A stretch of DNA of 64,000 nucleotides, taken from IMG/VR virus record IMGVR_UViG_3300007346_000024; one strand, 5' to 3'. This document shows positions 1 through 64,000 of the stretch, piece by piece. The first letter of the stretch is position 1. Each line of letters opens with the position of its first letter. This stretch comes from an uncultured virus (IMG/VR IMGVR_UViG_3300007346_000024) (taxonomy: Duplodnaviria > Heunggongvirae > Uroviricota > Caudoviricetes). The notes under the pieces are model-generated. The model did not search any database, was not told the origin of the DNA, and saw only the letters and a program-made list of their open reading frames with translations. Made by a program: the position numbers and the translations under genes.

Positions 1-128
1 CTGACCTGCTCGATAGACATTACCGCAACAGAATCATCTTCAATCAATACTAACTTCGGATAATCTACTTGACAAGTAGCTAACACTGCTATCAGCATTA
101 AGGCTAATAATGTTATCAATTTTCTCAT
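1..128 (-). CDS. Putative o-spanin/Rz1-like lipoprotein (partial, runs off window; not in ORF track)
   Basis: Manual translation from ATG 128: MRKLITLLALMLIAVLATCQVDYPK..., signal peptide with near-lipobox LATC, overlapping the 3' end of 40..387 in another frame. Confidence 0.5.
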   Translation of the reverse strand, partial: MRKLITLLALMLIAVLATCQVDYPKLVLIEDDSVAVMSIEQV

Positions 129-387
129 CGTATCTAATAATTATTGTATCTCTTTTTTTTTTAGATTCAAAAAGCTCTATAGCTAGACTATCTTTTATAA
201 CTATTACTGAATCAATACTAACAGAAAGCAAAGAATCCTTTTTTCGGATATTCTTAAGCTCTCTTTCTGTAGCGTTCAACTTATTATTCAATCCTTCAAT
301 ATCACCCTCCTCGCTTGGAGCAAGGAAGATGTATATGAATAGTATATTTATAACTATTGAGGCTATTAAAATAAAATTCTTATTCAT
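40..387 (-). CDS. Putative i-spanin/Rz-like protein
   Basis: N-terminal TM helix then coiled coil; overlaps a downstream lipoprotein-like ORF. Confidence 0.5.
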   Translation of the reverse strand: MNKNFILIASIVINILFIYIFLAPSEEGDIEGLNNKLNATERELKNIRKKDSLLSVSIDSVIVIKDSLAIELFESKKKRDTIIIRYDEKIDNIISLNADSSVSYLSSRLSEVSID

Positions 388-2366
388 TATGTAATTACAA
401 CATTATCTACAGTTAATGCATTAGAACCATTAAGATACTTAAGAACTAAAGTGCTTGCTGTTCTCGCTAATATCTCTTTACCTATGTTAGTATATTGAGT
501 TCCGTTCAAAGCAGGGGTATTACTTGATGATATTGTTCCGTTATTGTCAAAATCACCTCTAAATACAATATCTTGAAAACCACCTTGAAAACCAATGCTT
601 TTATACTCGCCTTCAAATGTTACATTTTTAAATGTAGCATTAATCCTTAATCCATCTGTCTTCCTGAAAGTAACCTCCTCCATAGGAGCAGGTGCTGTAA
701 AAACCATATTTAAAGCCTCTCCAAAGGAAACGTTAATAATATCTAGAGTAGGAAATTCTATATTTGAAAGAGATGTAATATTCTGTAACTTAGAACCTCT
801 ACACCCTTCCATTTTTCTAAAATTAAGAAATAACCCTTCTATAAAATCAAAATCACAATTATCAATATTAGAATCCCCTGAACCATAATCTGCATCCGCT
901 GATATTTTCAGGTTACAAGTTATAATCCTGTTTATAGTAGTAGAACTAACATTTTCTCCCAATATACAGTTTTGAGCTTCTCTTAAAGTTGAATTAGAAA
1001 CGTTCCCTGCTGAAACAGATATCCATCTATAACCACTAGTTCTAACTATCGTTCTAGCAACGCATCTGTACACAAAAACAAGGTCTGTACTATCTACTGT
1101 TACGATGGAACTACCTACTACTGTGTTTATTCTAGAATTAGTTATTACATCAAAATAATTAAACTCTCGACTTGTTTCCATTTTACAAGTGTCAATACTG
1201 TAATTTCTAGACGAGCCTCCGATAGTTGCCATCTCTGCATAATTAATATAGGCATTAGTTTGATTCATGTCTTGAGAATCGTTTGCTACTAAAACTACAT
1301 TATCAAGAGATTTCACACTTATATCTCTAACAAGGTTTACTTGACCTTTACCTCCTATAATTATACCTACTTCATTAGATGAACCTGTAACAAAGAACTC
1401 AACCTCGTTACCTGTAGGAGTTGCAACATGAAAACCATTAAAAAAAGGTATAACACAGTCAGGTAATGGAGACCAAATTGTAGAAACAAATTCATTAGGT
1501 AATTCAGAAGTATTAATACTCATTTCATACCTTTTATACTTAACGTTTCTCCAATCAATCCCTATATCAACATTATATAAAGAATCTACACGCCTTGTTA
1601 TAGAACCTTTAAACTCTTTACCTAAATATCCGATTAATTCAACTGTTCCTACTGCTAAGTCCTGAGAAGTATTAACATTATCAAAGTAAACCCTATGAGT
1701 ACCATCCCTAAGAACCTCTAGTGAGCAAGTGGTTGTTAGGTTTCCGTTACTTTGGTCAGGAGTTGTTGGAGAAGCTGTCAATTCCGTACTACCAAATGTT
1801 AGACTAATAACATCCCCACTATTAAATTCCAATTCAATATTAAGGTTAGCTTCCGAAGTGTTTACATACAGGTAATTTATAGGTAAGTCTGTATATAACC
1901 TATTTGAATCTACATCAAACGCTACAGAAACACTATTCTCACCTGAACTTGTTGTAAATCTAGCGTTTCTAGATATTGTATTGTATTCATCTAAAGCATA
2001 ATAGATAACGTCATTAGGTCGCTGAAGGCTATAAGCTCGAATATCTATCTCATTAATAGAAACAGCTTTTACTAATAATGGCTCTACTAGAGACTGATGA
2101 CTAGAGTTATAACCGTACTCTGTTCCTTTTATACCATGAAGGAAGTTTGTACTGTTGTAGTCTGTAATAATATACCACGAGCCTACAGAAAGCTTTGAGT
2201 CATTCTTTAAGGTTAGTAACTCGGAATAAGTAACTTCTTGAGCTGTTCCTGAAGAACCCACATCAAAAACAGTGTATCTTCCATTACCATCTATATAATA
2301 AAACTTAAATCCCTCTTCAGTATTAAACCTTGTAAGGTTAATTTTGTCTCCGTTTCTTAAATTCAT
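387..2366 (-). CDS. Spike/receptor-binding protein with beta-helix-like C-terminal region
   Basis: 659 aa, TYSELLTLK...GSWYIITDY module typical of Bacteroidota phage fibres, repetitive N/S/T/V/I C-terminal half. Confidence 0.55.
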   Translation of the reverse strand: MNLRNGDKINLTRFNTEEGFKFYYIDGNGRYTVFDVGSSGTAQEVTYSELLTLKNDSKLSVGSWYIITDYNSTNFLHGIKGTEYGYNSSHQSLVEPLLVKAVSINEIDIRAYSLQRPNDVIYYALDEYNTISRNARFTTSSGENSVSVAFDVDSNRLYTDLPINYLYVNTSEANLNIELEFNSGDVISLTFGSTELTASPTTPDQSNGNLTTTCSLEVLRDGTHRVYFDNVNTSQDLAVGTVELIGYLGKEFKGSITRRVDSLYNVDIGIDWRNVKYKRYEMSINTSELPNEFVSTIWSPLPDCVIPFFNGFHVATPTGNEVEFFVTGSSNEVGIIIGGKGQVNLVRDISVKSLDNVVLVANDSQDMNQTNAYINYAEMATIGGSSRNYSIDTCKMETSREFNYFDVITNSRINTVVGSSIVTVDSTDLVFVYRCVARTIVRTSGYRWISVSAGNVSNSTLREAQNCILGENVSSTTINRIITCNLKISADADYGSGDSNIDNCDFDFIEGLFLNFRKMEGCRGSKLQNITSLSNIEFPTLDIINVSFGEALNMVFTAPAPMEEVTFRKTDGLRINATFKNVTFEGEYKSIGFQGGFQDIVFRGDFDNNGTISSSNTPALNGTQYTNIGKEILARTASTLVLKYLNGSNALTVDNVVIT

Positions 2367-2368
2367 AA

Positions 2369-2677
2369 TTAATTAATTTCGTCTTCTTTTCTTAGAGACT
2401 TGTTTTTACATTTAATTTCTTCTGTTTCTTTTTCAGAGTTATACTTATCTTTTCTGTTTGATTGCCAAGCAGATATACCAAGTAAAGAACCTGCAAAACT
2501 AAGCCAAACAACAAGTAATTTAACAACATCAACGTCATATCTAATCATTCCGTAAAAAGTCACAATTGTACCTATTACAAGGACGATATATAGTGCTAAA
2601 AATCTTTTGCTACTTTCTTTAGAATCACTCTCTATAAGTTTCTTCCAAATGTTTTTTGCTTTGTCTTTATTGTCCAT
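2369..2677 (-). CDS. Putative holin (2 TM)
   Basis: SSKRF motif then two hydrophobic helices and a charged tail; near lysis enzymes. Confidence 0.55.
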   Translation of the reverse strand: MDNKDKAKNIWKKLIESDSKESSKRFLALYIVLVIGTIVTFYGMIRYDVDVVKLLVVWLSFAGSLLGISAWQSNRKDKYNSEKETEEIKCKNKSLRKEDEIN

Positions 2678-2686
2678 TACTTCTTT

Positions 2687-3013
2687 TTAACTTACAATTC
2701 TTTTACCATACCATTTAGAAAAAATATCCATAAACTCTTTCTTTTGACTTGGAGACCAATCCGCTTCTTTAACTCCCATTGTTGCAATTAGAGTTTCAGC
2801 TTCTTTTTTACTTAACTTCTTAACGAAATCGTCTTGTAGTTTAGCCATTCTAACATCGTCAACCCCTTCAAATGTATCAGCACCAACGCTTTTAGCGGTA
2901 CTAACAAGTTTGTCAAATTGTTCTTTTGTTGCTTTGTTAAAGTGCTTGTATGCAAAATAACTTCCCACACCTAGTATAGCAAGTCCTCCTATTATAAATA
3001 AAGTCTTTTTCAT
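2687..3013 (-). CDS. Membrane protein with N-terminal signal anchor
   Basis: MKKTLFIIGGLAILGVGSYFAYK. Confidence 0.6.
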   Translation of the reverse strand: MKKTLFIIGGLAILGVGSYFAYKHFNKATKEQFDKLVSTAKSVGADTFEGVDDVRMAKLQDDFVKKLSKKEAETLIATMGVKEADWSPSQKKEFMDIFSKWYGKRIVS

Positions 3014-3022
3014 ATTTATTAT

Positions 3023-3664
3023 TTATTTCTTTTTAACCATGTAATAAATTCCAACACCCGCACCTATAGCCATAATAGATGAAGCTATTACTATTTCTTT
3101 ATTTCTTTTAACGAAAGCTAAAGGGTTGTTTGCAAATGATTTCATTACTCCTGAAACACCATACTTACTGAATTTGTCGGCATAATCCTTTATACCGTTA
3201 TAAACGCTTTGTATTTTGTTAGAATAGTCGGGTGCTGTTGCATAACCCGCACTTTTTAATGCGTCAGCTTGCTCTTTTACTGTTTTAGCATTAAAAACAC
3301 CTGCTCTTTCGTATCTAGGATTGCTTTTCAAGAATTTAATATAATCCTTTATTGAATCCTCTACACTATCATAAGCTCTAAAACAAGCACTTTTATCAAT
3401 ATACTTGTTTCCTGAAGAATCGTATTCACCCGTATCTATATTGTAGGTTTTTCCGCTCCAATTATGACATTTAATACCGAAGTAATTATTTGAATTACGA
3501 GCTAATTTAGAAGCCCCTACTCTCCAATTCCCATCAGGCATCTTTCCCTGAGATTCAATTATAGCTTGAGAAATAAGAGTACCTTGAAGTATTCCTGTAC
3601 CCTTTACAGTTTTAGCTATAAAGCCTCCGTACTTTTCTACAAACTCCTCTCTAGTATAACTCAT
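3023..3664 (-). CDS. GH73 (FlgJ-like) glucosaminidase with C-terminal TM anchor
   Basis: QAIIES, NNYFGIK, FRAYDS, GYATAPDY motifs; C-terminal hydrophobic helix plus KKK. Confidence 0.85.
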   Translation of the reverse strand: MSYTREEFVEKYGGFIAKTVKGTGILQGTLISQAIIESQGKMPDGNWRVGASKLARNSNNYFGIKCHNWSGKTYNIDTGEYDSSGNKYIDKSACFRAYDSVEDSIKDYIKFLKSNPRYERAGVFNAKTVKEQADALKSAGYATAPDYSNKIQSVYNGIKDYADKFSKYGVSGVMKSFANNPLAFVKRNKEIVIASSIMAIGAGVGIYYMVKKK

Positions 3665-3782
3665 TTTTTCTTTTGTCTTTTATCTTTTTTCCGAAATATA
3701 CAGCAGCAGCTATAGTCCCGAAAGGCATTATCACAAAGATAATGGTTAAAACAATGTCTTTTTTACTTACCTTCTTCAACAT
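3651..3782 (-). CDS. Small membrane protein (43 aa; likely start ATG 3782)
   Basis: MLKKVSKKDIVLTIIFVIMPFGTIAAAVYFGKK; the longer track call overlaps the endolysin. Confidence 0.5.
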   Translation of the reverse strand: MLKKVSKKDIVLTIIFVIMPFGTIAAAVYFGKKIKDKRKNELY

Positions 3783-4284
3783 CTGAATATTCAATCTCGA
3801 TATACCTGATACCGAACTCATCCACCAAAGGGCTGTCTTTAATAGAATCTCTAAGGATAGGATAAAGTTTCTTGTAAGCATCCCCACTTCTAGCACCCTT
3901 GTCGTTAAGAAAATCTAAAACATAATTAGGAAGCAAACAACCTTCTGTATGGTTATCCGTATTACCTAAATGAACTAATATATATTGAAACTTCTTACCG
4001 TCAGGACAAGTTAACTTCCAATTATCCTCATTGTAAATACAAAGCATTCCTTCATGCATATCAGGGTATCTAGACTTGTACCTGTTATGAAAACCTCCTT
4101 CAGCTCTTAAGGCTAACCTGTATTTCCCGTTAGAAACTCTTGATTCCCCTTTTACTTTATCGCCTTTTTGCTCTTGGTCTTCTACAGAACCACAAAAAGC
4201 AACTCCGTCTAAATAAATAACTCCTAAAGATGCTTCACCGTTATCAGAAACTCTTTTTACTTCTACTTTCTTAATTAATCTCAT
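3763..4284 (-). CDS. Putative endolysin, DUF5675-like
   Basis: GKY.L...F...Y and ILVHLGNTDNHTEGCLL motifs. Confidence 0.7.
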   Translation of the reverse strand: MRLIKKVEVKRVSDNGEASLGVIYLDGVAFCGSVEDQEQKGDKVKGESRVSNGKYRLALRAEGGFHNRYKSRYPDMHEGMLCIYNEDNWKLTCPDGKKFQYILVHLGNTDNHTEGCLLPNYVLDFLNDKGARSGDAYKKLYPILRDSIKDSPLVDEFGIRYIEIEYSDVEEGK

Positions 4285-4953
4285 TTATTGTGTTGTTACT
4301 ATATTACTTAAATAGGTTATTATAATAGGATTTCCATACTCATTGAAGTAATAATGGACATCATATTTTAAATTTTCTCTACCAATTGGTTTTCCAAAAT
4401 ATACTTTTTTAGGGTCTCCCTCACAGTCTATAAAAACTTTTGGTTTATTCGTTACTATATCTTTTAAGACATATCCGCACTTATCTAGCTCTCCGTTTTC
4501 TAATTTTTCCTTTTGATTCTTTATGAACTCATGATTTTTAATCATATCCTCTACTTCTATATCTAAAGAATCTAAAGCCAATATAACTTGGTCAGCAAAC
4601 TTAAATCTACTTTGAATATAGGTTTTTAATTCAGCATCTTCTAAATCTTTAAATCCTTCAAAAACCTGAATCATTGCCGCTAATGCTGCTTTGTCTTTAA
4701 TCATCGCTCCAATAGTAATTAAAGATTGGTCTACTGAAGGTTGAATAATATGTTCTGTAGAAAACTCTGTTGGTTGTTTTGTTTTCCTACCTGTAGAAGG
4801 GTTTACAACTTCTTCTACTAGAACTTCTTCTACACTATTTTTAATAGTGCTTTTCCATATAACTTCTACGTAAGTCCAAACACCAAAAGAGAGTAACAAC
4901 GTTATAAACGCTACCACTCTCTCAAATGTAATCTTAAAACCTTTTATCTCCAT
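4285..4953 (-). CDS. Membrane-anchored hypothetical protein
   Basis: N-terminal TM helix, 222 aa. Confidence 0.55.
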   Translation of the reverse strand: MEIKGFKITFERVVAFITLLLSFGVWTYVEVIWKSTIKNSVEEVLVEEVVNPSTGRKTKQPTEFSTEHIIQPSVDQSLITIGAMIKDKAALAAMIQVFEGFKDLEDAELKTYIQSRFKFADQVILALDSLDIEVEDMIKNHEFIKNQKEKLENGELDKCGYVLKDIVTNKPKVFIDCEGDPKKVYFGKPIGRENLKYDVHYYFNEYGNPIIITYLSNIVTTQ

Positions 4954-5057
4954 TATCTTGCCGACTCTTTATAAACTACTTTTATGTATCTATCTTCCGA
5001 TATATATAGCGAGGATAACAAAGCAAAAAGAGCAATAAAGAATAGCTCATTGTTTAG

Positions 5058-5474
5058 TTACCTTAAAATAGAAAGGATTCCTGATATAACAGCAGGAGTC
5101 ATGCCTTCTATATTTTCTAAATTTTTCTTAGCGATTGGTCTCAAGTCTAACTTAACTTTTGTTTGATTAAGCTCTTCAAACCTTTCTTCGTATTCTGTCA
5201 TTTTTTCAGGTCTAATATCAGCTATAGACTGACCGTCTAAATCTAATTTAGTAATAACCTTTCCTTCTCCATCTTTTTCAGCATACTCTTCTAAAAGTTT
5301 TTTCCTTAAATCCCAAAACACCTTTGATTTGCCTTCAATCTTTTGTAAATTTTCAGCTATGTCAATCAGTTGCGTAAAAGGAACTTTAGCAGGGAACTTC
5401 ATTACCGATAAAGCTTGTAAAGAAGGCTGAACTTTGTTTAATAATTCTGAGTAAGTGTAATTTTTTGCTGCCAT
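5058..5474 (-). CDS. Hypothetical helical protein (likely start ATG 5474)
   Basis: The track start at 5498 lies inside a TAnnTTTG promoter box; MAAKNY start downstream. Confidence 0.55.
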   Translation of the reverse strand: MAAKNYTYSELLNKVQPSLQALSVMKFPAKVPFTQLIDIAENLQKIEGKSKVFWDLRKKLLEEYAEKDGEGKVITKLDLDGQSIADIRPEKMTEYEERFEELNQTKVKLDLRPIAKKNLENIEGMTPAVISGILSILR

Positions 5475-5495
5475 AATATATTTTTTTTGTTTTTC

Positions 5496-5503
5496 CAAAT
5501 GTA
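5496..5503 (-). promoter_or_regulatory. Bacteroidota-type -7 box TACATTTG
   Basis: Matches TAnnTTTG, 22 nt upstream of ATG 5474. Confidence 0.6.
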
Positions 5504-5519
5504 AATATAAAAAAGAAAT

Positions 5520-5831
5520 TTATGCTTTAAAAATAATGTCAGCTATCTTATCTGTTAAAGACTTAGGAACATCTTTTATTTCTAACTCAACTAAAGGATG
5601 GGGTTTACCTTTTTCTTGAATAACACCTACAAAAGGAAAGGGGTTAAAAATTTCTTTTACCTGATTAGAATCGCTAATAAAAAACCTATGTTTGTTTTCT
5701 ATGAAGGAATAAATCCAATAAGGGTCTTCTGAATCTATAGGAGGGTTTAGTTTTGAAAGATTTTGTTTTAAAAGCTCAGGCACTTCCCTGAACTTCATAT
5801 ACTTTATAAAAGAAAGACTATTCTTCTCCAT
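5520..5831 (-). CDS. Hypothetical protein
   Basis: 103-aa ORF overlapping upstream gene. Confidence 0.55.
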   Translation of the reverse strand: MEKNSLSFIKYMKFREVPELLKQNLSKLNPPIDSEDPYWIYSFIENKHRFFISDSNQVKEIFNPFPFVGVIQEKGKPHPLVELEIKDVPKSLTDKIADIIFKA

Positions 5832-6663
5832 AATCCATACCCATGAAAGCTCCGTTTATATGTTCAAAAGCTCCTATACAAGCATCAACCATACCGTTAG
5901 ACTCCACATGGATAAGTAACAAAACTTGCCTAAGCGTTTCGTAGTTAGAAGTGTTGTCCTCTTGGAAAACTTCATCAAAAACCTCTCCGTAAGACTCCAT
6001 AGCGTACTCTCTAAGCTCCAAGAATTTAGCCGTTAATTTTTCTGCTTCTTTTTTAGCTAAGCCTTCATTTATAAATCTAGATTCCATTTTGCATTTAACA
6101 TTCTTGTTACAAGCATCAAAGCATGTCTCAACTAAACTTCTAAGCGTGTCCTTATCCATGTCGTAAGTAGCTTTAGAAATTATTTTATTAATATGCTGTA
6201 TAGTAGAATCCATTTTAGATTCTAGAAAAACTTTAAATGCAGCAGCCTTAGAATGGTCTATCTCTCCATGTGTTTTAAACTCATGAGTTCTATTTTTTAG
6301 ACGCTCTAGCTTTCTAAGACATCTATGAGTAACAAGGCTTGAAATCGGTTTTCTCATCTCTTGAGACATTTTCCTCATATTTACAAGCTTGAAATTAGAC
6401 AAAAACTTCATAAGTCTAGAATATGTATTTTTTAAAATATAATTCCAAGTCTTGCTTGTTAATGTAAAAATTACCACAGCAATAATTACTATAGATGCTA
6501 ATATCTGACTTTCAATCTTATTAGACAGTTGCTCCCAAAGACTATTCATTCTTTTTCTAAAACTTAATTCAACATAAATCATACCTATCAATATTAAAAG
6601 TATTATGACTTCAAAAATAGGTTGGTAATACAAAGGTAACCTATTTATCAATTGGTTACGCAA
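5818..6663 (-). CDS. Membrane-associated hypothetical protein
   Basis: One or two TM helices then helical domain; true start may be MNSLWEQ. Confidence 0.5.
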   Translation of the reverse strand: MRNQLINRLPLYYQPIFEVIILLILIGMIYVELSFRKRMNSLWEQLSNKIESQILASIVIIAVVIFTLTSKTWNYILKNTYSRLMKFLSNFKLVNMRKMSQEMRKPISSLVTHRCLRKLERLKNRTHEFKTHGEIDHSKAAAFKVFLESKMDSTIQHINKIISKATYDMDKDTLRSLVETCFDACNKNVKCKMESRFINEGLAKKEAEKLTAKFLELREYAMESYGEVFDEVFQEDNTSNYETLRQVLLLIHVESNGMVDACIGAFEHINGAFMGMDYGEE

Positions 6664-6679
6664 TAATACTCGACAGGTT

Positions 6680-6976
6680 TTACTGCTTGTTTTTCTTATT
6701 TACAAAGTGTGTATAATGAAATATTGCAGCCCATAAAAAAATAACCGCTAATCCTATATTAAGAATAACTTCTGTTATTGGAGGTACACTCATAGTTAAA
6801 AAGTTAAATAATGAACCTGCGGCTATAAGAGCAAGTCCTGATTTAACAATCCATCTTTGAACTATTCCAAACTTTGCTGTAAGATTTAATCTTCCAAACA
6901 CAAAAATCATAAATGCTGATATGCTCAAACATATAACTACATTGCAAAAAGCATTGATTAATTTAATTGCTTCCAT
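6680..6976 (-). CDS. 3-TM membrane protein
   Basis: Three hydrophobic helices in 98 aa. Confidence 0.6.
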   Translation of the reverse strand: MEAIKLINAFCNVVICLSISAFMIFVFGRLNLTAKFGIVQRWIVKSGLALIAAGSLFNFLTMSVPPITEVILNIGLAVIFLWAAIFHYTHFVNKKNKQ

Positions 6977-7256
6977 CTTCTTCTTTTTTAATAAATTTAT
7001 TAGTGATGTACTCTACACCTTTTAAACCTAAAAAACCTAATACAAATGCTACAGACATTTGATATTTAGTATCTACTTTTGATATATCCATTACTAATGG
7101 TGTAATATAATTAGCTGATGCAACACCTGATATAATTGAAAAGAATGTTGCTCTTAAATTTGTTGTAGCATTTTTACCTATTAAGAGCAAGGAACCAAAA
7201 AGCCCTGCTACAGATATACCTATATTAATTCCTATTTCTTGAAGTATCTCTCTCAT
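6963..7256 (-). CDS. Holin-like 3-TM protein
   Basis: AGLFGSLL...ANYITP...AFVLGFLGLKGVE pattern. Confidence 0.55.
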   Translation of the reverse strand: MREILQEIGINIGISVAGLFGSLLLIGKNATTNLRATFFSIISGVASANYITPLVMDISKVDTKYQMSVAFVLGFLGLKGVEYITNKFIKKEEDGSN

Positions 7257-7270
7257 TATTAAAGTTTTTA

Positions 7271-7483
7271 TTACGATATAGTGCCTTTTACTAAGTTACC
7301 ACTATAAGACAGCCCGCAAACACATTGTAAAGAGTTGTCTACCACATAAGTCTCTAAAACACTTTGAACTTGTTTAAAGTTGTTATAATCTGTAACATGT
7401 ACTAAAAAGTGAATTTCAGCATCTACTGTCTGACAGTACTCTACTGTTACAGGAATTTCTTCTAATTTTAATTGTAAACTCAT
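7271..7483 (-). CDS. Hypothetical protein
   Basis: 70-aa ORF, TAATG-coupled. Confidence 0.5.
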   Translation of the reverse strand: MSLQLKLEEIPVTVEYCQTVDAEIHFLVHVTDYNNFKQVQSVLETYVVDNSLQCVCGLSYSGNLVKGTIS

Positions 7484-8145
7484 TAGTAATTAATTTTTAA
7501 GTTTGGATAATGACTATTTGCTGTACTAGTCGATGTTGTAATCATAGGAAAACTACCCGTAGTAATATTGTCGTAATCATCTTGAAATAAAGCTGCTCTG
7601 AAAGACAATCCTCTACTTCCATATTTCCACTTAGGTCTGTTTGAAATATTGTAGCTACCACTTCTATTTTCAAAAGTAATAACTATGTTACTTGTTCCAT
7701 CATAAATAAAGTTGTTACTAAAGTTTACAGTATTCCATGCATTACTTGTAGGAAAATATATACTATCATAACAAGTTTGCCTATCGAAATAAGTAAAAGA
7801 ACTTGATTGACTTATGTCTGTTTCCATTAACGTACTCAAGAAACTCTCTGTAGTGTGAGCAACACTTATTCTAAAACTACTCATAGATGCAGTACCATTA
7901 ACTCCATTCTCTATATCTACTCCTGTAATTATCTTAGCACCGCTATCTGTAGCGTTAATTTCTGAAGCTCTCACAATAACATGGCAAACAGAGTAATTGT
8001 AATACATGTTGTATGGCGTAGTAGCTGTATTTTGATAAGAGGCTGTATCATCAAAAGTAGTTCCTGAAGTAAAAATATCTACAGTTTTATTTTGAATAGG
8101 AGGTACGCCACTCCCAAAACTATATGGATTAATTATAAAACTCAT
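7483..8145 (-). CDS. Fibre-tip/receptor-binding partner protein
   Basis: MSFIINPYSFG N-terminus and beta-rich domain; coupled to the fibre gene. Confidence 0.5.
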   Translation of the reverse strand: MSFIINPYSFGSGVPPIQNKTVDIFTSGTTFDDTASYQNTATTPYNMYYNYSVCHVIVRASEINATDSGAKIITGVDIENGVNGTASMSSFRISVAHTTESFLSTLMETDISQSSSFTYFDRQTCYDSIYFPTSNAWNTVNFSNNFIYDGTSNIVITFENRSGSYNISNRPKWKYGSRGLSFRAALFQDDYDNITTGSFPMITTSTSTANSHYPNLKINY

Positions 8146-10379
8146 TACGCTCTTTTTCCAATTAAATAAACTTTTAACCCTGTTCCTGCTACTGTAGAGC
8201 CTACTTGGTCTATATCAATAGTTATTTCAGCGTCATCAGCTAAAGCACTGTCTGATATTACAGGAGGCGTGACAGCCGTTACGGATGTTTTTTCTCCTGC
8301 GTCAATTGAAATAACTGTACTTAAAACAGATGTTCCGCTTTCATTTATATCGCATGTTAAATTAGCTCCTGTTGGTGCTGTTGTAACACTTGCTCTAACA
8401 TCTTCTAAAGTCATAGCGTAAGGCATTCTGAAAGTAACTTTAGCTGCACCTGTTGTTAAGTCAGTTGTTTCATCTGAAGCTGCTACAACTAACACTTCTG
8501 ATTCTCCATCCCAAGCACCATAACCATTAGCGTCTGATTTTAAAACTTTACCTAAAGCCTCTGTACCGTCTACTAATCTTATCGCATAATTGCTTGTTCC
8601 TCCTGAAGCTCTAAAGTAACCTCCTAAGTTAATACCTGTTGACGTTCCTGAAGCTCTACCCTCTACACCTGTATTTGCTGCTGAAGAACCTCCTGCCGAA
8701 CCTATTACACCTGTATTAAGAGTTCCTGAAGAGCTTAAATTTTGTCCGAAAACCGCTGTCGCATTAGCTCCATTTACATTTGCAAGAATACCTGAACGAG
8801 ACGCGTCACTAATATACATTCTGTAAGCTGTAGTTGGAGCAATACCGATACCAATGCTTCCTGAGTCATCAATCTCTAATAAAGAGGTTGATAAACTATT
8901 CTCTACTAATAAAGCAGTAGTAGCAGAAGTAGACCCTTCGCCTTTAATATACAAAGTTGAAGGTATAGGTAATGTAGTGCTGTTTAAAGACATTCTTTTA
9001 GCTGAAAACATAGCTGTATGCACGTTTTGAGCTAATATTCTCAAAGTATTGTTAGACTTAATATACTCAGCATTACTTGCAGCATATAATCTTAAATTGT
9101 TAGATGGAACACCACCTGCCTGAACTAACAACCCTCTGTTAGTTGTAGAATTAAGCACCTCAACAGCTCCTGCATCTGTAACCTTAAAAACAGCTCTTGT
9201 AGTATTACTTAAAGATAAGTCATAACCGTTTAAAGAATGTGTTCTATTAGCGTCTAATGTTAAATCAGTATTAGCGAAGTTCGGGATATTTCCACTTATA
9301 ATACCATTATCTAGTATTTTAAATAACTCCGTTCCTAAACTATTTTCTACTAATAGCGAAGTGGTTGCAGAAGTTGACCCATTACCTGTTATATGCACCC
9401 TTGTACCTGCGGCAGGAAGATTTGTTACAGCGTTGCTAAATCTAACATCTCGACCAAAAGAAGTTTCACCGTTAAACTGAACCTTCATGGCATCAACTGT
9501 TCCGTTATTTGCCTTTAATGTCCATTGGTAGAAGCTTGCATTCATGTATCCTGCTCCTCCATCCCAAAAAGATAAACTATTATCAATGTTACCTGTTCCG
9601 TTCCATATTCTGAATCTATTAGATACCGAAGTTTTGAATATTAAGTCAGACCCGTTAAAATCTACAGTCCTCCTATTAGAAGTTCCTCCCGTTCCTGTTA
9701 TAACATCATCGGCTGTATAAATAGTGTTTACACTTGATGCAGTTTGCCAAGAAGCATTACCATTTGCGTCTGAAGTTAATACTTTACCCGCTCCTTGATT
9801 ACCATCAACTAACTGTAAAACATAGGAATTACCCGCTCCTGCATTAGCAGCCTCAAAGTAACCTGCAATATTGTCTCCTGAATTGCTTTCATTAGCAACA
9901 ACGCTAATACCGTAACCTAAACCGTCAGTCCAACTACCGTGAAATAAAGCTGCTGCTTTAATCGAAATATTTAAAGGCGACCAACCTGCCGCATTATCTC
10001 TTGCTCTTGCGTAAATTGACTGAACTATAGAAGGAGAAGTTCCTGTTACTGTAGTTGTAAATAATCCATTCCATGAATTAGAACCTGAACTATCGGCAAC
10101 TGAATCAATATTATTAGGAATACCTCCTGTGAAAGTACCTTCTATCTTTATACCGTTGATGTTATTGTTGTCAATCCAAAGCTTAGCACCGCTACCCAAA
10201 GCTCCATCAGATAATGTTAGGGTTGTCCCATCAAATCTGAAATTATCTGTATATATGAAGTCATTTCCCGCAGGATTCATATAAGGGATTTGCCTATTAG
10301 TACCTAAGCTAATGCTTGACCCACCCCCTGAGCCTGCTCCCTTAAATATCCCAAAACCTGAACCTATTCTTGTTCCCAT
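8145..10379 (-). CDS. Long fibre/spike protein with internal repeats
   Basis: G/S/T/N-rich; repeats GSTSATT.LLVENSL (x2) and LVDG...GKVL.SDANG...W (x2); C-terminal SDETTDLTTG...FRMPYA tip domain. Confidence 0.65.
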   Translation of the reverse strand: MGTRIGSGFGIFKGAGSGGGSSISLGTNRQIPYMNPAGNDFIYTDNFRFDGTTLTLSDGALGSGAKLWIDNNNINGIKIEGTFTGGIPNNIDSVADSSGSNSWNGLFTTTVTGTSPSIVQSIYARARDNAAGWSPLNISIKAAALFHGSWTDGLGYGISVVANESNSGDNIAGYFEAANAGAGNSYVLQLVDGNQGAGKVLTSDANGNASWQTASSVNTIYTADDVITGTGGTSNRRTVDFNGSDLIFKTSVSNRFRIWNGTGNIDNSLSFWDGGAGYMNASFYQWTLKANNGTVDAMKVQFNGETSFGRDVRFSNAVTNLPAAGTRVHITGNGSTSATTSLLVENSLGTELFKILDNGIISGNIPNFANTDLTLDANRTHSLNGYDLSLSNTTRAVFKVTDAGAVEVLNSTTNRGLLVQAGGVPSNNLRLYAASNAEYIKSNNTLRILAQNVHTAMFSAKRMSLNSTTLPIPSTLYIKGEGSTSATTALLVENSLSTSLLEIDDSGSIGIGIAPTTAYRMYISDASRSGILANVNGANATAVFGQNLSSSGTLNTGVIGSAGGSSAANTGVEGRASGTSTGINLGGYFRASGGTSNYAIRLVDGTEALGKVLKSDANGYGAWDGESEVLVVAASDETTDLTTGAAKVTFRMPYAMTLEDVRASVTTAPTGANLTCDINESGTSVLSTVISIDAGEKTSVTAVTPPVISDSALADDAEITIDIDQVGSTVAGTGLKVYLIGKRA

Positions 10380-10398
10380 AATTTCTTAATCTAAACTT

Positions 10399-10593
10399 TT
10401 ACAAATGAAATTTAAAAACTCTACAGTAATATCTTTGTGCTGAACCTTTCTGAAACATTAAATCATTACCGCTCAAGTTAACTGTTCCATATCCTGCTAG
10501 GAAACTATCACTATTATAAACAGTTAAAGCAGACCCACATCCTGAGCCTGCTCCTTTAAATATTCCAAAACCTGAACCTATTCTAGTTCCCAT
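10399..10593 (-). pseudogene. Truncated duplicate of the fibre gene start
   Basis: First 18 aa MGTRIGSGFGIFKGAGSG identical to 8145..10379; ends after 64 aa. Confidence 0.5.
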
Positions 10594-10673
10594 TACCTAT
10601 TATTTATCTTAATAAATACAGAGTACACTAAGTAATTATTTCTTAGTTAAGTCTGCAATGTAAAGATAAACAA

Positions 10674-11006
10674 TTAAGCAGTAGGTAATTCAACGATTGC
10701 AACTGTATAACCTTCAGACTCTAATTGTGCTTTTACTTTCTGATGACCCAATTGCAAAGATTGCTCTTCTCCTGCTGCTACATCTACAGTTATTTCGTAA
10801 TTATCTTGCAGCTCTTCTGTTTTTAAGAAACTTGAATCCTCTGTTTCGTAAAGTGCTTTAGACTCATAATTATAAAGTGCTGCTTGCATTGACTCACCGT
10901 TTTTAGGTAGTGCAAACTCTAGTCTAGAGTAAATAGTATTTAACTCTATTGTAGTTCCTTTGATTGTTAATTTGCTTGTTTCTGACGCTGTAATTTCTAA
11001 TGCCAT
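10674..11006 (-). CDS. Hypothetical protein
   Basis: 110-aa ORF. Confidence 0.6.
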   Translation of the reverse strand: MALEITASETSKLTIKGTTIELNTIYSRLEFALPKNGESMQAALYNYESKALYETEDSSFLKTEELQDNYEITVDVAAGEEQSLQLGHQKVKAQLESEGYTVAIVELPTA

Positions 11007-11023
11007 TTCTATTTTTTTTTATA

Positions 11024-11302
11024 TTAAACTATTGCTGTAATTTTTAGAGTACAACCCACAGGAGCCGTTATAACCACCTCTCCTAGAACCGAAGCTTCGA
11101 TTGAAGCTACCGTATAAGTCTCCCCTTCTTCTAAATTAATAGGAGAAGGAGTTATATCCTCTAGTTTTTGAGTTCCTGTAACTGTTCCCGCTGTTGCTGT
11201 AGGGTTATAAACTGATAACATTCTAACACCCATAGACTCTGTGATAGTTATACTATCATTTGTAATCTCAGCAGTAAACACATTGCTTTTTAATACACTC
11301 AT
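11024..11302 (-). CDS. Small all-beta structural protein
   Basis: 92 aa with alternating hydrophobic pattern. Confidence 0.5.
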   Translation of the reverse strand: MSVLKSNVFTAEITNDSITITESMGVRMLSVYNPTATAGTVTGTQKLEDITPSPINLEEGETYTVASIEASVLGEVVITAPVGCTLKITAIV

Positions 11303-11303
11303 A

Positions 11304-11720
11304 TTATTCTGTAAAAATATCTTTTAACTCAACCTCTTGAACAAGCTCTGCGTTATTGTAAATACCTATTTCAAAATCTTTTTCAGGAGTTCTTCCCTCA
11401 TCAATTCTGATATAAATTCTACTCGGCAAAACATCATGTTCTTGCGAAACGCTCATGAAGTATTTTGTGAAAAAATTTGATGCGTGGTAATCTTTTCCAA
11501 GCAAATCTACTTTCTCACCTAAAACATCTTGAACAAATCTCAAGTCCTTGTTTACAGGCTTCCCGTTTACCGCACAAAAATACTTAGGACTCGTTGTTGG
11601 GTTTGTGTCCGTTGGCTTTGTGTGGATAAACAAACTAATCTCTTTCGTTGTAACTCCTTGTAATGAAGCTAAGTTTCTCAAAGCTTTCTTCATCGCTTTC
11701 GCAATCATCTCTGCAATCAT
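11304..11720 (-). CDS. Hypothetical protein
   Basis: 138-aa ORF downstream of a TAnnTTTG box. Confidence 0.6.
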   Translation of the reverse strand: MIAEMIAKAMKKALRNLASLQGVTTKEISLFIHTKPTDTNPTTSPKYFCAVNGKPVNKDLRFVQDVLGEKVDLLGKDYHASNFFTKYFMSVSQEHDVLPSRIYIRIDEGRTPEKDFEIGIYNNAELVQEVELKDIFTE

Positions 11721-11751
11721 TGTAATAAAATTATTTGGTTAATAACTATTA

Positions 11752-11759
11752 CAAAAATA
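11752..11759 (-). promoter_or_regulatory. -7 box TATTTTTG
   Basis: TAnnTTTG match in intergenic gap. Confidence 0.55.
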
Positions 11760-11781
11760 GTAAATTACTAAACAAGTATTA

Positions 11782-12267
11782 CTACTCATCCATAAAGTCT
11801 CCTAATCGTATGTCAATATCTAAAGGAATACTAATAGGGAGACCAAACTTATTAACCCCTAATGAGCCTTTTAGATTTATGATTAAGTTTTTAAAGTCAG
11901 GAGTCAACATCATAGCCGCACCCGTGCTTCCTAATACTTGTTTCAAATTTGCTTTAATATCTACCTCGATAACTTTAGACGAAAAAGGTTTTAAATCAAA
12001 ACCGCTTTTTGATTTTACATCAGCTACCTTGTGACCATTAAGAGATACTACAAAATTGTACCTTTTTATTACAGCCTCTAAATCAGTTGGGTTTTTAACT
12101 TCTAAAAAAAGAGTAGCGTTAAGCGTACCCTTGTTTAAAGAAACTAATCTATAGTCTTTAGGGATGTATTCTAGCTTATAAGCGTTCTGAACTTGCTTGC
12201 TAACATACAAATAACCCCCACCCGCTAAGGCTAGAACTCCTAATCCTATTAAAACCTTTTTGTTCAC
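11782..12267 (-). CDS. LEA_2/WHy-like membrane-anchored protein
   Basis: Signal anchor; LEVKNPT...NG..VA...LKPFS...KGSL pattern. Confidence 0.65.
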   Translation of the reverse strand: MNKKVLIGLGVLALAGGGYLYVSKQVQNAYKLEYIPKDYRLVSLNKGTLNATLFLEVKNPTDLEAVIKRYNFVVSLNGHKVADVKSKSGFDLKPFSSKVIEVDIKANLKQVLGSTGAAMMLTPDFKNLIINLKGSLGVNKFGLPISIPLDIDIRLGDFMDE

Positions 12268-12518
12268 TATTTACCCGCTTTTGCTTTTTTGATAATAACA
12301 ACCATCAAGGCAATACCTAAAAGACCTGCTCCAACTACACCTGCTGTAGCTAAAGGAGACCATTTACTCTCTTCGTCAACCTGAGTGTTTTTTGCTACAG
12401 CCGCTTGAGCTAACAATAAATCAGCATTAGGGTCTCCGTGCTTAATAAGCTTAAGCCTTTCTTTTCTCTCTAAGCATTCGTCTTTTTTATCCCCTCTTTT
12501 TAAGAAACATAGTGCCAT
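12267..12518 (-). CDS. Small C-terminally anchored membrane protein
   Basis: C-terminal TM plus basic tail. Confidence 0.6.
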   Translation of the reverse strand: MALCFLKRGDKKDECLERKERLKLIKHGDPNADLLLAQAAVAKNTQVDEESKWSPLATAGVVGAGLLGIALMVVIIKKAKAGK

Positions 12519-12521
12519 ATT

Positions 12522-12788
12522 CTACCATTTATTTAAAGGACAATTCTCATCCTTGTACTCTGTTTTTAACTTCACAAAGCAACCGCACATTTTACAGTTA
12601 CCCGTTTTAGTAAGACCTCTTTCTCCTTGCTTAGCCTTGATGCCTGTAACCTTTTTCTGACCCGCTTCTAAACTACAAGTCATACAAGTTGCAAGTCTGT
12701 TTTTTCTTTCTTGCTCGGAAACTTTTTCGTCTGTACTATCTTTCTTTAAAGTAGTATAAACTTTGTCTACTAATTTATTTGCTCTCAT
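12522..12788 (-). CDS. Cys-rich zinc-binding protein
   Basis: RLATCMTC...CKMCGCFVKLKT...CPLNKW. Confidence 0.65.
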   Translation of the reverse strand: MRANKLVDKVYTTLKKDSTDEKVSEQERKNRLATCMTCSLEAGQKKVTGIKAKQGERGLTKTGNCKMCGCFVKLKTEYKDENCPLNKW

Positions 12789-12829
12789 ATCATTTTCTTG
12801 TTGGTTAATAACTAACCTAAAGATAATGA

Positions 12830-13339
12830 TTATTTCTTTTTAGCGATTAAGGCTATACCTACAATAAGGATTAAAGCACCACCTCCAATAAGACCGTACT
12901 TTAGACCATTGCTCATACCTTCTGAAGCTTCTGAGTCTGTAGAACCTGAGCTTGCTCCTGAACCTGTAGAACCTGAGCTTAAGCTAGCTCTAGACGCAGC
13001 TTCTCTTCTAAGTCTATCTTCTTCAGCTTTAATAGCTGCCTCTTCTTCAGCTCTTAATTGCTCTTCGTATGCCGCAGTTTCTTCATTTAAAATATCTTCC
13101 TGTAATTTTACAGCGTCAGACTTAAAAAGACTCCCCGTTTCAATTCTTTGCTCAAACTTTCTATCACAATCATTTCTACAATCTCTTCTCATTGCAGTCC
13201 TCTTGCTCTTGCTTTTTAGGATTCCTAATCTTTCGCAAGCAAGCTTACAAGTAGCTCTCAAAGCTGTGGCTCCCGCTGCCTCACTGTACTCATCTCCACA
13301 CGAAGGAGAAAAACCTAATTCGTAATCTAAATTGTGCAT
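12830..13339 (-). CDS. C-terminally anchored membrane protein (Cys pairs, coiled coil, GS linker)
   Basis: YSEAAG motif, CxxxC pairs, C-terminal TM plus KKK. Confidence 0.65.
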   Translation of the reverse strand: MHNLDYELGFSPSCGDEYSEAAGATALRATCKLACERLGILKSKSKRTAMRRDCRNDCDRKFEQRIETGSLFKSDAVKLQEDILNEETAAYEEQLRAEEEAAIKAEEDRLRREAASRASLSSGSTGSGASSGSTDSEASEGMSNGLKYGLIGGGALILIVGIALIAKKK

Positions 13340-13346
13340 ATCTTTT

Positions 13347-14177
13347 TTATTTTCTTCTTAACATTAATACTAAGGCAATAGCTCCTAAACCTAAAGCTCC
13401 CCACTTTAAATATTTTGAATTATCTGAATCAGCTTCTTCTGTCATGTAATCATCTTCAATTACCGATGAATCTGTGTACATTCCATCAGGATTAATGCCT
13501 CCTTCAAAAAGGTCTCCCGCTAAAATTTCATCTTCAATAGACATTCCACTAGTACCTAAACCTAAAGTGTCTTCTCCTTCTACAGGGACATCCATTACGG
13601 CTTCTTCTAATACAGTCTCAACAAAATCGCCTTTAGAACCCTTAGAGCTGTCATCAAACTTATTTGAAACCATAGCGTCTAAAACCTGAACTTGGTCTTT
13701 AGACGAACCCGTTTCTAGACGTTTAAGCGTGTCAATTCTATCTAAGTCTCTTCTAGCTTCAGTAGCTCTAGACATAGATAACTTTTTAGACATACTTCCC
13801 TCTCTAACAGCTATGCTATATCTTGTCTCATTCTTACCGAAAGGAAGTTTAATATCTGCAATACCTATTTTAACTCTGTTAATATCTTCAGCCGCAACAT
13901 GTTTTTTATTAAACAACTTTACTGAAACCTTTACTTTTATAGCCAAATAAGGTATTTCAATAATCTTTCCTTTTGAAAGAATCATTGTGTTCTCTGTCTT
14001 CCTAATTATTTTAATAGGTGCTTTTGCTGAAAAAGCCGACTTTACATGATACTCTAAGTAAACGATAGACTTAGCAGGTATTACAATACTCTTTCTACCT
14101 ACTTTAGTATCTAATGTAATCATGTGCTTGTAGTAAGGATTTACATTAGCTTTTCTCTTTGCGATTGCTTTTAACAT
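13347..14177 (-). CDS. C-terminally anchored membrane protein
   Basis: Basic beta-rich N-domain, acidic linker, C-terminal TM plus RRK. Confidence 0.65.
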   Translation of the reverse strand: MLKAIAKRKANVNPYYKHMITLDTKVGRKSIVIPAKSIVYLEYHVKSAFSAKAPIKIIRKTENTMILSKGKIIEIPYLAIKVKVSVKLFNKKHVAAEDINRVKIGIADIKLPFGKNETRYSIAVREGSMSKKLSMSRATEARRDLDRIDTLKRLETGSSKDQVQVLDAMVSNKFDDSSKGSKGDFVETVLEEAVMDVPVEGEDTLGLGTSGMSIEDEILAGDLFEGGINPDGMYTDSSVIEDDYMTEEADSDNSKYLKWGALGLGAIALVLMLRRK

Positions 14178-14181
14178 ATTC

Positions 14182-14766
14182 TTATTTTTTTCTTAGTAGT
14201 AAAACTGTAACAACACCTAAAACAGCTACACCTGCTACAATACCAACAACTAAACCTGTTTTGCTTCCTGAACCCTCGCTTGCTCCCGCTCCCGCTCCTG
14301 AACCTGCACCTGCACCTGCACCTGCACCTGAATCTGAACCTCCTCCAATTAAAACATCTGAAGAAAGACCTTTTTTATCTAATTTAATTTGATTAACACA
14401 AGAAGAATAGCACTGCTTACCTCCTTGACCCCACTTTAGACCTTTATCATCTTTACAGGTTTGTTTACACTCTTTTCTCTGACCTGATACAATTGCAGGG
14501 TATCCGAAAACACTTCTTGTTCCAAATAAATTACTGTAGTTTTCATCGTGAAAAACCTCTTCTGTTAAATCTCTGTCAGAATCTTCGTTCCATCCGTCCA
14601 TATTGCTCATATTTTCTAACGCTTGGGTATCGTTGTAAAAATCTAAAGACCAATCTTCAGTACCCAACTGAACTTGATACTTATTCATCCCTCTTACATA
14701 AGGGCTTTTAATATTTACATTTCTATTAGGTAATCCTAAATGCAATTGTTGTGCGTAACTTTCCAT
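14182..14766 (-). CDS. C-terminally anchored membrane protein
   Basis: MSNMDGW and YSNLFG motifs, CxxxC pairs, (GA)n linker, C-terminal TM. Confidence 0.65.
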   Translation of the reverse strand: MESYAQQLHLGLPNRNVNIKSPYVRGMNKYQVQLGTEDWSLDFYNDTQALENMSNMDGWNEDSDRDLTEEVFHDENYSNLFGTRSVFGYPAIVSGQRKECKQTCKDDKGLKWGQGGKQCYSSCVNQIKLDKKGLSSDVLIGGGSDSGAGAGAGAGSGAGAGASEGSGSKTGLVVGIVAGVAVLGVVTVLLLRKK

Positions 14767-14767
14767 C

Positions 14768-15277
14768 TTAAATATTCTTTAAAGTGATAACGTCCTCTCT
14801 TACATATCCATAGAAATGGTCAGGAGTTATATAATTCATATCAGGCTCGTCTAACTTCACTTTGAACCACTTATACTTGTCCCCGTATTCTTCAGAATCA
14901 ACAACAGCAGTTACAAGACCAACTCTCTTAGTATAATCTTCATATATGTTATTATTGATTGTACCATCATTTATCTTAGCTGAAGAACGAACATTAACAT
15001 CTTTACCTTTTGGATAAGCAAACATTCCTACTTTCTTATCCCCAACTTCCTTAAGAACTTCTTCAACAGCCGTTTCCTGATTTTCTTTTGCTAAAATTTG
15101 AGCTGCAACAGCTTTCTTTTCAGCTTCAGATTTAGCTCCTTTTATAGCTTCAGCAATCCTAGCTTTCGTTTCAGCCTCTCTTTGCTGCTTCTTCTTTTTA
15201 GCGATAGAAGTCCACAAGTAAACGCCTCCCCCTAAAAGAAGTGTTGAAGCTATACCGATTACTAATTTCTTGTTCAT
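14768..15277 (-). CDS. Membrane-anchored bacterial SH3 (SH3b) protein
   Basis: Signal anchor; VNVRSS...YKWFKVK...GYVREDVI. Confidence 0.65.
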   Translation of the reverse strand: MNKKLVIGIASTLLLGGGVYLWTSIAKKKKQQREAETKARIAEAIKGAKSEAEKKAVAAQILAKENQETAVEEVLKEVGDKKVGMFAYPKGKDVNVRSSAKINDGTINNNIYEDYTKRVGLVTAVVDSEEYGDKYKWFKVKLDEPDMNYITPDHFYGYVREDVITLKNI

Positions 15278-15281
15278 ATTA

Positions 15282-15289
15282 CAAATTTA
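15282..15289 (-). promoter_or_regulatory. -7 box TAAATTTG
   Basis: TAnnTTTG immediately upstream of ATG 15277. Confidence 0.5.
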
Positions 15290-15321
15290 TTTAATAAATA
15301 GATAGGTTTTTAAATTGTCAA

Positions 15322-15762
15322 TTATTTAAAAGAAACAGCGTCTTCTCTTACCCAACCTGTGTCAACTCCTTCAATAACTGTCTTAGGCTTAACTTTATAC
15401 CATAAGTAAGAATCAGAACCAATTTTAGCGTCAACAATAGTCCCTATAGGGTTTGAATCTACTTTAGCTAAAACATTACCTGATAAATAACATAAATCAA
15501 AAACACAACGGCTAGTACCATCAATCACAGGAGTTTGTCTAATGTGAGTATATCCTTCTTTAGAAGAAACGTTAACTTCTTTTCCAATTAAATCAGCCGC
15601 TTGAGAAGGCACTTCAACTTCTTTTTGTTCACAGTCCTCTCCTTTGCATTTTGCCTTCTCAGAACCTCCCGTTCCTTTATCTTTTTTCTTAGTAAGCAGT
15701 AAAATTGTAACTCCTGCCAAAACAACGCTTACTGAAGCGATTATAATGTGTGACTTTTTCAT
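15322..15762 (-). CDS. Membrane-anchored SH3b protein (paralogue of 14768..15277)
   Basis: Signal anchor; THIRQTP...YLWYKVK...GWVREDAV. Confidence 0.65.
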   Translation of the reverse strand: MKKSHIIIASVSVVLAGVTILLLTKKKDKGTGGSEKAKCKGEDCEQKEVEVPSQAADLIGKEVNVSSKEGYTHIRQTPVIDGTSRCVFDLCYLSGNVLAKVDSNPIGTIVDAKIGSDSYLWYKVKPKTVIEGVDTGWVREDAVSFK

Positions 15763-15763
15763 A

Positions 15764-16231
15764 TTAATAACCTAATGTTTTAAGTAGTCTTTTCTTTTCG
15801 TTTTTATTAAACTCTTCAATGATAACATCAATTAAGCTTTCCTCATATCTTATCATATATTCTTTACTTACTAAAGACATGTTGTGAGGGTTAGCCGCCT
15901 CTCTAACTGCTCCATAAAGAGCTTCTTCATCAGTACCCACTCCTGAAGCTGCTTTTTCAAAAACATAAGCAATTTGCTTAGCTCTAAAAGGGTCGATTGT
16001 AGTTTTTATAGGGTTGTAAAAATTAGGTTTGAAGTGATTCAATTTAGATAACTTCTCGTTTATCCTAGTATCCTCTTTATCTTCAATTATACCTAGTTTT
16101 TTTAACGTACCTCTCACTAGTAAAAAACCTCCTACAGTTGATACTAAAATCAATCCTCCTATAACATATGGAGTTGCTTTGTTTTTACTTAAACCGTCTA
16201 CCGCTGCTGCTGCTACTAAAGGTGCTGCCAT
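15764..16231 (-). CDS. Membrane protein with annexin-like repeat
   Basis: TM helix then ASGVGTDEEALY...Y..RY..SL...I..EF. Confidence 0.55.
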   Translation of the reverse strand: MAAPLVAAAAVDGLSKNKATPYVIGGLILVSTVGGFLLVRGTLKKLGIIEDKEDTRINEKLSKLNHFKPNFYNPIKTTIDPFRAKQIAYVFEKAASGVGTDEEALYGAVREAANPHNMSLVSKEYMIRYEESLIDVIIEEFNKNEKKRLLKTLGY

Positions 16232-16258
16232 AACTTATTTTTTTTGTTTATTCAAGAC

Positions 16259-17020
16259 CTAATTTACGTTACAAATTCTAGTTTTCAATTCATCGAAATT
16301 ATCAATGAATGCTTTTAAGTATGCATAACGCTCCTTATTTGTTTCAGTAGGAGTATTATGGAAGGTTTCCAAGAAAGCCTTGTGTGCTTCAATTACAGGA
16401 TAACCTAAACTTAAATAAATTGTCAATGCGTTCAAATCGGCTTCTATCTCATCTTTCTGAATTTCATTCATGTAGTAATGACTGAATTCATGACATAGGA
16501 TAGCCATTCTCATTGGAATACTCATTTTAGAGTATTTAGCTTGACTGATTTCCATTCTACCTGTGCTATTTGATATTCTAGCAGGAGTACTAATAACTTT
16601 CCCTTCGTGCTTAATAACAGGAAGGTAGTCAATCGTGTACATCTTATCGTCACTTTGGTATCTACCCGCTGATAAAATACCTGCGTCTTCACTAAATTGC
16701 TTAGCAAACTCGATGAACGATTGAGTTTCTTCACCAATTAAGCAAGGGTTGTACTGTTCTAAATCAACTCTTTCTAAATTAGTAACCTCAAAAGGCTGAC
16801 CTTTATCAGACCAAACCTTAATCAATAACTTCTTAGGACTCTGAGGCAATCTAATCTCAAACTCCTCTTCACCTTGTACAGTACTCCACCTATCTAGATA
16901 CAAAGCACCTTTCTTAAAAGGGTCTATTGCTCTAATATGAATCTTAGTAGGTCTTTCTGTTGATACACCTACTTTAATATTAGATGGCTGTCTATTTGTT
17001 TCTGCAAAAAATTGCTTCAT
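16259..17020 (-). CDS. HExxH zinc metallopeptidase
   Basis: ILCHEFSH followed by EIEADLNA. Confidence 0.7.
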   Translation of the reverse strand: MKQFFAETNRQPSNIKVGVSTERPTKIHIRAIDPFKKGALYLDRWSTVQGEEEFEIRLPQSPKKLLIKVWSDKGQPFEVTNLERVDLEQYNPCLIGEETQSFIEFAKQFSEDAGILSAGRYQSDDKMYTIDYLPVIKHEGKVISTPARISNSTGRMEISQAKYSKMSIPMRMAILCHEFSHYYMNEIQKDEIEADLNALTIYLSLGYPVIEAHKAFLETFHNTPTETNKERYAYLKAFIDNFDELKTRICNVN

Positions 17021-17118
17021 TAGTCTTCTTTTTTAGAGTACTTCTTATAAGCCATTAAAGCTATAAAAACAACCCCTAATACTACAGCTATCTTATCTCC
17101 TTGTTTTAACCCTTTCAT
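17020..17118 (-). CDS. 32-aa membrane peptide (not in ORF track)
   Basis: MKGLKQGDKIAVVLGVVFIALMAYKKYSKKED; TAATG overlap with the peptidase start. Confidence 0.6.
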   Translation of the reverse strand: MKGLKQGDKIAVVLGVVFIALMAYKKYSKKED

Positions 17119-17127
17119 TATAAATGA

Positions 17128-17604
17128 TTAAGAACATCTACGTAATTTATCATTACCCCATTTAGCACACCTGTCAATACCTGCCTTGTCAACGCATGCA
17201 GAACCGTCTCCGTATTCAGTCATTCCATCGGGACAATAACATCTACCTAAGCTAGCATTTCCGTATAAAGCACACCTCCAAGTTGAATTCTTAGTACTAA
17301 CACACGCAGAACCGTCTCCATACTTTTTCATTCCCGAAGGACAATTGGCATAAGACTTACCTTTTAAAGCAGCTATTTCAGCTCTTGCTGCTTCTCTAGA
17401 AGAAGTTTCCTTTAGTCTAGTAGACATTTCAGCTTTTGCTCTAGACATATCTAGTCTAGACTTTTGCATTCTCTTTTCGTCTTCTAAGTCTCCTTGAAGT
17501 TTTTCAGCTAAAGCGTCCTTGTCTTTTTTATCTTTAATAATAAAGTAAGCACCCGCTCCTAAAGCAAGTACTCCTAAACCTATAATTAAAACCTTTTTGT
17601 TCAT
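17128..17604 (-). CDS. Signal-anchored protein with two Cys-rich repeats
   Basis: CP.GM..YGDGSACV...RCA..GN x2. Confidence 0.65.
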   Translation of the reverse strand: MNKKVLIIGLGVLALGAGAYFIIKDKKDKDALAEKLQGDLEDEKRMQKSRLDMSRAKAEMSTRLKETSSREAARAEIAALKGKSYANCPSGMKKYGDGSACVSTKNSTWRCALYGNASLGRCYCPDGMTEYGDGSACVDKAGIDRCAKWGNDKLRRCS

Positions 17605-17605
17605 A

Positions 17606-18019
17606 TTAGAATGAATTTAAGCTTCCATTTGGAGTTGAACCAAAGTCCATTGGATTTCCTGAGAAAGACATTTTAGAAGGATTGCCTTCAAACTCACTTT
17701 CTTTACCATTAAAACCTACAAACATTGATTGAGCTACTTTTCCTGCTGAACGTCTATTTCTTCTAGCTGCTCCTTGCTCAGCGTTCATAGCTGCAAATTG
17801 AGCTGCTTGCTCTTCAGTTTTAGCCTCTTTAACACCTTCTTTAACGCCTTTCTTAATCTCAGACGCAATATCAGTTGCTTGATTTTGAGCTTCGTGTTGG
17901 TTTTTATAACCCCACTTACCCATCATTCTTTGTGCGATAAGGAAACCTACCCCGATAGAGAAGCCTGCAACAACGCCTCCAATTACTCCTTGCACTATTT
18001 TTTGACCATTTTCTCCCAT
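17606..18019 (-). CDS. Membrane protein
   Basis: N-terminal Gly-rich TM helix. Confidence 0.6.
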   Translation of the reverse strand: MGENGQKIVQGVIGGVVAGFSIGVGFLIAQRMMGKWGYKNQHEAQNQATDIASEIKKGVKEGVKEAKTEEQAAQFAAMNAEQGAARRNRRSAGKVAQSMFVGFNGKESEFEGNPSKMSFSGNPMDFGSTPNGSLNSF

Positions 18020-18030
18020 TTCAATAAGTT

Positions 18031-18207
18031 TTACTTAGTGAATAACTTGTAAATTCCATAACCTGCAAATCCTAATAAAGCGAATTGCACTAATGGATTA
18101 CCTAGATGACTTCTTTCAAATTCTAAAGACTTGTTGATTAATTTATCAACAGGCTCAATTCCCGTTTCTTCAGGAAGACCTTTGAAGTTGTTCCAATCGT
18201 TTTGCAT
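18031..18207 (-). CDS. 58-aa C-terminally anchored membrane protein (not in ORF track)
   Basis: MQNDWNNFKG...VQFALLGFAGYGIYKLFTK fills the gap. Confidence 0.6.
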   Translation of the reverse strand: MQNDWNNFKGLPEETGIEPVDKLINKSLEFERSHLGNPLVQFALLGFAGYGIYKLFTK

Positions 18208-18243
18208 AATATCTATTTTTTAAAATATAAATTAATTACTTGT

Positions 18244-18744
18244 TTATTTCTTTGTTGCGAAGTATATACCTACTCCAATACCGATTAAAGCTAAAGCTCC
18301 AACAGCAACAAAAAGACCTGTTTTTGAAGAACCTTCATCACTACCTCCTGAATAAGAGTCATCAGAATAAGATTCTTGCTCATTAGAACCTCCTGAACCA
18401 ATTTTACCTAAAAAGTTCCCTAAGAAACCTAAAGCAATCTGCCCCATATCGCCCATGCTCTTACTTCTTTTCTTAAAGTCTTCAAAGCTACCTTGATAGC
18501 CTTTACCTAAAGCTTTAGCATATTTTTTAGCAACAGCATCACAAGCTCCATCAGCTCCACATTGGTTAGCAGCATTCATACATTTACCATAAACACTATC
18601 ACCTAAAGAACCGCAAAGGTCTTCAGCTTGCATAGCCGTCATGTTCTCGAAAGAATCTTCTTTCCAAACAGACTTGATAATCTCATCATTAGCAAGAGCT
18701 ACTTCTCCTATCATTGCTGAGTTATATAAAGTATTAGAATCCAT
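18244..18744 (-). CDS. C-terminally anchored membrane protein
   Basis: Cys cluster, amphipathic helix, C-terminal TM plus KK. Confidence 0.65.
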   Translation of the reverse strand: MDSNTLYNSAMIGEVALANDEIIKSVWKEDSFENMTAMQAEDLCGSLGDSVYGKCMNAANQCGADGACDAVAKKYAKALGKGYQGSFEDFKKRSKSMGDMGQIALGFLGNFLGKIGSGGSNEQESYSDDSYSGGSDEGSSKTGLFVAVGALALIGIGVGIYFATKK

Positions 18745-18745
18745 A

Positions 18746-19027
18746 TTATTTTCTATTTTTAATAATTACAATAACACCAATTAAGGCTGCCACCGATATA
18801 CCTATCAAAGATAAGGTTAAAATCCTTTTGTTTTGAGAATTAGTTTCAGACATACTATGACCTCCTGTAGTCTCTTCTGAATAAACAATCTCTTCTTCTA
18901 AAGCTTCTTCTTCTCTAGCTTCTCTTTCAGCAGCTAACTTTGCCTCTACAGCCGCCTTAGCAGCTTCTTTAGCTTCTTTAAATTTTTTAGCACTCATATA
19001 TGAGTAAGCTTCCATTTGATGATGCAT
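18746..19027 (-). CDS. C-terminally anchored membrane protein
   Basis: Ala/Glu helix, C-terminal TM. Confidence 0.6.
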   Translation of the reverse strand: MHHQMEAYSYMSAKKFKEAKEAAKAAVEAKLAAEREAREEEALEEEIVYSEETTGGHSMSETNSQNKRILTLSLIGISVAALIGVIVIIKNRK

Positions 19028-19053
19028 TTTAATTCGTTTTATGATTAATAAAT

Positions 19054-19437
19054 CTAACCTCTTCTTTTTCTAGCAATAACTAAAGCAACTATACCTCCTA
19101 CAAGTACTAGACCTCCCGTAGCAATCATAGCTACTTTTACTTTAGAGGCTGCCGCTGCTTCCGATGCTGCTTTGCTTGCTTCCGCTTCTGCGGCTGCTCT
19201 TTCAGCTTCAGCTTCAGCTTGTTTACTCCTTTGCTTTCCTCCAACTAAGCTACCTAAAACCCCGATTATTGCCGCTCCTGTTCCAACAGCTTTTTTTCCA
19301 TCAATACCTTTACCTACTTCAGCTACTTTACCTGAAGCTGAACCTACAGAGCTACCTATTTTTGAAAATAAATCTCCTAAGTTAAAGTTTGAATACTCTT
19401 CTTTAGATAAATCGTGATATAAACAATTGTAATCCAT
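19054..19437 (-). CDS. Membrane protein (2 hydrophobic segments)
   Basis: EEYSNFNLG motif, Gly-rich helices, C-terminal TM. Confidence 0.6.
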   Translation of the reverse strand: MDYNCLYHDLSKEEYSNFNLGDLFSKIGSSVGSASGKVAEVGKGIDGKKAVGTGAAIIGVLGSLVGGKQRSKQAEAEAERAAAEAEASKAASEAAAASKVKVAMIATGGLVLVGGIVALVIARKRRG

Positions 19438-19439
19438 GA

Positions 19440-19901
19440 CTATTTCTTTTTATAGTTATAATAAATCAATAAACCAACTCCAAGAACAGCTAAACCTCCA
19501 ATTAAGTAATGCTTGCCTTTTATTTTCTTGTCGTCTGTTTTTGACTCGATAATCTCCTCTTCTTCTGACAAAGGTTCTACGTCTGACTCTCCTGTTTCAG
19601 GGTCATATTCTCCTGTAGCTAAACCTCCGATTAAGTTAATTCCCTTATCAAGCCATTCGCTATTTCTAATATTGTTAATCCAATCTTTAAAAGCAGACTT
19701 CTCTCCCTGAACAGGCTCTCCGTCTTGATTGTAATAACCATCTACACCTAACCAACCATTTTCTAATGATTTCTTATATGCTTGGTTAGGTGATATAATT
19801 CCAATTTCAGCTCTATTAGCAAGGTCAACAAATCTCTCTACTTGTTGTTTTTTATAACCCTTACTCAATAAGTAACCGTAAAACTCTGTAGCTGCACCCA
19901 T
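19440..19901 (-). CDS. C-terminally anchored membrane protein
   Basis: YYNQDG motif, C-terminal TM plus KKK. Confidence 0.6.
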   Translation of the reverse strand: MGAATEFYGYLLSKGYKKQQVERFVDLANRAEIGIISPNQAYKKSLENGWLGVDGYYNQDGEPVQGEKSAFKDWINNIRNSEWLDKGINLIGGLATGEYDPETGESDVEPLSEEEEIIESKTDDKKIKGKHYLIGGLAVLGVGLLIYYNYKKK

Positions 19902-20776
19902 TATTTAATTGGCTTAACAATTGCAAAAACAAGACCTGACGCTGCCAACACTAAAGGAAGGATGTACTTACTGTCTTTTTTTAGACCTAAATGCATTGCC
20001 GCTCCTGAACTTGCTCCCGCTCCTGACTCAGCACCTCCTTGACCACTATTAATCATGTCGGCTGTAGGCTCAATAAAAGAACCTCCTCCGTAACCACCTC
20101 CTCCTGAGATGATTGTATCAAGTTCTCCTGTAGTACCCGCATCTTCAATATCTCCATCAGTAATTACAACGTTAATATCCGTATCTACAACAGGAGTAAC
20201 AGGAACGCATGCTTTATCAGCATTGCTACATTTTGTTCCTTGAGGGCATCTTGCAGTTGCACAAAATGGTATTTCAGGCTCAGGTGTTCCACCACTACCT
20301 TTAATAGGGTCTCCGTATCCTACGATTGGAGGTTTTGGAGCAAAAACAGGTGTACCCTCGCCATTACCAACAGGGTCTCCTAGCTCTACAACAGGCGGTT
20401 TACTTATTGCAATAGTAGGAGTTTCTGTTCCTCTAACAGGGTCTCCTAATTTTACTATTGGTTTTTTTGGAAGTGTAGCCAACTTCTCTTTAATTTCTTG
20501 CTGACGCTTATTCGTTTTAGCAATCTCATTTTTTAAACGAGCTTCAGCTTCAGCTATTTCCTTTTTTTCAACAAGGTTAGTAGATGAATTAGCCTTTGCT
20601 TTAAGGTTTGAAATCGCTTTCTGAAAATTAATTTTAGAAGAAGCAGCTCTTTGAAAATCTCTATTAAGATTATCCCTAGCTATATCATAATTAGAAACTT
20701 CTTTTCTATCTTGAAGAATCGCTGTAGCGTTACTGAAATCCTCTTGTAATACTAAGTACTGTAAAGTTGGGTGCAT
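19901..20776 (-). CDS. C-terminally anchored protein with coiled coil, Pro-rich repeats and Cys-rich module
   Basis: KP..V..GDP..G..TP x3; CATARCPQGTKC...C; C-terminal TM. Confidence 0.65.
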   Translation of the reverse strand: MHPTLQYLVLQEDFSNATAILQDRKEVSNYDIARDNLNRDFQRAASSKINFQKAISNLKAKANSSTNLVEKKEIAEAEARLKNEIAKTNKRQQEIKEKLATLPKKPIVKLGDPVRGTETPTIAISKPPVVELGDPVGNGEGTPVFAPKPPIVGYGDPIKGSGGTPEPEIPFCATARCPQGTKCSNADKACVPVTPVVDTDINVVITDGDIEDAGTTGELDTIISGGGGYGGGSFIEPTADMINSGQGGAESGAGASSGAAMHLGLKKDSKYILPLVLAASGLVFAIVKPIK

Positions 20777-20779
20777 ATT

Positions 20780-21190
20780 CTATTTTTTTAGAGATTTGTA
20801 AATTAAGTAAATTCCTGTACCCGCAGCAATCAAACCACCTACAGGATAAATCCAATCAAACGAAGAAGCTTCATTTGTTGGTTCTTTTTTTTCAACTTTA
20901 TCCTTAGATTCAGTTGGTTCTATTTGAATATTAGACTCAGCATTTTCCTGACTATTATCAATAGCAGGGTTTTTTAGCTTTATATTTCTAACTTTTCCTA
21001 AATCCTCTTTATCTATATTAAGAATCTGATTAAGGCTAATACCGTAATTGTTTTTTAGCACAGCTTCATTAGTTGAGTAAAAATCAACTAATGGAGCAGG
21101 GCTTCCCTGAAGAACAGCATCAAGATAAGCTAAAGATAACTTAGACTTAAGTTGTGCTGAAAGTTTAGATATTCCTTTTTTGTTCTCCAT
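20780..21190 (-). CDS. C-terminally anchored membrane protein
   Basis: C-terminal TM plus KK. Confidence 0.6.
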   Translation of the reverse strand: MENKKGISKLSAQLKSKLSLAYLDAVLQGSPAPLVDFYSTNEAVLKNNYGISLNQILNIDKEDLGKVRNIKLKNPAIDNSQENAESNIQIEPTESKDKVEKKEPTNEASSFDWIYPVGGLIAAGTGIYLIYKSLKK

Positions 21191-21693
21191 TACTTTAAAA
21201 ACTTATAGATTATAACTATACCTAAAACACCTAATATGATTTCTTTACCCGTAAAGTCACCATACTTCTTATCTAGGAAAGATTCTGCCTTTTCAGTAGT
21301 AGCGTCAAGAGTTTCTTCAATAACCTCTTCACCTTTTTCGATAACTCTTTCAAGCTTTTGCTCTAACTCTTTAATCTTTTCACTTTTCTTTATTTCAGAA
21401 TCAGTAGTAGACTCTAAATTCTGAAACGGCATAATATAAGCACCATTATCGTCTTGAATAACTATAACAGGTCTAGAAGCACCATTTTTAGTTTTAACTT
21501 CTATTGCCGCAATACCTTCAATAATAGAATCTTTTAAGAAAGTCTTTTTAGTTCCAACTAATTCTTTTCTTCTTGAATCTAAATCAAGTTCTTTTGTTTC
21601 TTTAACAATAAACTTCTTGTAAACAGGATTTCCTTGAACGTGAAGTTGCGTCCCTAAAGAAGTTGTGAATGTCCTACCTTTCTTAGTTCTCAT
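21190..21693 (-). CDS. C-terminally anchored membrane protein
   Basis: Small beta domain, coiled coil, C-terminal TM. Confidence 0.6.
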   Translation of the reverse strand: MRTKKGRTFTTSLGTQLHVQGNPVYKKFIVKETKELDLDSRRKELVGTKKTFLKDSIIEGIAAIEVKTKNGASRPVIVIQDDNGAYIMPFQNLESTTDSEIKKSEKIKELEQKLERVIEKGEEVIEETLDATTEKAESFLDKKYGDFTGKEIILGVLGIVIIYKFLK

Positions 21694-22186
21694 TCTTTTG
21701 AAATTTTGTTTTAATATAACCTCCTAACATAGCACCACCAAAAGCACCGATAGAAGCAAATAATAATTTATTTTGTCGTTTCATCATTGCGTAAATTAAT
21801 CCGACAACAGCCCCTCCCATTCCGAAGTAAACTGCTTTTTTTGTTTTTAAAGTTTCCTTAGCTATCATTTCTGAAGCTACTATGTTTTTGTAGGCATCCT
21901 TAAAAACCTTAGAGTTGTCTTTAACTCCTTCTTTTTCATCTTCGATAATTTCAGCATCATCGAATCCTGAATCTTCAACCCATCCTAAAGCGTGGATAAA
22001 AGGTTCAGGTATAATGAATCCATTTTTTGTTTCTAAGGCTAGTATTTTATTACCATCAGGTAGCGTAACTTCTTTTACAGTACCCGTTACTTTAGTACCC
22101 TTAGTTATTGGCATAGACTCAGGGTTTCCTGAAGTCATCTTTTGTGCCATGCAATTCTGTGTAAGTACCGCTTCTACTAATCTCAT
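21683..22186 (-). CDS. Membrane protein with C-terminal hydrophobic hairpin (likely start ATG 22186)
   Basis: MRLVEAV start is TAATG-coupled to the upstream stop; two Gly-rich helices. Confidence 0.6.
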   Translation of the reverse strand: MRLVEAVLTQNCMAQKMTSGNPESMPITKGTKVTGTVKEVTLPDGNKILALETKNGFIIPEPFIHALGWVEDSGFDDAEIIEDEKEGVKDNSKVFKDAYKNIVASEMIAKETLKTKKAVYFGMGGAVVGLIYAMMKRQNKLLFASIGAFGGAMLGGYIKTKFQKNEN

Positions 22187-22776
22187 TACTTTCTTAAAAG
22201 AGTGAAATATGCTACTATACCACCTGTTAATAAAACACCCGAAACTATCGCAATCGGAATCCATTTCTTTTTAGAACCTTCGTCTTCAGGCTCTTCTTGC
22301 TCAGAAAAAACCTCATTATAGACTTCAATTCTGTCATTCTCTTTCTGAATCTTTTTCGCTTTACCTGAAGACAACCACTGAAAAGTAGTGTCTACAGCTC
22401 CGATAGCAGCACCAATAATAGCACCAACAATAGGGACAGGAATTGAAGCCTGACCTCCTAATGTTGCTTTAACCATTGTCTCTCCACTATCTTTTAAAAG
22501 CTTACCTTTTGATTTAGCACTTGCATTATGCCAAATCTCAGGTTTAATCTTCTTTACATTATCTAAAACCTTTAAGTCATTATAACCTATTAGTAAGCTA
22601 ATGTTTTTTTGAAAAGCTCTATTGTCATAAATATTATCAACAACGACATCTATTAATTCAGCTCTACTAAGACCTTCAGCTTTAACCCCTGAAGCCTCTA
22701 AAGCGTCAATAACAAAATCAGGTCTTTGCTTGATTAATTTTGCTATCTTTTTCAATATGTCGTTTCTAGAGTACAC
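22186..22776 (-). CDS. Membrane protein, paralogue of 22785..23363
   Basis: Shared I...P..V..AL..SG...LID...IY.N..F N-domain and WIP....GVLL.GG C-terminal TM. Confidence 0.65.
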   Translation of the reverse strand: MYSRNDILKKIAKLIKQRPDFVIDALEASGVKAEGLSRAELIDVVVDNIYDNRAFQKNISLLIGYNDLKVLDNVKKIKPEIWHNASAKSKGKLLKDSGETMVKATLGGQASIPVPIVGAIIGAAIGAVDTTFQWLSSGKAKKIQKENDRIEVYNEVFSEQEEPEDEGSKKKWIPIAIVSGVLLTGGIVAYFTLLRK

Positions 22777-22784
22777 TTAAATAA

Positions 22785-23363
22785 TTACGCTTTTTTACCA
22801 CCGATAACTTTCCAAGCTATAAGACCTCCTATTAAAAGAACGCCTCCAATAGCTACAACAGGAATCCAATTAGTCTTTTTACCACTATCACCTTCATCGC
22901 CTAAAATCTTACCGTAAAGAGTAGCTTTACTAGCTTGCTCGCTAGCTTTTAACTCATTATTAGATGACGCGAAAGTAAAAACAGAACCAATCATGCTAGC
23001 GATTGATGAAACAACCTCTGTTCCACTACCGCCTTGAGAACTTCCTTCAACAGCACCCTCAACACTTGAGTACTCAGGTCTAGCAGGTTTTCTTAAAATC
23101 TCTTGACTCTTAATAGCTTTTGCTAACTCTAAGTGAAATGACTTATTGTTGTAAATAGACTTAATAGTCTTATCTATAAGAACTTTAGGTGTTGGTTCGT
23201 CCCCTATAGTTTCTCCTGAATCCCTTAAAGCTTTTACAAGAACATAAGGGTTTTCTTCTATAATCGTAGAAAGCTCATCAAGAATCATATCCTTAAAGAG
23301 CTTGTCATCCTTAGCTTTAGCAGCGTTGGATAAATTCGATACTACATTAGAGTGATACCTCAT
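22785..23363 (-). CDS. Membrane protein, paralogue of 22186..22776
   Basis: As above; YSSVEG motif. Confidence 0.65.
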   Translation of the reverse strand: MRYHSNVVSNLSNAAKAKDDKLFKDMILDELSTIIEENPYVLVKALRDSGETIGDEPTPKVLIDKTIKSIYNNKSFHLELAKAIKSQEILRKPARPEYSSVEGAVEGSSQGGSGTEVVSSIASMIGSVFTFASSNNELKASEQASKATLYGKILGDEGDSGKKTNWIPVVAIGGVLLIGGLIAWKVIGGKKA

Positions 23364-23364
23364 A

Positions 23365-23811
23365 TTAATTTCTTGTTACAAGAGCTAAACCAATTAAGGC
23401 TACTGCTCCGATAATCATTAACTCTGTTCTGTCAGATTTCTCAGTTTTTTGAGAAGCTGAAGCAACTGAATCAATCTCTTGTTTCCTTTTAATGTCCTCA
23501 ACGACTTTCTTTACTTCTGAAGCCTCTGCTCCATCAGCACTTGAATAATCGTTCTTACCACAAGTACAAGGCTTGTCTTCTTTTTTCTCTTCTACCTTTG
23601 GAGCATTAACTTCATGATAGTCAGAGATAAGTTTCAAATCAGGATGAACTGAAGTGATTCTATATAAAGCTTCCTTCCCATGCTTATTAACCTTTTCCGC
23701 TAATTGCTTAGCTAGAATATCAGGCTGTCTAATAGCTTTTTCCCCGTAGCTATTAATTACTCTCTTAGCTCCTTCAGGGTTTTTGTAAGCTACATACTGA
23801 TATAAATTCAT
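23365..23811 (-). CDS. C-terminally anchored membrane protein
   Basis: NP.GA..VI..YG N-domain, YSSADG motif, C-terminal TM. Confidence 0.65.
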   Translation of the reverse strand: MNLYQYVAYKNPEGAKRVINSYGEKAIRQPDILAKQLAEKVNKHGKEALYRITSVHPDLKLISDYHEVNAPKVEEKKEDKPCTCGKNDYSSADGAEASEVKKVVEDIKRKQEIDSVASASQKTEKSDRTELMIIGAVALIGLALVTRN

Positions 23812-23834
23812 TTGATTATCCCTTTTAATTACTT

Positions 23835-23870
23835 AAAAAAAAAGGCGGCAACTTATGTTGCTGCCTTTTT
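23835..23870 (-). terminator. Intrinsic terminator after the putative major capsid gene
   Basis: GGCAGCAAC-ATAA-GTTGCCGCC stem followed by T9 on the minus strand. Confidence 0.8.
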
Positions 23871-23899
23871 CTATATATGCCGAGTCTAATTTCTTAGAA

Positions 23900-24580
23900 T
23901 TATCCTACTAATGGCTTCCTGTTAGGGAATTGGAACTGAGATAAGTTTGGCTTAGAGTAAGCTTTACCTACGCTTCTTCCTGATAAACCTCTAGAAACAT
24001 CTAACTGCTCCATTGGGTATAATCTAACAGTAAGTGTAGCAGATGCTAAAACTGTAGTTACAACTTTAGTAAATGCGTTTACAGGGAATTTGTGACGAAC
24101 GATAGTCACACCTGACTGCTGCTGCATTGGGTCTAACGCAGGAGAAACAGGTAAAGTAACTTGTCTTCCGTTTGGCTCTCTGTAAGTAATTACTAACTGC
24201 TTGAACGGCTGTGAAGTGTTCGCAGACTGTAAGTACATTAAACCTACTTTGAAAGGCTCTGACTTAATAGACTCTAAGAACTCAGTGTAAGTTACGTCTC
24301 CATTATCCATTGTGATAGTGATAGCCGCAGGGTTACCGAAGTTAGTAGCTCCAAATAAGTTAGAGTTAGCTCCTAAAAATACTACATCTGATACATCATC
24401 AGTAGTTGAGTTAGCGATGTTAATGATGAAAGGCAAAGATGCTTTAGCTTCTGCACCTGCTCCTGCACCTGCATAGTCATAATCATCTGCGTAATCATAA
24501 GCATCAACGTTGTCCCAACCATCGTAGTTTGAATACTCCTCGTTTGCGAAGTTCATTGCGTCTGAAAAATAGTTTTCCAT
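23900..24580 (-). CDS. Putative major capsid protein, single jelly-roll type
   Basis: Acidic/aromatic leader then ~150-aa beta-strand-rich domain; own terminator; paralogous to 27031..29316; near packaging ATPase. Confidence 0.6.
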   Translation of the reverse strand: MENYFSDAMNFANEEYSNYDGWDNVDAYDYADDYDYAGAGAGAEAKASLPFIINIANSTTDDVSDVVFLGANSNLFGATNFGNPAAITITMDNGDVTYTEFLESIKSEPFKVGLMYLQSANTSQPFKQLVITYREPNGRQVTLPVSPALDPMQQQSGVTIVRHKFPVNAFTKVVTTVLASATLTVRLYPMEQLDVSRGLSGRSVGKAYSKPNLSQFQFPNRKPLVG

Positions 24581-24656
24581 TTTCTTTGATTTTTGATTTT
24601 TGTTAATTACTTGATTTTATTCAACTCTGAATTCCTTGAATCAGTTGTTACAATTC

Positions 24657-24770
24657 TTAAGCTTCTTTAGAAGTAATCTTCTTAACTTGCTCGTGAATCA
24701 TTAATCCTGCTGTAACTCCTAATGCTACAGGAATCATTGCTTTTAAAATCCCTTTTGCTTGTTCTAACAT
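24657..24770 (-). CDS. 37-aa membrane peptide upstream of capsid gene (not in ORF track)
   Basis: MLEQAKGILKAMIPVALGVTAGLMIHEQVKKITSKEA. Confidence 0.55.
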   Translation of the reverse strand: MLEQAKGILKAMIPVALGVTAGLMIHEQVKKITSKEA

Positions 24771-24963
24771 GTTTCTTTCTTTTGTGAGGCACACACCTCG
24801 TTAATACTTTGTTCTAACACTACAAAGATGGAGTGTATTTTCAGAAGTAAAAAAACTTATTCTTGACAAGTAACGTTACTAAATTGCTGAAAACCTTAAT
24901 TTTACTACATGTTTAGCTGTCAATAAATGTCAATAAATAGCTTGCGAAACCGTTATAATTTGT

Positions 24964-24971
24964 TATTTTTG
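24964..24971 (+). promoter_or_regulatory. -7 box TATTTTTG for the plus-strand GT2 gene
   Basis: TAnnTTTG 30 nt upstream of ATG 25002. Confidence 0.55.
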
Positions 24972-25001
24972 TGAGTGAAAATATACTTTTAAAAATACAT
25001 T

Positions 25002-25724
25002 ATGAGTGAAATTAAATTTCCAAAAGTTTTAATAGCCGCACCTCAGCACGACTCTAAGAGTTACTGTTGGGACAAGTGGGTTGAAAGGGTTAATAACCTA
25101 ACCTATCCTAACTATGATGTCTTTATGGCTGATAATAGTGCTACTGATGACTTTGCTGAAGAAATGAAAAAGAGTGGGGTTAAAGTTAAAAGAGTAGGGT
25201 TCCATTTAGAAGGGGTTTTAGAAAGAACTACTCAAGCACACGAAGCATGTAGGTTAGAGGCTATTAATGGAGATTATGACTTTCTTCTACATTTAGAAAC
25301 TGATATTATACCTCCTCTTGATGTAATCGAAAGACTTCTTATTAATAGAAAGAAAGTTGTTTCAGGTACTTATGATATTTTTCATGGGAAAAGCAGAAAG
25401 TCTATGATTCAGCTTAACGAACCTTTGGATAGAACTTATGGAGCTTATCGTTGTGTTCAATTCGCTGAAGAGCAAGAGCCTTTAATATTTGACGGTACTA
25501 CTAAGCAAGTTTACCATGCGGGAATTGGATGCGTTCTTATCAGTAAGTATGTATTCGAGAAAGTACCTTTCAGATTTGTTGATAACGTACCTTTTCATGC
25601 TGACACATGGTTTGCTAACGATTGTTTTTCTTTAGACATCCCAATCTACTTAGATACCACAGTTAATTGCAAGCATTATAATACTACTTGGTTAGATGTT
25701 GCTGATGAAATATTAAACAATTAA
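25002..25724 (+). CDS. Glycosyltransferase family 2 (GT-A)
   Basis: PKVLIAAP...DNS...YDFLLHLETDII...GIGCVLI...D..F...H. Confidence 0.75.
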   Translation: MSEIKFPKVLIAAPQHDSKSYCWDKWVERVNNLTYPNYDVFMADNSATDDFAEEMKKSGVKVKRVGFHLEGVLERTTQAHEACRLEAINGDYDFLLHLETDIIPPLDVIERLLINRKKVVSGTYDIFHGKSRKSMIQLNEPLDRTYGAYRCVQFAEEQEPLIFDGTTKQVYHAGIGCVLISKYVFEKVPFRFVDNVPFHADTWFANDCFSLDIPIYLDTTVNCKHYNTTWLDVADEILNN

Positions 25725-25735
25725 AAAACAATATT

Positions 25736-25743
25736 TACTTTTG
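25736..25743 (+). promoter_or_regulatory. -7 box TACTTTTG
   Basis: TAnnTTTG upstream of ATG 25755. Confidence 0.5.
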
Positions 25744-25754
25744 AAAATACATTT

Positions 25755-26609
25755 ATGGAGAATACAGAAAAAAAGAAATTAGAAGGTCTTCTTTACAGAA
25801 AAGGTGTAACGGAGTCATTAATGACGGTTTGGCAAAAAGGTATTAAAACCTATAACGAACTTAGGGAGCAATGTATGATTGTTGCTAGCGATGAGACTAG
25901 GACTGATTTAGAAAGGTCTCAGGCTAAAGTTAGAATTCATGAGATTGACGCACCGTTAAAACATTACATTACTTCTTTTAAGCTTTCTAAAAGAGAGTAT
26001 GAGAATTTTATTATTCCTGAGATTGAAAAATTAGTTTCTGAAGAAGATAAGGAAATTATTGGGTTTGTAGACTTAGAAGCTCAAGCAAGAGAGTTAGCTA
26101 ATATTGAAGTTTTCGGTCACGGAAAACAACCTGAAAACGTTGAACTTAATGATGTAGCAAAAAGTCTTTCTCAACACATTGAATTACTTAAGAACATTAT
26201 CGAACAGATTAATGATAGAATTAACACTTCTAGCGATGAGTACGAAAAGGCTGTTCTTAAAATGGATTTATTCAAGCACAACCTTCATTTTATTTCAAAT
26301 AAGAAAAGGTTAGCTGAAAGAATAGACTACTATAATAATCAGTTCCTTCCTAAGTACAATAAAGACATGGAAGAGGCTGATAGGTTATTAGATAAGTATC
26401 TAGATAGAGCTAAAGAACTAATTGCTCTTGGAGTAGATATTAAACTTCAATTCTTAATAGATGAGTACGAAAAGAATAAAGCCGATAAAGAAAAAGTTTG
26501 GTTGTTCTACACGGCTCTTAAGTCAAGAATTAATAAAATTTCTAAGGAAATGAGAAAAAATAAGTCTACATTTAAAGGGAAAATGCATCTTGCAGAAGAA
26601 ATTTCTTAA
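25755..26609 (+). CDS. Helical/coiled-coil hypothetical protein
   Basis: 284-aa charged helical ORF. Confidence 0.65.
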   Translation: MENTEKKKLEGLLYRKGVTESLMTVWQKGIKTYNELREQCMIVASDETRTDLERSQAKVRIHEIDAPLKHYITSFKLSKREYENFIIPEIEKLVSEEDKEIIGFVDLEAQARELANIEVFGHGKQPENVELNDVAKSLSQHIELLKNIIEQINDRINTSSDEYEKAVLKMDLFKHNLHFISNKKRLAERIDYYNNQFLPKYNKDMEEADRLLDKYLDRAKELIALGVDIKLQFLIDEYEKNKADKEKVWLFYTALKSRINKISKEMRKNKSTFKGKMHLAEEIS

Positions 26610-26676
26610 TGAGACAATATATTTCACCACTTTCTTTTTTAAATGATGGGGCTTGCTCTAAAGGTGAATCGACTCT

Positions 26677-26715
26677 AAAAAAAAAGCTCACAGGTTTTTA
26701 CTTGTGGGCTTTTTT
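26677..26715 (+). terminator. Intrinsic (likely bidirectional) terminator
   Basis: A9-GCTCACAGG-loop-CTTGTGGGC-T6. Confidence 0.7.
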
Positions 26716-26791
26716 ATTACTACAACTATCTATACAAATAAATACCTAGCACAAACTTTGAATGAATTTATAAACTACCAAATTATTTAAA

Positions 26792-27034
26792 GTGAGAAAC
26801 AGAGCCGTGTCACTACGTAAACTAAAACTAGAACTAGAAGGAAAGCAAGTAACTAGAAAAGCATTAGAGAAATTACAATATCATAAAGATGGTAAGGTTA
26901 ATTTTGAGAAAGTAATAGAACTAAGAGATTTAGTTACTGACATCATGCTTTTACAAAAGAAAATTGACTTACTAGAAGATACAGGTCTGTATTTAGGGTG
27001 CAACTCTCAATTAGGTTATTCCTCATCTGTTTAA
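26792..27034 (+). CDS. Hypothetical protein
   Basis: 80-aa ORF with GTG start, helical. Confidence 0.4.
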   Translation: MRNRAVSLRKLKLELEGKQVTRKALEKLQYHKDGKVNFEKVIELRDLVTDIMLLQKKIDLLEDTGLYLGCNSQLGYSSSV

Positions 27035-29316
27035 TTGCCTCTTGAAATATAATTTCTTACAATTGACTTTATATTTCTTTTAGACCTTTTAGATTGGATA
27101 AACTCCTCTTCTGATTTTCTGATAGAATCTATAACTTCTACCTGAGACTCTTTTAGTTTTTCTAAATCAGACTCAATAGAATCTTTGTCTATAAAAACTG
27201 AATCAAGTTTGATTTTAAAGTCTTTAATATCTTGCTCTAAACCTCTTCTTTTAGCTATTGCTATAAGCTTTTCTTTTATGTAATCTTTTTGCTCTTCAGT
27301 AATATCTTCTACCAACTGTTTTAAAGATACATTCAAAGGAATATCGTGAGTTATATAAGCATCTATAGTTTCGATTATCGCGTTTAAATTACCCTTTGAG
27401 TATTCTATAGTAATAACAGCCCCTTGATTAGCTTTTACCTTATAAAGAAGTTTGCTTATTGTTTTAGGTAAGAAGTTAATCGGGTAGTCCTGAATTTTAA
27501 ACTGTCTCTGCATTGGAGATATAACAGGATTGTCTATCAATTTACTTGTATGACCACTAGCTCCTCTATTCACTTTAGTTATAGGCATGTTTGCCTGCTG
27601 TAAAGACTGAGTTCCTATTGATATTGTTTCAAACAAATAAGGAGTAGCATTATTTCTTAGACCTTGAACTAACTCTTCATAAGTCAAACCTCCTCTTACA
27701 TCAACTACTGATATACCCGTCCCTTTTATTACGGTGTTACATACAAAATCATAAGTTACCGCATCTGTATTATTTTCTACGTCAACAAATTTATTTTTCG
27801 TGTAGTACTCTTCTTCTTTAGCTCCTTTATTTTCAGAAGAAGAAGATTGGGATACTGCTGTGGCTATTTGGCTACCTGTAAGATTTGATGAGAACCTAAC
27901 AAAAGAATTATCCCCACTACCTTGCAAGTATTTTATATAGTAACCATTCCCTGAGCCAAAACTCTCTATCTGAACTGCTTGACCATCAAAATCTGTTACT
28001 AAAACTTCATTACTAGCCGAAGTATCAGACCATAAAATATAATCTCCATACACTTCTGCATACGAAAGAGACCTAATTGACCTACCTGAATAAAGGCTAG
28101 AGCTTATGAGTTGTTTAGTTTGAACGTCATAAACATCAACATAAGAACCTGCTCCAACTATACCCGCAACAAAAATCCTGCCTTTTATATATTGAACAAC
28201 AGGTTTATATGTAGACGCGGGCATTCCGTTTATAGTGTCATACAATATTTCATCAGTAGCTTGAGATATATCTCCATTTTCAAACTTAAATACACCCGCT
28301 TCAGCTCCCGTTGCAATTTGACTAGAATTACCAATCCAAGCATTACCTGATTCATCTTGAGAGAAACTCTCTCTTGTTTGAGAAAAAGATATGTTTGTCG
28401 TTCCCGCTACATTTAAAGGTTGTGTCTGTATAATTAGATTTCGGTCTTTATCGTAAGAGACTACTTCGGATGAAATACTTACACCTGTATTCATACCAAT
28501 AGTAGTCTGAGCTGCGTCCCAATAAAAAACAGCTCCTCTACACTGTGTTCCCGTAGGGTTTAAAATAGTATTAGGGGTTGCAAAAGCGTCTAACTCTATC
28601 CATGCAAATGAACCATTAGGCAAATCAACATCAGCTATCAAAGCGTTCTGATTATAGCTATCATAAGCTACAGATGAAGGGTTAGATAAACCCCATGCTG
28701 CATTAGTATCAATAGTTGAAAATGGAGATGTAGGATTCGAGTATCTGTAAAAAGAAAAATACCCTGAATTACTAAGGGTAAAGTAACCATTTTCAGTTGC
28801 CTGACCTGAGCCAAAGTAATTAGTTGAATTCAGAGCTTCCATTAGCCTTACACCGTTAAGCGAACCTAGAGCAAATGGTACTGTAATAGCTGAAGGTGTT
28901 CCAAAATCTACCCCTACAGGAGCTTGCCAAGCACTAAAGTAAACGAATGTATCAAAAGGTCTTTTTACAATCTTAAAAAAAGCACCCTCTACGCTATACC
29001 CAAAATTCTCTTTTGAAGCAGAGTTAAGATTGAGTATAAAGTCTGATATTGTCGTTGATGTAAATGTAGTTGTTTGAGCAACATCATCTTGGTCGAACCA
29101 ATTTATAGTCCATGACTTAGCTGAACCAAAATCAGTTAAAGGAATTAGAACTTCACAAAACTGAGTAGTGAATAAATCCCCATAGCCAATGCCTTGACTA
29201 GGATTAATACCTGAAGGAAGAGCAAACAAATCTATTACTTGGTCTTCATCAGTTCTATTGATTAAAGCAATCTTAATCTCATCCTTAACTAAACTATATA
29301 TTCCTTTGTCGCTCAT
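27031..29316 (-). CDS. Capsid-protein paralogue with large insertion (putative vertex/spike protein)
   Basis: N-terminal ~30 aa and the segment at 27400-27720 align with the putative MCP; ~500-aa beta-rich insert between. Confidence 0.6.
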   Translation of the reverse strand: MSDKGIYSLVKDEIKIALINRTDEDQVIDLFALPSGINPSQGIGYGDLFTTQFCEVLIPLTDFGSAKSWTINWFDQDDVAQTTTFTSTTISDFILNLNSASKENFGYSVEGAFFKIVKRPFDTFVYFSAWQAPVGVDFGTPSAITVPFALGSLNGVRLMEALNSTNYFGSGQATENGYFTLSNSGYFSFYRYSNPTSPFSTIDTNAAWGLSNPSSVAYDSYNQNALIADVDLPNGSFAWIELDAFATPNTILNPTGTQCRGAVFYWDAAQTTIGMNTGVSISSEVVSYDKDRNLIIQTQPLNVAGTTNISFSQTRESFSQDESGNAWIGNSSQIATGAEAGVFKFENGDISQATDEILYDTINGMPASTYKPVVQYIKGRIFVAGIVGAGSYVDVYDVQTKQLISSSLYSGRSIRSLSYAEVYGDYILWSDTSASNEVLVTDFDGQAVQIESFGSGNGYYIKYLQGSGDNSFVRFSSNLTGSQIATAVSQSSSSENKGAKEEEYYTKNKFVDVENNTDAVTYDFVCNTVIKGTGISVVDVRGGLTYEELVQGLRNNATPYLFETISIGTQSLQQANMPITKVNRGASGHTSKLIDNPVISPMQRQFKIQDYPINFLPKTISKLLYKVKANQGAVITIEYSKGNLNAIIETIDAYITHDIPLNVSLKQLVEDITEEQKDYIKEKLIAIAKRRGLEQDIKDFKIKLDSVFIDKDSIESDLEKLKESQVEVIDSIRKSEEEFIQSKRSKRNIKSIVRNYISRGN

Positions 29317-29347
29317 AAAAAAAAGGCTACCGATAATATCAGTAACC
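29317..29347 (-). terminator. Hairpin plus T8 directly before the ATG of 27031..29316
   Basis: GGTTACTGAT-ATT-ATCGGTAGCC-TTTTTTTT-ATG on the minus strand. Confidence 0.55.
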
Positions 29348-29350
29348 TTA

Positions 29351-29358
29351 CAAATTTA
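29351..29358 (-). promoter_or_regulatory. -7 box TAAATTTG
   Basis: TAnnTTTG match. Confidence 0.45.
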
Positions 29359-29378
29359 TTAAAAAAAGCTCTTTGTTG

Positions 29379-30245
29379 TTAGTTCCCGTAGTACTTTTCA
29401 GTGTACTCCTTAATTAAAGTTTTAGCCAAAGCTTTGTGGTCTTTATGAATAGGTTCTCCTGTAAACAGGTCTTTCTTATTCATCATTGGCTTTACAACTT
29501 TATTATAGTTATCCTCAAGGTACTTATAGATAGCGTGTTGGAATTGTTTCTTAGAGAACTTTCCTTGAATCTTACCTGTGTCTTTGTTTAAGTAAGCGTA
29601 AAACCTTTTGTTACCTTCATGATACTCAAGGTCAACCATTTTCTCAAGAATCTTTAAATGCTCTAAAGTTCCTGCGAATTTGTTTTTATGCCTCTCTACA
29701 GAATCATCACACTTATGATAACGAATCCAATTTGCATTACCCCAAATCTTAGGGTGTGCGGCTTTACCAATTGTTTGGAAATGAGTTATAACATCTACAG
29801 AAGCATGTCTCTGAGTAACGATAGAACCAATTAAATCATTAGGCATTGAATCCGAAACGAATCTGTTAATATCTTCAATTAACAATAATCCATTATGATA
29901 GTGTTCCAATATGTAGCTCAATGCTTCAGAAAGTTCTTTTAAATTCATCTTTCCTCCACCTTCCTTAAGAATGCTAACTCGTCTAGCTTCAACTAAACTA
30001 GAGTCAGCAAACTTTTTAACATCTTCTAACCTTAAACCTTTTACGTTTATAAAATTAGGATTTTGGTCTTCTTGGACGTTACCAAACTCGTTATTAACAT
30101 CTAGTATTAATACCTTTCTAGGTTTAGCTCCTGTAATAGGATTTCCTTTCAAATAAGGTTGTAGCATCTCTAGAGTAGCGTATGTCTTACCTACTCCTTT
30201 TCTACCTACCGCTATTCCTAATAAAGGCTCTCTAAGATTTCCCAT
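29379..30245 (-). CDS. FtsK/HerA-superfamily (A32/P9-like) genome packaging ATPase
   Basis: Walker A GRKGVGKT near N-terminus, Walker B LLLIED, QRH arginine finger, HFQ motif; 288 aa with no nuclease domain. Confidence 0.75.
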   Translation of the reverse strand: MGNLREPLLGIAVGRKGVGKTYATLEMLQPYLKGNPITGAKPRKVLILDVNNEFGNVQEDQNPNFINVKGLRLEDVKKFADSSLVEARRVSILKEGGGKMNLKELSEALSYILEHYHNGLLLIEDINRFVSDSMPNDLIGSIVTQRHASVDVITHFQTIGKAAHPKIWGNANWIRYHKCDDSVERHKNKFAGTLEHLKILEKMVDLEYHEGNKRFYAYLNKDTGKIQGKFSKKQFQHAIYKYLEDNYNKVVKPMMNKKDLFTGEPIHKDHKALAKTLIKEYTEKYYGN

Positions 30246-30253
30246 TTAATTTA

Positions 30254-30261
30254 CAAAGTTA
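30254..30261 (-). promoter_or_regulatory. -7 box TAACTTTG
   Basis: TAnnTTTG upstream of the ATPase ATG. Confidence 0.5.
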
Positions 30262-30267
30262 ACATTA

Positions 30268-31659
30268 TTAATCTACAGTTTCTTCAGCGACTACAGTTTC
30301 AACTACATCAGGCTCATCATGAGGTTGTTGAGAAATTGGATTAGCAGCAGGTTTAGGAGGTGTTGTGATAGCGTCAGGGCTAACGGCTTGTCTTCTCTGT
30401 TCTTTAGCAGCCTTAACCTTAGCAGCATTAGTCTCTCTTGTCATTGTAACAAAAGTCTCCATAATCTGATTAGCTTGCTTCTTTAATTGGAATGCCTGAA
30501 CCCCTTTTAGACCGAAATACTTTAATGACTCAGCTACGATGTATTGACCGTCAGTCATACCCATATCTCGTTTCATCATCTCTCTTTCTAAAGCAGGTCT
30601 AATCTTTTGCTCAAACTCAGGCTCGTAAGCTAAAGCTTCCTCTACCTGCTCATTATACCCTTCAAAGAATCCCGCAGGGCTAACAGTTGTCCCTTGTTCA
30701 TCAATAGGGATTTGCATAGAAGGGTCAATCTCTCCCGAAAGTATTTTTTCCTGAATTTTATCTTCAGGCATTTTAACGAAATTCTGACCTAGAGTATGTA
30801 ACATTTCAAGACCACTGAAAATTGCGTCAGCTAAGTTTTTAACCGCTACCTTTTTGTCTTTAGTGTCCATTTCCTCCATAGCCTCATTTCTGACATTATC
30901 GAAACCTGTAGAACTGCTTTCCTCTTCTTCGTAATACTCTTCGCTACGACTACTAGTTGTTACAGAAGGTTGTTCATCATAAACATTCTCCTCTTCAATT
31001 GGAGAAGTAGAACTTCCATCGTAATCAGGCTCTTCAATCTCTCCTGAAAACCCTCCTTCATTTTTATTATAACTTCTCTCCTTAACAGGGGCAGCTATAG
31101 GGCTGAAGAAATCAGGAATATCATTGTCAGAACCCACTGACTCATTTACCTCTAAATTTTGACCACTCATTTTTTGATTATTTTGATTATCACTTACATT
31201 TTCATTGATGCTCTTGGCAACTCTTTCTGTTTTCTCAGGAATGTCAGAGAATCGTGAGTCTTCGTTGAGTCCTTCATTATCAGTCTTGCGAACTGAGTCA
31301 CGTAGCCCATCTTCTTGTACCTCTTGATTGTCTTCGACATTCTGAACGCTCTCGGAATGCTGTTCTTTTGTGTTTGTTTGTGAATCATCATTTTTAGCAG
31401 CCTCGTTATTTTCAATAGTTTTTCCCTCAAGTATTTCTCCTGTTTCTTTATCAACGTTTTCAGTTTCTTTTGATTCTGAAAAATCGCTATTGAGCATATC
31501 CCAAATATAATTCAATCTAGAAGACTCTTTAACCTCTTCATTACTGAAATCATATTTAGATAATTGCTCTTCATCTAAAGAAGAAAGCAAGTTGTTTATG
31601 TTTTTAACCAAACCTTTCTCAATCTTGTTTGGTCTCCCGTTTTTCTTGAACTTAATCAT
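30268..31659 (-). CDS. Acidic, partly disordered protein upstream of ATPase
   Basis: E/D/N/S-rich N-half, helical C-half. Confidence 0.6.
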   Translation of the reverse strand: MIKFKKNGRPNKIEKGLVKNINNLLSSLDEEQLSKYDFSNEEVKESSRLNYIWDMLNSDFSESKETENVDKETGEILEGKTIENNEAAKNDDSQTNTKEQHSESVQNVEDNQEVQEDGLRDSVRKTDNEGLNEDSRFSDIPEKTERVAKSINENVSDNQNNQKMSGQNLEVNESVGSDNDIPDFFSPIAAPVKERSYNKNEGGFSGEIEEPDYDGSSTSPIEEENVYDEQPSVTTSSRSEEYYEEEESSSTGFDNVRNEAMEEMDTKDKKVAVKNLADAIFSGLEMLHTLGQNFVKMPEDKIQEKILSGEIDPSMQIPIDEQGTTVSPAGFFEGYNEQVEEALAYEPEFEQKIRPALEREMMKRDMGMTDGQYIVAESLKYFGLKGVQAFQLKKQANQIMETFVTMTRETNAAKVKAAKEQRRQAVSPDAITTPPKPAANPISQQPHDEPDVVETVVAEETVD

Positions 31660-31660
31660 A

Positions 31661-32119
31661 CTAACTATGCTTTAACCATAAATTATCTTTACGCTTCTTA
31701 ACCTTCTCTTCAACTTCCCTGTAAATGTCTAAATACATTCTATCAGATTTGATGTCATAATTTAGGTTATCAAACTCACGTAAAGCAGAGCTAACAATTG
31801 AATGGTTACTACCTCCAAACAAACCAACAATAGACTGATGACTCATATCTAAATGCTTCTTAATTAAAACAAAACACATGGAGCGAGCTTGAACTTTCAA
31901 TCCTCTAATGTTTTTCTTGCTTAATTCTTTTGGGTTTACTTGGAATTTAGTAGACACTTCATCTATGATAAACAAAGTAAGTTTCTTGTCCGACTCTTCA
32001 AAAGATTTTTGATTGTCAAGTTTGTCAAGGGCTGCTATTACCTCTTTTACTCCGTGCTTCTTAACGGCTTTAGCAATATTCTTAACTACAAGTACAATTT
32101 CCTTATCTAGATTATCCAT
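31661..32119 (-). CDS. DnaA C-terminal (domain IV) HTH-like DNA-binding protein
   Basis: IIDEV...F.V...EL...AR.M...L...L.MS...I..LFGG.NHS.V..A. Confidence 0.7.
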   Translation of the reverse strand: MDNLDKEIVLVVKNIAKAVKKHGVKEVIAALDKLDNQKSFEESDKKLTLFIIDEVSTKFQVNPKELSKKNIRGLKVQARSMCFVLIKKHLDMSHQSIVGLFGGSNHSIVSSALREFDNLNYDIKSDRMYLDIYREVEEKVKKRKDNLWLKHS

Positions 32120-32153
32120 AAATACAATAACTGTATCACTCTTTCAATGGTGA

Positions 32154-32161
32154 CAAAAATA
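32154..32161 (-). promoter_or_regulatory. -7 box TATTTTTG
   Basis: TAnnTTTG match. Confidence 0.5.
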
Positions 32162-32202
32162 GTCAAGTTTGTTAAGAAAAAATAGAGATAGCCTATTTTT
32201 TT

Positions 32203-32601
32203 TTAATCTATAACGGTAGGGGGTAAGCTCATGTACCAATCAACAACATTCAAAGCTTCATTAAATCCTGTACAAAAACCTGTGTAATAACCCTTTACAT
32301 ATAGATTGGCTAGCATTTTCCATTGCTCTCTTAAATGAGCATCATTTTTTAACATTCCTGTTTTTCTAAAAGGACTGTTCCCTGTAGCCTTCATCTCTAT
32401 TTTTAACCCAAAAAAACCACCTCTAGGCTCGTCAATGTTTAAGTCAGGAATTCCATTACTAGACTTAAGAGCTTTTATTTTGTTTGCTAAACCTTGAGAA
32501 ACCCTTATTCCTGAATGGTCGCTATTGAAAACGACTCCTTTATATTTTAATCGAATATACTCGCAAAGGGCTAATTGCTCTTTCTCTTCGTTTCTCGCCA
32601 T
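32203..32601 (-). CDS. VRR-NUC-like PD-(D/E)xK nuclease
   Basis: E...Q, GIPDL, IEMK, Q......L...GY motifs. Confidence 0.75.
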   Translation of the reverse strand: MARNEEKEQLALCEYIRLKYKGVVFNSDHSGIRVSQGLANKIKALKSSNGIPDLNIDEPRGGFFGLKIEMKATGNSPFRKTGMLKNDAHLREQWKMLANLYVKGYYTGFCTGFNEALNVVDWYMSLPPTVID

Positions 32602-32607
32602 AGTTTT

Positions 32608-33039
32608 CTATAATAAATCATTGTCTTGAATATATGATTTCTTTATCGGCTTACTATTAACTGCACCATTTGCCGTTTTAGAGCCGCTTTTTTTACGCAT
32701 AAAAGCACTTAATCTAGCTATACCCCAAGCGTTCCTGTTATTTGGCTTACCTCCCGATATAATAGGTCTATAACTTGTAGAATAAGCACCCATACCTCTC
32801 CTAACAACGGCTTTTGCGGTTGCAAGTGTTATTTTTTTGTTAGGGTTCCTTTTGTTGTAATTATAAACCTTGCCTTTTATGGTATTGATTGTAGATTCCG
32901 AGAACCTAATAGATTTAGCTGAAGACTTAGAGCTTGCCGTCCCTTTCTTATTAACACTACTTCCTTTTATCCTATCCTTTTTAGGTGCTAGAGTTTGTGC
33001 TTTTGATTTTCTACCTCTACGTTTATTTGCCATTACCAC
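32608..33039 (-). CDS. Basic conserved viral protein
   Basis: KAVVRRGMGAY.TS.RP...WGIARL.AF motif, very Lys/Arg-rich. Confidence 0.6.
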   Translation of the reverse strand: MVMANKRRGRKSKAQTLAPKKDRIKGSSVNKKGTASSKSSAKSIRFSESTINTIKGKVYNYNKRNPNKKITLATAKAVVRRGMGAYSTSYRPIISGGKPNNRNAWGIARLSAFMRKKSGSKTANGAVNSKPIKKSYIQDNDLL

Positions 33040-33320
33040 AAAAGTTTATCCGCATAGTAAGCAGGAGTGCCTACTCTATTTCGGTATATGTGTCTTTTTT
33101 TATAATTCTTTCTTTTATGATTGGCTGTTCCTTTAGGTATTTTTCCTTTCTTTTCCAACTCAAGATACGTAGGGTAATCTTTATAACCTTTAGCACCAAT
33201 ACTAGCTACCTTTAATCCTTTTTTAAAAACGTCTATCTTCTTGCCTTTGTTTTTACTAGGCTTTACGGTAACACCAAGTTTTTTAGCTTGTTTCTTTGTA
33301 TATTCTTTTATTCTATACAT
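33033..33320 (-). CDS. Tlr6F/DUF5754-like small basic viral protein
   Basis: KK..V...V..IGAKGYKDY...R..Y..RH...TP.YY...LLW. Confidence 0.6.
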   Translation of the reverse strand: MYRIKEYTKKQAKKLGVTVKPSKNKGKKIDVFKKGLKVASIGAKGYKDYPTYLELEKKGKIPKGTANHKRKNYKKRHIYRNRVGTPAYYADKLLW

Positions 33321-33321
33321 A

Positions 33322-33966
33322 CTATATGTCGTAGTTTAAGGTAAAAAAAGTTCTATACAATACAAAACTTGTACATACTATTGAATTAGATGCCGAAGCA
33401 CTACCCCATTGCAAATAAATATCTAGGTTATTAGCAACATTAGTGTCAAATGTAGTATTATTCAATGTATTAAAAGTCAATCCCTCGTAAACATTATTTC
33501 CATTTTTGTTATGAACAAATTGACCATTAGATTTTATAGAAGCAGTACCTGCATCTCCAACATCCCTAATAGTGAAGTCCAACTCCAACTCCCAAGCTTT
33601 ATTTGTTGATGCCGATAATTCTAAAGGTTCTGAATCCACCAAAACAACACCATTACTCTCAATATGAAAATCTAATGTTTCATTTTGTGAGCAACTCATA
33701 ACACCTCCAAGTTTAGCGTGAAAACTATCCCCTACATTAAAACCTTTCGGTGGAATATTTAGGCTACCTATACCATTTCCTATTATTGATGTTTTTACGG
33801 TTGTATTGGTTACAATATTACCATCTTCGGTTTGAGAAAATAAACCCGTAGGTTGATTTAATGTACCTCCAAATGGAAACTTCCTAAATCTATTAGAGCC
33901 ATCTATATACCAAAACTCATTATTGATTAGATACACTTCTATTGCATCCGAATTATCTAAATTCAT
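33322..33966 (-). CDS. Spike-like beta protein sharing its N-terminus with 387..2366
   Basis: MNL.N.D.I...F.YIDG..R...F..G module then beta-sandwich. Confidence 0.55.
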   Translation of the reverse strand: MNLDNSDAIEVYLINNEFWYIDGSNRFRKFPFGGTLNQPTGLFSQTEDGNIVTNTTVKTSIIGNGIGSLNIPPKGFNVGDSFHAKLGGVMSCSQNETLDFHIESNGVVLVDSEPLELSASTNKAWELELDFTIRDVGDAGTASIKSNGQFVHNKNGNNVYEGLTFNTLNNTTFDTNVANNLDIYLQWGSASASNSIVCTSFVLYRTFFTLNYDI

Positions 33967-33988
33967 ATAACCTTTTTTTAATTAAAAA

Positions 33989-34366
33989 CTACTTACGCTT
34001 AAGTCTATACACAGCATAAGCCGCTCCTGACAGACCAATTAAAACCCCTGCTGAAATCAAAGCAATCTTAGTCCAATTTCTTTTACCTCCAACGACTATT
34101 TTAACTTCAGGAAGCTCTTCTGATTGAGTTATTTTTAAGTCATGTGACTTACCTGCTCTTATTTTAAGAGTAGCAACACCTCCAAAAAAATCAGATGATA
34201 CATATTGACCTTCCATGCCTGAAGGAACGTCTATCTCAAATTTACCATTTGAATCAGATAAAACATTACTACCTCCTGCTAAAACCTTTCCTTTAGAATC
34301 CGTTAAATAGACAGGTGCGAATGGATGACTCTCTCCGTTAACCTCTACTGTACCCCTTATTTTCAT
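33989..34366 (-). CDS. Carboxypeptidase-regulatory-like (Ig-like) domain with C-terminal TM
   Basis: IRGTV...G...PFA.V...SD.NG.F.I...EL.EV.IV; C-terminal TM. Confidence 0.6.
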   Translation of the reverse strand: MKIRGTVEVNGESHPFAPVYLTDSKGKVLAGGSNVLSDSNGKFEIDVPSGMEGQYVSSDFFGGVATLKIRAGKSHDLKITQSEELPEVKIVVGGKRNWTKIALISAGVLIGLSGAAYAVYRLKRK

Positions 34367-34388
34367 GAATATGTATTTTTAAAAATAT

Positions 34389-34415
34389 AAAAAGCCCTGT
34401 ACATGCAGGGCTTTT
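34389..34415. terminator. Bidirectional intrinsic terminator
   Basis: AAAAAGCCCTG-TACATG-CAGGGCTTTT. Confidence 0.7.
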
Positions 34416-34476
34416 ATTACGGTTAAGCATGTCGTGAAACTCTTCAAAGAATCAACGAGTGCTTACGCACGGAATA

Positions 34477-34914
34477 TTAAATCCAAGTACGCTTATCCGT
34501 TTTAGAAGCTCTTCTTTCAGTATATTTCTTACCTCCTTCAGCTTTTCCAAATTGATTAGCGTTTCTTCTTCTAACTTTTTTAATAACAGTCTTTCCTGTT
34601 TTTGGGTCTTTAGTTTTGTACTCGATAATAGAGTACTTTCTACTAACTCTTTCCCCCGCTTCCTTAGCCTTGATTTTCATATCTGAAGCTCTGTCTGAAG
34701 CACCTACCTGTCTTTTTGAAGCTTTAGCTTTTTTAGCTTTAGCCTTTTTCTTCATCGCTACCTCTTTAGCTTTAGCGATTTCTTTCTTTAATTGCTCAGC
34801 TCCTTTTTCAACTCTTTTTCCACCAACAGTCTTAGTTAATCTAATACCGTGCTTTTTTGCAGTCTCTTTTTGTTTAGCTGTAGCTTTTCTTACCGTTTTC
34901 TTAGCAATTGCCAT
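34477..34914 (-). CDS. Highly basic histone-like/core DNA-condensing protein
   Basis: K/A/R-rich, 145 aa, followed by a terminator. Confidence 0.6.
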   Translation of the reverse strand: MAIAKKTVRKATAKQKETAKKHGIRLTKTVGGKRVEKGAEQLKKEIAKAKEVAMKKKAKAKKAKASKRQVGASDRASDMKIKAKEAGERVSRKYSIIEYKTKDPKTGKTVIKKVRRRNANQFGKAEGGKKYTERRASKTDKRTWI

Positions 34915-34929
34915 ACCTTTTTGTTTAAA

Positions 34930-35085
34930 TTAATTTTTACCTTCTATTTCCTCTATTTTAAGCTTAGTAAGCTTTATTTGATGAAAGTAGTTGATAATAG
35001 TAAGTGCAGCTATAGTAGAACCTACTATAATTAAAGCTGTTTTACCTTCTTTCGACTTTACTAAATCACCTAACAATGCAACCAT
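34930..35085 (-). CDS. 51-aa membrane peptide (not in ORF track)
   Basis: MVALLGDLVKSKEGKTALIIVGSTIAALTIINYFHQ...; follows -7 box at 35090. Confidence 0.55.
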   Translation of the reverse strand: MVALLGDLVKSKEGKTALIIVGSTIAALTIINYFHQIKLTKLKIEEIEGKN

Positions 35086-35089
35086 AATA

Positions 35090-35097
35090 CAAATATA
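35090..35097 (-). promoter_or_regulatory. -7 box TATATTTG
   Basis: TAnnTTTG match. Confidence 0.5.
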
Positions 35098-35103
35098 TTG
35101 AAT

Positions 35104-35640
35104 TTACCAATTAAAAATACCTCCAAGAACACTTGAAAAAATTCCTTCTTTCTTTTTTAAAGGCTCATCTTCATCCTCATCTTCATCCTCATATTCGTCC
35201 TCGTCAAAAGATTCTTCGATGTCTTTTTCAATTTCCTTTATCTCTTCTTTTGAAAAACCTTCCTCGCTAAGCCCCTCTTCTCCTTCTTCATCTAAATCCT
35301 CATCTTCATCTAAATCATCTCCATCCATGTTTGCTACCATAGCCTCTAGTATGACAGAAGATAAGTTTCTAAGGTTCAAGAAAGCATCTTCATTACCCTC
35401 CTGTTCTAACTCAGACCTCTTCTCATTAAACTCACTCATCATGTCCTGAACGTCTTTAGGTAATGTAGATATAGAAATATCTTCATCATCTAAATACTCC
35501 AAGTGAGGAAAATAAGAATCTTGAGTCTCTATAGGTTTTTTAACCTCTTTAGATTCTGTTTTCTTTTCCTTTGACTCGTTTTCTATCTCTTCGATAATAC
35601 TTTCAAACTTACTATCGTAAACCTTTTCTTTTCCTTTCAT
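35104..35640 (-). CDS. Acidic protein ending in GIFNW (tag variant)
   Basis: D/E-rich; C-terminus GIFSSVLGGIFNW. Confidence 0.65.
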   Translation of the reverse strand: MKGKEKVYDSKFESIIEEIENESKEKKTESKEVKKPIETQDSYFPHLEYLDDEDISISTLPKDVQDMMSEFNEKRSELEQEGNEDAFLNLRNLSSVILEAMVANMDGDDLDEDEDLDEEGEEGLSEEGFSKEEIKEIEKDIEESFDEDEYEDEDEDEDEPLKKKEGIFSSVLGGIFNW

Positions 35641-35642
35641 AA

Positions 35643-36113
35643 CTAATATCTCAAATCAATTCCGTAACCGTTACAACATTCAGGGCATATATCATTACAA
35701 CTTGTGTCTATAATTTCACCTCCAAATTCAAAACAACCTTGCCTCCTAATGTACCTAGCCTGAAGACCTTCTTTTTTATCACTGTAGTAAGAGCTTTTAG
35801 TTATTTTGTCAATATGCTTTCTCAGGTCTCCCGTTTCAGACATAGCTTGTTTTACAAACTCATTAAGCGAATAATCTGAAATTGGGCTAAAAATAGAGTT
35901 AGATATCAACCTAACATCTTCCTTACTAACTCCTGATGCCTCTGATATTTTAACAATATGAGGCGTGTCTTCAGTTACAGCTCCTTTAGGTGCAGCAAAT
36001 TGCTTCATGTAATCAGCAACATAATCTAGTTTCTGTTCATAATCAAGCCCTTCAGTCTCTTCGGCTAATTTTTTAAGTCTTGATTTTATCCAACCTGCTC
36101 TAGGTGCTTTCAT
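35643..36113 (-). CDS. Hypothetical protein with FEFGG motif
   Basis: 156-aa ORF in operon. Confidence 0.6.
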   Translation of the reverse strand: MKAPRAGWIKSRLKKLAEETEGLDYEQKLDYVADYMKQFAAPKGAVTEDTPHIVKISEASGVSKEDVRLISNSIFSPISDYSLNEFVKQAMSETGDLRKHIDKITKSSYYSDKKEGLQARYIRRQGCFEFGGEIIDTSCNDICPECCNGYGIDLRY

Positions 36114-36114
36114 A

Positions 36115-37014
36115 TTACCAATTTAAGAAAGATAATTTCCCTGTAAAATATCCTTTATACTTTATCGAACCTCCTTTTGATTTTTTATCAATTCTATATA
36201 TAGCAGATATTTCTTCGTACTCCTCAATGTTTTCAGATAAGCTATATTCTCTAGGCTCTCCTCCCCAAGACTCAACTTCTAAAACCTTATCTCCATCAAG
36301 ATATATAGCGTAATGTCTTGGATTATCATCACTACCAAACTGCAAAACATCTCCGCTTTTTAAGCTATCAACTCCTTTATATGGTAGTTTATTAAACTCT
36401 TTAAAAGACCTGTCGTTATGTATCTTATTGCAGAACAATTCGCAATTCATGAAACCACCTTCGCTAACAACTTTTTTATAACGTTCAATTACTGAATCTA
36501 TCTCCCCACCTTTAGCGTACATAGAAACACCTGTAGAGTCTTCTACTCTTATCTCAGCATTAGGAAACTCTCTTTTCATTTCTCTGTAATAAGCAGGTAT
36601 CAATCTATAGTCTTGAATACTAATTTCTTGTTTTAATACTTTTCCTTTTTTAGTATCAACGGCTATAACTGAAAAAGGAGAAGCGTAATCCTCTATAGAC
36701 TTCATTATACCTCTTAAAGAACCTCCTTTAGCTAGCTCTGTCCCTTCGTAAGAAACAACAAGTAAACCGTCTTCATCATCTCCAACTTCCCAAACAGGCT
36801 CTCCTGACTTATCTTCTACTTCCAAGTACCAAACATCTTCTTTAGGATGCATAGCCTGAGCTGATTTAAAAATATCTTCAGCACTTTCATATTCTCCATT
36901 TAAAGAAAGGTCTCCAAGATATTTAGAATCTGAAGATATAATCGTAGCTCTATGTGCTTTAGATGCGTCAAAAGGGATTCCTATATAATTTGTTTTCATA
37001 ATGTTTTTTACCAA
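36115..37014 (-). CDS. GG-linked modular cargo protein with NlpC/P60-like module and LSFLNW tag
   Basis: LAKGG/YAKGG/KSKGG linkers; NCELFC...GDVLQFG...HYAIYLDGDKVLE; ends YFTGKLSFLNW. Confidence 0.65.
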   Translation of the reverse strand: MVKNIMKTNYIGIPFDASKAHRATIISSDSKYLGDLSLNGEYESAEDIFKSAQAMHPKEDVWYLEVEDKSGEPVWEVGDDEDGLLVVSYEGTELAKGGSLRGIMKSIEDYASPFSVIAVDTKKGKVLKQEISIQDYRLIPAYYREMKREFPNAEIRVEDSTGVSMYAKGGEIDSVIERYKKVVSEGGFMNCELFCNKIHNDRSFKEFNKLPYKGVDSLKSGDVLQFGSDDNPRHYAIYLDGDKVLEVESWGGEPREYSLSENIEEYEEISAIYRIDKKSKGGSIKYKGYFTGKLSFLNW

Positions 37015-38267
37015 TTTAAAAATGAAAGCTCTCCATTAAAATAAGAAGAACATGACAATAACCCCCCGTTTTTAAACCTAATTTTAAGACCTGAGTAGTC
37101 CTGAATATCTCTGTGTATGTACTGATAATCACCATCAGAAACAGCCTTAAACTTTTTATATATCTTAGGGACTTGTCTTTTGTTAGACCTGTCAGGAGTA
37201 TAAGAAACTAAACCTTTGTATTTAGGGTTTATATGATTCAAAGCTGCTAAATACATCATTGAGCCTAAACCTTTATTTCTATGACTTCTATTTATATCAA
37301 TAATAGATATTTTCATAAAATCATTAGAAGGACTTAATTCTAAGTAACCAACTTTTTCAGGGTTTCCCTTACCTAAATACCAAAGAGTTATATATGAAGG
37401 ATTGTCCTTGTTGTCAATAGCAATTTCATAAGGTTTGTAGTTGTGATAACCGCTATAGACTATATACCTACCTCCTCTGTCTATTACGCCTCCTTCTTGG
37501 AACAATATAGGCTTTATAAATTCTCTTTTTTTAGAATCTCTTAAAGACCTAATTTCATCTCTTTCTTCTCTAGTCGATGTTGAGTTGGAAGGGATTCTGT
37601 ATTTAGACTCTATTTCTGACAACTTATTAGATTTGCTTTCAGCAGATTCGTAAATTTCTTTAATATCTTCTAAAGAGAGGTTTTTAAATTTCTCTTTTCC
37701 AAATACATTGAATGAAAAAGGTTTTTTGTAAGTGTATAGAACTCTTGGGTTTAAAACGACAATTTCCTGTTCTGAAAAATCAGAACTCCAATCACCTATT
37801 TTAACAGCATCAACACCTTTGTCCCATAAGTCTTCGATAAAATCTTCTAACTCATTTGCGTCCGAAACATCAGGCATGTTTATAACTTTAGCTCCTTTTT
37901 TTACTAAAACTAAATAAACAGAACCGCTTCTCGAATCAGAAGTAAAATTTGAAGCAATATTTTTGCTTTTAGACAAAGACACACCCCAATACTTTTCTCC
38001 GTAGCCTCCTCCTCCGAGTCTCTCTATATCTCTATCAGACACTAATATGCTTGGTTTCAAAGCTGAACCAACATAAGAGCCTGTTCCGTGATAATATATA
38101 TGGTCAGCAAAGTCTTTATAGTTGTCATACTCCAATATATGTTTGTATATTCCGTACTCGCCATAACCACCTCTCCCTGATGACTTTAAAGCTCTTTTTA
38201 TTTTGTCTTTAGTCCAACCGTTTCTTGGTTTAGGATATATTGACCTGTGCTTATTGAGCAATGTCAT
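37008..38267 (-). CDS. ADP-ribosyltransferase plus GNAT acetyltransferase cargo protein with LSFLNW tag
   Basis: YYHGT...GVSLS...EQEIVVLNP (ART); FQEGG linker; IDINRSHRNKGLGSMMY (GNAT motif A); FKNGG; ends YFNGELSFLNW. Confidence 0.7.
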   Translation of the reverse strand: MTLLNKHRSIYPKPRNGWTKDKIKRALKSSGRGGYGEYGIYKHILEYDNYKDFADHIYYHGTGSYVGSALKPSILVSDRDIERLGGGGYGEKYWGVSLSKSKNIASNFTSDSRSGSVYLVLVKKGAKVINMPDVSDANELEDFIEDLWDKGVDAVKIGDWSSDFSEQEIVVLNPRVLYTYKKPFSFNVFGKEKFKNLSLEDIKEIYESAESKSNKLSEIESKYRIPSNSTSTREERDEIRSLRDSKKREFIKPILFQEGGVIDRGGRYIVYSGYHNYKPYEIAIDNKDNPSYITLWYLGKGNPEKVGYLELSPSNDFMKISIIDINRSHRNKGLGSMMYLAALNHINPKYKGLVSYTPDRSNKRQVPKIYKKFKAVSDGDYQYIHRDIQDYSGLKIRFKNGGLLSCSSYFNGELSFLNW

Positions 38268-38270
38268 TTT

Positions 38271-40487
38271 TTACCAATTTAAAAATGATAGCTTTCCTGA
38301 GAAATAACCTGAAGATTTAATTGAACCACCTTTTGCGAAGAATCCCCTATCTCTACCTTTTTCAAATAATTCCTTTTTTAACTCAAACCAACTAATCGCT
38401 TTTTTATCGCTATTATCCAAAACATCAATGCTGATTATATGCGACCATTGTTCTTCTAATTCGTCTAATGTTTTTTCAGTAATTACATATTTTCCTATTG
38501 TTCTACCTTTGGATAGTCCTTTCCAATGCAATTCAACTTCAAATTTCTCTCTTACCTCTCCACCTTTAGCGTATTCTCCATCCTCATACTCTTGTTGCCA
38601 CTCATTAGCATCAAAGTAATACATATCCTCTCCATCTTCTTGTAGAACAACATCGCCAACACCATTAGATTTTCCTTCCATAATGTTTACTTTAACTTGC
38701 TCTAAGATAGAATCATATTTTTCGATAGCATCATCTTCATTATTAAATTTATGGTTGTTAGCTTTTCCAAAATAAGTTGTAACCACATATTTGCCTTCTA
38801 CCTCTCCACCTTTAGCGTATTTTGTAATACCTTGCTCTCTCATATATTGAGTTAGGTCAGACTTTTTAGGTGCGTAAATTGAAGAATGATAGCCATTATC
38901 ATCATAAAGTTGTAAAGTCCAAACTTTTGAATTTGTTTCTTTAATTATCTCGCCTTTTAGTTCCTCTTCTACCTCTCCACCTTTAGCCATTTTTTGAATA
39001 ATAATCTTGTCGTTTGGATAAACTTCTTTAAGCTCTTCTAACTTTAACTCAACAAGCTCTTTATCTGAACCTCTGAAGTAAATTTTATTTGTGTTATCAT
39101 CAACTATGATGTACTTATCACTTACCTCTCCACCTTTAGCGAACAATATTTGTTCTCCATTTATTTCTTCTATTTCATAGTTTTCAGAGTTCATACAATT
39201 AGGTATGCTCGTTCCGTCTGTAAAATGAATTGTATCACTTGTAATTTCTTTTACAAATGACTTTTTTCTTCCATAAGGAGAATTAAATAATATAGTCCTA
39301 ACTGATTTTGATTTTGGGTTAATTGATAAATCGCATCCTACCTCTCCACCTTTAGCGTAATACCCTGTTTCATTAATACTTGTGTAAGTAACCTCAGCAC
39401 CATTAAAACCTTCTTCTGAGTCAGAGAATTTATTTCTAGCTTTATTTTCTGCTAAATCTTCACTTTCTGCTAAAATATCAGAATAAACTTTTTCTCCGCT
39501 TGTTCCTTCTTCTTCGTTTTCCCAATAAACAATAACCTCATATTCTTTTTTCAAAGAACCACCTTTAGCGTATTTTCCTTTACTAGATAAACCTTTCAAC
39601 TCTCTAAACAATTCATCAATATAGCTAATTGAATCATACTTACCAATAGAAACTGAATGAAAGTCATGCCTACCAAAACCTTTATCAACTGTTCTATCAA
39701 TATTAATATAATTGTATTTTGTTAGATTGTCATCTACAAACTTTCTTGCATCTATTAAACTATCAAAAACAATAGGAGTTTGTTCGTCCTTATCTGTATA
39801 AATTTCTATACTTCCACCTTTAGCATATTCTTCTACCTTGAATTTCATTTCTAATACTTGCTTTTTTCCTTTTTCTTTTCCCTCAAACCAATCATTAACA
39901 AACATTTCTTTTGCTTTTTTTATGGCTTCACTATTTGTCTTGGCTTTTACTTTGTAAAAATCATCCCCATATTTAAAGTCTTTACCACCATAAGTAACAA
40001 CTTTTACCTCTCCACCTTTAGCAAATTCTTCAAACCCTTCTAATTTATTTAATGAAACACCTATTGGTCTTAAACCATAAGGCTCATTATCTAAACCATA
40101 ATCAAAAGTATATCCTACCAATTCCATTTCTTTAAGGAAGTTCTTACTATCCTTGTAATTATAGTCACCTTCTATGATTTTAGCTTCGTACTTTTCATAT
40201 ATATCGCGAGCATCTTTTGGTAGCTTTTCGTAGTCCTCAAATAAATCTACCATTCCACCTTTAGCAAAAGAATTATGATATTTACTCATTTGCTTTTGAT
40301 GTATTTCAATTAAAGAGGTTTCAATAAAATTCTCATCTACTTCTTCATCGTATCTCTCACATAGGTTGTCAGTTAACTCCTCATATCTCTCGCTTTCTTT
40401 TTCAGAGCTAAATCTTCCTTGTTTTTTAACAAGTTGTATAAATTCTAATAAATCAGAATCTAACTCTATTCTTTTATCTTTTCCCAT
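38271..40487 (-). CDS. Polyprotein-like array of ~10 mini-domains separated by [FYM]AKGG, with LSFLNW tag
   Basis: Ten AKGG motifs separating unrelated ~50-80-aa modules; ends YFSGKLSFLNW. Confidence 0.75.
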   Translation of the reverse strand: MGKDKRIELDSDLLEFIQLVKKQGRFSSEKESERYEELTDNLCERYDEEVDENFIETSLIEIHQKQMSKYHNSFAKGGMVDLFEDYEKLPKDARDIYEKYEAKIIEGDYNYKDSKNFLKEMELVGYTFDYGLDNEPYGLRPIGVSLNKLEGFEEFAKGGEVKVVTYGGKDFKYGDDFYKVKAKTNSEAIKKAKEMFVNDWFEGKEKGKKQVLEMKFKVEEYAKGGSIEIYTDKDEQTPIVFDSLIDARKFVDDNLTKYNYINIDRTVDKGFGRHDFHSVSIGKYDSISYIDELFRELKGLSSKGKYAKGGSLKKEYEVIVYWENEEEGTSGEKVYSDILAESEDLAENKARNKFSDSEEGFNGAEVTYTSINETGYYAKGGEVGCDLSINPKSKSVRTILFNSPYGRKKSFVKEITSDTIHFTDGTSIPNCMNSENYEIEEINGEQILFAKGGEVSDKYIIVDDNTNKIYFRGSDKELVELKLEELKEVYPNDKIIIQKMAKGGEVEEELKGEIIKETNSKVWTLQLYDDNGYHSSIYAPKKSDLTQYMREQGITKYAKGGEVEGKYVVTTYFGKANNHKFNNEDDAIEKYDSILEQVKVNIMEGKSNGVGDVVLQEDGEDMYYFDANEWQQEYEDGEYAKGGEVREKFEVELHWKGLSKGRTIGKYVITEKTLDELEEQWSHIISIDVLDNSDKKAISWFELKKELFEKGRDRGFFAKGGSIKSSGYFSGKLSFLNW
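38553..40022 (-). repeat. Six identical 18-nt direct repeats GCTAAAGGTGGAGAGGTA encoding AKGGEV
   Basis: Copies at 38553, 38799, 38970, 39123, 39339, 40005; four further partial copies. Confidence 0.85.
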
Positions 40488-40503
40488 TTTATTTTATTTC
40501 TAA

Positions 40504-41907
40504 TTACCAATTTAAAAATGACAAATGACCTTCAAAACAACCTTTTTTACGACCTTTGATTTTACCTCCTTGCTCGTAAAGCTTTCCTGAGTCTCTGTAC
40601 TCTTTGATTAACTCATTATAAATACCCTCAAGCATAGGTACATGACTATCTCCTACGAACATTTCAGACATAATATGAGACTTAAACTCATCTGTAGGCT
40701 TGTATTTATAATTACCTGCATAAGTATTAAAAAGGGCTTTCATTTCATCTTTAAGCTCTTTCTTAAGCTTAGCATCCTTTTTAGCTTTAATCCTTTTTCT
40801 AGCAGCTTCGTTCTTAGCCTCGATTTCTTTTTTCCTGTCTTCTTTAGCTTTCTTGTCAGCTTCTTCCTTAGCTTTTAACTCTGCTTTCCTAGACTCTTCT
40901 TTCTCTAAATCAGACTCGATATGTTCTCTAGCTTCTGACTCAGTATCAAACATTCCGTAAGAAACCTTGTTCATCGAATCTTTAGGGACTTCAAAGCCTC
41001 CTTGAGCAAGTTCGATATAAGTAACTCCCATGAACTTACTCTTAACGTCTTCTTTAGGCTCTTCAAGTAACTCATAATTAATAGCTACATAATGAACAGC
41101 TCCGAAAACATCATCATCACTCATAGCTCTAAAAAGCTCAGGATAACCAAACCCTTGATTCTCTGATAATTCTTCCATAACAGACTCTCTAGAACCCGTA
41201 GACATGTCTATATCATCAAGGTCTAACTCGTAAGCATCAGCAACACTCTTAATAGCTTTGTAAACCTTGTCATCACTCAACGCTCTAACTATTGCAGAAG
41301 GGTCTATACCATGCTCAACTTCTAAGTGTTCAACAGCAGCAATTCTATCACCTGTTTCAGCAGGTATTCCCGCTGATTTTAATCTGTCTTGAATTTCAGA
41401 ATGGTCTAACTCACCACCTCTAGACATCTTTTTTGCAGGTTCTTTTTTTACAACCTCGAAAGAACTCAATAAGTCAGAAACTTGCTTTCCATCCTCGTAT
41501 TTAACTGTAACAGTTTTTTGGTCAGGAATAGCCGAGTCAACACCTACAGCTATAACTTCTCCAATCATTGTAGCTTTAGGATATTTAAGATAGTCCCCTA
41601 TTTCAACAGAACCTCCTCTAGACATTTTTTTTACAGAATTCATGCCTACCAATCTTTTCTGATGAGCTGTTCCATACTCAGAAACATAATCAATAATCTC
41701 TTTTTCAATCTCATCTAACTGCTCATTCGATAAGCTAGAAAACTTTTTTATACCCGATAGATGAGAATGAGTTTTTGGAAGGTTTCCATTAGTCTGAATA
41801 CTAAAACCTCTTTCCCCTTTAAAACTTAACTTAATTGCTTGATTACCATTTCTATCCTTCTTTCTAGAATGCAAATGGATTTCTGAATTATTTAACTTCT
41901 TAGCCAT
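40504..41907 (-). CDS. GG-linked modular cargo protein with LSFLNW tag
   Basis: MSRGG x2, YEQGG; ends CFEGHLSFLNW. Confidence 0.7.
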   Translation of the reverse strand: MAKKLNNSEIHLHSRKKDRNGNQAIKLSFKGERGFSIQTNGNLPKTHSHLSGIKKFSSLSNEQLDEIEKEIIDYVSEYGTAHQKRLVGMNSVKKMSRGGSVEIGDYLKYPKATMIGEVIAVGVDSAIPDQKTVTVKYEDGKQVSDLLSSFEVVKKEPAKKMSRGGELDHSEIQDRLKSAGIPAETGDRIAAVEHLEVEHGIDPSAIVRALSDDKVYKAIKSVADAYELDLDDIDMSTGSRESVMEELSENQGFGYPELFRAMSDDDVFGAVHYVAINYELLEEPKEDVKSKFMGVTYIELAQGGFEVPKDSMNKVSYGMFDTESEAREHIESDLEKEESRKAELKAKEEADKKAKEDRKKEIEAKNEAARKRIKAKKDAKLKKELKDEMKALFNTYAGNYKYKPTDEFKSHIMSEMFVGDSHVPMLEGIYNELIKEYRDSGKLYEQGGKIKGRKKGCFEGHLSFLNW

Positions 41908-42005
41908 TGTACTTGTTTTTCCCTTTTAAAACCACTAAAGGAGGGCGATAAAAATCTAACCCTCCCGTAATAGTTACCTTTACATATTTCTTTTTAGATA
42001 GCTCA

Positions 42006-43076
42006 TTATTTTAGAAATGAAAGATAAGACCACTCGTCACTACCTCCTGTTTCTACAAAACCTCCATCTTCTTTTTTAACAACTCTTCTCTTAGTCTTAG
42101 CCTTAGCTTTTTTCTCTTCTATTTTATCTTTCTCTTCTTGAGCATCATCTTTATACCCTTCTAGGATAGTCATGATTTCTTTTCTTTGACCTTGAGGGAT
42201 TTTTTTACCCATTAACATTTCCAATTTGTCAAACAGGTTTCCAAAAGCTTTTTCTACTTCAGATACAGCTTTCTTAACTTCATCCATTGACTTATTGTCA
42301 TCGTTCTTTTTAGCTTCCCCTACTATTCTTTTAGTAATTGTCGCAAAGCTATCGACAACTTTAGTAGTTACAGGAATCTTTTTAGCTTCCTCTCTACCTT
42401 TTTCTCTTGCTGCTTTATGCTCAGCCTCTTCCTTTGCTTTCTCCTTAACTACCTTAAGTGCTTTCTCACACTCGTTTTTAGAAGCTTCATCATTGAAAAT
42501 ATATTCTTTACCATCAACAACTAACTTGAATACTTCTTTCTTTTCTTCTTTTTTAGCAGGAGCTTTTTTAGCAGGAGCTTTTTTAGCAGGAGCTTTTTTA
42601 GCAGGAGTTTTTCTAGCGGCAGGCTTTTTTTCTTCTTTAGAAAAAGCTTTTTCAGAAATCTCGATAATATTTGAAGCTTCTTTTTTTGCTTCTTCAGCTA
42701 ACTCCTTAGCTCCTTTAATAGCTTCTGAAACACCTGAGTTAGAGTAAATCTCTATAATGTCATCTTTGATTATTTCTCCGTCTTCAGTCATCTCCCTAAC
42801 GAAAAACTTGAAAGACTGTGTCTTAGAATCCTTTTTCTTAGAATCTTTTTCAACTTCTTTCTTCTCGTCTTTTTTATCCTCTTTCTTAGATTCCGCTTTC
42901 TTGACAGCCTCTTTAACTTTTTTACTGTCTTTGTCCCTAGACTCTAACTCAGCCTTATGCTGCTCAAGTTGCTTTAAAACAAGTTTGTTTTTTCCATCAA
43001 ACTTATCGTTGATACCTTCTAGTGATTTTATTTTTGCTTCTAATTTCTCTTTTGAAAGCTTTTTTAAGTCGCTCAT
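42006..43076 (-). CDS. Lys/Glu-rich protein with histone-H1-like PAKKA repeats
   Basis: PAKKA repeats; KEDGG then C-terminus WSYLSFLK. Confidence 0.65.
   Translation of the reverse strand: MSDLKKLSKEKLEAKIKSLEGINDKFDGKNKLVLKQLEQHKAELESRDKDSKKVKEAVKKAESKKEDKKDEKKEVEKDSKKKDSKTQSFKFFVREMTEDGEIIKDDIIEIYSNSGVSEAIKGAKELAEEAKKEASNIIEISEKAFSKEEKKPAARKTPAKKAPAKKAPAKKAPAKKEEKKEVFKLVVDGKEYIFNDEASKNECEKALKVVKEKAKEEAEHKAAREKGREEAKKIPVTTKVVDSFATITKRIVGEAKKNDDNKSMDEVKKAVSEVEKAFGNLFDKLEMLMGKKIPQGQRKEIMTILEGYKDDAQEEKDKIEEKKAKAKTKRRVVKKEDGGFVETGGSDEWSYLSFLK
42549..42624 (-). repeat. 15-nt tandem repeat encoding PAKKA
   Basis: Plus-strand TTTTTAGCAGGAGCT repeated about four times. Confidence 0.75.
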
Positions 43077-43078
43077 TC

Positions 43079-43615
43079 TTATAATTCTTTTAGATACTTA
43101 ACAAATTTATAGATTATTTCCTTTAGTTCTGAAATATCATCAGAAGATAACATTTTATGAGGTATTTCTTTGAATATTTTTTCAAAAATTCTCTCAATCA
43201 ATTTACTTGATGAACTTTCTATTTCTAAGCCTATCTTTTCAGCATATTCAACCAAGTAATTAACATCCATTTCGTACTTCTTTACCGCAGTACCAATTCT
43301 TTTGATATACTTTTTTTGTAGACTTGTAAGTTCTTCTGTTGAGGCAAACTCATCCCAATTAGAGTCGATATGACCTCCATTTTCAAAAGATAAGTCAACA
43401 ACTTTATCTTTTATTATATCCCCCTTAAGACTTTTAGCATAAGTACTACTAATTTCTTCAAACCCTTTAAAATCATCTTTCATTTTATCTGAAAGACTCC
43501 TTATCTCTAGCTCAATAAAATTAATCTCCTTGTTAAGCTCGATAGAAGAACTCTTGAGAGAACTCAACCTTTCCTTAGTTTCAAGGTATTCTTTGTATTT
43601 GTTTTTATCTATCAT
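43079..43615 (-). CDS. Helical protein with FENGG linker
   Basis: 178 aa, two helical halves. Confidence 0.6.
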   Translation of the reverse strand: MIDKNKYKEYLETKERLSSLKSSSIELNKEINFIELEIRSLSDKMKDDFKGFEEISSTYAKSLKGDIIKDKVVDLSFENGGHIDSNWDEFASTEELTSLQKKYIKRIGTAVKKYEMDVNYLVEYAEKIGLEIESSSSKLIERIFEKIFKEIPHKMLSSDDISELKEIIYKFVKYLKEL

Positions 43616-43626
43616 AACCTGTGTTT

Positions 43627-45516
43627 TTACAAATTTTTAAGCATCTCTAAAGTTTCAAGCTCTTCTTTTAATTGATTATAAGATTCAGGGTCATCCTCTT
43701 CAGAGAATATCTCTAACATCTCTTTAATAGCCTCGTACTCATCAATAATTTGCTGCATATCAGCATCCACTTCTTCCTTATCGCTCTCTACATCATCGTC
43801 TAAATCTAAAGAATCTAAGTCTATTTCATCAACCTCCTCTTCCACTTCTTCGATTGTTGGCTCAGGCTTAGCTTCAGGCATAGCTGATTTATCACTAAGA
43901 CCAATAATAGAAAGCCCTGTTATCTCTGTAACATCTCTTAAGAAATCAAACGTTTCTGAATCAGCACTTCTTAGCTTGCTATAAACTGTATCTAGCTCAT
44001 ATACTAATTCTACTTTATCAGGTATAGAAAGTTTCTCTCCATCAGTCTTTATCAATCCTATAACATTCCCTGACTGAACAATTTGCAAGAATTCATCAGA
44101 ATATAAAAACTCTATATTCTTTCCATAGTACTTCTTAAAATAACCAATGCTTAAAGCGGTAACTGAAACATATTTACCATTTTCAAGATAGAAATAAGTC
44201 CTAGACTTTGAGAATATTGAAGGTGTACCGAAGTCGTTGTATGACATCAAAGGGTATGCCTTTTTTTGATTTTTAAAAGAAGATTTAGAAACTACTCCTG
44301 ACTCTCTATCAAATTTACTTACATCAATCGTATTAGATTTTAAATGTGTTCCTACTTCGTAAAACGAAAAATCTTTTAATTGATTTGGAGAATAATAAAC
44401 AGTTGAGTTAACTTGAATAAAAGAACCTCCTTTTTCGTACATATACTGAACAGGTATGTAACAATAATCAATATAGTTGACACCGTATTGATAGTGAGGG
44501 CTTAATTCAGAAGAAACACTACTTAAATTTTCGTCTTTCTCAAAACTTTTAAGGTTTTTGAATATTTTAACAGCGTTGTTTTCATTGTCTGAAAAAGTTC
44601 TTCCTGTAATAGCTTTATCAAACTTACTATTCACTAGTTCGTCATAATATTCTGTATCAAAAATATCTTTCTTCAATGATGCATCTGTAAGACCAAGCAT
44701 ATCAGAATAGAAAGAGTTGTCAAATAATGGAATTAACTCCTCTAAAAGCTCTTCATTAGCTCCAACAATATAAGCCTTGCTTCTTTTCTTTACAGCTTCT
44801 TCTAATAAAGATGTTAATGATAGTACGGTGTCCGTAGCATTAACATCACTAGGGTATGAGAAAATTATTTTTGCAAAGAAATTAGGAAGCAGAATCATGA
44901 AGTAGTCACTACCATTAGCCCCTTCTTGATGATAAATCTTATTATCACTTTTAGAAACACTAAGTATAACAGCTAAATTAGCTATAGCTCCATACATAGA
45001 ACCTCCTGAAATAACCCATTCGTAACCAAACAAATCCGAATCAATAACTTCTTCAGCACCTTTTTCCTCTTTTTCCTCTTCTTCCTCTTCTCCCTCTTCA
45101 GACTCATCTAAGTCTAATTCATCTAAGTCTAATTCATCAACATCAACAGACTCTTTAGAAACTCCTTCTTTTTCATCGTCTTCTAATTCAATATCGGAAT
45201 CGTCTAAGTCTAAGTCGTCTAACGTCAACCCTTCTAGGTCAAAGTCTATATCAGAAATATCTATGTCTATTGAAATATCGTCTTTAGACTTAACTCCGTA
45301 CCCCATATCTTTAGCTTTTTCTATGAAAGATTCAGATTTTATAAAGTTGTTAAAATCCCTTAAAGCTATTTCGTATTGTTTAACTGTTAACTCATCTAAC
45401 AGACCTGATTCAACAAGCTCACCAAGAGCCTTCAATTCAACGAAGGTCTTGTAAGCTACTTTATCAATCTTTTCAAGCTCTACGCTACTAATTCCTAATG
45501 CTTCTAAAGCTTTCAT
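43627..45516 (-). CDS. Large acidic protein with (D/E)LDLD repeats and C-terminal helical hairpin
   Basis: 629 aa; coupled to helicase gene. Confidence 0.65.
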   Translation of the reverse strand: MKALEALGISSVELEKIDKVAYKTFVELKALGELVESGLLDELTVKQYEIALRDFNNFIKSESFIEKAKDMGYGVKSKDDISIDIDISDIDFDLEGLTLDDLDLDDSDIELEDDEKEGVSKESVDVDELDLDELDLDESEEGEEEEEEKEEKGAEEVIDSDLFGYEWVISGGSMYGAIANLAVILSVSKSDNKIYHQEGANGSDYFMILLPNFFAKIIFSYPSDVNATDTVLSLTSLLEEAVKKRSKAYIVGANEELLEELIPLFDNSFYSDMLGLTDASLKKDIFDTEYYDELVNSKFDKAITGRTFSDNENNAVKIFKNLKSFEKDENLSSVSSELSPHYQYGVNYIDYCYIPVQYMYEKGGSFIQVNSTVYYSPNQLKDFSFYEVGTHLKSNTIDVSKFDRESGVVSKSSFKNQKKAYPLMSYNDFGTPSIFSKSRTYFYLENGKYVSVTALSIGYFKKYYGKNIEFLYSDEFLQIVQSGNVIGLIKTDGEKLSIPDKVELVYELDTVYSKLRSADSETFDFLRDVTEITGLSIIGLSDKSAMPEAKPEPTIEEVEEEVDEIDLDSLDLDDDVESDKEEVDADMQQIIDEYEAIKEMLEIFSEEDDPESYNQLKEELETLEMLKNL

Positions 45517-48500
45517 TATTTTCTAAGTTTTATTAATTTATTAGACTTCTCAAACGACTTAACAACATCGTCAACATCTAAGTTATCAACTTCTTTTCTT
45601 TTACTAAGGATTTCAAGCCAATTTTTCTTGATTTCTTCCTTAAATAACTCATCATTGCTCAACCTTATTTTGTCATCAGCTATTGAATCTTCAAAAGATT
45701 TGATAATATCAGGTATATCATTAAATTTTTTTCCTTCGTTAACCACTAACTCTTCATAACCTTTAAGTATTGCTGAGTTTTCAGAAGGTTTGTTAGAGCC
45801 TTGAGTAAATCTATATATAGAAACTCTTTCAGACTTTCTAACCATAGTCATATCGTCTAGACCTAATATTAAAACAGTTGTTCTACCCATAAACTTAAAT
45901 AACGAGTCTTCATTACCTGTTAGTGAAGATGGTTTTTTGTAAACCTTGATTTTATCATCATCTTCATACATATTACTGTCATCTGTATTAACAGTAGCCT
46001 TAACATAAGGGGAATCATGCCAAATCTTAAGAACCTTAAAAGATTTTTTAGACTTTTTATCTATCCCTTTTATCTCAGCAGCTTGTTCTTCTATTTCCAT
46101 TCTGAAAAGACCTCCTTCAACCTTATAAGCAGATGAAAGTTCTTTTAAAATTTCAGTAAGAATAGGCTCTATAATAGAATAAGGAGTGTTTTCGTTAATA
46201 TCTGACTCTAAAGAAGGTATTGGATTTGAAAAATCTAACTCATCAAATACTGCATCAATCTCGCCTTGAGTAGGGTTAAATTTAGCTTTAAGCTCTTCTA
46301 CATCACTTCTGAACTCTTGCTCATACAACGTCCAACTTGGTTTTTTAGAGTCCTTTTTAGCTTTATACTTTTCACCTTCAGCATCAGAAAGACCTTCAAA
46401 CTGAACTCTAAGTTCATTTTTGAACTTGTTAACGGCTTTTTTCATTTCAGGTTTTCTAGACTTAAGAATCTCTTTTTCAATATCATTCTTTTTCTCATCA
46501 ACGTTTAACTTACTTAGCTCCTTTGCTAAATAATTTATAGTAGGTAAATAAGATGATATTTGAGTTTTTAAACTTTCGTATTTCTCGCTAATATTTCTAA
46601 GCTCAGAAATCTTTTTGTCTAATCTGTTAACATTGTTAGAAAGCTCTGATTTTCTCTGATAGAACTCAATCTTAGTCAATAAATCAGGGTCAGTAATAAG
46701 ACTTAATAGACGCTCTCTTGCGTTCATAGTAAACTGAGTAGTGTTCATATCATAAACACCCGCTTCTAACATTCTTTTAATGTTATTGATTTTTCTATTA
46801 AGCTTATCATAAACGAATGCGTCAATAGAGTTAAGTGCTAAAACATATACAATTCTAACGTTGTCATAAGGGTTTTTCTGTCTCCAAATTCTTCCTTCTA
46901 ACTGCATTGAAACTGTTGGTGAGAACTCCGCTTGAGCAATGTACATTGTATGAGAGTTACCTTGTAAATCAATACCTTCCTTGATTGCCTTAGAACCTAA
47001 AAGAATTTTAACTTTTCCGTTGTTAAATTGGTTTTTAATTAAAACTTTACCTCTTCTAGTTATTTCACCTTTTTTATTCTTAGAAGAATCATCTTTAACA
47101 CCTTTACCCGCAATAATAGCAACCTCAGTAAACTCTCCTGACTTTTCAAATTTTTCATCAGAAATGCCATCTACATATCTTGTGATGTATTCTGCTAATA
47201 ATTCAAATGCATTATAAGTTGTCCCTTTGTAAGTAAACTTAATTTTATTAAAGTACACTACCTGACCACCAATTTTTTCAATATCACCTTTCTTCAATTG
47301 CTCTTTTTGATAGTTTATTGTAGACTGAATAGCTTTAACAATAAATAAAAGCTTTGGTGAATTCTCTACAAAAATCTTAGCAGGGTCAGGAGATAAATCA
47401 GGAAGACCTTTGTAAACTAAGTCTCCATCCTTTCCAACCTTAACAAAGTAAGGGCTTATTACTAATTGCTCCTGAACCGACTGACAAGTGATTGCTTTAG
47501 CTTGAATAACTTTGTCTTTTGAAACGGCTGATAAATCAACGTCAGATTCGCTTGTAGAAAACTCTTCTTCAACATCTTCTTTTGATTCTCCTAAAACGCT
47601 TATTCTAGTCTTTTTAATCAGGTTTATTAACTTCTTGTTACCTGAATACATTACTAATAATGCGGCTTCTAATTCCGCTACTAAATCCTGTATAGCTTCA
47701 AAATCCTTGACTTTTTTGAAATCATTTATCTCTGCTCTTTTCTCTTTTATATAGTCTTCAACTTCTGAGTCAATAGATATTTCTGATTCTGATTTAATAG
47801 ATTCAGCAGGGAACATTTCTGATAACAACCTAGTTTCATTATCATCTCTAAGATAGTCCAAGATAATCTCTTGCATTTCCTTTTGTATCTTAGAAAGACC
47901 TACTCGGCTTGACACTCCTTCTAGCTCACTGAAATACTTTCCTGAAACCGTTACCTGAGTATCACCTTGATTGTCAATTTTTTCTTGAGGTAATACAGCC
48001 TTAACAGGTCTGCTTTTCTCAATAGCGTCATCAGTGATTTTAACATTTGAAACATTTGTAATCAAGTTACTTAAAGCCTTAGAGTTGTAGTACCCTTCGA
48101 TAGTAGGGAATAAACCTATATCTCCATTATGCTTAACTCCGTACTGATACGATTCTTTAACATAGTTATTAAAGAAGTCAAAAGAATTGTTAATCCCACT
48201 AGAAGTAAGCATCTTCTTATTGGAAAGACCTAATACGGATATAACCTGTAAAGGATGGTCTGTAAAAGGTGTAGCTGAAAGCATTAAAACGTTTCTAGAA
48301 TCTTTGTTTTTGTCTTGTATAAAAAAGCTTAGTGCAGCTAAGTTTAACTTGTTCTTATTAGCTGAAACCCAAGAACTATCATATTTAATAACTGCTTTAT
48401 CTTTAGCTCCCTTAGCGTTTTGAGTATCCTCCTGAACAGGGATATAAAGCTTATAACCATATCCTGAATAAAGGTATTGGTCAATGTTATTTATCTTTTC

Positions 48501-51500
48501 TTTTTCTTTACCGCTCTCTCTTCCCGCTTTATAAGATTTAGCAGAAACCTTACCTATAATGTTGTTAAAATTATGGATTTCATCAACCACTAATATGTCA
48601 ATTTCTAACTTATCTAAAGATACAGGGTGCTTTTGAAGTATATTATAAGCCTGACCGTATCCTGATTTAGATACTTTCCTCCATTCTGATTTCTTGTTAT
48701 ACTCAATCTCTTCATTAGGCTTAACCTCTCCTAATCCTAGTTTATAATGAAGGGCTTCTTGAACAGATTTAATACTAGGTCTAAGTCTTTCTACAGCTTT
48801 GTGAGTAGCTACAAATATTACGTTATCCTCCATGACTTCACTCTTATAAGAGCCAATTTCGTCTATAAGCCTAATATTAAAGGTGATAACTATCTCTTTT
48901 AGCTCTTCCTGAAGTTGGTTTGATGCTTTTTCTGCAAAAACCTCTCTATCGTCTTCATATTTTTGCTTTTCAGAATCAGTTATACTAGCGTTAATCTTAT
49001 TAGAGTAATCCTCGTAATTAGGCATTGTTTGTTCATAGATAGACATATACGAGTCTTTCATTAACTCAAACATATTATCGCTTAAGAAAGTGTATTTTTC
49101 ATAATCAGGTATTAAAGCCTTAATCTCTGATTTTAAAATCTTAACAAACTCTTCGTAAGACGACTTACTTGAGTAATTGTTTTCAAAAGCAAACATAATC
49201 CTGCTCTTAGGGAGAGCTTTATTGATTATTTTATCAACTGAAGATATTACTTCTTTAAATTTTGAAAGAAGATTTTCTTCACTATCTGTAAAAGGATTTT
49301 TAAGATTTCTAAGAGCTTTTTCTCTTGCATTTCCTAGTGGGAAAACTTTTGCATTAGGGAATAAACCATGAGTATCTGAATCACCTGTAATTTCTGTGAA
49401 AAACTTATCATAAACAGAAGTTGGAACTAAGAATAAAGCTCTTCTACCTTCTCCTGTATTGAACATCTGATTGGTGTAAGTGATAGATGTAGTTGTCTTA
49501 CCAAAACCTACCTCATGAAGAAGTAACCCACTATTATTATTAGCCGTTACATGTCTAACACCTTCCAACTGAGCTTCTCTAAGACCGAATTCAAAAGCGT
49601 TATCTCTTTCTCCAAAAAGAACATTATGTGTAACGAACACGGGCTGCTTAAGCAAGTCAGGCTTAGAGTAGTTATTATAATAAGTATTCCAAAGTTTGTC
49701 TATTGTCTCCTGAGAATCTTCCGTTAGAGCTTCTTTTAAGAATTTATTAAAAAGCCTTCTACCTTCGTTAGCACAATCCCATCTTCTCTCTAGAAAACTT
49801 AACTCTAATTGAGAATATATGTTTTCACTTTCTTTATCTGTGACAACATCAGGCGACTTTAAAAGACCTTGTTCATAAAACATATCTCTAGTCCAAGCCC
49901 TAGACCTAGTTAAAGTGTTTTTAGTGTACTTGTCATTATTCCTTTTAACATCCGATAAATCAATACCTTTTGAGTTACCATCTTTATCTTGCCAATAAGG
50001 AGCAATCCAATTATAGATATAATATCCTTTATCTACAGGCATTACATAAGCTTCCTTGATTTCATCTACACTAAAGTTCCCTAGAATTTGAGATGATGGC
50101 AACGATGTCAACCACCCCATAAATAAGGACTTAATACCCGTAACCCTACTATTTGAAGAGTAACCTGTAACTGTTTCAATTCTTATTCTAGGTGCGGCTC
50201 TACCTGTAGAGGATGCTGTATCTACGCTTGCATTATCTTTTAAAGTGTAAGACGCTTTGTAAAATATAGGGCAGTGAATATCTATGTTTAATCTGTTCGC
50301 CTCATCTTCCGCTTGATTACCCGTTGGCACAGGATTGATTGTTGGAACGAACCTATTCTCTATAGCTTCATTGATAATCTCTAAATGATTTCCTTCTATT
50401 TCAGAACCTTTTTCTTCTCCGTAGTATTTTTTAAGGTACTCTAGAAAAGAGTCAGACTCTAACTCATCTTTCTTTTCGTATATGTTTTTAGAAATAAAAT
50501 CATTTTTATCGCTATACTTTATACGTGCTATAAAATCTTTCTCACTTACGAAAATATTATTAACGAATAAAAACCCTTCCTCTATAAGCTTTTCAGAAAT
50601 AACATCTTGAAACAACCAATAATCTAGACCTAGTATTTTTAATGACAAATATCTATACCCTGTCTTATTTCCTTTAGACAAGAAGTAAGCTAACAGTTCG
50701 TCTACACTAATGTTTTGATTATAAGTCCAATAAGACTCTTCAATTTTATAAACATAATCAATCTTTTTCCAAGACTTTTTAGGCTTAGCCTTTCTAACTT
50801 CTTTGCCGTCTTCTTTTGATAAATATGTATAACTATCAATATAACTTGAAACAACATCATCAACGTAAGAAAGTCTGTCCTCTAAACTAGACGTACTAGC
50901 TATTACCTTTTGGTCGTTATATATTGAAACTAAATTAGGGTATTCCGAAATAAACTCCTTATTCAACATTAAAGGTATGTTTGTAGCAGGGTTTATTAGA
51001 GATATTTGCTCCCTTAAAGAGTATTCGCTAAACAGGAACTCTACGTAATCAACGTAAAAAGTATTTGTAGTTAAACTAACGTCTTGACCTTCTATTATTG
51101 AGTAGTTAGGGCTTTTTACAGTAATCTTCTTTCTTTCTTGAAATATGTTGTCACTTTGTACAAGCTCTTCTCTAACAACCTCTGTGTCTTTTGCTAGAAT
51201 TACTAATTTATTATTCTCTTCATCAAAATAAAATCTAGCCTCAGTCTCTCCATTTATAATCAACAAGTATAAAGACTGAAACAAATCAATAGAATCAGCA
51301 TAAAAGGATTTGTTCGACTCTATATCGAATACCATTTTATAAGTAATACCTCTATCAATAACCTTGCTTAAATCACTTGACTGTATAGTTAAATTTATAG
51401 CATTATTTACCTTATTAAATAACTGAATAATATCTATTGAACCTGTAAATACAGAATCATCTTTTCTTAATTCAGATATATAGCTACGCATCTCTTTAGC

Positions 51501-52301
51501 ATTCAAACCTATTTCTGAAGAAGTTCTTCCTGTTTTAGAAGGCTCTCCATTTGAGCTATAGTAAAACTCATCAGTTGTATAGTTAACTGTGTCTGAATTT
51601 ATATCTTCAGTTATTTTATTAGGCGAAACATTAGTGTAGCTATTCTTTGTTTTTTGAAATACAGAACTAGATGGAGAATGGAAAAAGTAACTTAGGTAAT
51701 CTCCTTTATTTCCAAAAGAATCCCAAGCCTTGCTCTTTGTTAAAATACTATGATTAGCTATCTGAAAAAGATAACTAAGTGTAAACTGATTAGATATATT
51801 AACATTATAATCCAAACTAGAACTTCCTTTTACAGGTGTTACTATTGAGTAAACAGGAAGGTTTTCAATACTAAAAGACGGAGATGACTTCCTGATAAAT
51901 TTACTCTTGCTAATAGCTAATGTATTAGCAAAATAAGCCAACATTTCCTTATAATCTTCTACCGATAAAGTAGAGTTAGGAAAGTCGTTTTGAATAAAAA
52001 TACCAATACTATACTGATAGCTATATGTACTGAAAATAAAATCAAGAGACTTCTTAAGCTCATGATTATCAACTGTCTTATCCGAGTTTAAGCCTTTTAA
52101 TTTGGAAGGGTCTATTAATGTTTCTTTGCTATCATACGTTCCCTCAAACTTAGCTTGAACAAGCTCTTTGTATTGCTTGTACTCTATACCTCTTTTCTGA
52201 CAGTCTTCCTTTATAGCTTTAACGAGTTTTGCTTGCTCAGCAACTCTTGTAATCTCCTTAAGAGTATATTTTAACATATTCTTACAGTTAAATGTTATCA
52301 T
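45516..52301 (-). CDS. Giant SF2/SNF2-type helicase (DarB-like polyvalent protein)
   Basis: HEVGFGKT, LVVDEIHNF, LSATP, EGIDLQ, QLEGRIWRQKN; 2261 aa. Confidence 0.8.
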   Translation of the reverse strand: MITFNCKNMLKYTLKEITRVAEQAKLVKAIKEDCQKRGIEYKQYKELVQAKFEGTYDSKETLIDPSKLKGLNSDKTVDNHELKKSLDFIFSTYSYQYSIGIFIQNDFPNSTLSVEDYKEMLAYFANTLAISKSKFIRKSSPSFSIENLPVYSIVTPVKGSSSLDYNVNISNQFTLSYLFQIANHSILTKSKAWDSFGNKGDYLSYFFHSPSSSVFQKTKNSYTNVSPNKITEDINSDTVNYTTDEFYYSSNGEPSKTGRTSSEIGLNAKEMRSYISELRKDDSVFTGSIDIIQLFNKVNNAINLTIQSSDLSKVIDRGITYKMVFDIESNKSFYADSIDLFQSLYLLIINGETEARFYFDEENNKLVILAKDTEVVREELVQSDNIFQERKKITVKSPNYSIIEGQDVSLTTNTFYVDYVEFLFSEYSLREQISLINPATNIPLMLNKEFISEYPNLVSIYNDQKVIASTSSLEDRLSYVDDVVSSYIDSYTYLSKEDGKEVRKAKPKKSWKKIDYVYKIEESYWTYNQNISVDELLAYFLSKGNKTGYRYLSLKILGLDYWLFQDVISEKLIEEGFLFVNNIFVSEKDFIARIKYSDKNDFISKNIYEKKDELESDSFLEYLKKYYGEEKGSEIEGNHLEIINEAIENRFVPTINPVPTGNQAEDEANRLNIDIHCPIFYKASYTLKDNASVDTASSTGRAAPRIRIETVTGYSSNSRVTGIKSLFMGWLTSLPSSQILGNFSVDEIKEAYVMPVDKGYYIYNWIAPYWQDKDGNSKGIDLSDVKRNNDKYTKNTLTRSRAWTRDMFYEQGLLKSPDVVTDKESENIYSQLELSFLERRWDCANEGRRLFNKFLKEALTEDSQETIDKLWNTYYNNYSKPDLLKQPVFVTHNVLFGERDNAFEFGLREAQLEGVRHVTANNNSGLLLHEVGFGKTTTSITYTNQMFNTGEGRRALFLVPTSVYDKFFTEITGDSDTHGLFPNAKVFPLGNAREKALRNLKNPFTDSEENLLSKFKEVISSVDKIINKALPKSRIMFAFENNYSSKSSYEEFVKILKSEIKALIPDYEKYTFLSDNMFELMKDSYMSIYEQTMPNYEDYSNKINASITDSEKQKYEDDREVFAEKASNQLQEELKEIVITFNIRLIDEIGSYKSEVMEDNVIFVATHKAVERLRPSIKSVQEALHYKLGLGEVKPNEEIEYNKKSEWRKVSKSGYGQAYNILQKHPVSLDKLEIDILVVDEIHNFNNIIGKVSAKSYKAGRESGKEKEKINNIDQYLYSGYGYKLYIPVQEDTQNAKGAKDKAVIKYDSSWVSANKNKLNLAALSFFIQDKNKDSRNVLMLSATPFTDHPLQVISVLGLSNKKMLTSSGINNSFDFFNNYVKESYQYGVKHNGDIGLFPTIEGYYNSKALSNLITNVSNVKITDDAIEKSRPVKAVLPQEKIDNQGDTQVTVSGKYFSELEGVSSRVGLSKIQKEMQEIILDYLRDDNETRLLSEMFPAESIKSESEISIDSEVEDYIKEKRAEINDFKKVKDFEAIQDLVAELEAALLVMYSGNKKLINLIKKTRISVLGESKEDVEEEFSTSESDVDLSAVSKDKVIQAKAITCQSVQEQLVISPYFVKVGKDGDLVYKGLPDLSPDPAKIFVENSPKLLFIVKAIQSTINYQKEQLKKGDIEKIGGQVVYFNKIKFTYKGTTYNAFELLAEYITRYVDGISDEKFEKSGEFTEVAIIAGKGVKDDSSKNKKGEITRRGKVLIKNQFNNGKVKILLGSKAIKEGIDLQGNSHTMYIAQAEFSPTVSMQLEGRIWRQKNPYDNVRIVYVLALNSIDAFVYDKLNRKINNIKRMLEAGVYDMNTTQFTMNARERLLSLITDPDLLTKIEFYQRKSELSNNVNRLDKKISELRNISEKYESLKTQISSYLPTINYLAKELSKLNVDEKKNDIEKEILKSRKPEMKKAVNKFKNELRVQFEGLSDAEGEKYKAKKDSKKPSWTLYEQEFRSDVEELKAKFNPTQGEIDAVFDELDFSNPIPSLESDINENTPYSIIEPILTEILKELSSAYKVEGGLFRMEIEEQAAEIKGIDKKSKKSFKVLKIWHDSPYVKATVNTDDSNMYEDDDKIKVYKKPSSLTGNEDSLFKFMGRTTVLILGLDDMTMVRKSERVSIYRFTQGSNKPSENSAILKGYEELVVNEGKKFNDIPDIIKSFEDSIADDKIRLSNDELFKEEIKKNWLEILSKRKEVDNLDVDDVVKSFEKSNKLIKLRK

Positions 52302-52551
52302 TAACAGCAGCTAGACTTTGTTCCCAAGTAAGCCCTGTTGAGTATTTTGTGTTAATTAAAGACTTTATAATCTGAACTTTAAACTGATTCCCCTTAGCAA
52401 TTTCTTTAGCTAAAAAAGGAAATTTAGTCTTATCCATCGAAGCGATAACCTTACCTGCTTCAATGAAAATAGGCTTGATAGAACTCAAACCTTTCTTTTG
52501 AATTGATTTTGTAAAATACATATTAAATAAAATCCACTTCTGTTGAACCAT
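52288..52551 (-). CDS. Hypothetical protein
   Basis: Short ORF in operon; true start may be MYFTKS. Confidence 0.5.
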   Translation of the reverse strand: MVQQKWILFNMYFTKSIQKKGLSSIKPIFIEAGKVIASMDKTKFPFLAKEIAKGNQFKVQIIKSLINTKYSTGLTWEQSLAAVNDNI

Positions 52552-52753
52552 TAGACAACATAAACAACCCTTTAGTGTTGTTTACTTTGCACAATAAAAC
52601 TCTATCATTCTTAACAAGTTCAGTCTCTTTGAACGAAACTTTACCACCTGTCTTTTCCATTGTTGAAAATGACTTTATACTGCCATCTTTTTTTTCTAAC
52701 AAAGAAAAGAAATCAGAGTCTTTATCTACTTCAAAATTTGGATTCACGTACAT
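52523..52753 (-). CDS. Hypothetical protein
   Basis: 76-aa ORF in operon. Confidence 0.5.
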   Translation of the reverse strand: MYVNPNFEVDKDSDFFSLLEKKDGSIKSFSTMEKTGGKVSFKETELVKNDRVLLCKVNNTKGLFMLSNGSTEVDFI

Positions 52754-52756
52754 ATC

Positions 52757-53449
52757 TTACTTCTTTTTTAGTATTACACTAATGTACTCTAATTTACTAT
52801 TTACAGGTGAGATTCTAGTCTCTAAATCAGAATACTTCTTAACATTACCATTTCTTAAAAACTGCTCAACTTCAGTCTTCTTACAAATTACACAAAGATA
52901 ACCACCTTTTGTTACAAAATCTAAACTTCTTGAAACATAATAATTGATTGGGTCTAAATAGGATAAGCTAGTCCCATCAACACCTTTGTAATAATCTTTA
53001 TCTTTCTCGATTCTAGTTATTACAATATCGTACTTTTTTGTATTTCCATTATCTCCATTGATAAAGAAATTACTTATATCAAAAACCTCTGAAGCGTAAG
53101 AGCTATCAATAATTTTCGATTGATTAAGCATATCTGAAATCTGCTTCTCTTCATAAGTCTCCGTGTAAACCTCTAAAGAGCAACTTTCAGGTGCGTTTTC
53201 AATTAATTTACCCGAACCTGCGTTAGTATCTAATATTGTAACCTGAGACCTTTGGTCATAATCTAATAATTCAGGGAATCTTTTCTTGAACTCATTCCAT
53301 ATTAAAGAGATTAACTCATTAGACATTTTACAGCTATAGCAATCTGAATAAGACCTTAACAAAGACTTGTCAACTTCTGTAGCAACATAATTCTTTTTGC
53401 TGCTAACTATCTTTAAGAAATCTCTTACTTGTGAATTAGTGTATTTCAT
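52757..53449 (-). CDS. N6-adenine methyltransferase-fold protein lacking the NPPY motif (likely start ATG 53449)
   Basis: ILDTNAGSG SAM motif; YDIVITRIEK where NPP(Y/F) is expected; SLD.V..GG.L. Confidence 0.6.
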   Translation of the reverse strand: MKYTNSQVRDFLKIVSSKKNYVATEVDKSLLRSYSDCYSCKMSNELISLIWNEFKKRFPELLDYDQRSQVTILDTNAGSGKLIENAPESCSLEVYTETYEEKQISDMLNQSKIIDSSYASEVFDISNFFINGDNGNTKKYDIVITRIEKDKDYYKGVDGTSLSYLDPINYYVSRSLDFVTKGGYLCVICKKTEVEQFLRNGNVKKYSDLETRISPVNSKLEYISVILKKK

Positions 53450-53450
53450 T

Positions 53451-54455
53451 TTACATTTTTTCTTTAGCGTCAATACCTATAAGCTTCCTAGTGTCAGGCA
53501 TCTCGTCAATATACTTTTTTGCCAATTTAATTGGCGTGTAATTTGAATCTATAACAGATTGTAATGTTACAAAGATAACACTTTCAGGAATAAGTTCAGG
53601 ATATGTACCCAAATCAACACCCATGTCAGTTAAAACCATCAATGTTACTTTAGCATCGGAATTCTGCTTTTTCATTTTATGCTCTATAGCCTTAACCTGT
53701 TCAAAAGCACCCCAAAACGAAGTCCCTCCACCTCCTGAAATCACAATGTCAGTATCTTTGGTGAAGTCCTCTAGCTCTAGAATGTTTTCATTAGGTATAG
53801 GTATTCCTTTAGGAGCGTCATCAACCATCCAAATCTGACCTTTATATTCATTTGCTATAGCAGGGAAGTGAGAAGAAAAAATCTTAAGCAATGGGTTCCC
53901 GTAAGCATCTGTATAGCCCCACATAGAACCCGAAGTATCTAATAGCACGTATAATGCGTTATTCTCATCAATTATCTTCCCTTTGGCTTTCCTTATAACA
54001 CCCTTAACAGCTTCTTCGTAATCCATTCCTGTCCTACCTTTCTCAGCATCAAAGTAATCCTTAACAGAACTCTTTATATCTCTTAACCAAGAAGGGAATG
54101 GTAGCTTTTTAAGTCTAACACGACCTTTGTCAGTACCTTTACCTTCACCATATTCAGGCTCTTCAGCTATTTGTGCCTGACCTGATATTTCTTTATACTT
54201 AAAAGGGTCGTCTTTGATGGCGTTAGCTGTAGTTTCTACTGCTCTCTCGTACTCATTAACCTCTTCAGGAGTTAATGGTTCAATTCTTTTTGTTATACCG
54301 CAAGCAGGATTGTATTCCGTAGTATCTATTGCATTGTGAGACTCTACGTAATCATCTGACTTTTTCATCAACCTATCAAATATAGGCTTAAGGTCTTCAG
54401 TCATCTTTTTAGACAACTTTTCAAATTTCTTTTTTCTTGATAAATAATCTGACAT
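53451..54455 (-). CDS. VWA-domain protein (DUF2201 C-terminal-like)
   Basis: MIDAS DTSGSM, GGGGT, VLTD. Confidence 0.8.
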   Translation of the reverse strand: MSDYLSRKKKFEKLSKKMTEDLKPIFDRLMKKSDDYVESHNAIDTTEYNPACGITKRIEPLTPEEVNEYERAVETTANAIKDDPFKYKEISGQAQIAEEPEYGEGKGTDKGRVRLKKLPFPSWLRDIKSSVKDYFDAEKGRTGMDYEEAVKGVIRKAKGKIIDENNALYVLLDTSGSMWGYTDAYGNPLLKIFSSHFPAIANEYKGQIWMVDDAPKGIPIPNENILELEDFTKDTDIVISGGGGTSFWGAFEQVKAIEHKMKKQNSDAKVTLMVLTDMGVDLGTYPELIPESVIFVTLQSVIDSNYTPIKLAKKYIDEMPDTRKLIGIDAKEKM

Positions 54456-55204
54456 TAAAGTAGGTTTTCGTATTGCTCAATGTATTTCTTAATCTTAGAT
54501 TTTTCAGAGTCTTTTAAAGCAGGGTTTTTATGTGCTGCTTCTAATGATTTAATCTTAGAAAGTATTTCAACCTTCAGTTTTTTATCTTGCCTCTCTTCTT
54601 TTTTCTTTTCCTTTCTGCTCTTTGTTTTGGAAGAGCTATCAGTACTATCAGAATCGTCACTATCTTTAGAAGTAGAATCTCCTTCATCAGAATCATCAGA
54701 ATCATCGGAATCTCTAGATTCAGAACCTTTAGAATCTTCATCTGTATCGTCTTCAGAATCAGAATCACCGTCTTCTAATCCATCATCATAAGCACTAGAA
54801 TCCTCGCCTTCATCTTCAACATCTACAGGATTATCTGAAACACCTGCGTTTCTCAAATCATTAATAGCTTTTTCTATGTCTTCTATTTCTTGGTCTAGGT
54901 CGTCCGAGCCATATTCGTCTTGGTCAGACTCATCGCCTTCACCTTCTTCAGACTCATCTTCTCTATCATCAGACTCCTCATCACTATCACCTTCCCCTCC
55001 TTCTCCATCTTCTGAACCATCCGAAGGTGGAGGTGGAGGCGTGTCCTCTTCACTCCATTGAACTTCGTTTTCAGGCTGAGGTTCACTATCATCTGAATCC
55101 ATGTCAGGAGTTTCGCTAGCTTCTTCATCGCTTATTTGAGGAGGTTGAATTATGATTAAATCACTACTATCAAACTCTCCTAGTATTTTTGAATTATCGC
55201 TCAT
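54455..55204 (-). CDS. Extremely acidic disordered protein
   Basis: D/E/S-rich; between peptidase and VWA genes. Confidence 0.65.
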   Translation of the reverse strand: MSDNSKILGEFDSSDLIIIQPPQISDEEASETPDMDSDDSEPQPENEVQWSEEDTPPPPPSDGSEDGEGGEGDSDEESDDREDESEEGEGDESDQDEYGSDDLDQEIEDIEKAINDLRNAGVSDNPVDVEDEGEDSSAYDDGLEDGDSDSEDDTDEDSKGSESRDSDDSDDSDEGDSTSKDSDDSDSTDSSSKTKSRKEKKKEERQDKKLKVEILSKIKSLEAAHKNPALKDSEKSKIKKYIEQYENLL

Positions 55205-55253
55205 TACTTAATTTATATTTTACAAAATACATATTATTAAACAATATGCAACA

Positions 55254-56126
55254 CTAAAGACTACCCTCGACTATAGCGTTGAAATAATCGCTTACCTCTT
55301 CCTCTGTCATTTCTTCAATAACCGACTTTCCGTCTACAATATCGACAACTCTACCATAAGAACCTTCTTTGCTACCTGACCTAACTTGAACTATATCTCC
55401 AACTTCAGGGTCTTTAATGTATGTTTCAGGTTTCTTATTATCTTTTTTAACAGGGTCTTTCTGACTATTGAATATGTAGTACTCATGAAGTGTTTTCCAA
55501 GAATAATCAGCTCCACCCTCAACGTAAGGCAATCCTATTTGAGGATAAAAGAATCTAGGTATAATAGGAGTGAAAGACTTCATTTTGAAGTAATAAACAC
55601 CATCATACAAATCCATTAAAGAAGATTCTTCTATTTGTGAGTTAATTCTACAATCCATACAGATATTAACGCTATTTGCGTAACCTGAAAGCTGAACTAA
55701 CAAGTCCTTGTTAAGGATATGTCCCATTTCATGCTGAACACCTGCTACAATGATAGGCGGGTACATTAATTGGTAGTAAGCATAAGTAGGAACTATTAAC
55801 TCCAATCTTTTCTTTTCTCTATTAAACGTACAAGCCCATGTCTGCATTGAAGGACTGTAAACTAGGTACACATTATTAGGCACAGGAGAAATCTCTCTTA
55901 TCTTAGAAAACATGAAATCCCTTTGCTCTGATGAAAGCTTAGGAATTTTCTTAACTATAGTTTGATACCTACCTGATAAAACATAAGCTTTAAGAGCAGG
56001 TACAAAAGATTTAATAATAGGCACGTACCATTCAAAAAACTCCTCTGAAGTCTTGAAAGGCTCCATGCTTTTTAAGTCAATATGATTTAATTTATCACTC
56101 ATTTTATTATGCAAATAAAAACTCAA
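55254..56126 (-). CDS. HExxH metallopeptidase (DUF2201 N-terminal-like)
   Basis: HEMGHIL...NICMDCRIN; C-terminal KOW-like GDIVQV..G...G.YGRVV. Confidence 0.75.
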   Translation of the reverse strand: MSFYLHNKMSDKLNHIDLKSMEPFKTSEEFFEWYVPIIKSFVPALKAYVLSGRYQTIVKKIPKLSSEQRDFMFSKIREISPVPNNVYLVYSPSMQTWACTFNREKKRLELIVPTYAYYQLMYPPIIVAGVQHEMGHILNKDLLVQLSGYANSVNICMDCRINSQIEESSLMDLYDGVYYFKMKSFTPIIPRFFYPQIGLPYVEGGADYSWKTLHEYYIFNSQKDPVKKDNKKPETYIKDPEVGDIVQVRSGSKEGSYGRVVDIVDGKSVIEEMTEEEVSDYFNAIVEGSL

Positions 56127-58242
56127 GAACCTTTGCTAAGGTTTTCTTCTTAGGGGAATTAGTTTTTAAAAGGCTAGCCTGAAGAGCTTTAACCTGATTG
56201 AGGTAATTGTTTTTTATGTACCTCCTAGCTTCTTCGTTATCTTTAATCTTATCTCTAGTTGAATTGTTTAGATTAGCAACAATAATAGGGAAGCTAGAAT
56301 TCATTGCTTTAACTGCTAACTTATTAGTTATTGTATGCTTAAAAGCAGATTCATTAAACGCTACTAAAGCTTCATCAGCAACTTCGTCAACTTCTTCTTG
56401 AGACATTGAATTCAACTCCCTCTTAGTAGCTCCGTAAAGAGCTTGTTCAGCAGCTCCTTTATCAAATTCTAAACTCTGATTAGAAGGCAAGTCGTTGTAA
56501 ACTCTTAAGAAGAAATCTTGGAAATCTTTAGTAATAGAAGCAATGTTATCTGATTGATTATCAGAATCATTAACCACCTCCGTGTAGAACACGTTAACAA
56601 TAGCAGGTACAAGGTATTTGCTCACTTCTAAAGGAACAACAGCTCCTTCAGTAGAGTACATTACAGCTTCCATGTATTTCTTAAGTGTGTCAGTCCACGA
56701 AATCAAACCTTGCAATCTTGTAGCCCCTTCAACCTCAACAACCATAGATTGATAAGCGTCTCTTAGTTTTTCAGAAATATCATCAGACACAGCGTCATAA
56801 CTTCCGAAAGTATCAATCAATTGCTCAATTTCACCCCTTAAAGACTGACTCTGTCTTTCTGACTGCTTAACATCTTTTCCAATGTTCTCAGGTTGTAAAA
56901 TATCAGATGTAAGGCAATCAAAAAGCCTTTCCGAAGTATCAAAAACCTCTCCTTTAGCAGACAGGTCTTCAAAGTTGTCTTCTAAAACTTTATAAAGAGA
57001 TGTGAATTTCTTTTCATTATTCCACTCTCCTTTAGAAGCGTTAGCTTGCATTACATTCTGAATAAACAAGTTTCCTACTAAGTCATTTTTGTTCATCAAC
57101 TTAGGAAGGAAGTTATATTGCCATTGAAGGTTTATCTCATCAATTTTCTGAACCAAGCTACTATCTATGATGTAATCTCCTTGCTCAATACCTCTATCAA
57201 TCATAGCGTCCTTAACGCTTTTGATGCAAGATTCAATATTGCTTTGCTCTAAATTGATTTGAGAACGTCTCCAAATAAGTAAATCTTCAGCAATCACCTG
57301 AACGAATCTTCTAAATAAAGCTTCCTCGATATTTTCAGTTTTATTAGCGATAGCCATAACTCTAGTATCAAGAACGCTTTGCTTATTATCAAGCTGAATA
57401 TTAAGCTCATCAATTATACTCTGATAACCTCCTTTATTTCCTTTTACTTTTGAAGGAACTCCAATACCCTTTCCATCATTAACGTCAATCATTCTAAAGT
57501 TCTTCAAAGTTCTTTCACGAACAATATGAAGTAACGGAGCGAATTTGTCTTTATCGTATTTTTCAACCTTGTCAATCTCATCTAAGATTAACCAATAATT
57601 ACCGTAACCTAACACTGTTGTAAGGTAAGCACAAAAGTCTTTTAAATCATCTCTGAAATACTCATCAGGAACTTGCTCTCCACCTTCGTTTTCATCCCTT
57701 TTCTCTAAATGCTTAAACATTGGAAAAGGTTTCGAGTTTAAAGTTACTTGTTTTCCTGTGTCTTCGTTATGCTCAACAAGTATAGCCGATTTTTCCAACT
57801 TCCCATCAGCTAGAATATCTTTTTCATCTCCCCATTTCAAGTAAGATAAACCATTTAAAAGCTGCTCTAATTTTAGGTAAGAAGCATCAAAATCACCATC
57901 ATAGTAATTCTTGATGAATTTTTCAAAAATAGCTCTACCATTAGAAACTGACTGACTAATAACTTCTGCATTTGGAAACCAATAAGGCTTTAAGTATTCA
58001 AGAATATCGCTTTTACCGTCCCCTCTTTCCGTTAATTTAGGAACACCCTCGATATTCTCTGACTTCTCAGAACCGATATACAATAATGAGTGTGTGATAT
58101 TCCATTTCTTAGTAATATCAATAAGCGTATATGATTTACCAATTGAAGACTTTCCTAATGTCAAAACAGGAATGTCGTACCTGATTAACTGTAGAACGGT
58201 CTTAATCGTTAAGTTACCGTCAAATGTCTGTTCGTTAGCCAT
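56107..58242 (-). CDS. MoxR-like AAA+ ATPase
   Basis: GKSSIGKS, LILDEIDK, MAIAN, ALFRRF. Confidence 0.8.
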   Translation of the reverse strand: MANEQTFDGNLTIKTVLQLIRYDIPVLTLGKSSIGKSYTLIDITKKWNITHSLLYIGSEKSENIEGVPKLTERGDGKSDILEYLKPYWFPNAEVISQSVSNGRAIFEKFIKNYYDGDFDASYLKLEQLLNGLSYLKWGDEKDILADGKLEKSAILVEHNEDTGKQVTLNSKPFPMFKHLEKRDENEGGEQVPDEYFRDDLKDFCAYLTTVLGYGNYWLILDEIDKVEKYDKDKFAPLLHIVRERTLKNFRMIDVNDGKGIGVPSKVKGNKGGYQSIIDELNIQLDNKQSVLDTRVMAIANKTENIEEALFRRFVQVIAEDLLIWRRSQINLEQSNIESCIKSVKDAMIDRGIEQGDYIIDSSLVQKIDEINLQWQYNFLPKLMNKNDLVGNLFIQNVMQANASKGEWNNEKKFTSLYKVLEDNFEDLSAKGEVFDTSERLFDCLTSDILQPENIGKDVKQSERQSQSLRGEIEQLIDTFGSYDAVSDDISEKLRDAYQSMVVEVEGATRLQGLISWTDTLKKYMEAVMYSTEGAVVPLEVSKYLVPAIVNVFYTEVVNDSDNQSDNIASITKDFQDFFLRVYNDLPSNQSLEFDKGAAEQALYGATKRELNSMSQEEVDEVADEALVAFNESAFKHTITNKLAVKAMNSSFPIIVANLNNSTRDKIKDNEEARRYIKNNYLNQVKALQASLLKTNSPKKKTLAKVLEFLFA

Positions 58243-58372
58243 TTCTTAATAAATTGAATTGTTATTTTAAATCTTATTCCTGTTTATGTTTGAAAATTTA
58301 TTTTTTAAAATATAAATTATTTCATCAAACATTTTGTTTTTCTTTAGCATTCTTTTAAACACCGAACTGTTG

Positions 58373-58380
58373 CAAAGATA
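58373..58380 (-). promoter_or_regulatory. -7 box TATCTTTG
   Basis: TAnnTTTG upstream of the AAA operon. Confidence 0.55.
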
Positions 58381-58430
58381 ATAAATAGACGCTGAGGTTC
58401 TACAATCTATTAACAACCTTGTTCTTAAAT

Positions 58431-60257
58431 TCAAGATATAGCTATCGTTTCTAGTAAATCTAGCTCGTCTTTAAGCTGCTTAATATCTTCTTTTGAGGCG
58501 TATGTAGTGTCTGAAAGAAGTAATTTTATTGTTTCTATTTCATTTTTAATTTGAATCAAGTCTTCATCATCAGAATCCTCGTCAGTTGAAAACAAATCCA
58601 TCTGAGCCTCTTCTGCCTCTTCCGTAAGAACCGCTCCTTTATCTAAAATAGACTCGTAAAGCTCTCTAATAGATTTAACTTTAAAAAACCCTTCTTCTTT
58701 AAGCCAATATTCAAGCTCGAAGAAACCATCTCTTGTAAAGAATAAATACTTAACAATATCCTCCTCTTTAGCATCGCTTAAAATATCTACAACATTAGAA
58801 TCATTGCTTTGCTCATAAAAAGCCATTAAGTTCTCGTAGCTTTTAATACCCGCTCTTTCAAAATCTCTCCTTGTTTCTCTAGGAGCAGCTTTAAGGTAGT
58901 CTTTTAGCTCTTTATCGTTTGTTATGTCTTCGTTCTCAACTATGTAGTCTATATCGTTTGAAAATGTATGTACAAAATCTTTAACATCAATCTGATAAAC
59001 CGACTCGGTCACATCTCCTTCTTTGCTTGTAGCGTCTATTAAATAGTCAAGCATCTTAACTTCATTCTTTGAAAGCTTTTCTTCGTCAATCCTATCTGTT
59101 ATTATCCAATTATAGATTCTAAACAGATTAGACCTGTTTCTTTCATTCATTGACTTGCTAAGGTCTGATTTCTTCCATTGGTTAAAATAACCAACTTCAC
59201 CACCTTTACGCATGATAATATCAGGGTTATTAGGGTCGTACATTCCTGAATTACCAATAGCTGATTTTATATGAGTAGGCTCAAAAACTATATAATGAAG
59301 GTCTCCATACTCAATACCTTCCATAGGCATCCCGTTTTTCCTACCCTGACCAAATTCATTGTAAGCATCCTGAATTATACCATCAAAACCATAGTCTTCT
59401 AATCCTTCTCTGATTATCTCAGAATTAACAAGCTCACCTTCATCATTAGTAGCGTAAAGCATCGTCTCTTTTAAAGCATTAAAAAAGTCTTTTGGAGTCA
59501 TTCTAGCCTCCTCATCAGTAAACTTGTTTTTCAATGTCTCAAGTTCTTCAATATTTACATCGTTATAAGAATTAGATGCTGATACTATCTTGTCAATAAT
59601 ATCAATCGCGTTGCCCTCTATTTCAGGGTTGTAGTCATCATAGTATTTTTCACGCTTAAGGTCTTCTATAGCATCCTCATACTCCCAATCCTCATCGTAA
59701 TCACCCCTATCTATCTCTCCCTTAGCCTCATCCTCATAATACTCCCAATCAATCTCAGCAAATATTGTTTCTTCATCTGAAGACATGTCAAAAGGATTTT
59801 CCATTTTTATAAAAGCAGGTATAACAGCTCCGTCATGCTCTCCTTTTAGTTTTTTAGTGGCTAATCTTTTTGAAAGGGTTTCTAGAAGCTCTTCGTTATC
59901 TCCGTTTTCAATCTCTTCAGCAACAGAAATATCTATATCGAATAAATCAACAAGCTCATTAGCATCCATGTTTTCAGCTTGAGATTTTATTTGGTCTGAC
60001 TTTCCTTCAATATTATTAGTAAGGTCAGCTCCTATTCCCGCATAATTAATACTCGCATCATCCGCTGAAGTTGTGAAGTAGTAACCTATACCTACAGCGT
60101 TACCGATAGTACCTCTATCAGGTTCAAAGCTATCGAAATCATGAGTCGTCCCATGATAAACAACTAAAGGCTCCCCATCTTCATCTACAACTTTACTTTC
60201 TCCAAACCAACGCTTAAAATTAGCGTTGTCCAACATTGATTTATTCATATTATTCAT
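58431..60257 (-). CDS. ART-PolyVal-type ADP-ribosyltransferase fusion protein
   Basis: FKRWFG.SKVVD.DG.PLVVYHGT...GYYFT...P.F.KMENP...GFDGII...YIVFEP..IKSA.GN.G.YDP...DI; MRKGG linker. Confidence 0.8.
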   Translation of the reverse strand: MNNMNKSMLDNANFKRWFGESKVVDEDGEPLVVYHGTTHDFDSFEPDRGTIGNAVGIGYYFTTSADDASINYAGIGADLTNNIEGKSDQIKSQAENMDANELVDLFDIDISVAEEIENGDNEELLETLSKRLATKKLKGEHDGAVIPAFIKMENPFDMSSDEETIFAEIDWEYYEDEAKGEIDRGDYDEDWEYEDAIEDLKREKYYDDYNPEIEGNAIDIIDKIVSASNSYNDVNIEELETLKNKFTDEEARMTPKDFFNALKETMLYATNDEGELVNSEIIREGLEDYGFDGIIQDAYNEFGQGRKNGMPMEGIEYGDLHYIVFEPTHIKSAIGNSGMYDPNNPDIIMRKGGEVGYFNQWKKSDLSKSMNERNRSNLFRIYNWIITDRIDEEKLSKNEVKMLDYLIDATSKEGDVTESVYQIDVKDFVHTFSNDIDYIVENEDITNDKELKDYLKAAPRETRRDFERAGIKSYENLMAFYEQSNDSNVVDILSDAKEEDIVKYLFFTRDGFFELEYWLKEEGFFKVKSIRELYESILDKGAVLTEEAEEAQMDLFSTDEDSDDEDLIQIKNEIETIKLLLSDTTYASKEDIKQLKDELDLLETIAIS

Positions 60258-60690
60258 TTTCTAAGTCAACTATCAAAAGTTCAAATTCATTCGGGCTTAA
60301 TATCTCGTAAACCTCATCAAAATAAACTTGTTTACGATTCATACACGCATATGAATTTATGTACTCACCCTTATCTAATTCACCCTTGAAAAAGTTAGTG
60401 AAATTAGTATTATGATACCTGTAAATGGAGTTATCTCCATGATATTCTAAGTCAAAACCTTTTTGATATTCTTTAAAAGCATCGAACAATAGAATCTTAG
60501 CACTTCTGTAGTTGATGATAACTTTATAAATATAGCCCGACTTGTGCTTTCTGCTCACCATGAATGGGTCGCTAAAAAGTTCGGGAATCCATCCTATTGA
60601 GTCCCAATCGTATTTTTCAAATACCTCGTTACTATGAAAATAAAACGATTCCATTACCAATTTAAGAAGCTCAATTCTTCTATAAACCAA
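60250..60690 (-). CDS. Hypothetical protein
   Basis: Aromatic-rich ORF; true start likely MESFYF (TAATG-coupled at 60654). Confidence 0.55.
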   Translation of the reverse strand: MVYRRIELLKLVMESFYFHSNEVFEKYDWDSIGWIPELFSDPFMVSRKHKSGYIYKVIINYRSAKILLFDAFKEYQKGFDLEYHGDNSIYRYHNTNFTNFFKGELDKGEYINSYACMNRKQVYFDEVYEILSPNEFELLIVDLENE

Positions 60691-61349
60691 TTAGAGATTA
60701 AACCTCCTTTCGACATTCCTTTTTTACCCTCTAAAGGACAAGCTATAACAGCTTTAACTCCCGATTTTAAAGATATAGTCCTAAACGAGTTTTTAACGTA
60801 AGAATCAGGGTTATTTTGTCTAATTCTATACGAGTCTTTGTACTCAGTAATTTTACCATATCTAAAATCATGGTCTTTAGCCCACATTCTAGATTGCTGT
60901 TTGTTAAATGCTGATTTATGGAATATAAGTGTTTGAATTTCAGTACCTACAGGACAAACAAAACCTCCGTCTTTGAAATAAACGCTTTCATTCTCAACTC
61001 TACAAGATTTCTCACCTTGCATTTCATTAAGAATTTCCGATATTGTTCCTTTTCTATCTCTTTTAGAGTCATCAAGAACAACCATTTTACAAACAATAAA
61101 ATCACCTGTATTCATTGCCTCTTGATTAAGCTCACAAACATAGCTAGTATAGATTTCGTCCAAAACCTCTTTATTGGTCATGGATTTAAAATCATACTCT
61201 TTATTTGAGTTGTAAGCCTCTCGGCAAATGTAGTATTCGTCTCCCTCTATCTCTATCTTTCTTCCCGTTTCAACTATTTCAGAAGGAATACCTCCTAAAG
61301 AATGGGGCTTCCCTATAAAAAGCCCCTTTGTATCCTTTTTTTTAGGCAT
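60654..61349 (-). CDS. Two-domain GG-linked protein with LSFLNW tag
   Basis: G.F.GKPH..GGI...EIEGDE domain; FKDGG; QTLIF.K..F...W...H...RIRQ..P domain; MSKGG; ends WFIEELSFLNW. Confidence 0.7.
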   Translation of the reverse strand: MPKKKDTKGLFIGKPHSLGGIPSEIVETGRKIEIEGDEYYICREAYNSNKEYDFKSMTNKEVLDEIYTSYVCELNQEAMNTGDFIVCKMVVLDDSKRDRKGTISEILNEMQGEKSCRVENESVYFKDGGFVCPVGTEIQTLIFHKSAFNKQQSRMWAKDHDFRYGKITEYKDSYRIRQNNPDSYVKNSFRTISLKSGVKAVIACPLEGKKGMSKGGLISNWFIEELSFLNW

Positions 61350-61350
61350 A

Positions 61351-61650
61351 TTAAAGACCTACAGATAAAGTGTCAGAGTCCCAACCATCAGCACTAGCCA
61401 TTTCTGACTTAGCAACAACTTCTTCAACAGTCTTAACATCATAAGCCGTGTCTCCTAATTCTTCAGCCATTGCTTCACCTTCAAGAGTCTCTTCCTCAGA
61501 AACACCTTCAGTTACAGCAGCTAAATCTGAACCTGAAACAACACCTTTGATTGCTTCTACCTTCTCTTCGTTTGCTTCTTTCTTTGTTAGGTGGTCATAA
61601 AGCAAATAAGCACCAACTCCGACAAGAGCAACTTTTAATACATTTTTCAT
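61351..61650 (-). CDS. Signal-anchored acidic membrane protein
   Basis: N-terminal TM; MASADGWD motif near C-terminus. Confidence 0.6.
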   Translation of the reverse strand: MKNVLKVALVGVGAYLLYDHLTKKEANEEKVEAIKGVVSGSDLAAVTEGVSEEETLEGEAMAEELGDTAYDVKTVEEVVAKSEMASADGWDSDTLSVGL

Positions 61651-61691
61651 ATTACCTTTTTTGAAACGTTTAAAAAAAATAGTTTATAAAA

Positions 61692-61721
61692 CAAAAGTAC
61701 AATCATTTTTTTTTACTTTTG
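61692..61721. promoter_or_regulatory. Divergent pair of -7 boxes
   Basis: TACTTTTG on minus (61692-61699) and on plus (61714-61721) between divergent genes. Confidence 0.65.
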
Positions 61722-61756
61722 ATTTTCAAGTATTTAATTTTTAAAAACAATTCACT

Positions 61757-62179
61757 ATGGCTATTAAAGGAAAGAAGATTTCTGAAGAGTTAAAAAAGGA
61801 AGCAAAAAAATTCAAAATCACTTTAACTGAGGTTAAAAAGGGTGAAAGAACTTACAAGACCGAAGCTAAATTAAGAAAGGAAATTGAAAAAGCTGTAAGC
61901 AAGTCTGAAAACGTTGCTAAAGCTAAAGAGGTTGAAACACCTATTAAGAAAGAAGAAACTAAAGAGTCTAACAAAACTTCAAAATTAGACGATTCTAAAG
62001 TTAAATCTTTTCATTCAAACGTAATGAGTACTAGCAGAAACGCTAATCAGTTAGTTAATTTTGCTAACAAAACATTCAGTGGTCTTGATGTTAAAGTGGA
62101 CAAGCTAAACCCTAAGCAAGTTAGGTTTATTGTTGAAGGAACAATGATTCCTGAAGAAGGTTATTATACTACGAAGTAG
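61757..62179 (+). CDS. Basic hypothetical protein
   Basis: K-rich; AKK..I.LT....G.R..K....L..EI.KA segment resembles the N-part of 34477..34914. Confidence 0.6.
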   Translation: MAIKGKKISEELKKEAKKFKITLTEVKKGERTYKTEAKLRKEIEKAVSKSENVAKAKEVETPIKKEETKESNKTSKLDDSKVKSFHSNVMSTSRNANQLVNFANKTFSGLDVKVDKLNPKQVRFIVEGTMIPEEGYYTTK

Positions 62180-62202
62180 TAGTTCAATACATAAAAAAAG
62201 AG

Positions 62203-62226
62203 AGCCTGATTTTTTCAGGCTTTTTT
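62203..62226 (+). terminator. Intrinsic terminator
   Basis: AGCCTGA-loop-TCAGGCT followed by T-run. Confidence 0.7.
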
Positions 62227-62346
62227 GTGATTAAATTCTTGTTTTTAAAATATAATAACTATATTCGTAAGCGTTCTTACAGTTTGAAATTAATAGATAC
62301 TTAGCAACGACATAGCTTGTGTGTTGAATTCTATTTTCGTTGCTAT

Positions 62347-62365
62347 AGCCCCCTTCTTGGGGGCT
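62347..62365. terminator. GC-rich hairpin at the end of the PSD-like gene
   Basis: AGCCCCC-TTCTT-GGGGGCT. Confidence 0.55.
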
Positions 62366-62372
62366 TCTCATT

Positions 62373-62792
62373 TTAAGAATATTCAAAGAATCCTAAATCA
62401 GTAATGCCACCGACTACTTTAGAACCCTTTTTTATATTTTTTGAGAAATCCACCTTCCCTTTAGGTATTTTTATCTTAGTCTCACTACCGTAGCTTATCC
62501 TAGATAGTCTTTCAGATGTGTTTATCTTCATCTCATTTCCTATAAAAGACTTTAGCTTACTCTTATTACTTAAAGATAGTTGATTTACAGAAACCTTACC
62601 TATTGGGGAATCTATTTCTGTTTTAATAAAAACCCTTGTAGAAGGAATTCTGTAATGATTCTTAATCTTTCCGAATATAGGGCAATATTGATTATGAGAG
62701 TCTAGTAAATTAGATTTTATAGTAATCTGAAGGTCATTTTCACCTTCTCTTATTTTTGTAACTATACCTGATGATGGGCTTTTTATGTTCAT
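62373..62792 (-). CDS. Phosphatidylserine decarboxylase-like proenzyme (likely start ATG 62792)
   Basis: IKSPSSG.V, D.H...CP..G.I, ER...I.YGS, G.KV.GG.T motifs; -7 box at 62814-62821. Confidence 0.55.
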   Translation of the reverse strand: MNIKSPSSGIVTKIREGENDLQITIKSNLLDSHNQYCPIFGKIKNHYRIPSTRVFIKTEIDSPIGKVSVNQLSLSNKSKLKSFIGNEMKINTSERLSRISYGSETKIKIPKGKVDFSKNIKKGSKVVGGITDLGFFEYS

Positions 62793-62813
62793 TGCTTTTT
62801 TTAAATTCTGATG

Positions 62814-62821
62814 CAAAGGTA
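62814..62821 (-). promoter_or_regulatory. -7 box TACCTTTG
   Basis: TAnnTTTG 22 nt upstream of ATG 62792. Confidence 0.55.
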
Positions 62822-63041
62822 TCGCTTTTTTAAAGGAATAATTAATTAATTTTATGATTGCACTCGCCATAGTGTATTTTCATTGTAGTATTATTTATTT
62901 TGGTTAATAATTCACTTACTACAAATTAGCCCATTAGCTTTACGCTTTTGGGCTTTTTTACTTAGATTAAATAGAATGCCGCCTGAAAAACAGGCAGCAA
63001 CTCTATCGTGGTAGGTATGTGCATTGCACATGGACGGAAAT

Positions 63042-63950
63042 TTATTGTTGGTTTTTTCTAGGTCTACCTCTACCCCTCTTAACAGGATTTTCAGGCAAAT
63101 CCTTTTCTATTACTTCAGTCTCTTCTTTATTTAGACTTGAAAACATATCTCTAGTACCTGAGTTAGTTTTTTTAGCAATATCCGTAGACTCTTCGATGTC
63201 TTTAGCTTTTTCTTCAGAATCCTTTAGGAAATTAGATAAGAATGAAGTGTCCGTAGAAGACTCAATCTTTTCTTCACTAACCTCAACATTTGCAATATCG
63301 CTAAAAGAACTTTTCTTTTGGATTTTAGCTTTTGGAAAAAGGTCGAAAATAGCAGCGTCACCATCATCAACAGCGTTTTTAAATCCTATAAGGAGTATTA
63401 CAGACGAATCATCCCAAACACCCTTGTCAGGAGAAAACTTTTTAAGCATATCTCCCTCAGAAATACCTTTTGCTTTAAAGAAGTTTATATACCCTTTCCA
63501 AGTGTCATCTTGAACATTATCATTGATAAATGATTTAATCTTGTTGATTATAGGGTTGATATAAGACGTTGGAATAGCTTTCAACACAGCATTTCTAAAA
63601 GCAATACTACAAGCAGCAGAACTTACCTTTTGAAGCTCTTCACCGCTCATAGGTAAATTATTATACTTAACAATGCTTCTTAATATTTCAATCTCAAAAG
63701 TTGAGTTTTTCTGAATGTCGTTTACAAATCCTTTTACGTAAATATACTTGCCGTCATTCTTAGTTATAGTAGCACCTGTTTTAATATTGCCCCAAGTACT
63801 AGCTATAATTTCAGCAAGACGAACACTAACTCCCGTGAAAGGTTTTCCATCACTGAAATTAACATAAAAACAGCTTATTGCTGAATCTATATCCATTGTG
63901 GAAAGCTCTAAAATCTCCTCAAGATTTTCTTTGATGTTTCTCTTTTGCAT
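63042..63950 (-). CDS. Conserved phage protein, possibly ssDNA-annealing (likely start ATG 63950)
   Basis: CFY...G..G.SVRLAE.IA..WGN...A.S.A.RNA.L..IP; C-terminal AT-hook-like KRGRGRPRK; -7 box TATATTTG at 63972-63979. Confidence 0.5.
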   Translation of the reverse strand: MQKRNIKENLEEILELSTMDIDSAISCFYVNFSDGKPFTGVSVRLAEIIASTWGNIKTGATITKNDGKYIYVKGFVNDIQKNSTFEIEILRSIVKYNNLPMSGEELQKVSSAACSIAFRNAVLKAIPTSYINPIINKIKSFINDNVQDDTWKGYINFFKAKGISEGDMLKKFSPDKGVWDDSSVILLIGFKNAVDDGDAAIFDLFPKAKIQKKSSFSDIANVEVSEEKIESSTDTSFLSNFLKDSEEKAKDIEESTDIAKKTNSGTRDMFSSLNKEETEVIEKDLPENPVKRGRGRPRKNQQ

Positions 63951-64000
63951 AGCTTGTGTTATTGTGTTGTTCAAATATATACAGTCCCGATTAAAAAAAC

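Follow-up and report, generated by a model that had tools for sequence, protein, structure and literature searches.

The window, a 64,000-nt stretch of DNA from an uncultured aquatic virus, carries between positions 35104 and 61650 a block of genes (Table 1) that is flanked by a recombination module and replication genes and does not lie in a recognisable structural module. Five of its minus-strand ORFs end in [YCW]F-x-[GE]-x-LSFLNW immediately before the stop codon. Between the two groups of tagged genes sit those for a MoxR-like ATPase, a candidate zincin, a polyacidic protein and a VWA-like protein, a cassette that the preliminary description had overlooked. The protein family at 61351 has a conserved ending, DGWDSDxLxxG[IL], and its gene always lies directly upstream of the first tagged gene. 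The protein at 58431 is untagged here; in relatives, this ART domain runs straight into GG and the tail (contig L019, 4094-5128). The large protein at 45516 matches Helicase_C, SNF2-rel_dom and ResIII in Pfam, as well as phrog_1685, phrog_62 and phrog_11801. The TTG starts listed for the ORFs at 36115 and 60250 fall within the AAT TGG TAA of the preceding tag and are probably not the true starts; the next ATG codons downstream open MKTNYIG... and MESFYF..., respectively.

Table 1. Features of the block, from the upstream to the downstream end of the minus strand.
Coordinates	Strand	Feature	Remarks
61351..61650	-	99-aa protein, N-terminal hydrophobic stretch	10 family members, 9 contigs
60654..61349	-	tagged 231-aa protein, most conserved tagged cargo	matches in 18 loci; domain 1, YFKDGG, domain 2, MSKGG, tail ...ELSFLNW
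58431..60257	-	608-aa ART-PolyVal protein, no tag	PF18760; MRKGGEV right after ART
56107..58242	-	711-aa MoxR-like (AAA_5 / bpMoxR-like) ATPase	
55254..56126	-	290-aa candidate zincin metallopeptidase	HEMGH at 132-136; C-terminal KOW/PWWP-like barrel
54455..55204	-	249-aa polyacidic protein, 37% D+E, basic helical C-terminus	
53451..54455	-	334-aa VWA-like (DUF2201) protein, intact MIDAS	DTSGS at 173-177
45516..52301	-	2261-aa SNF2/helicase protein, DarB-like size and type, untagged	
43079..43615	-	178-aa protein, untagged	one joint (FENGGHI)
42006..43076	-	356-aa lysine-rich protein	variant tail EDGG-x-WSYLSFLK
40504..41907	-	tagged 467-aa protein	three joints: MSRGG twice, YEQGG once
38271..40487	-	tagged 738-aa chain, about ten small modules	ten [FYM]AKGG joints, 51-85 aa apart
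40012..40271	-	260-nt cassette, module 1 of the 738-aa chain	
37008..38267	-	tagged 419-aa protein	N-terminal domain, LFQEGG, weak GNAT, RFKNGG, tail
36115..37014	-	tagged protein, at most 299 aa	module A, LAKGG, module B, YAKGG, weak NlpC/P60-like domain, KSKGG, tail
35104..35640	-	178-aa polyacidic protein	variant tail ...GIFSSVLGGIFNW; 7/9 family members share ending

Among the C-terminal 4-mers of the 84 window proteins, FLNW occurs five times and every other one once, which bears out the earlier observation that five otherwise unrelated proteins share the LSFLNW ending. The full tail comprises about 18 residues (GG, x, I/V, K, S, x, Y/W, F, x, G, E, LSFLNW). Its last GG lies 17, 17, 17, 19 and 15 residues from the C-terminus in the five proteins; in 45 of 58 distinct tails gathered, the distance is 12-20 residues. 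The variant tails GIFNW (35104) and YLSFLK (42006) are likewise real, the former being kept as GG-[MI]F-x-G-[IV]LGGI[FL][ND][WY] in seven of nine family members and the latter as EDGG-x(8-14)-WSY[LA]S[LF][LM] in all six. A profile search of 1.84 billion proteins with the tail returned 124 clusters, in 121 of which the tail stands at the extreme C-terminus, and 91 of 121 matches to the tag pattern in metagenome records stand at the end of an ORF that is 40 aa or longer, a single contig having at most five; the tag is absent from IMG/VR. The domains found in tagged cargo are ART-PolyVal, TopIB, LPD3, LPD11, GNAT and DUF6496, and a Pfam family was assigned in 15 of 103 tagged clusters. Synonymous codons differ among the tags of the five window genes, five codons are in use for the Leu at -6, and both TCN (33) and AGY (25) codons encode the Ser at -5. 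Because the tail codons vary freely, selection acts on the peptide, and the tag common to unrelated cargo is a peptide-level signal, as had been supposed.

The motif [FYM]-x-x-G-G-x-[VIL] was originally counted about 25 times in ten proteins; it is indeed abundant, but the actual figure is 21 occurrences in eight block proteins, with four more outside the block. With the narrower pattern [FYM]x[KREQDN]GGx[VIL], the 21 block proteins (8706 aa) contain 20 matches and the 63 proteins outside the block (11828 aa) none; 1000 residue shuffles of the block gave a mean of 0.27 (sd 0.51, maximum 3). The K-[YFM]-A-K-G-G-x-[VIL] motif is far above chance. That the whole pattern is a product of chance, low complexity or misassembly can practically be dismissed: the shuffle controls rule out chance, the 91 tags come from independent metagenome records, the tail is present in 121 clusters, and the gene is found in 23 rows from 13 coded studies.

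By sequence comparison, the GG motif of polyvalent proteins (Dar-like, ART-PolyVal, LPD) stands where one module meets the next, in agreement with its first description. Homology breaks at the joint in 119 related multi-domain proteins, which were gathered via a word index containing the motif itself and whose HSPs are not independent: 66% of 16099 HSP starts and 56% of 15626 HSP ends lie within 5 aa of hydrophobic-x-x-GG, versus 15% of 31725 positions drawn at random. Where module 1 is internal, GG immediately precedes 163 of 165 copies and immediately follows 140 of 164, and this module also occurs as a free ORF of 61-89 aa without GG (P0143, P0155, P0171, P0180 and L007); in general, modules are also met as stand-alone genes of 60-90 aa that lack the motif. 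In the family of the 231-aa protein, differing modules are inserted exactly between the GG of domain 1 and the tail. Pfam envelopes are bracketed by GG, as in the case of LPD11 at 569-636 between GGs at 563 and 643. In the AF2 model of the 231-aa protein, the motif falls, as anticipated, outside both folded cores (38-119 and 137-206), and both joints and the tail sit in segments with pLDDT <50 (120-135 and 207-231), although the alignment had nine rows and the low pLDDT may reflect this rather than true flexibility. With regard to individual domains, the ART-PolyVal domain at 58431 was confirmed (PF18760, E 3.5e-20), with MRKGG directly after it. The GNAT domain at 37008 (E 7e-4, 20.3 bits) and the NlpC/P60 domain at 36115 (E 1.1e-3, 19.3 bits) gave weak matches that fall under the Pfam cutoffs of 20.7 and 23, respectively, and the ART domain formerly assigned to the 37008 protein was recovered neither by Pfam nor by BLASTP against the ART domain of 58431.

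The joint is conserved as DNA as well. The gene for the 738-aa chain contains an 18-21 nt repeat (GCT AAA GGT GGA GAG GTA) in 7-9 copies, and at 67 [FYM]AKGG joints from 30 loci GCT is used in 76% (background 39%), AAA in 100% (73%) and GGA for the first Gly in 7% (36%); this bias could be due to identity by descent rather than to selection for recombination. Window positions 40012-40271 correspond to 9998-10257 of L003, a distantly related viral contig whose shared core proteins are 25-48% identical to those of the window, over 260 nt with 10 mismatches (96.2% DNA identity), and the homology begins and stops inside the two flanking GG joints. The 20-kb locus and the 64-kb window share only one further nucleotide-level match, likewise a GG-bracketed module; module B of the 36115 protein (36506-36732) recurs in L003 with 69.7% nucleotide identity. 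Contigs of runs X4 and X9 hold both contexts of the cassette, the second having loose ends at 40012 and 40271. At the level of these alignments, single cassettes are exchanged by recombination with the GG joint as the seam, a role of the joint that was absent from the preliminary description and is new here. Some proteins start with M-x-x-KGG or end in YAKGGK, and these termini look like junction scars. Short conserved glycine-rich motifs also flank the variable segments of T-even gp38 adhesins, where recombination between motifs swaps segments. The gp38 motifs, however, belong to a single fold, and what is swapped are loops of a single receptor-binding domain, whereas the joints described here lie between independent, functionally unrelated domains and whole modules move.

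The purine-rich, conserved DNA of the joint and its biased codon choice would also fit a function of the AAAGGTGGAG-type joint in RNA, as an internal Shine-Dalgarno sequence for internal starts or for ribosome pausing. We consider this very improbable: GGAG, GAGG or AGGA stands at -20 to -5 relative to the start in only 4 of the 84 window genes, compared with 9.7% of random 16-mers, and gene leaders are 47% A. Furthermore, the best SD-like coding (AAA GGA GG) is avoided at joints, no start codon lies at a fitting distance beyond the joint, and relatives retain the joint peptide while its codons change.

The MoxR/zincin/polyacidic/VWA cassette was found in every related contig spanning its region, namely the window and nine others. 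The divergent tag-bearing contigs L020 and L057 have other large genes at the expected site and then end. The ATPase carries Walker A (GKSSIGKS, residue 30) and Walker B (WLILDEID, 217) motifs in columns invariant over seven sequences; its first Atlas match (0.95) is a cluster with AAA, AAA_5 and bpMoxR, and its Pfam AAA match reaches only E 0.0099. The zincin assignment is based on the HEMGH motif, invariant in nine of nine sequences, and on middling fold scores (Z 5-6.3): in VIA, jannalysin, selecase and abylysin scored Z 6.2-6.3, BlaR1 5.9 and BepA 5.8, and the best Foldseek match of the AF2 model (mean pLDDT 64.8) was BlaR1 at E 3.6e-3, with none at or below 1e-3. D173, T174, S175, G176 and S177 of the VWA protein are invariant in six sequences; its DUF2201 match has E 0.022, and Atlas (0.94) places it with DUF2201 clusters, some of which also have a DUF2201_N metallopeptidase. 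None of the three parts of the cassette was detected in five IMG/VR records of untagged GG relatives, in searches run without a positive control, and the zincin family is absent from IMG/VR. The candidate zincin co-occurs with the tag and not with the GG motif. The link between tag and cassette is drawn from synteny in about ten contigs of one lineage and from these negative searches. We know of no substrate previously known or proposed for the jumbo-phage MoxR/vWA/metallopeptidase set. For that set, in which a MoxR AAA+ ATPase accompanies a vWA and an N-terminal metallopeptidase, a chaperone role in virion assembly with peptidolytic processing has been proposed (Iyer et al. 2021, PMC7824862). 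Common to both sets is that a MoxR-like ATPase adjoins an HExxH peptidase and a VWA with MIDAS; in the present virus, by contrast, peptidase and VWA are separate genes that flank the polyacidic one (in one related contig, L071/L072, the polyacidic protein and the zincin form a 544-aa fusion), the ATPase has 711 aa, and the cassette sits among tagged polyvalent genes and is inherited together with them.

Gly-Gly-specific processing of viral polyproteins is known from the adenovirus and ASFV proteases. Their sites resemble the joints in the GG core, in a hydrophobic residue a few positions upstream and in their location at unit boundaries, but no homologous protease was found here, and the hydrophobic register differs (-3 from the first Gly in the joints). 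The tail might, as first proposed, load the chains into the virion, after which a GG-specific protease would remove it and cut every internal GG, freeing dozens of small effectors for injection. Several features are consistent with this: there is one joint per module and about one GG site per 68 aa across 178 polyproteins, GG is hardly ever substituted (as at the upstream junctions of module 1), positions -3 (Y/F/M, 64%) and +2 (V/I/L/T, 65%) show conservation of the kind seen in recognition sites, modules are also viable on their own as small proteins, the same GG divides tail from cargo, the AF2 model places joints and tail in non-folded segments, and P1 Dar and polyvalent proteins are packaged and in some cases processed (PMC5512222, PMC9024508). 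We nevertheless regard this scenario as unlikely. The 84 proteins of the window and a 92%-complete relative yielded no recognisable GG-type cysteine protease (clan-CE, C39 or other) and no prohead protease; the only peptidase candidate, the HEMGH zincin, is missing from GG-rich untagged relatives; cutting would be purposeless at those joints that are separated by as little as 6-20 aa or that stand within 1-5 aa of a protein end; and the DNA-level conservation of the joint calls for another explanation. Capsid, portal, terminase and tail genes were not recognised in the window, nor capsid, portal and terminase genes in the 92%-complete relative, and because of this 'virion' is an assumption.

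Alternatively, the chains may act in the infected cell and never be packaged. The tail would then govern their timing or location, for instance as a degron recognised by an AAA+ protease of phage or host origin or by anchoring them at a membrane or compartment, and GG would be no more than a linker and recombination scar. An exonuclease/annealing-protein module and numerous small genes of early type come before the block and replication genes after it, the tail is hydrophobic with an aromatic terminal residue, and the virus encodes dozens of tail-anchored membrane proteins, all of which would suit such a role. FtsH-type proteases combine an AAA+ ATPase and a metallopeptidase, and the adjoining AAA-type ATPase and metallopeptidase recall this logic. 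This possibility also seems improbable to us, since the tail is a weak amphipathic helix (hydrophobic moments of 0.09-0.20 in two peptides of the main tag and of 0.33 in the GIFNW variant), the fact that it hardly varies across 121 clusters points to recognition by a single specific protein and not by lipid or a general protease, and the cargo families DarA_C, ddrB-ParB, ART-PolyVal, LPD and TopIB are among those taken to travel with DNA.

Short terminal peptides that direct unrelated cargo have precedents. In T4, internal proteins carry their capsid-targeting sequence at the N-terminus, where the prohead protease cleaves after Glu, and the cargo-loading peptide of encapsulins is C-terminal and follows a flexible linker. 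By description only, the tail resembles both as a short terminal peptide, separate from the fold, that would guide cargo of unrelated kinds to a single container; unlike in those systems, no shell, scaffold or prohead protease was recognised here. In phage P1, a short peptide at one end is enough for a large protein to be taken into the head; this signal, the DarB capsid-targeting sequence, is N-terminal and 30 residues long, and its authors found no consensus among Dar proteins (PMC9024508). The present locus is similar in that a DarB-type helicase of 2261 aa adjoins accessory anti-restriction-type proteins, and differs in that the presumed signal is C-terminal and common to many proteins, and that the DarB-like protein lacks it. 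Polyvalent proteins of phages and conjugative elements contain 2-15 unrelated effector domains with mosaic shuffling (Iyer et al. 2017, PMC5512222), and the chains of this block likewise string together unrelated effector domains, with the signature families ART-PolyVal, LPD3, LPD11, DarA_C, ddrB-ParB, Zeta toxin and DUF2958. In contrast to those proteins, the modules here are mostly 50-90 aa long and without a Pfam family, and the available part of that article contains neither 'glycine' nor 'linker' and describes no standard joint, shared terminal tag or exchange seam. The polyvalent or Dar-like nature of the cargo suspected at the outset is upheld by the families DarA_C, ddrB-ParB, ART-PolyVal, LPD and TopIB, and the literature regards such cargo as delivered with DNA (PMC5512222, PMC9024508, PMC7824862).

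We propose that the block encodes polyvalent (multi-effector, Dar-like) proteins of this virus, an explanation to which, taken as a whole, we give an even chance. The chains would be made of small, independently folding modules that elsewhere are free genes of 60-90 aa. At the protein level, K-[YFM]-A-K-G-G-x-[VIL] would link the folded units flexibly; at the DNA level (about 11-21 nt, GCT AAA GGY GG...), it would be the seam where recombination inserts, removes and transfers cassettes between viruses. We hold with high confidence that the chains are modular, that the joint stands at module boundaries, that the tail is a peptide-level feature and that cassettes are exchanged at the joint. A subset of chains would end, past the last GG, in the 18-residue tail ...[IV]K-S-x-[YW]F-x-G-E-LSFLNW-COOH, which appears to be selected as a peptide and to form part of no fold, and which we read as an address for one common partner; that this partner is a dedicated one is rather likely. 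The best candidate would be the co-inherited MoxR-like ATPase, VWA/MIDAS protein, HEMGH zincin and polyacidic protein, although it is doubtful that this set is indeed the partner and that the outcome is particle loading with trimming at the last GG. That all internal GG sites are cut as well would be possible, if on balance somewhat questionable. The joint-based plan lets single modules be swapped between viruses, and the shared tail probably hands all tagged chains to one common handling machine.

The five ORFs that the preliminary description gave as ending in LSFLNW (36115, 37008, 38271, 40504 and 60654) do so, all on the minus strand and with differing synonymous codons; the two variant tails (ORFs 35104 and 42006) are also real, each being conserved within its own family. 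This first observation was confirmed and extended beyond the window. Metagenome records searched with a degenerate DNA pattern encoding F-x-G-x-LSFLNW-stop contain 121 matches, spread over 85 loci; 91 of them close an ORF of 40 aa or longer (56 loci), and the remaining 30 comprise 28 short-frame chance matches and two tags cut by contig ends. With the same pattern, IMG/VR yielded no true tag (one chance match), and 185,579 species genomes yielded none among 16 matches. Contigs carry up to five tags, mostly on neighbouring genes. The 58 distinct tails have the consensus GG-x-[IV]-K-S-x-[YW]-F-x-G-E-LSFLNW, in which positions outside the search pattern are also kept (Y/W at -11 in 53, S at -13 in 34 and K at -14 in 29), and in 45 of them 12-20 residues separate the last GG from the C-terminus. 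When a profile built from 43 tails was searched against 1.84 billion representative proteins (E <= 0.001), 124 clusters were found, with the tail at the extreme C-terminus in 121; these end in LSFLNW (95), LSFLNY (16), LAFLNW (5) or other sequences (5). The codons vary both for Leu at -6 (TTA 23, CTA 20, CTT 8, TTG 6, CTC 1) and for Ser at -5 (TCN 33, AGY 25), showing selection on the peptide. The tail is a peptide-level signal on very diverse cargo.

Reading the tail as an amphipathic membrane helix was weak. Among the papers listed by literature searches, we found no description of the tail or the joint; SFLNW occurs only in unrelated papers, articles on DUF2201 with phage are unrelated too, and bpMoxR occurs in none. 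Two TTG "starts" fall within the tag codons of the preceding gene (AAT TGG TAA); the true starts are probably the next ATG (MKTNYIG... and MESFYF...), and these two genes downstream of tags begin 1-17 nt after the tag.

Tagged proteins range from 44 to about 1200 residues. A Pfam family was assigned at E <= 1e-5 in 15 of the 103 tagged clusters scanned (ART-PolyVal 6, LPD11 4, DUF6496 3, TopIB 2, and LPD3, DUF5824, Poly_export and Pdc1_Ge1 1 each), and 39 tagged proteins from the loci give the same picture. Type IB topoisomerase (Topoisom_I, E down to 5.5e-27) recurs among the tagged proteins (L014, L019, L033, L044, L052, L065, P0225, P0253), mostly followed by DUF6496; the window has no TopIB. 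Of the domains proposed earlier for the window, GNAT in 37008 and NlpC/P60 in 36115 are present as matches but lie below threshold, and the ART domain in 37008 was not found. Single chains combine several unrelated effector or accessory domains, as in polyvalent proteins (Iyer et al. 2017): ART-PolyVal with LPD3; TopIB with DUF6496, DUF5824 and GNAT; DarA_C with N6_Mtase and DUF5661; and chains with Zeta toxin. Polyvalent signature families are represented by PF18760 in the window (E 3.5e-20) and by PF18824, PF18798, PF18789 and PF18763 in relatives. The families of the GG-jointed chains (ddrB-ParB, DarA_C, LPD11, ART-PolyVal, Zeta toxin, N6 methylase, DUF2958 and a sliding-clamp domain) place them among polyvalent, Dar-like proteins. 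The sliding-clamp case is the central domain of DNA polymerase III beta, found at residues 748-858 inside a chain of the untagged relative L004 (E 4.6e-11). Neither "glycine" nor "linker" appears in the paper defining polyvalent proteins (2017, PMC5512222).

The motif [FYM]xxGGx[VIL] is enriched in the block as first described, but it occurs 21 times in 8 proteins, not about 25 times in ten, with 4 occurrences elsewhere. All 20 occurrences of a stricter form fall within the block, whereas over 1000 shuffles the mean was 0.27 and the highest count 3. Along the 738-aa protein there are ten [FYM]AKGG sites spaced 51-85 residues apart. A search with this protein returned 242 proteins; among the 120 listed, most share one module (~12% coverage), and nearly all relatives among the matches listed carry many hydrophobic-x-x-GG sites. 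Over 1829 GG sites in 178 proteins, the logo has K (22%) at -4, Y (30%), F (23%) and M (11%) at -3, A (39%) at -2, K (32%) at -1, and V (22%), I (19%), L (13%) and T (11%) at +2; the 178 chains have 1.48 sites per 100 aa, compared with 0.47 for 890 other proteins encoded in these loci.

The joint is a module boundary. Homology blocks between related chains end at hydrophobic-x-x-GG sites, and Pfam envelopes in relatives have GG on both sides. For module 1, the first module of the 738-aa chain, 163 of 165 internal copies are preceded by GG and 140 of 164 are followed by it; in five cases, module 1 also stands alone as a GG-less gene encoding 61-89 aa. Within the family to which the 231-aa protein belongs, forms of 153 and 157 aa consist of domain 1, GG and then the tail directly; other members carry at least one differing module between the domain-1 GG and the tail, each closed by GG. 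The placement of the motif at domain boundaries also holds for the 231-aa protein as modelled by AF2 (mean pLDDT 62): the model shows two cores, with pLDDT <50 at both joints and in the tail. Foldseek found nothing with this model. In an untagged sister lineage, chains end, after the last GG, with another conserved module of ~30 residues and a two-helix look (...GG-[AI]M-LLAKxIRKxGESWxxALKRAxxQLK), which may be an alternative address. This different terminal module suggests that GG plus a terminal address is the general plan, LSFLNW being one address among several.

In the gene of the 738-aa protein, the joint is also a direct repeat of 18-21 nt in 7-9 copies. Joint codons vary in other genes and viruses, so that the peptide is also selected; codon choice at 67 [FYM]AKGG joints from 30 loci is strongly off background. 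Sequence comparison identifies the joint as a recombination seam, and the clearest evidence is a 260-nt cassette, module 1, that is 96.2% identical between the window and L003, a 20-kb locus of a distantly related virus. The shared stretch runs from within the upstream joint to within the downstream one, and the flanks are unrelated. The core proteins common to L003 and the window are only 25-48% identical, and L003 has one further nucleotide match to the whole window (228 nt, 69.7%), which is also a GG-bracketed module, in a different gene. From the aligned sequences, we interpret the 260-nt cassette as one recent exchange event. In contigs of two metagenome runs (X4 and X9), the match to the window stops at the two ends of module 1, and an L003-type flank continues at 40271; both contexts of module 1 are thus found in the same waters. 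Proteins beginning M-x-x-KGG or ending YAKGGK* are consistent with junction scars. In T-even gp38-type cassettes, exchange break points lie in conserved flanking motifs. The break points here lie likewise in the motifs flanking the cassette, a likeness of mechanism and not of family membership.

Deletion joints between the joint repeats were absent from all contigs of four runs, contigs being a product that drops rare variants. An internal Shine-Dalgarno function of the joint was rejected: gene leaders are A-rich and lack such sites, which occur at only 4 of the 84 window genes. A lysine-rich protein of the block contains a 15-nt tandem repeat (5 copies) encoding a repeated AKKAP stretch (…AKKAPAKKAPAKKAPAKK…), where contigs of several runs end or diverge. 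One X9 contig joins 42860 to 41236 via 36 other letters and may be a rearranged or related copy.

Coordinates of features in the window and in related loci
Sequence	Position	Feature	Remark
Window	about 11000-24600	dozens of small proteins, C-terminal membrane anchor then 2-4 basic residues	also in L093 and L094 (relative G004)
Window	36115-37014	ORF downstream of a tag	TTG at 37012-37014
Window	40012-40271	module 1 of the 738-aa chain	260-nt cassette
Window	41236-42860	segment joined differently in run X9
Window	42006-43076	lysine-rich protein	variant tail
Window	42533-42629	15-nt tandem repeat	loose contig ends 42550-42604
Window	60250-60690	ORF downstream of a tag	TTG at 60688-60690
Window	62373-62870	165-aa protein matching phosphatidylserine decarboxylase, C-terminal part	PF02666, E 3.2e-6
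Window	63042-63974	phrog_3657 family protein	also in L020, L057 and L074
L001	11836-12363	phi4:1 gp130, 175 aa	module 1 = second half
L003	9998-10257	260-nt cassette
L004	3164-6409	GG-jointed chain with sliding-clamp domain
L004	9131-11143	GG-chain ending in the sister-lineage terminal module
L005	181-3219	GG-chain ending in the sister-lineage terminal module
L006	8816-11191	GG-chain ending in the sister-lineage terminal module
P0003-P0122		sister-lineage terminal module	>30 of the matches

The region from the first tagged gene to the helicase contains genes for a 711-aa P-loop ATPase, a 290-aa HEMGH protein, a polyacidic protein and a 334-aa MIDAS protein. The ATPase has invariant Walker A, Walker B and Arg residues; its first Atlas match (0.95) is to a viral AAA, AAA_5, bpMoxR cluster, and the Pfam AAA match is only at E 0.0099. 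The MIDAS protein is a VWA protein with DTSGS invariant in 6 of 6 sequences, assigned to DUF2201 by Atlas (0.94) and weakly by Pfam (E 0.022); the DUF2201 Atlas clusters resembling it often occur with a DUF2201_N metallopeptidase. The 290-aa protein, with HEMGH unchanged in all 9 sequences compared, is a predicted peptidase with a zincin domain; its model matches minigluzincins, BlaR1 and BepA best, at middling scores. Profile searches with alignments of the zincin, ATPase and VWA proteins found nothing relevant among PDB sequences, and a complex prediction of VWA, zincin and the 40-aa tail, run without controls, scored 0.00, 0.42 and 0.00 and speaks neither for nor against an interaction. The window and nine other tag-bearing contigs spanning the region carry the set; searches of five IMG/VR records from untagged GG relatives did not find it, and the zincin family, like the tag, is absent from IMG/VR. 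In jumbo phages, a MoxR-vWA pair occurs with an N-terminal metallopeptidase, and a role in virion assembly with peptidolytic processing is proposed for them (PMC7824862).

A mechanism in which proteins are tagged, packaged and cleaved is a good hypothesis, now with a candidate machine. In T4, the prohead protease removes an N-terminal targeting peptide. With Pfam and PHROGs, neither a prohead protease nor a GG-type protease (clan CE, C39 or like) was recognised in the window, most of whose proteins have no family. The P1/T4-type capsid-targeting sequence is N-terminal, whereas the shared peptide here is C-terminal; as to the P1-type Dar system, which has a DarB-type giant helicase with methyltransferase and DarA/DdrB partners, the giant helicase is clear in the window, no methyltransferase domain was seen in that window protein, and DarA_C and ddrB-ParB were seen only in the relatives L006 and L003. 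DarB of phage P1 is brought into the head by 30 residues at its N-terminus, and no signal common to the Dar proteins was found (PMC9024508). We speculate on an "address and cassette" system, which as a whole we consider unlikely: a universal C-terminal peptide would be read by a dedicated MoxR-VWA-zincin machine, which would load the effector chains into the particle and cut them at the Gly-Gly joints, and at the DNA level the joints would be the places at which individual effector cassettes pass between viruses. If so, one motif would be both a processing site and a recombination site.

The window has 33% G+C, with 80 of 84 predicted genes on the minus strand. Pfam and PHROGs recognised a holin, an endolysin, a DnaA-type HTH protein, a resolvase-like protein, the giant SNF2 helicase and an ART-PolyVal protein, and no capsid, portal, terminase or tail genes; structural genes were also not recognised by PHROGs in the 92%-complete relative G004 (53 ORFs >=100 aa outside its L006 part), which encodes dozens of small tail-anchored membrane proteins. 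The virus may have a membrane-containing particle or may simply be very divergent. An exonuclease/annealing module precedes the block, and replication genes follow it. Just after the exonuclease-like gene, a phrog_3657 family protein occupies the place of the RecT-type annealing protein of G004, which puts a recombination module directly upstream of the cassette-shuffling locus. The gene of the 738-aa protein was found on contigs as long as 93,865 bases and in contigs from 23 run rows, which represent 13 coded studies; 22 rows are labelled freshwater metagenome and one mollusc metagenome (a small share of words). Among cultured phages, window 35000-45000 (megablast) and the ATPase (tblastn) had no match, and in the 738-aa chain (tblastn), module 1 alone matched, in Cellulophaga and Polaribacter phages. 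In gp130 of the cultured 146-kb Cellulophaga phage phi4:1, ...DEGGENFF precedes module 1, so GG lies upstream there too.

Polyvalent proteins are thought to be a main route by which phages bring counter-defence enzymes into the cell, and this locus bears on how such proteins are built, addressed and diversified. The portable 18-residue tail, carried by no fewer than 121 protein clusters, may be a signal of general use in loading or handling and thus a tool for placing foreign cargo under the same control. The tagged chains are the first candidate substrate class for the phage MoxR-vWA-metallopeptidase set. With a standard joint, single effector modules of 60-90 aa are exchanged between distantly related viruses, and the joint delimits hundreds of small modules as independent functional units, a parts list for anti-defence screening.

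Follow-up and report, generated by a model that had tools for sequence, protein, structure and literature searches.

A Gly-Gly linker marks the joints of module exchange in polyproteins of an uncultured virus

Modular genes and exchange sites in described systems

Integrons are arrays of cassettes built around an IntI recombinase and its attI and attC sites. The gene described here, which encodes a 738-aa protein, lies in a stretch of 64,000 nucleotides from an uncultured virus (hereafter the window; part of a 93.9-kb contig found in freshwater metagenomes). Its chain of modules works like an integron, in that an open-ended library of small cassettes has been gained, lost and reordered at a recurring site. 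However, it departs from integrons in three defining respects: there is no tyrosine recombinase beside the array; there are no palindromic attC sites, the modules abutting through 11–18 coding bases; and the cassettes are fused in a single frame without stops of their own, the site being both coding and degenerate. The term 'integron-like', applied to this gene by an earlier reading of its letters alone (the sequence-only reading), was therefore abandoned: neither a tyrosine nor a serine recombinase was found in five relatives, palindromic sites were lacking, and the linker has many synonymous spellings.

Polyvalent proteins of phages and conjugative elements, for which processing by a zincin has been proposed (Iyer et al. 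2017, PMC5512222), likewise combine many unrelated domains in variable architectures within one viral polypeptide. Their hallmark domains are found in relatives of the present protein and in neighbouring genes, while no match in Pfam or NCBIfam was obtained for the 738-aa protein. Unlike polyvalent proteins, the present chains have a fixed linker at every border, which is the exchange point; their modules are small (median 74 aa), there are up to 24 motifs per chain and the zincin is encoded apart from the chain. The terms 'linker' and 'shuffl' have no occurrence in the main text of PMC5512222 as available. What is added to polyvalent proteins is therefore a demonstrated exchange joint; the shuffling joint is real, and offers a base-resolved mechanism for their variable architectures in phages.

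Two other systems share single features with the locus. The pp220 and pp62 polyproteins of African swine fever virus (ASFV) are cut at Gly-Gly-X by pS273R, according to the accessible part of PMC10308890, and here too Gly-Gly occurs at the borders between parts, in a virus that is probably tailless; by contrast, the host here would be bacterial, no C48-family protease was found in five related records, and the same part of PMC10308890 describes no module shuffling for the ASFV polyproteins. Phage mosaicism through short conserved flanks and Red/RecET recombination, as outlined in PMC2327257, resembles the present case in that exchange proceeds via short common sequences and RecT occurs in four of five relatives; it differs in that the sequence here lies inside one frame, in approximately ten copies per gene, and is held by selection at the protein level. 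Neither 'protease' nor 'polyvalent' appears in the accessible text of PMC5894146, and bioRxiv 2025.08.03.668216 was unrelated as far as its accessible part goes. A literature search, which covered main texts and few subscription papers, found no description of the motif or of the virus group.

The polyprotein gene, its linkers and its modules

Ten [FYM]AKGG motifs were counted on the translation of the gene (Table 1). Thus, the ten AKGG linkers of the sequence-only reading were all recovered, as were its six identical 18-mers, GCTAAAGGTGGAGAGGTA, at 38553, 38799, 38970, 39123, 39339 and 40005, each on the minus strand. A search with this 18-mer that tolerated up to three mismatches gave 9 matches, where the mean expected by chance was 0.10 and 0 of 100 shuffles gave 9. 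An 11-mer core, GCTAAAGGTGG, was identical in nine linkers, the tenth being off by one wobble base. The copy at 40005 carried a synonymous change at its last base in three of the four sequencing runs compared; the 18-mer is therefore not kept invariant. A likeness of the end of the core to the E. coli Chi site would be owed to its Gly-Gly codons. Modules had been put at some 50–80 aa, which is roughly correct, although internal modules actually range from 51 to 85 aa; the tail is 17 aa long. Their mutual unlikeness was borne out, since no pair scored better than E 0.18 when modules were compared with each other by BLASTP. The gene falls in a four-member cluster, in which three members are full length and have the same module order.

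Table 1. Positions of the polyprotein gene, its modules and other features in the window.
Feature	Position	Strand	Remarks
738-aa polyprotein ORF	38271..40487	-	N-terminal module, nine internal modules and C-terminal tail; reading frame open
Module 1	40254..40487	-	aa 1–78, ends in first linker; core 40255–40265; no homologue beyond own cluster
Module 2	40011..40253	-	aa 79–159; core 40012–40022; most widespread module
Modules 3–6	39129..40010	-	aa 160–453; cores 39814–39824, 39559–39569, 39346–39356, 39130–39140; orphans
Module 7	38976..39128	-	aa 454–504; core 38977–38987; homologues of 55–60% aa identity in P0050 and P0082
Module 8	38805..38975	-	aa 505–561; core 38806–38816; 96% aa identity in P0011, between other neighbours
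Module 9	38559..38804	-	aa 562–643; core 38560–38570; orphan
Module 10	38325..38558	-	aa 644–721; variant core 38326–38336; homologues of up to 84% aa identity
C-terminal tail	38274..38324	-	Ends LSFLNW; peptide common to four other motif-bearing window ORFs
Neighbour ORF with same motif and tail	36115..37014	-	Modules recur in P0002, P0003 and P0004; weak NlpC/P60 match (E 0.0011, misses cut-off)
Neighbour ORF with two degenerate motifs and tail	37008..38267	-	Weak GNAT match (E 0.0007, narrowly misses cut-off)
Neighbour ORF with 3–4 degenerate motifs and tail	40504..41907	-	Two modules in common with P0011
GE-module ORF (GxxHxxGGI..ExExxE at start), two motifs and tail	60654..61349	-	Module in 5/5 relatives; may read or cut the motif
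Core HExxH..E zincin-like metallopeptidase	16259..17020	-	In structural gene block; candidate maturation protease
Putative major capsid protein	23900..24580	-	Core gene; fold unconfirmed
Core P-loop ATPase	29379..30245	-	Candidate packaging ATPase
SNF2 helicase protein	45516..52301	-	Hallmark of polyvalent proteins
ART-PolyVal protein	58431..60257	-	Hallmark of polyvalent proteins

A homologue search with the 738-aa protein, which favours module 2, returned 238 proteins; the 120 that were listed were analysed, and all of these bore the motif, 4–17 times each. When the whole protein was searched against viral contigs, no relative emerged, since only single modules are shared. With 161 loci collected through the 18-mer, module 2 and a neighbouring core gene (one collection comprising 80 of 197), there were 119 distinct ORFs with at least four motifs, distributed over 84 loci including the window. 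The 1560 internal modules of 227 chains (median length 74 aa) sorted into 648 families, 401 of them singletons; chains carried as many as 24 motifs, a module family was repeated within the chain in 21 of the 227 polyproteins, and no internal module contained a transmembrane-like stretch. In five genomes the motif occurred 15–47 times each, against approximately one expected, and was mostly concentrated in few ORFs. Exact matches to the 18-mer in viral contigs numbered seven, three of them (L001, L003 and L006) in unrelated genes.

Cargo domains identified in the relatives were ArdA, LPD11, ART-PolyVal, a zeta-like kinase and RelA/SpoT, and the stock shared between relatives and neighbouring genes consisted of ART-PolyVal, LPD11, ArdA, SNF2, a methylase and ddrB-ParB. 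Known anti-restriction and toxin-like domains are among the module families, and, judged by such domains, the modules may have anti-host roles. To this extent, the suggestion of an effector library is consistent with the cargo of relatives, although the 738-aa ORF itself has no Pfam match. The linker parses hundreds of dark proteins (648 families in 227 chains) into what would be pre-cut candidate effectors.

Among the 119 other listed polyproteins, homologues from outside the cluster were found for module 2 in 106, for module 10 in 14, and for modules 7 and 8 in two each, the shared modules being placed at any slot; the remaining six of the ten modules (1, 3–6 and 9) had no homologue outside their own cluster. 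Scoring of 8000 candidates for short homologues of modules 3–10 produced only two relatives of module 10. Module 2 accounted for the sole PHROG matches on the protein, two in number and both unnamed. Its 66 matches in the collected loci included 44 in chains with at least two motifs and 19 in motif-free ORFs, and 15 of these 19 were stand-alone genes of 63–85 aa, so that the search for free-standing homologues, as recommended with the original observation, did identify one module as a mini-gene. In the window, module 2 opens with a methionine directly after Gly-Gly. The free genes start likewise, and this points to a possible capture by fusion. Module 2 had 67 neighbour families on its left and 71 on its right. 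Phages of Cellulophaga, Polaribacter and Tenacibaculum also contained its relatives (13 records), inside proteins of 175–219 aa that were unannotated in the two cases checked; this distribution hints at a host in Flavobacteriia.

Linkers of the same gene were frequently alike. Full 18-mer identity between AKGG linkers applied to 46% of 54 pairs within the same ORF, compared with 4.9% of 1727 pairs from different loci and 0 of 15 pairs from another ORF of the same locus (pairs with flanks more than 35% alike being dropped). Control codons differed little among these three classes; linkers have therefore been copied within genes. Elsewhere in the window, other ORFs spell Gly-Gly with different codons.

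The linker is also under selection as a peptide. Of 166 linkers that were picked by their DNA core alone, 162 had Y, M, F or L as the residue before the core (codons ATG, TAC, TAT, TTT and TTC), and 162 had I, V, T, L or M as the second residue after Gly-Gly; the use of unrelated codons for these residues indicates selection on a peptide that reaches past the crossover core. The expectation that the Gly-Gly motif should lie at domain borders was likewise confirmed, with only two motifs inside 32 Pfam domains where 24.9 were expected. Peptide-level selection on the linker had been overlooked in the sequence-only reading.

Module exchange at the linkers

The copies of module 2 in the window and in L008 shared 96% identity along 260 nt, a segment that begins shortly ahead of the upstream core and stops with the final base of the downstream one; elsewhere, this 56-kb record and the window had five matches, all of 70% or less. 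Clean junctions were defined by a segment of at least 90% nucleotide identity and at least 100 nt, with a flank less than 50% identical, after removal of duplicates. By this definition, 151 of 192 junctions among 119 polyproteins coincided with a linker in each of the two genes, where approximately 10% would be expected, these being junctions of common ancestry and not 151 independent events. The effect applied to segment starts (82/99, expected 11.5%) and to segment ends (69/93, expected 9.5%); in a looser set, 118 of 180 starts and 82 of 176 ends fell at a linker. Sequence identity rose at the first core base; at the base following GGTGG it fell to 0.40, having been 1.0 before. Where within the core the crossover lies cannot be told, because any conserved linker lets the alignment extend through it.

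Close relatives differed by whole modules, by module order and by duplications. Thus, the linker-bounded gain, loss and reordering in frame that the sequence-only reading had envisaged were seen across relatives, as was duplication; neither invariant order nor an identity to be expected from codons was found. The linker was also upheld as the place of the breakpoints, but the common unit is the 11-bp core rather than the 18-mer. The frame was maintained: all 166 cores in ORFs were in one frame, and adjacent cores were spaced by a multiple of three in 232 of 241 cases.

In one sequencing run (X7), a contig that matched 1.5 kb of the window continued as other sequence exactly from the last linker (20 letters, single contig); the differing module end had no match among the collected proteins. 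Another run (X9), which also contained the virus of the window, included the L008-type upstream flank as a loose end. Linker-to-linker deletions, which had been proposed as a check, were absent from the assembled contigs of four runs; given this absence and the single order in the three full-length cluster members, shuffling is slow.

Possible roles of the linker, candidate enzymes and viral setting

With moderate confidence, the chains are interpreted as cargo polyproteins of the polyvalent type, in which the linker is probably both a protease site and a microhomology for the in-frame exchange of modules. The gene would belong to a large family of such polyproteins, in which the joint has the consensus [FYM]-A-K-G-G-x-[IVTL]. 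As a peptide, the joint would be cut after Gly-Gly, releasing mini-proteins either inside the virion or upon infection, with the zincin and the GE module as candidate enzymes. As DNA, the joints would offer 11–18 bp of microhomology, because all encode the same peptide in the same frame. Crossing over between joints would then delete, duplicate, insert or swap whole modules with the frame intact, and could act within a gene, between paralogous genes or between co-infecting viruses, perhaps catalysed by a RecT/exonuclease pair of the virus. Every exchange would copy a linker, such that the linkers of one gene become alike and the array stays recombinogenic, while new modules would arrive when, on rare occasions, a free phage mini-gene is fused to a linker; a free source was seen for module 2 only. 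The products may be packaged in the virion, the LSFLNW tail being a possible targeting signal. A joint of this kind, frame-safe and recombinase-light, would be of use to protein engineering.

RecT was present in four of five related records, and a PD-(D/E)XK nuclease in G001 and G005, both of which bear RecT. There was no RecT in G004, nor among the 75 ORFs of the 64-kb window (the contig being 93.9 kb); in particular, RecT was not detectable in the window ORF at 63042–63974. RecET is able to join homologies of 5–13 bp, at a low rate, according to the accessible part of PMC2327257.

Shuffling could proceed as described above at a joint that is not cut but acts as a tag for docking or packaging, or as a short structural link; the GE module, for example, might read it, and the chain would work as a cargo scaffold. 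Selection on both sides of Gly-Gly (hydrophobic at -5 and +2) would fit a strand-addition binding motif equally, and single motifs lie near the N- or C-termini of several small ORFs. No protease family of the Gly-Gly type was found in five related records (C48, PF02902, 0/5; C39, 0/5; PF00770 and PF03290 were covered through Pfam scans of listed ORFs), and no core family had an invariant His and Cys. Some polyvalent proteins are delivered uncut, as stated in the available part of PMC5512222. Packaging, however, has no need of ten tags per chain, modules exist as free proteins too, and Gly-Gly-X is a known cleavage signal of viral polyproteins in the account of PMC10308890; an uncut joint is rather unlikely.

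It is improbable that a viral or host site-specific recombinase, so far unrecognised, reads the 11-bp core and moves circular cassettes in the manner of an integron. Junctions do peak sharply at the first core base (-11) and the last (-1/0), AKGG linkers are over-represented at breakpoints (50% of 266 breakpoint linkers against 25% of 814 linkers), and there is a family-wide bias to GCT AAA GGY over background codons, which is absent at the last wobble base; furthermore, the base after the core is common to only 59% of start-type junctions. Yet Phage_integrase (PF00589) was found in none of five related records, which are possibly incomplete (control, 14/14), and Resolvase (PF00239) in none of the five; nor was there a tyrosine or serine recombinase among the 75 window ORFs, or a recombinase-like core gene family. 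The core had 181 spellings among 749 linkers, of which 146 were exact; junctions occurred at EAGG, ADGG and EKGG linkers too, and 81 of 266 junction pairs had at least two core mismatches. Inverted partner sites were also lacking: in 330 kb, the core 8-mer occurred 445 times in forward orientation but 12 times as its reverse complement, and none of the longest 25 of 35 inverted repeats had its arms around a linker.

Still less probable is recombination that is blind to the linker, in which selection spares those breaks that fall at domain borders and gene conversion makes the linkers alike. This would account for the fifth or so of junctions that were off-linker in at least one gene (41/192), and for two odd stubs, i.e., a four-residue start of module 2 fused directly to a linker in P0011 and a linker-3 aa-linker arrangement in P0004. 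Flexible flanks would nonetheless allow breaks tens of bases away, whereas most junctions occupy a few in-register positions, and the excess of identical linkers within the same ORF itself requires pairing of linker with linker. Finally, although GCT, AAA and GGT are the commonest codons of the window for A, K and G, codon bias or chance in an ordinary multidomain protein is refuted and has next to no probability as the cause of the identical linkers, since GAG and GTA are minority codons, same-ORF identity exceeds codon bias, module exchange at linkers was observed, and six AKGGEV copies would be alike (in any string) with P = 2.8e-9 from window codon usage, codons being taken as independent; the part assigned to codon bias in the sequence-only reading was therefore not sustained.

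If the linker is a protease site, as preferred here, the two candidate enzymes have the following properties. The zincin (HExxH..E) was present in five of five related records, four of which fed the profile, and has a predicted M48/M78-like fold, from leads below the Atlas naming bar; it may instead serve a different motif, [FY]xN[AFY][DT]G, in the N-terminus of the putative capsid protein. A further point against the preferred reading is a loose Gly-Gly motif, which was also present in 13 of 31 capsid-like proteins. The GE module has invariant His, Glu, Glu and Thr, and was also present in five of five records, four of them used in the profile. No fewer than 1811 clusters (at 50% identity) carry it, which makes the virus group a large one; all 116 listed GE-module proteins of 400 aa or longer bore the motif, and 112 had at least three. 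Its predicted fold (pLDDT 74.9) had no match in the PDB and none in BFVD at E 0.001, where the weak rows were long viral proteins, one of them a tape measure. A tailed-phage protein with many aromatic-x-x-Gly-Gly motifs (L005) has a module that recurs across 552 phage records, and of the 30 listed most are tape measures; homology between that module and the GE module was not supported (probability 0.11).

The virus itself is read as a bacterial virus, probably tailless and perhaps with a jelly-roll capsid. Terminase, portal and tail families were not found among the 75 window ORFs scanned, and the P-loop ATPase is a candidate packaging ATPase. A point against the tailless reading is that zincin clusters are mostly labelled Uroviricota in the Atlas, by automatic labels. 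For the putative capsid protein, a single-sequence fold was of low confidence (pLDDT 33.9) and an Atlas structure search gave no match above 0.79. Profile searches against solved structures matched none of the capsid protein, ATPase, zincin and GE module, and there was no match among cultured phages.

A more far-reaching version of the preferred reading, which we hold tentatively while leaning against it, is that one 11-bp coding word is both the protease site that frees the modules and the crossover site that trades them, integrase-free, in a large group of tailless bacterial viruses, so far undescribed, whose members pool hundreds of anti-host and virion mini-proteins. The GE module would then have a new fold and act on this word as its protease or reader, perhaps sharing its origin with the Gly-Gly joints of tape measures. 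The window also encodes a glucosaminidase and many small proteins with hydrophobic C-termini.

Variation and possible capture in the module arrays

Within the polyprotein gene whose modules are joined by [FYM]AKGG-type linkers, the sixth copy of the repeated 18-mer linker DNA (window 40005) had its last base synonymously changed in the freshwater runs X7, X9 and X15. A stand-alone basic core gene (window 32608-33039) encodes a protein whose end resembled the last module of two related polyproteins (P0050 and G004 ORF 26333); this resemblance suggests that core genes can be captured as polyprotein modules too. Aromatic-x-x-GG motifs were numerous in a 925-aa tailed-phage protein (L005:1-2775), where one short module matched tape measure proteins (552 phage records; mostly tape measures among the matches listed). 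Comparison of this module with the conserved GxxHxxGGI..ExExxE module did not support homology.

Common tails and a second motif

Five motif-bearing ORFs shared the C-terminal peptide LSFLNW, the DNA encoding it having diverged, and a sixth ended in IFNW (see table). Relatives had different common tails, for example a basic RKxGExWxxAxxRA C-terminus in 56 of 384 proteins. Such tails are possibly a packaging or membrane-targeting signal.

In its acidic N-terminal region the putative capsid protein carried a second motif that fits [FY]xN[AFY][DT]G exactly or nearly (21 of 31 aligned rows), and small structural ORFs had it as well; the motif is a candidate substrate of the core HExxH..E metallopeptidase-like protein. 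The putative capsid gene was present as two full-length tandem copies at L133:18643-20066, and the related viruses G001 and G003 had shorter paralogues.

Window features carrying a common tail or the second motif
Feature	Window	Position
LSFLNW-ending, motif-bearing ORF	36115-37014	
LSFLNW-ending, motif-bearing ORF	37008-38267	
LSFLNW-ending, motif-bearing ORF	38271-40487	
LSFLNW-ending, motif-bearing ORF	40504-41907	
LSFLNW-ending, motif-bearing ORF	60654-61349	
IFNW-ending ORF	35104-35640	
Second motif, putative capsid protein	23900-24580	aa 16
Second motif, small structural ORF	23365-23811	
Second motif, small structural ORF	61351-61650	

Other window genes

Within ORF 42006-43076, a 15-nt unit was repeated five times in tandem (42533-42629), encoding a Pro-Ala-Lys-Lys-Ala repeat reminiscent of histone H1. 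The phosphatidylserine-decarboxylase-like protein encoded at 62373-62870 would be noteworthy if the virion contained a membrane.
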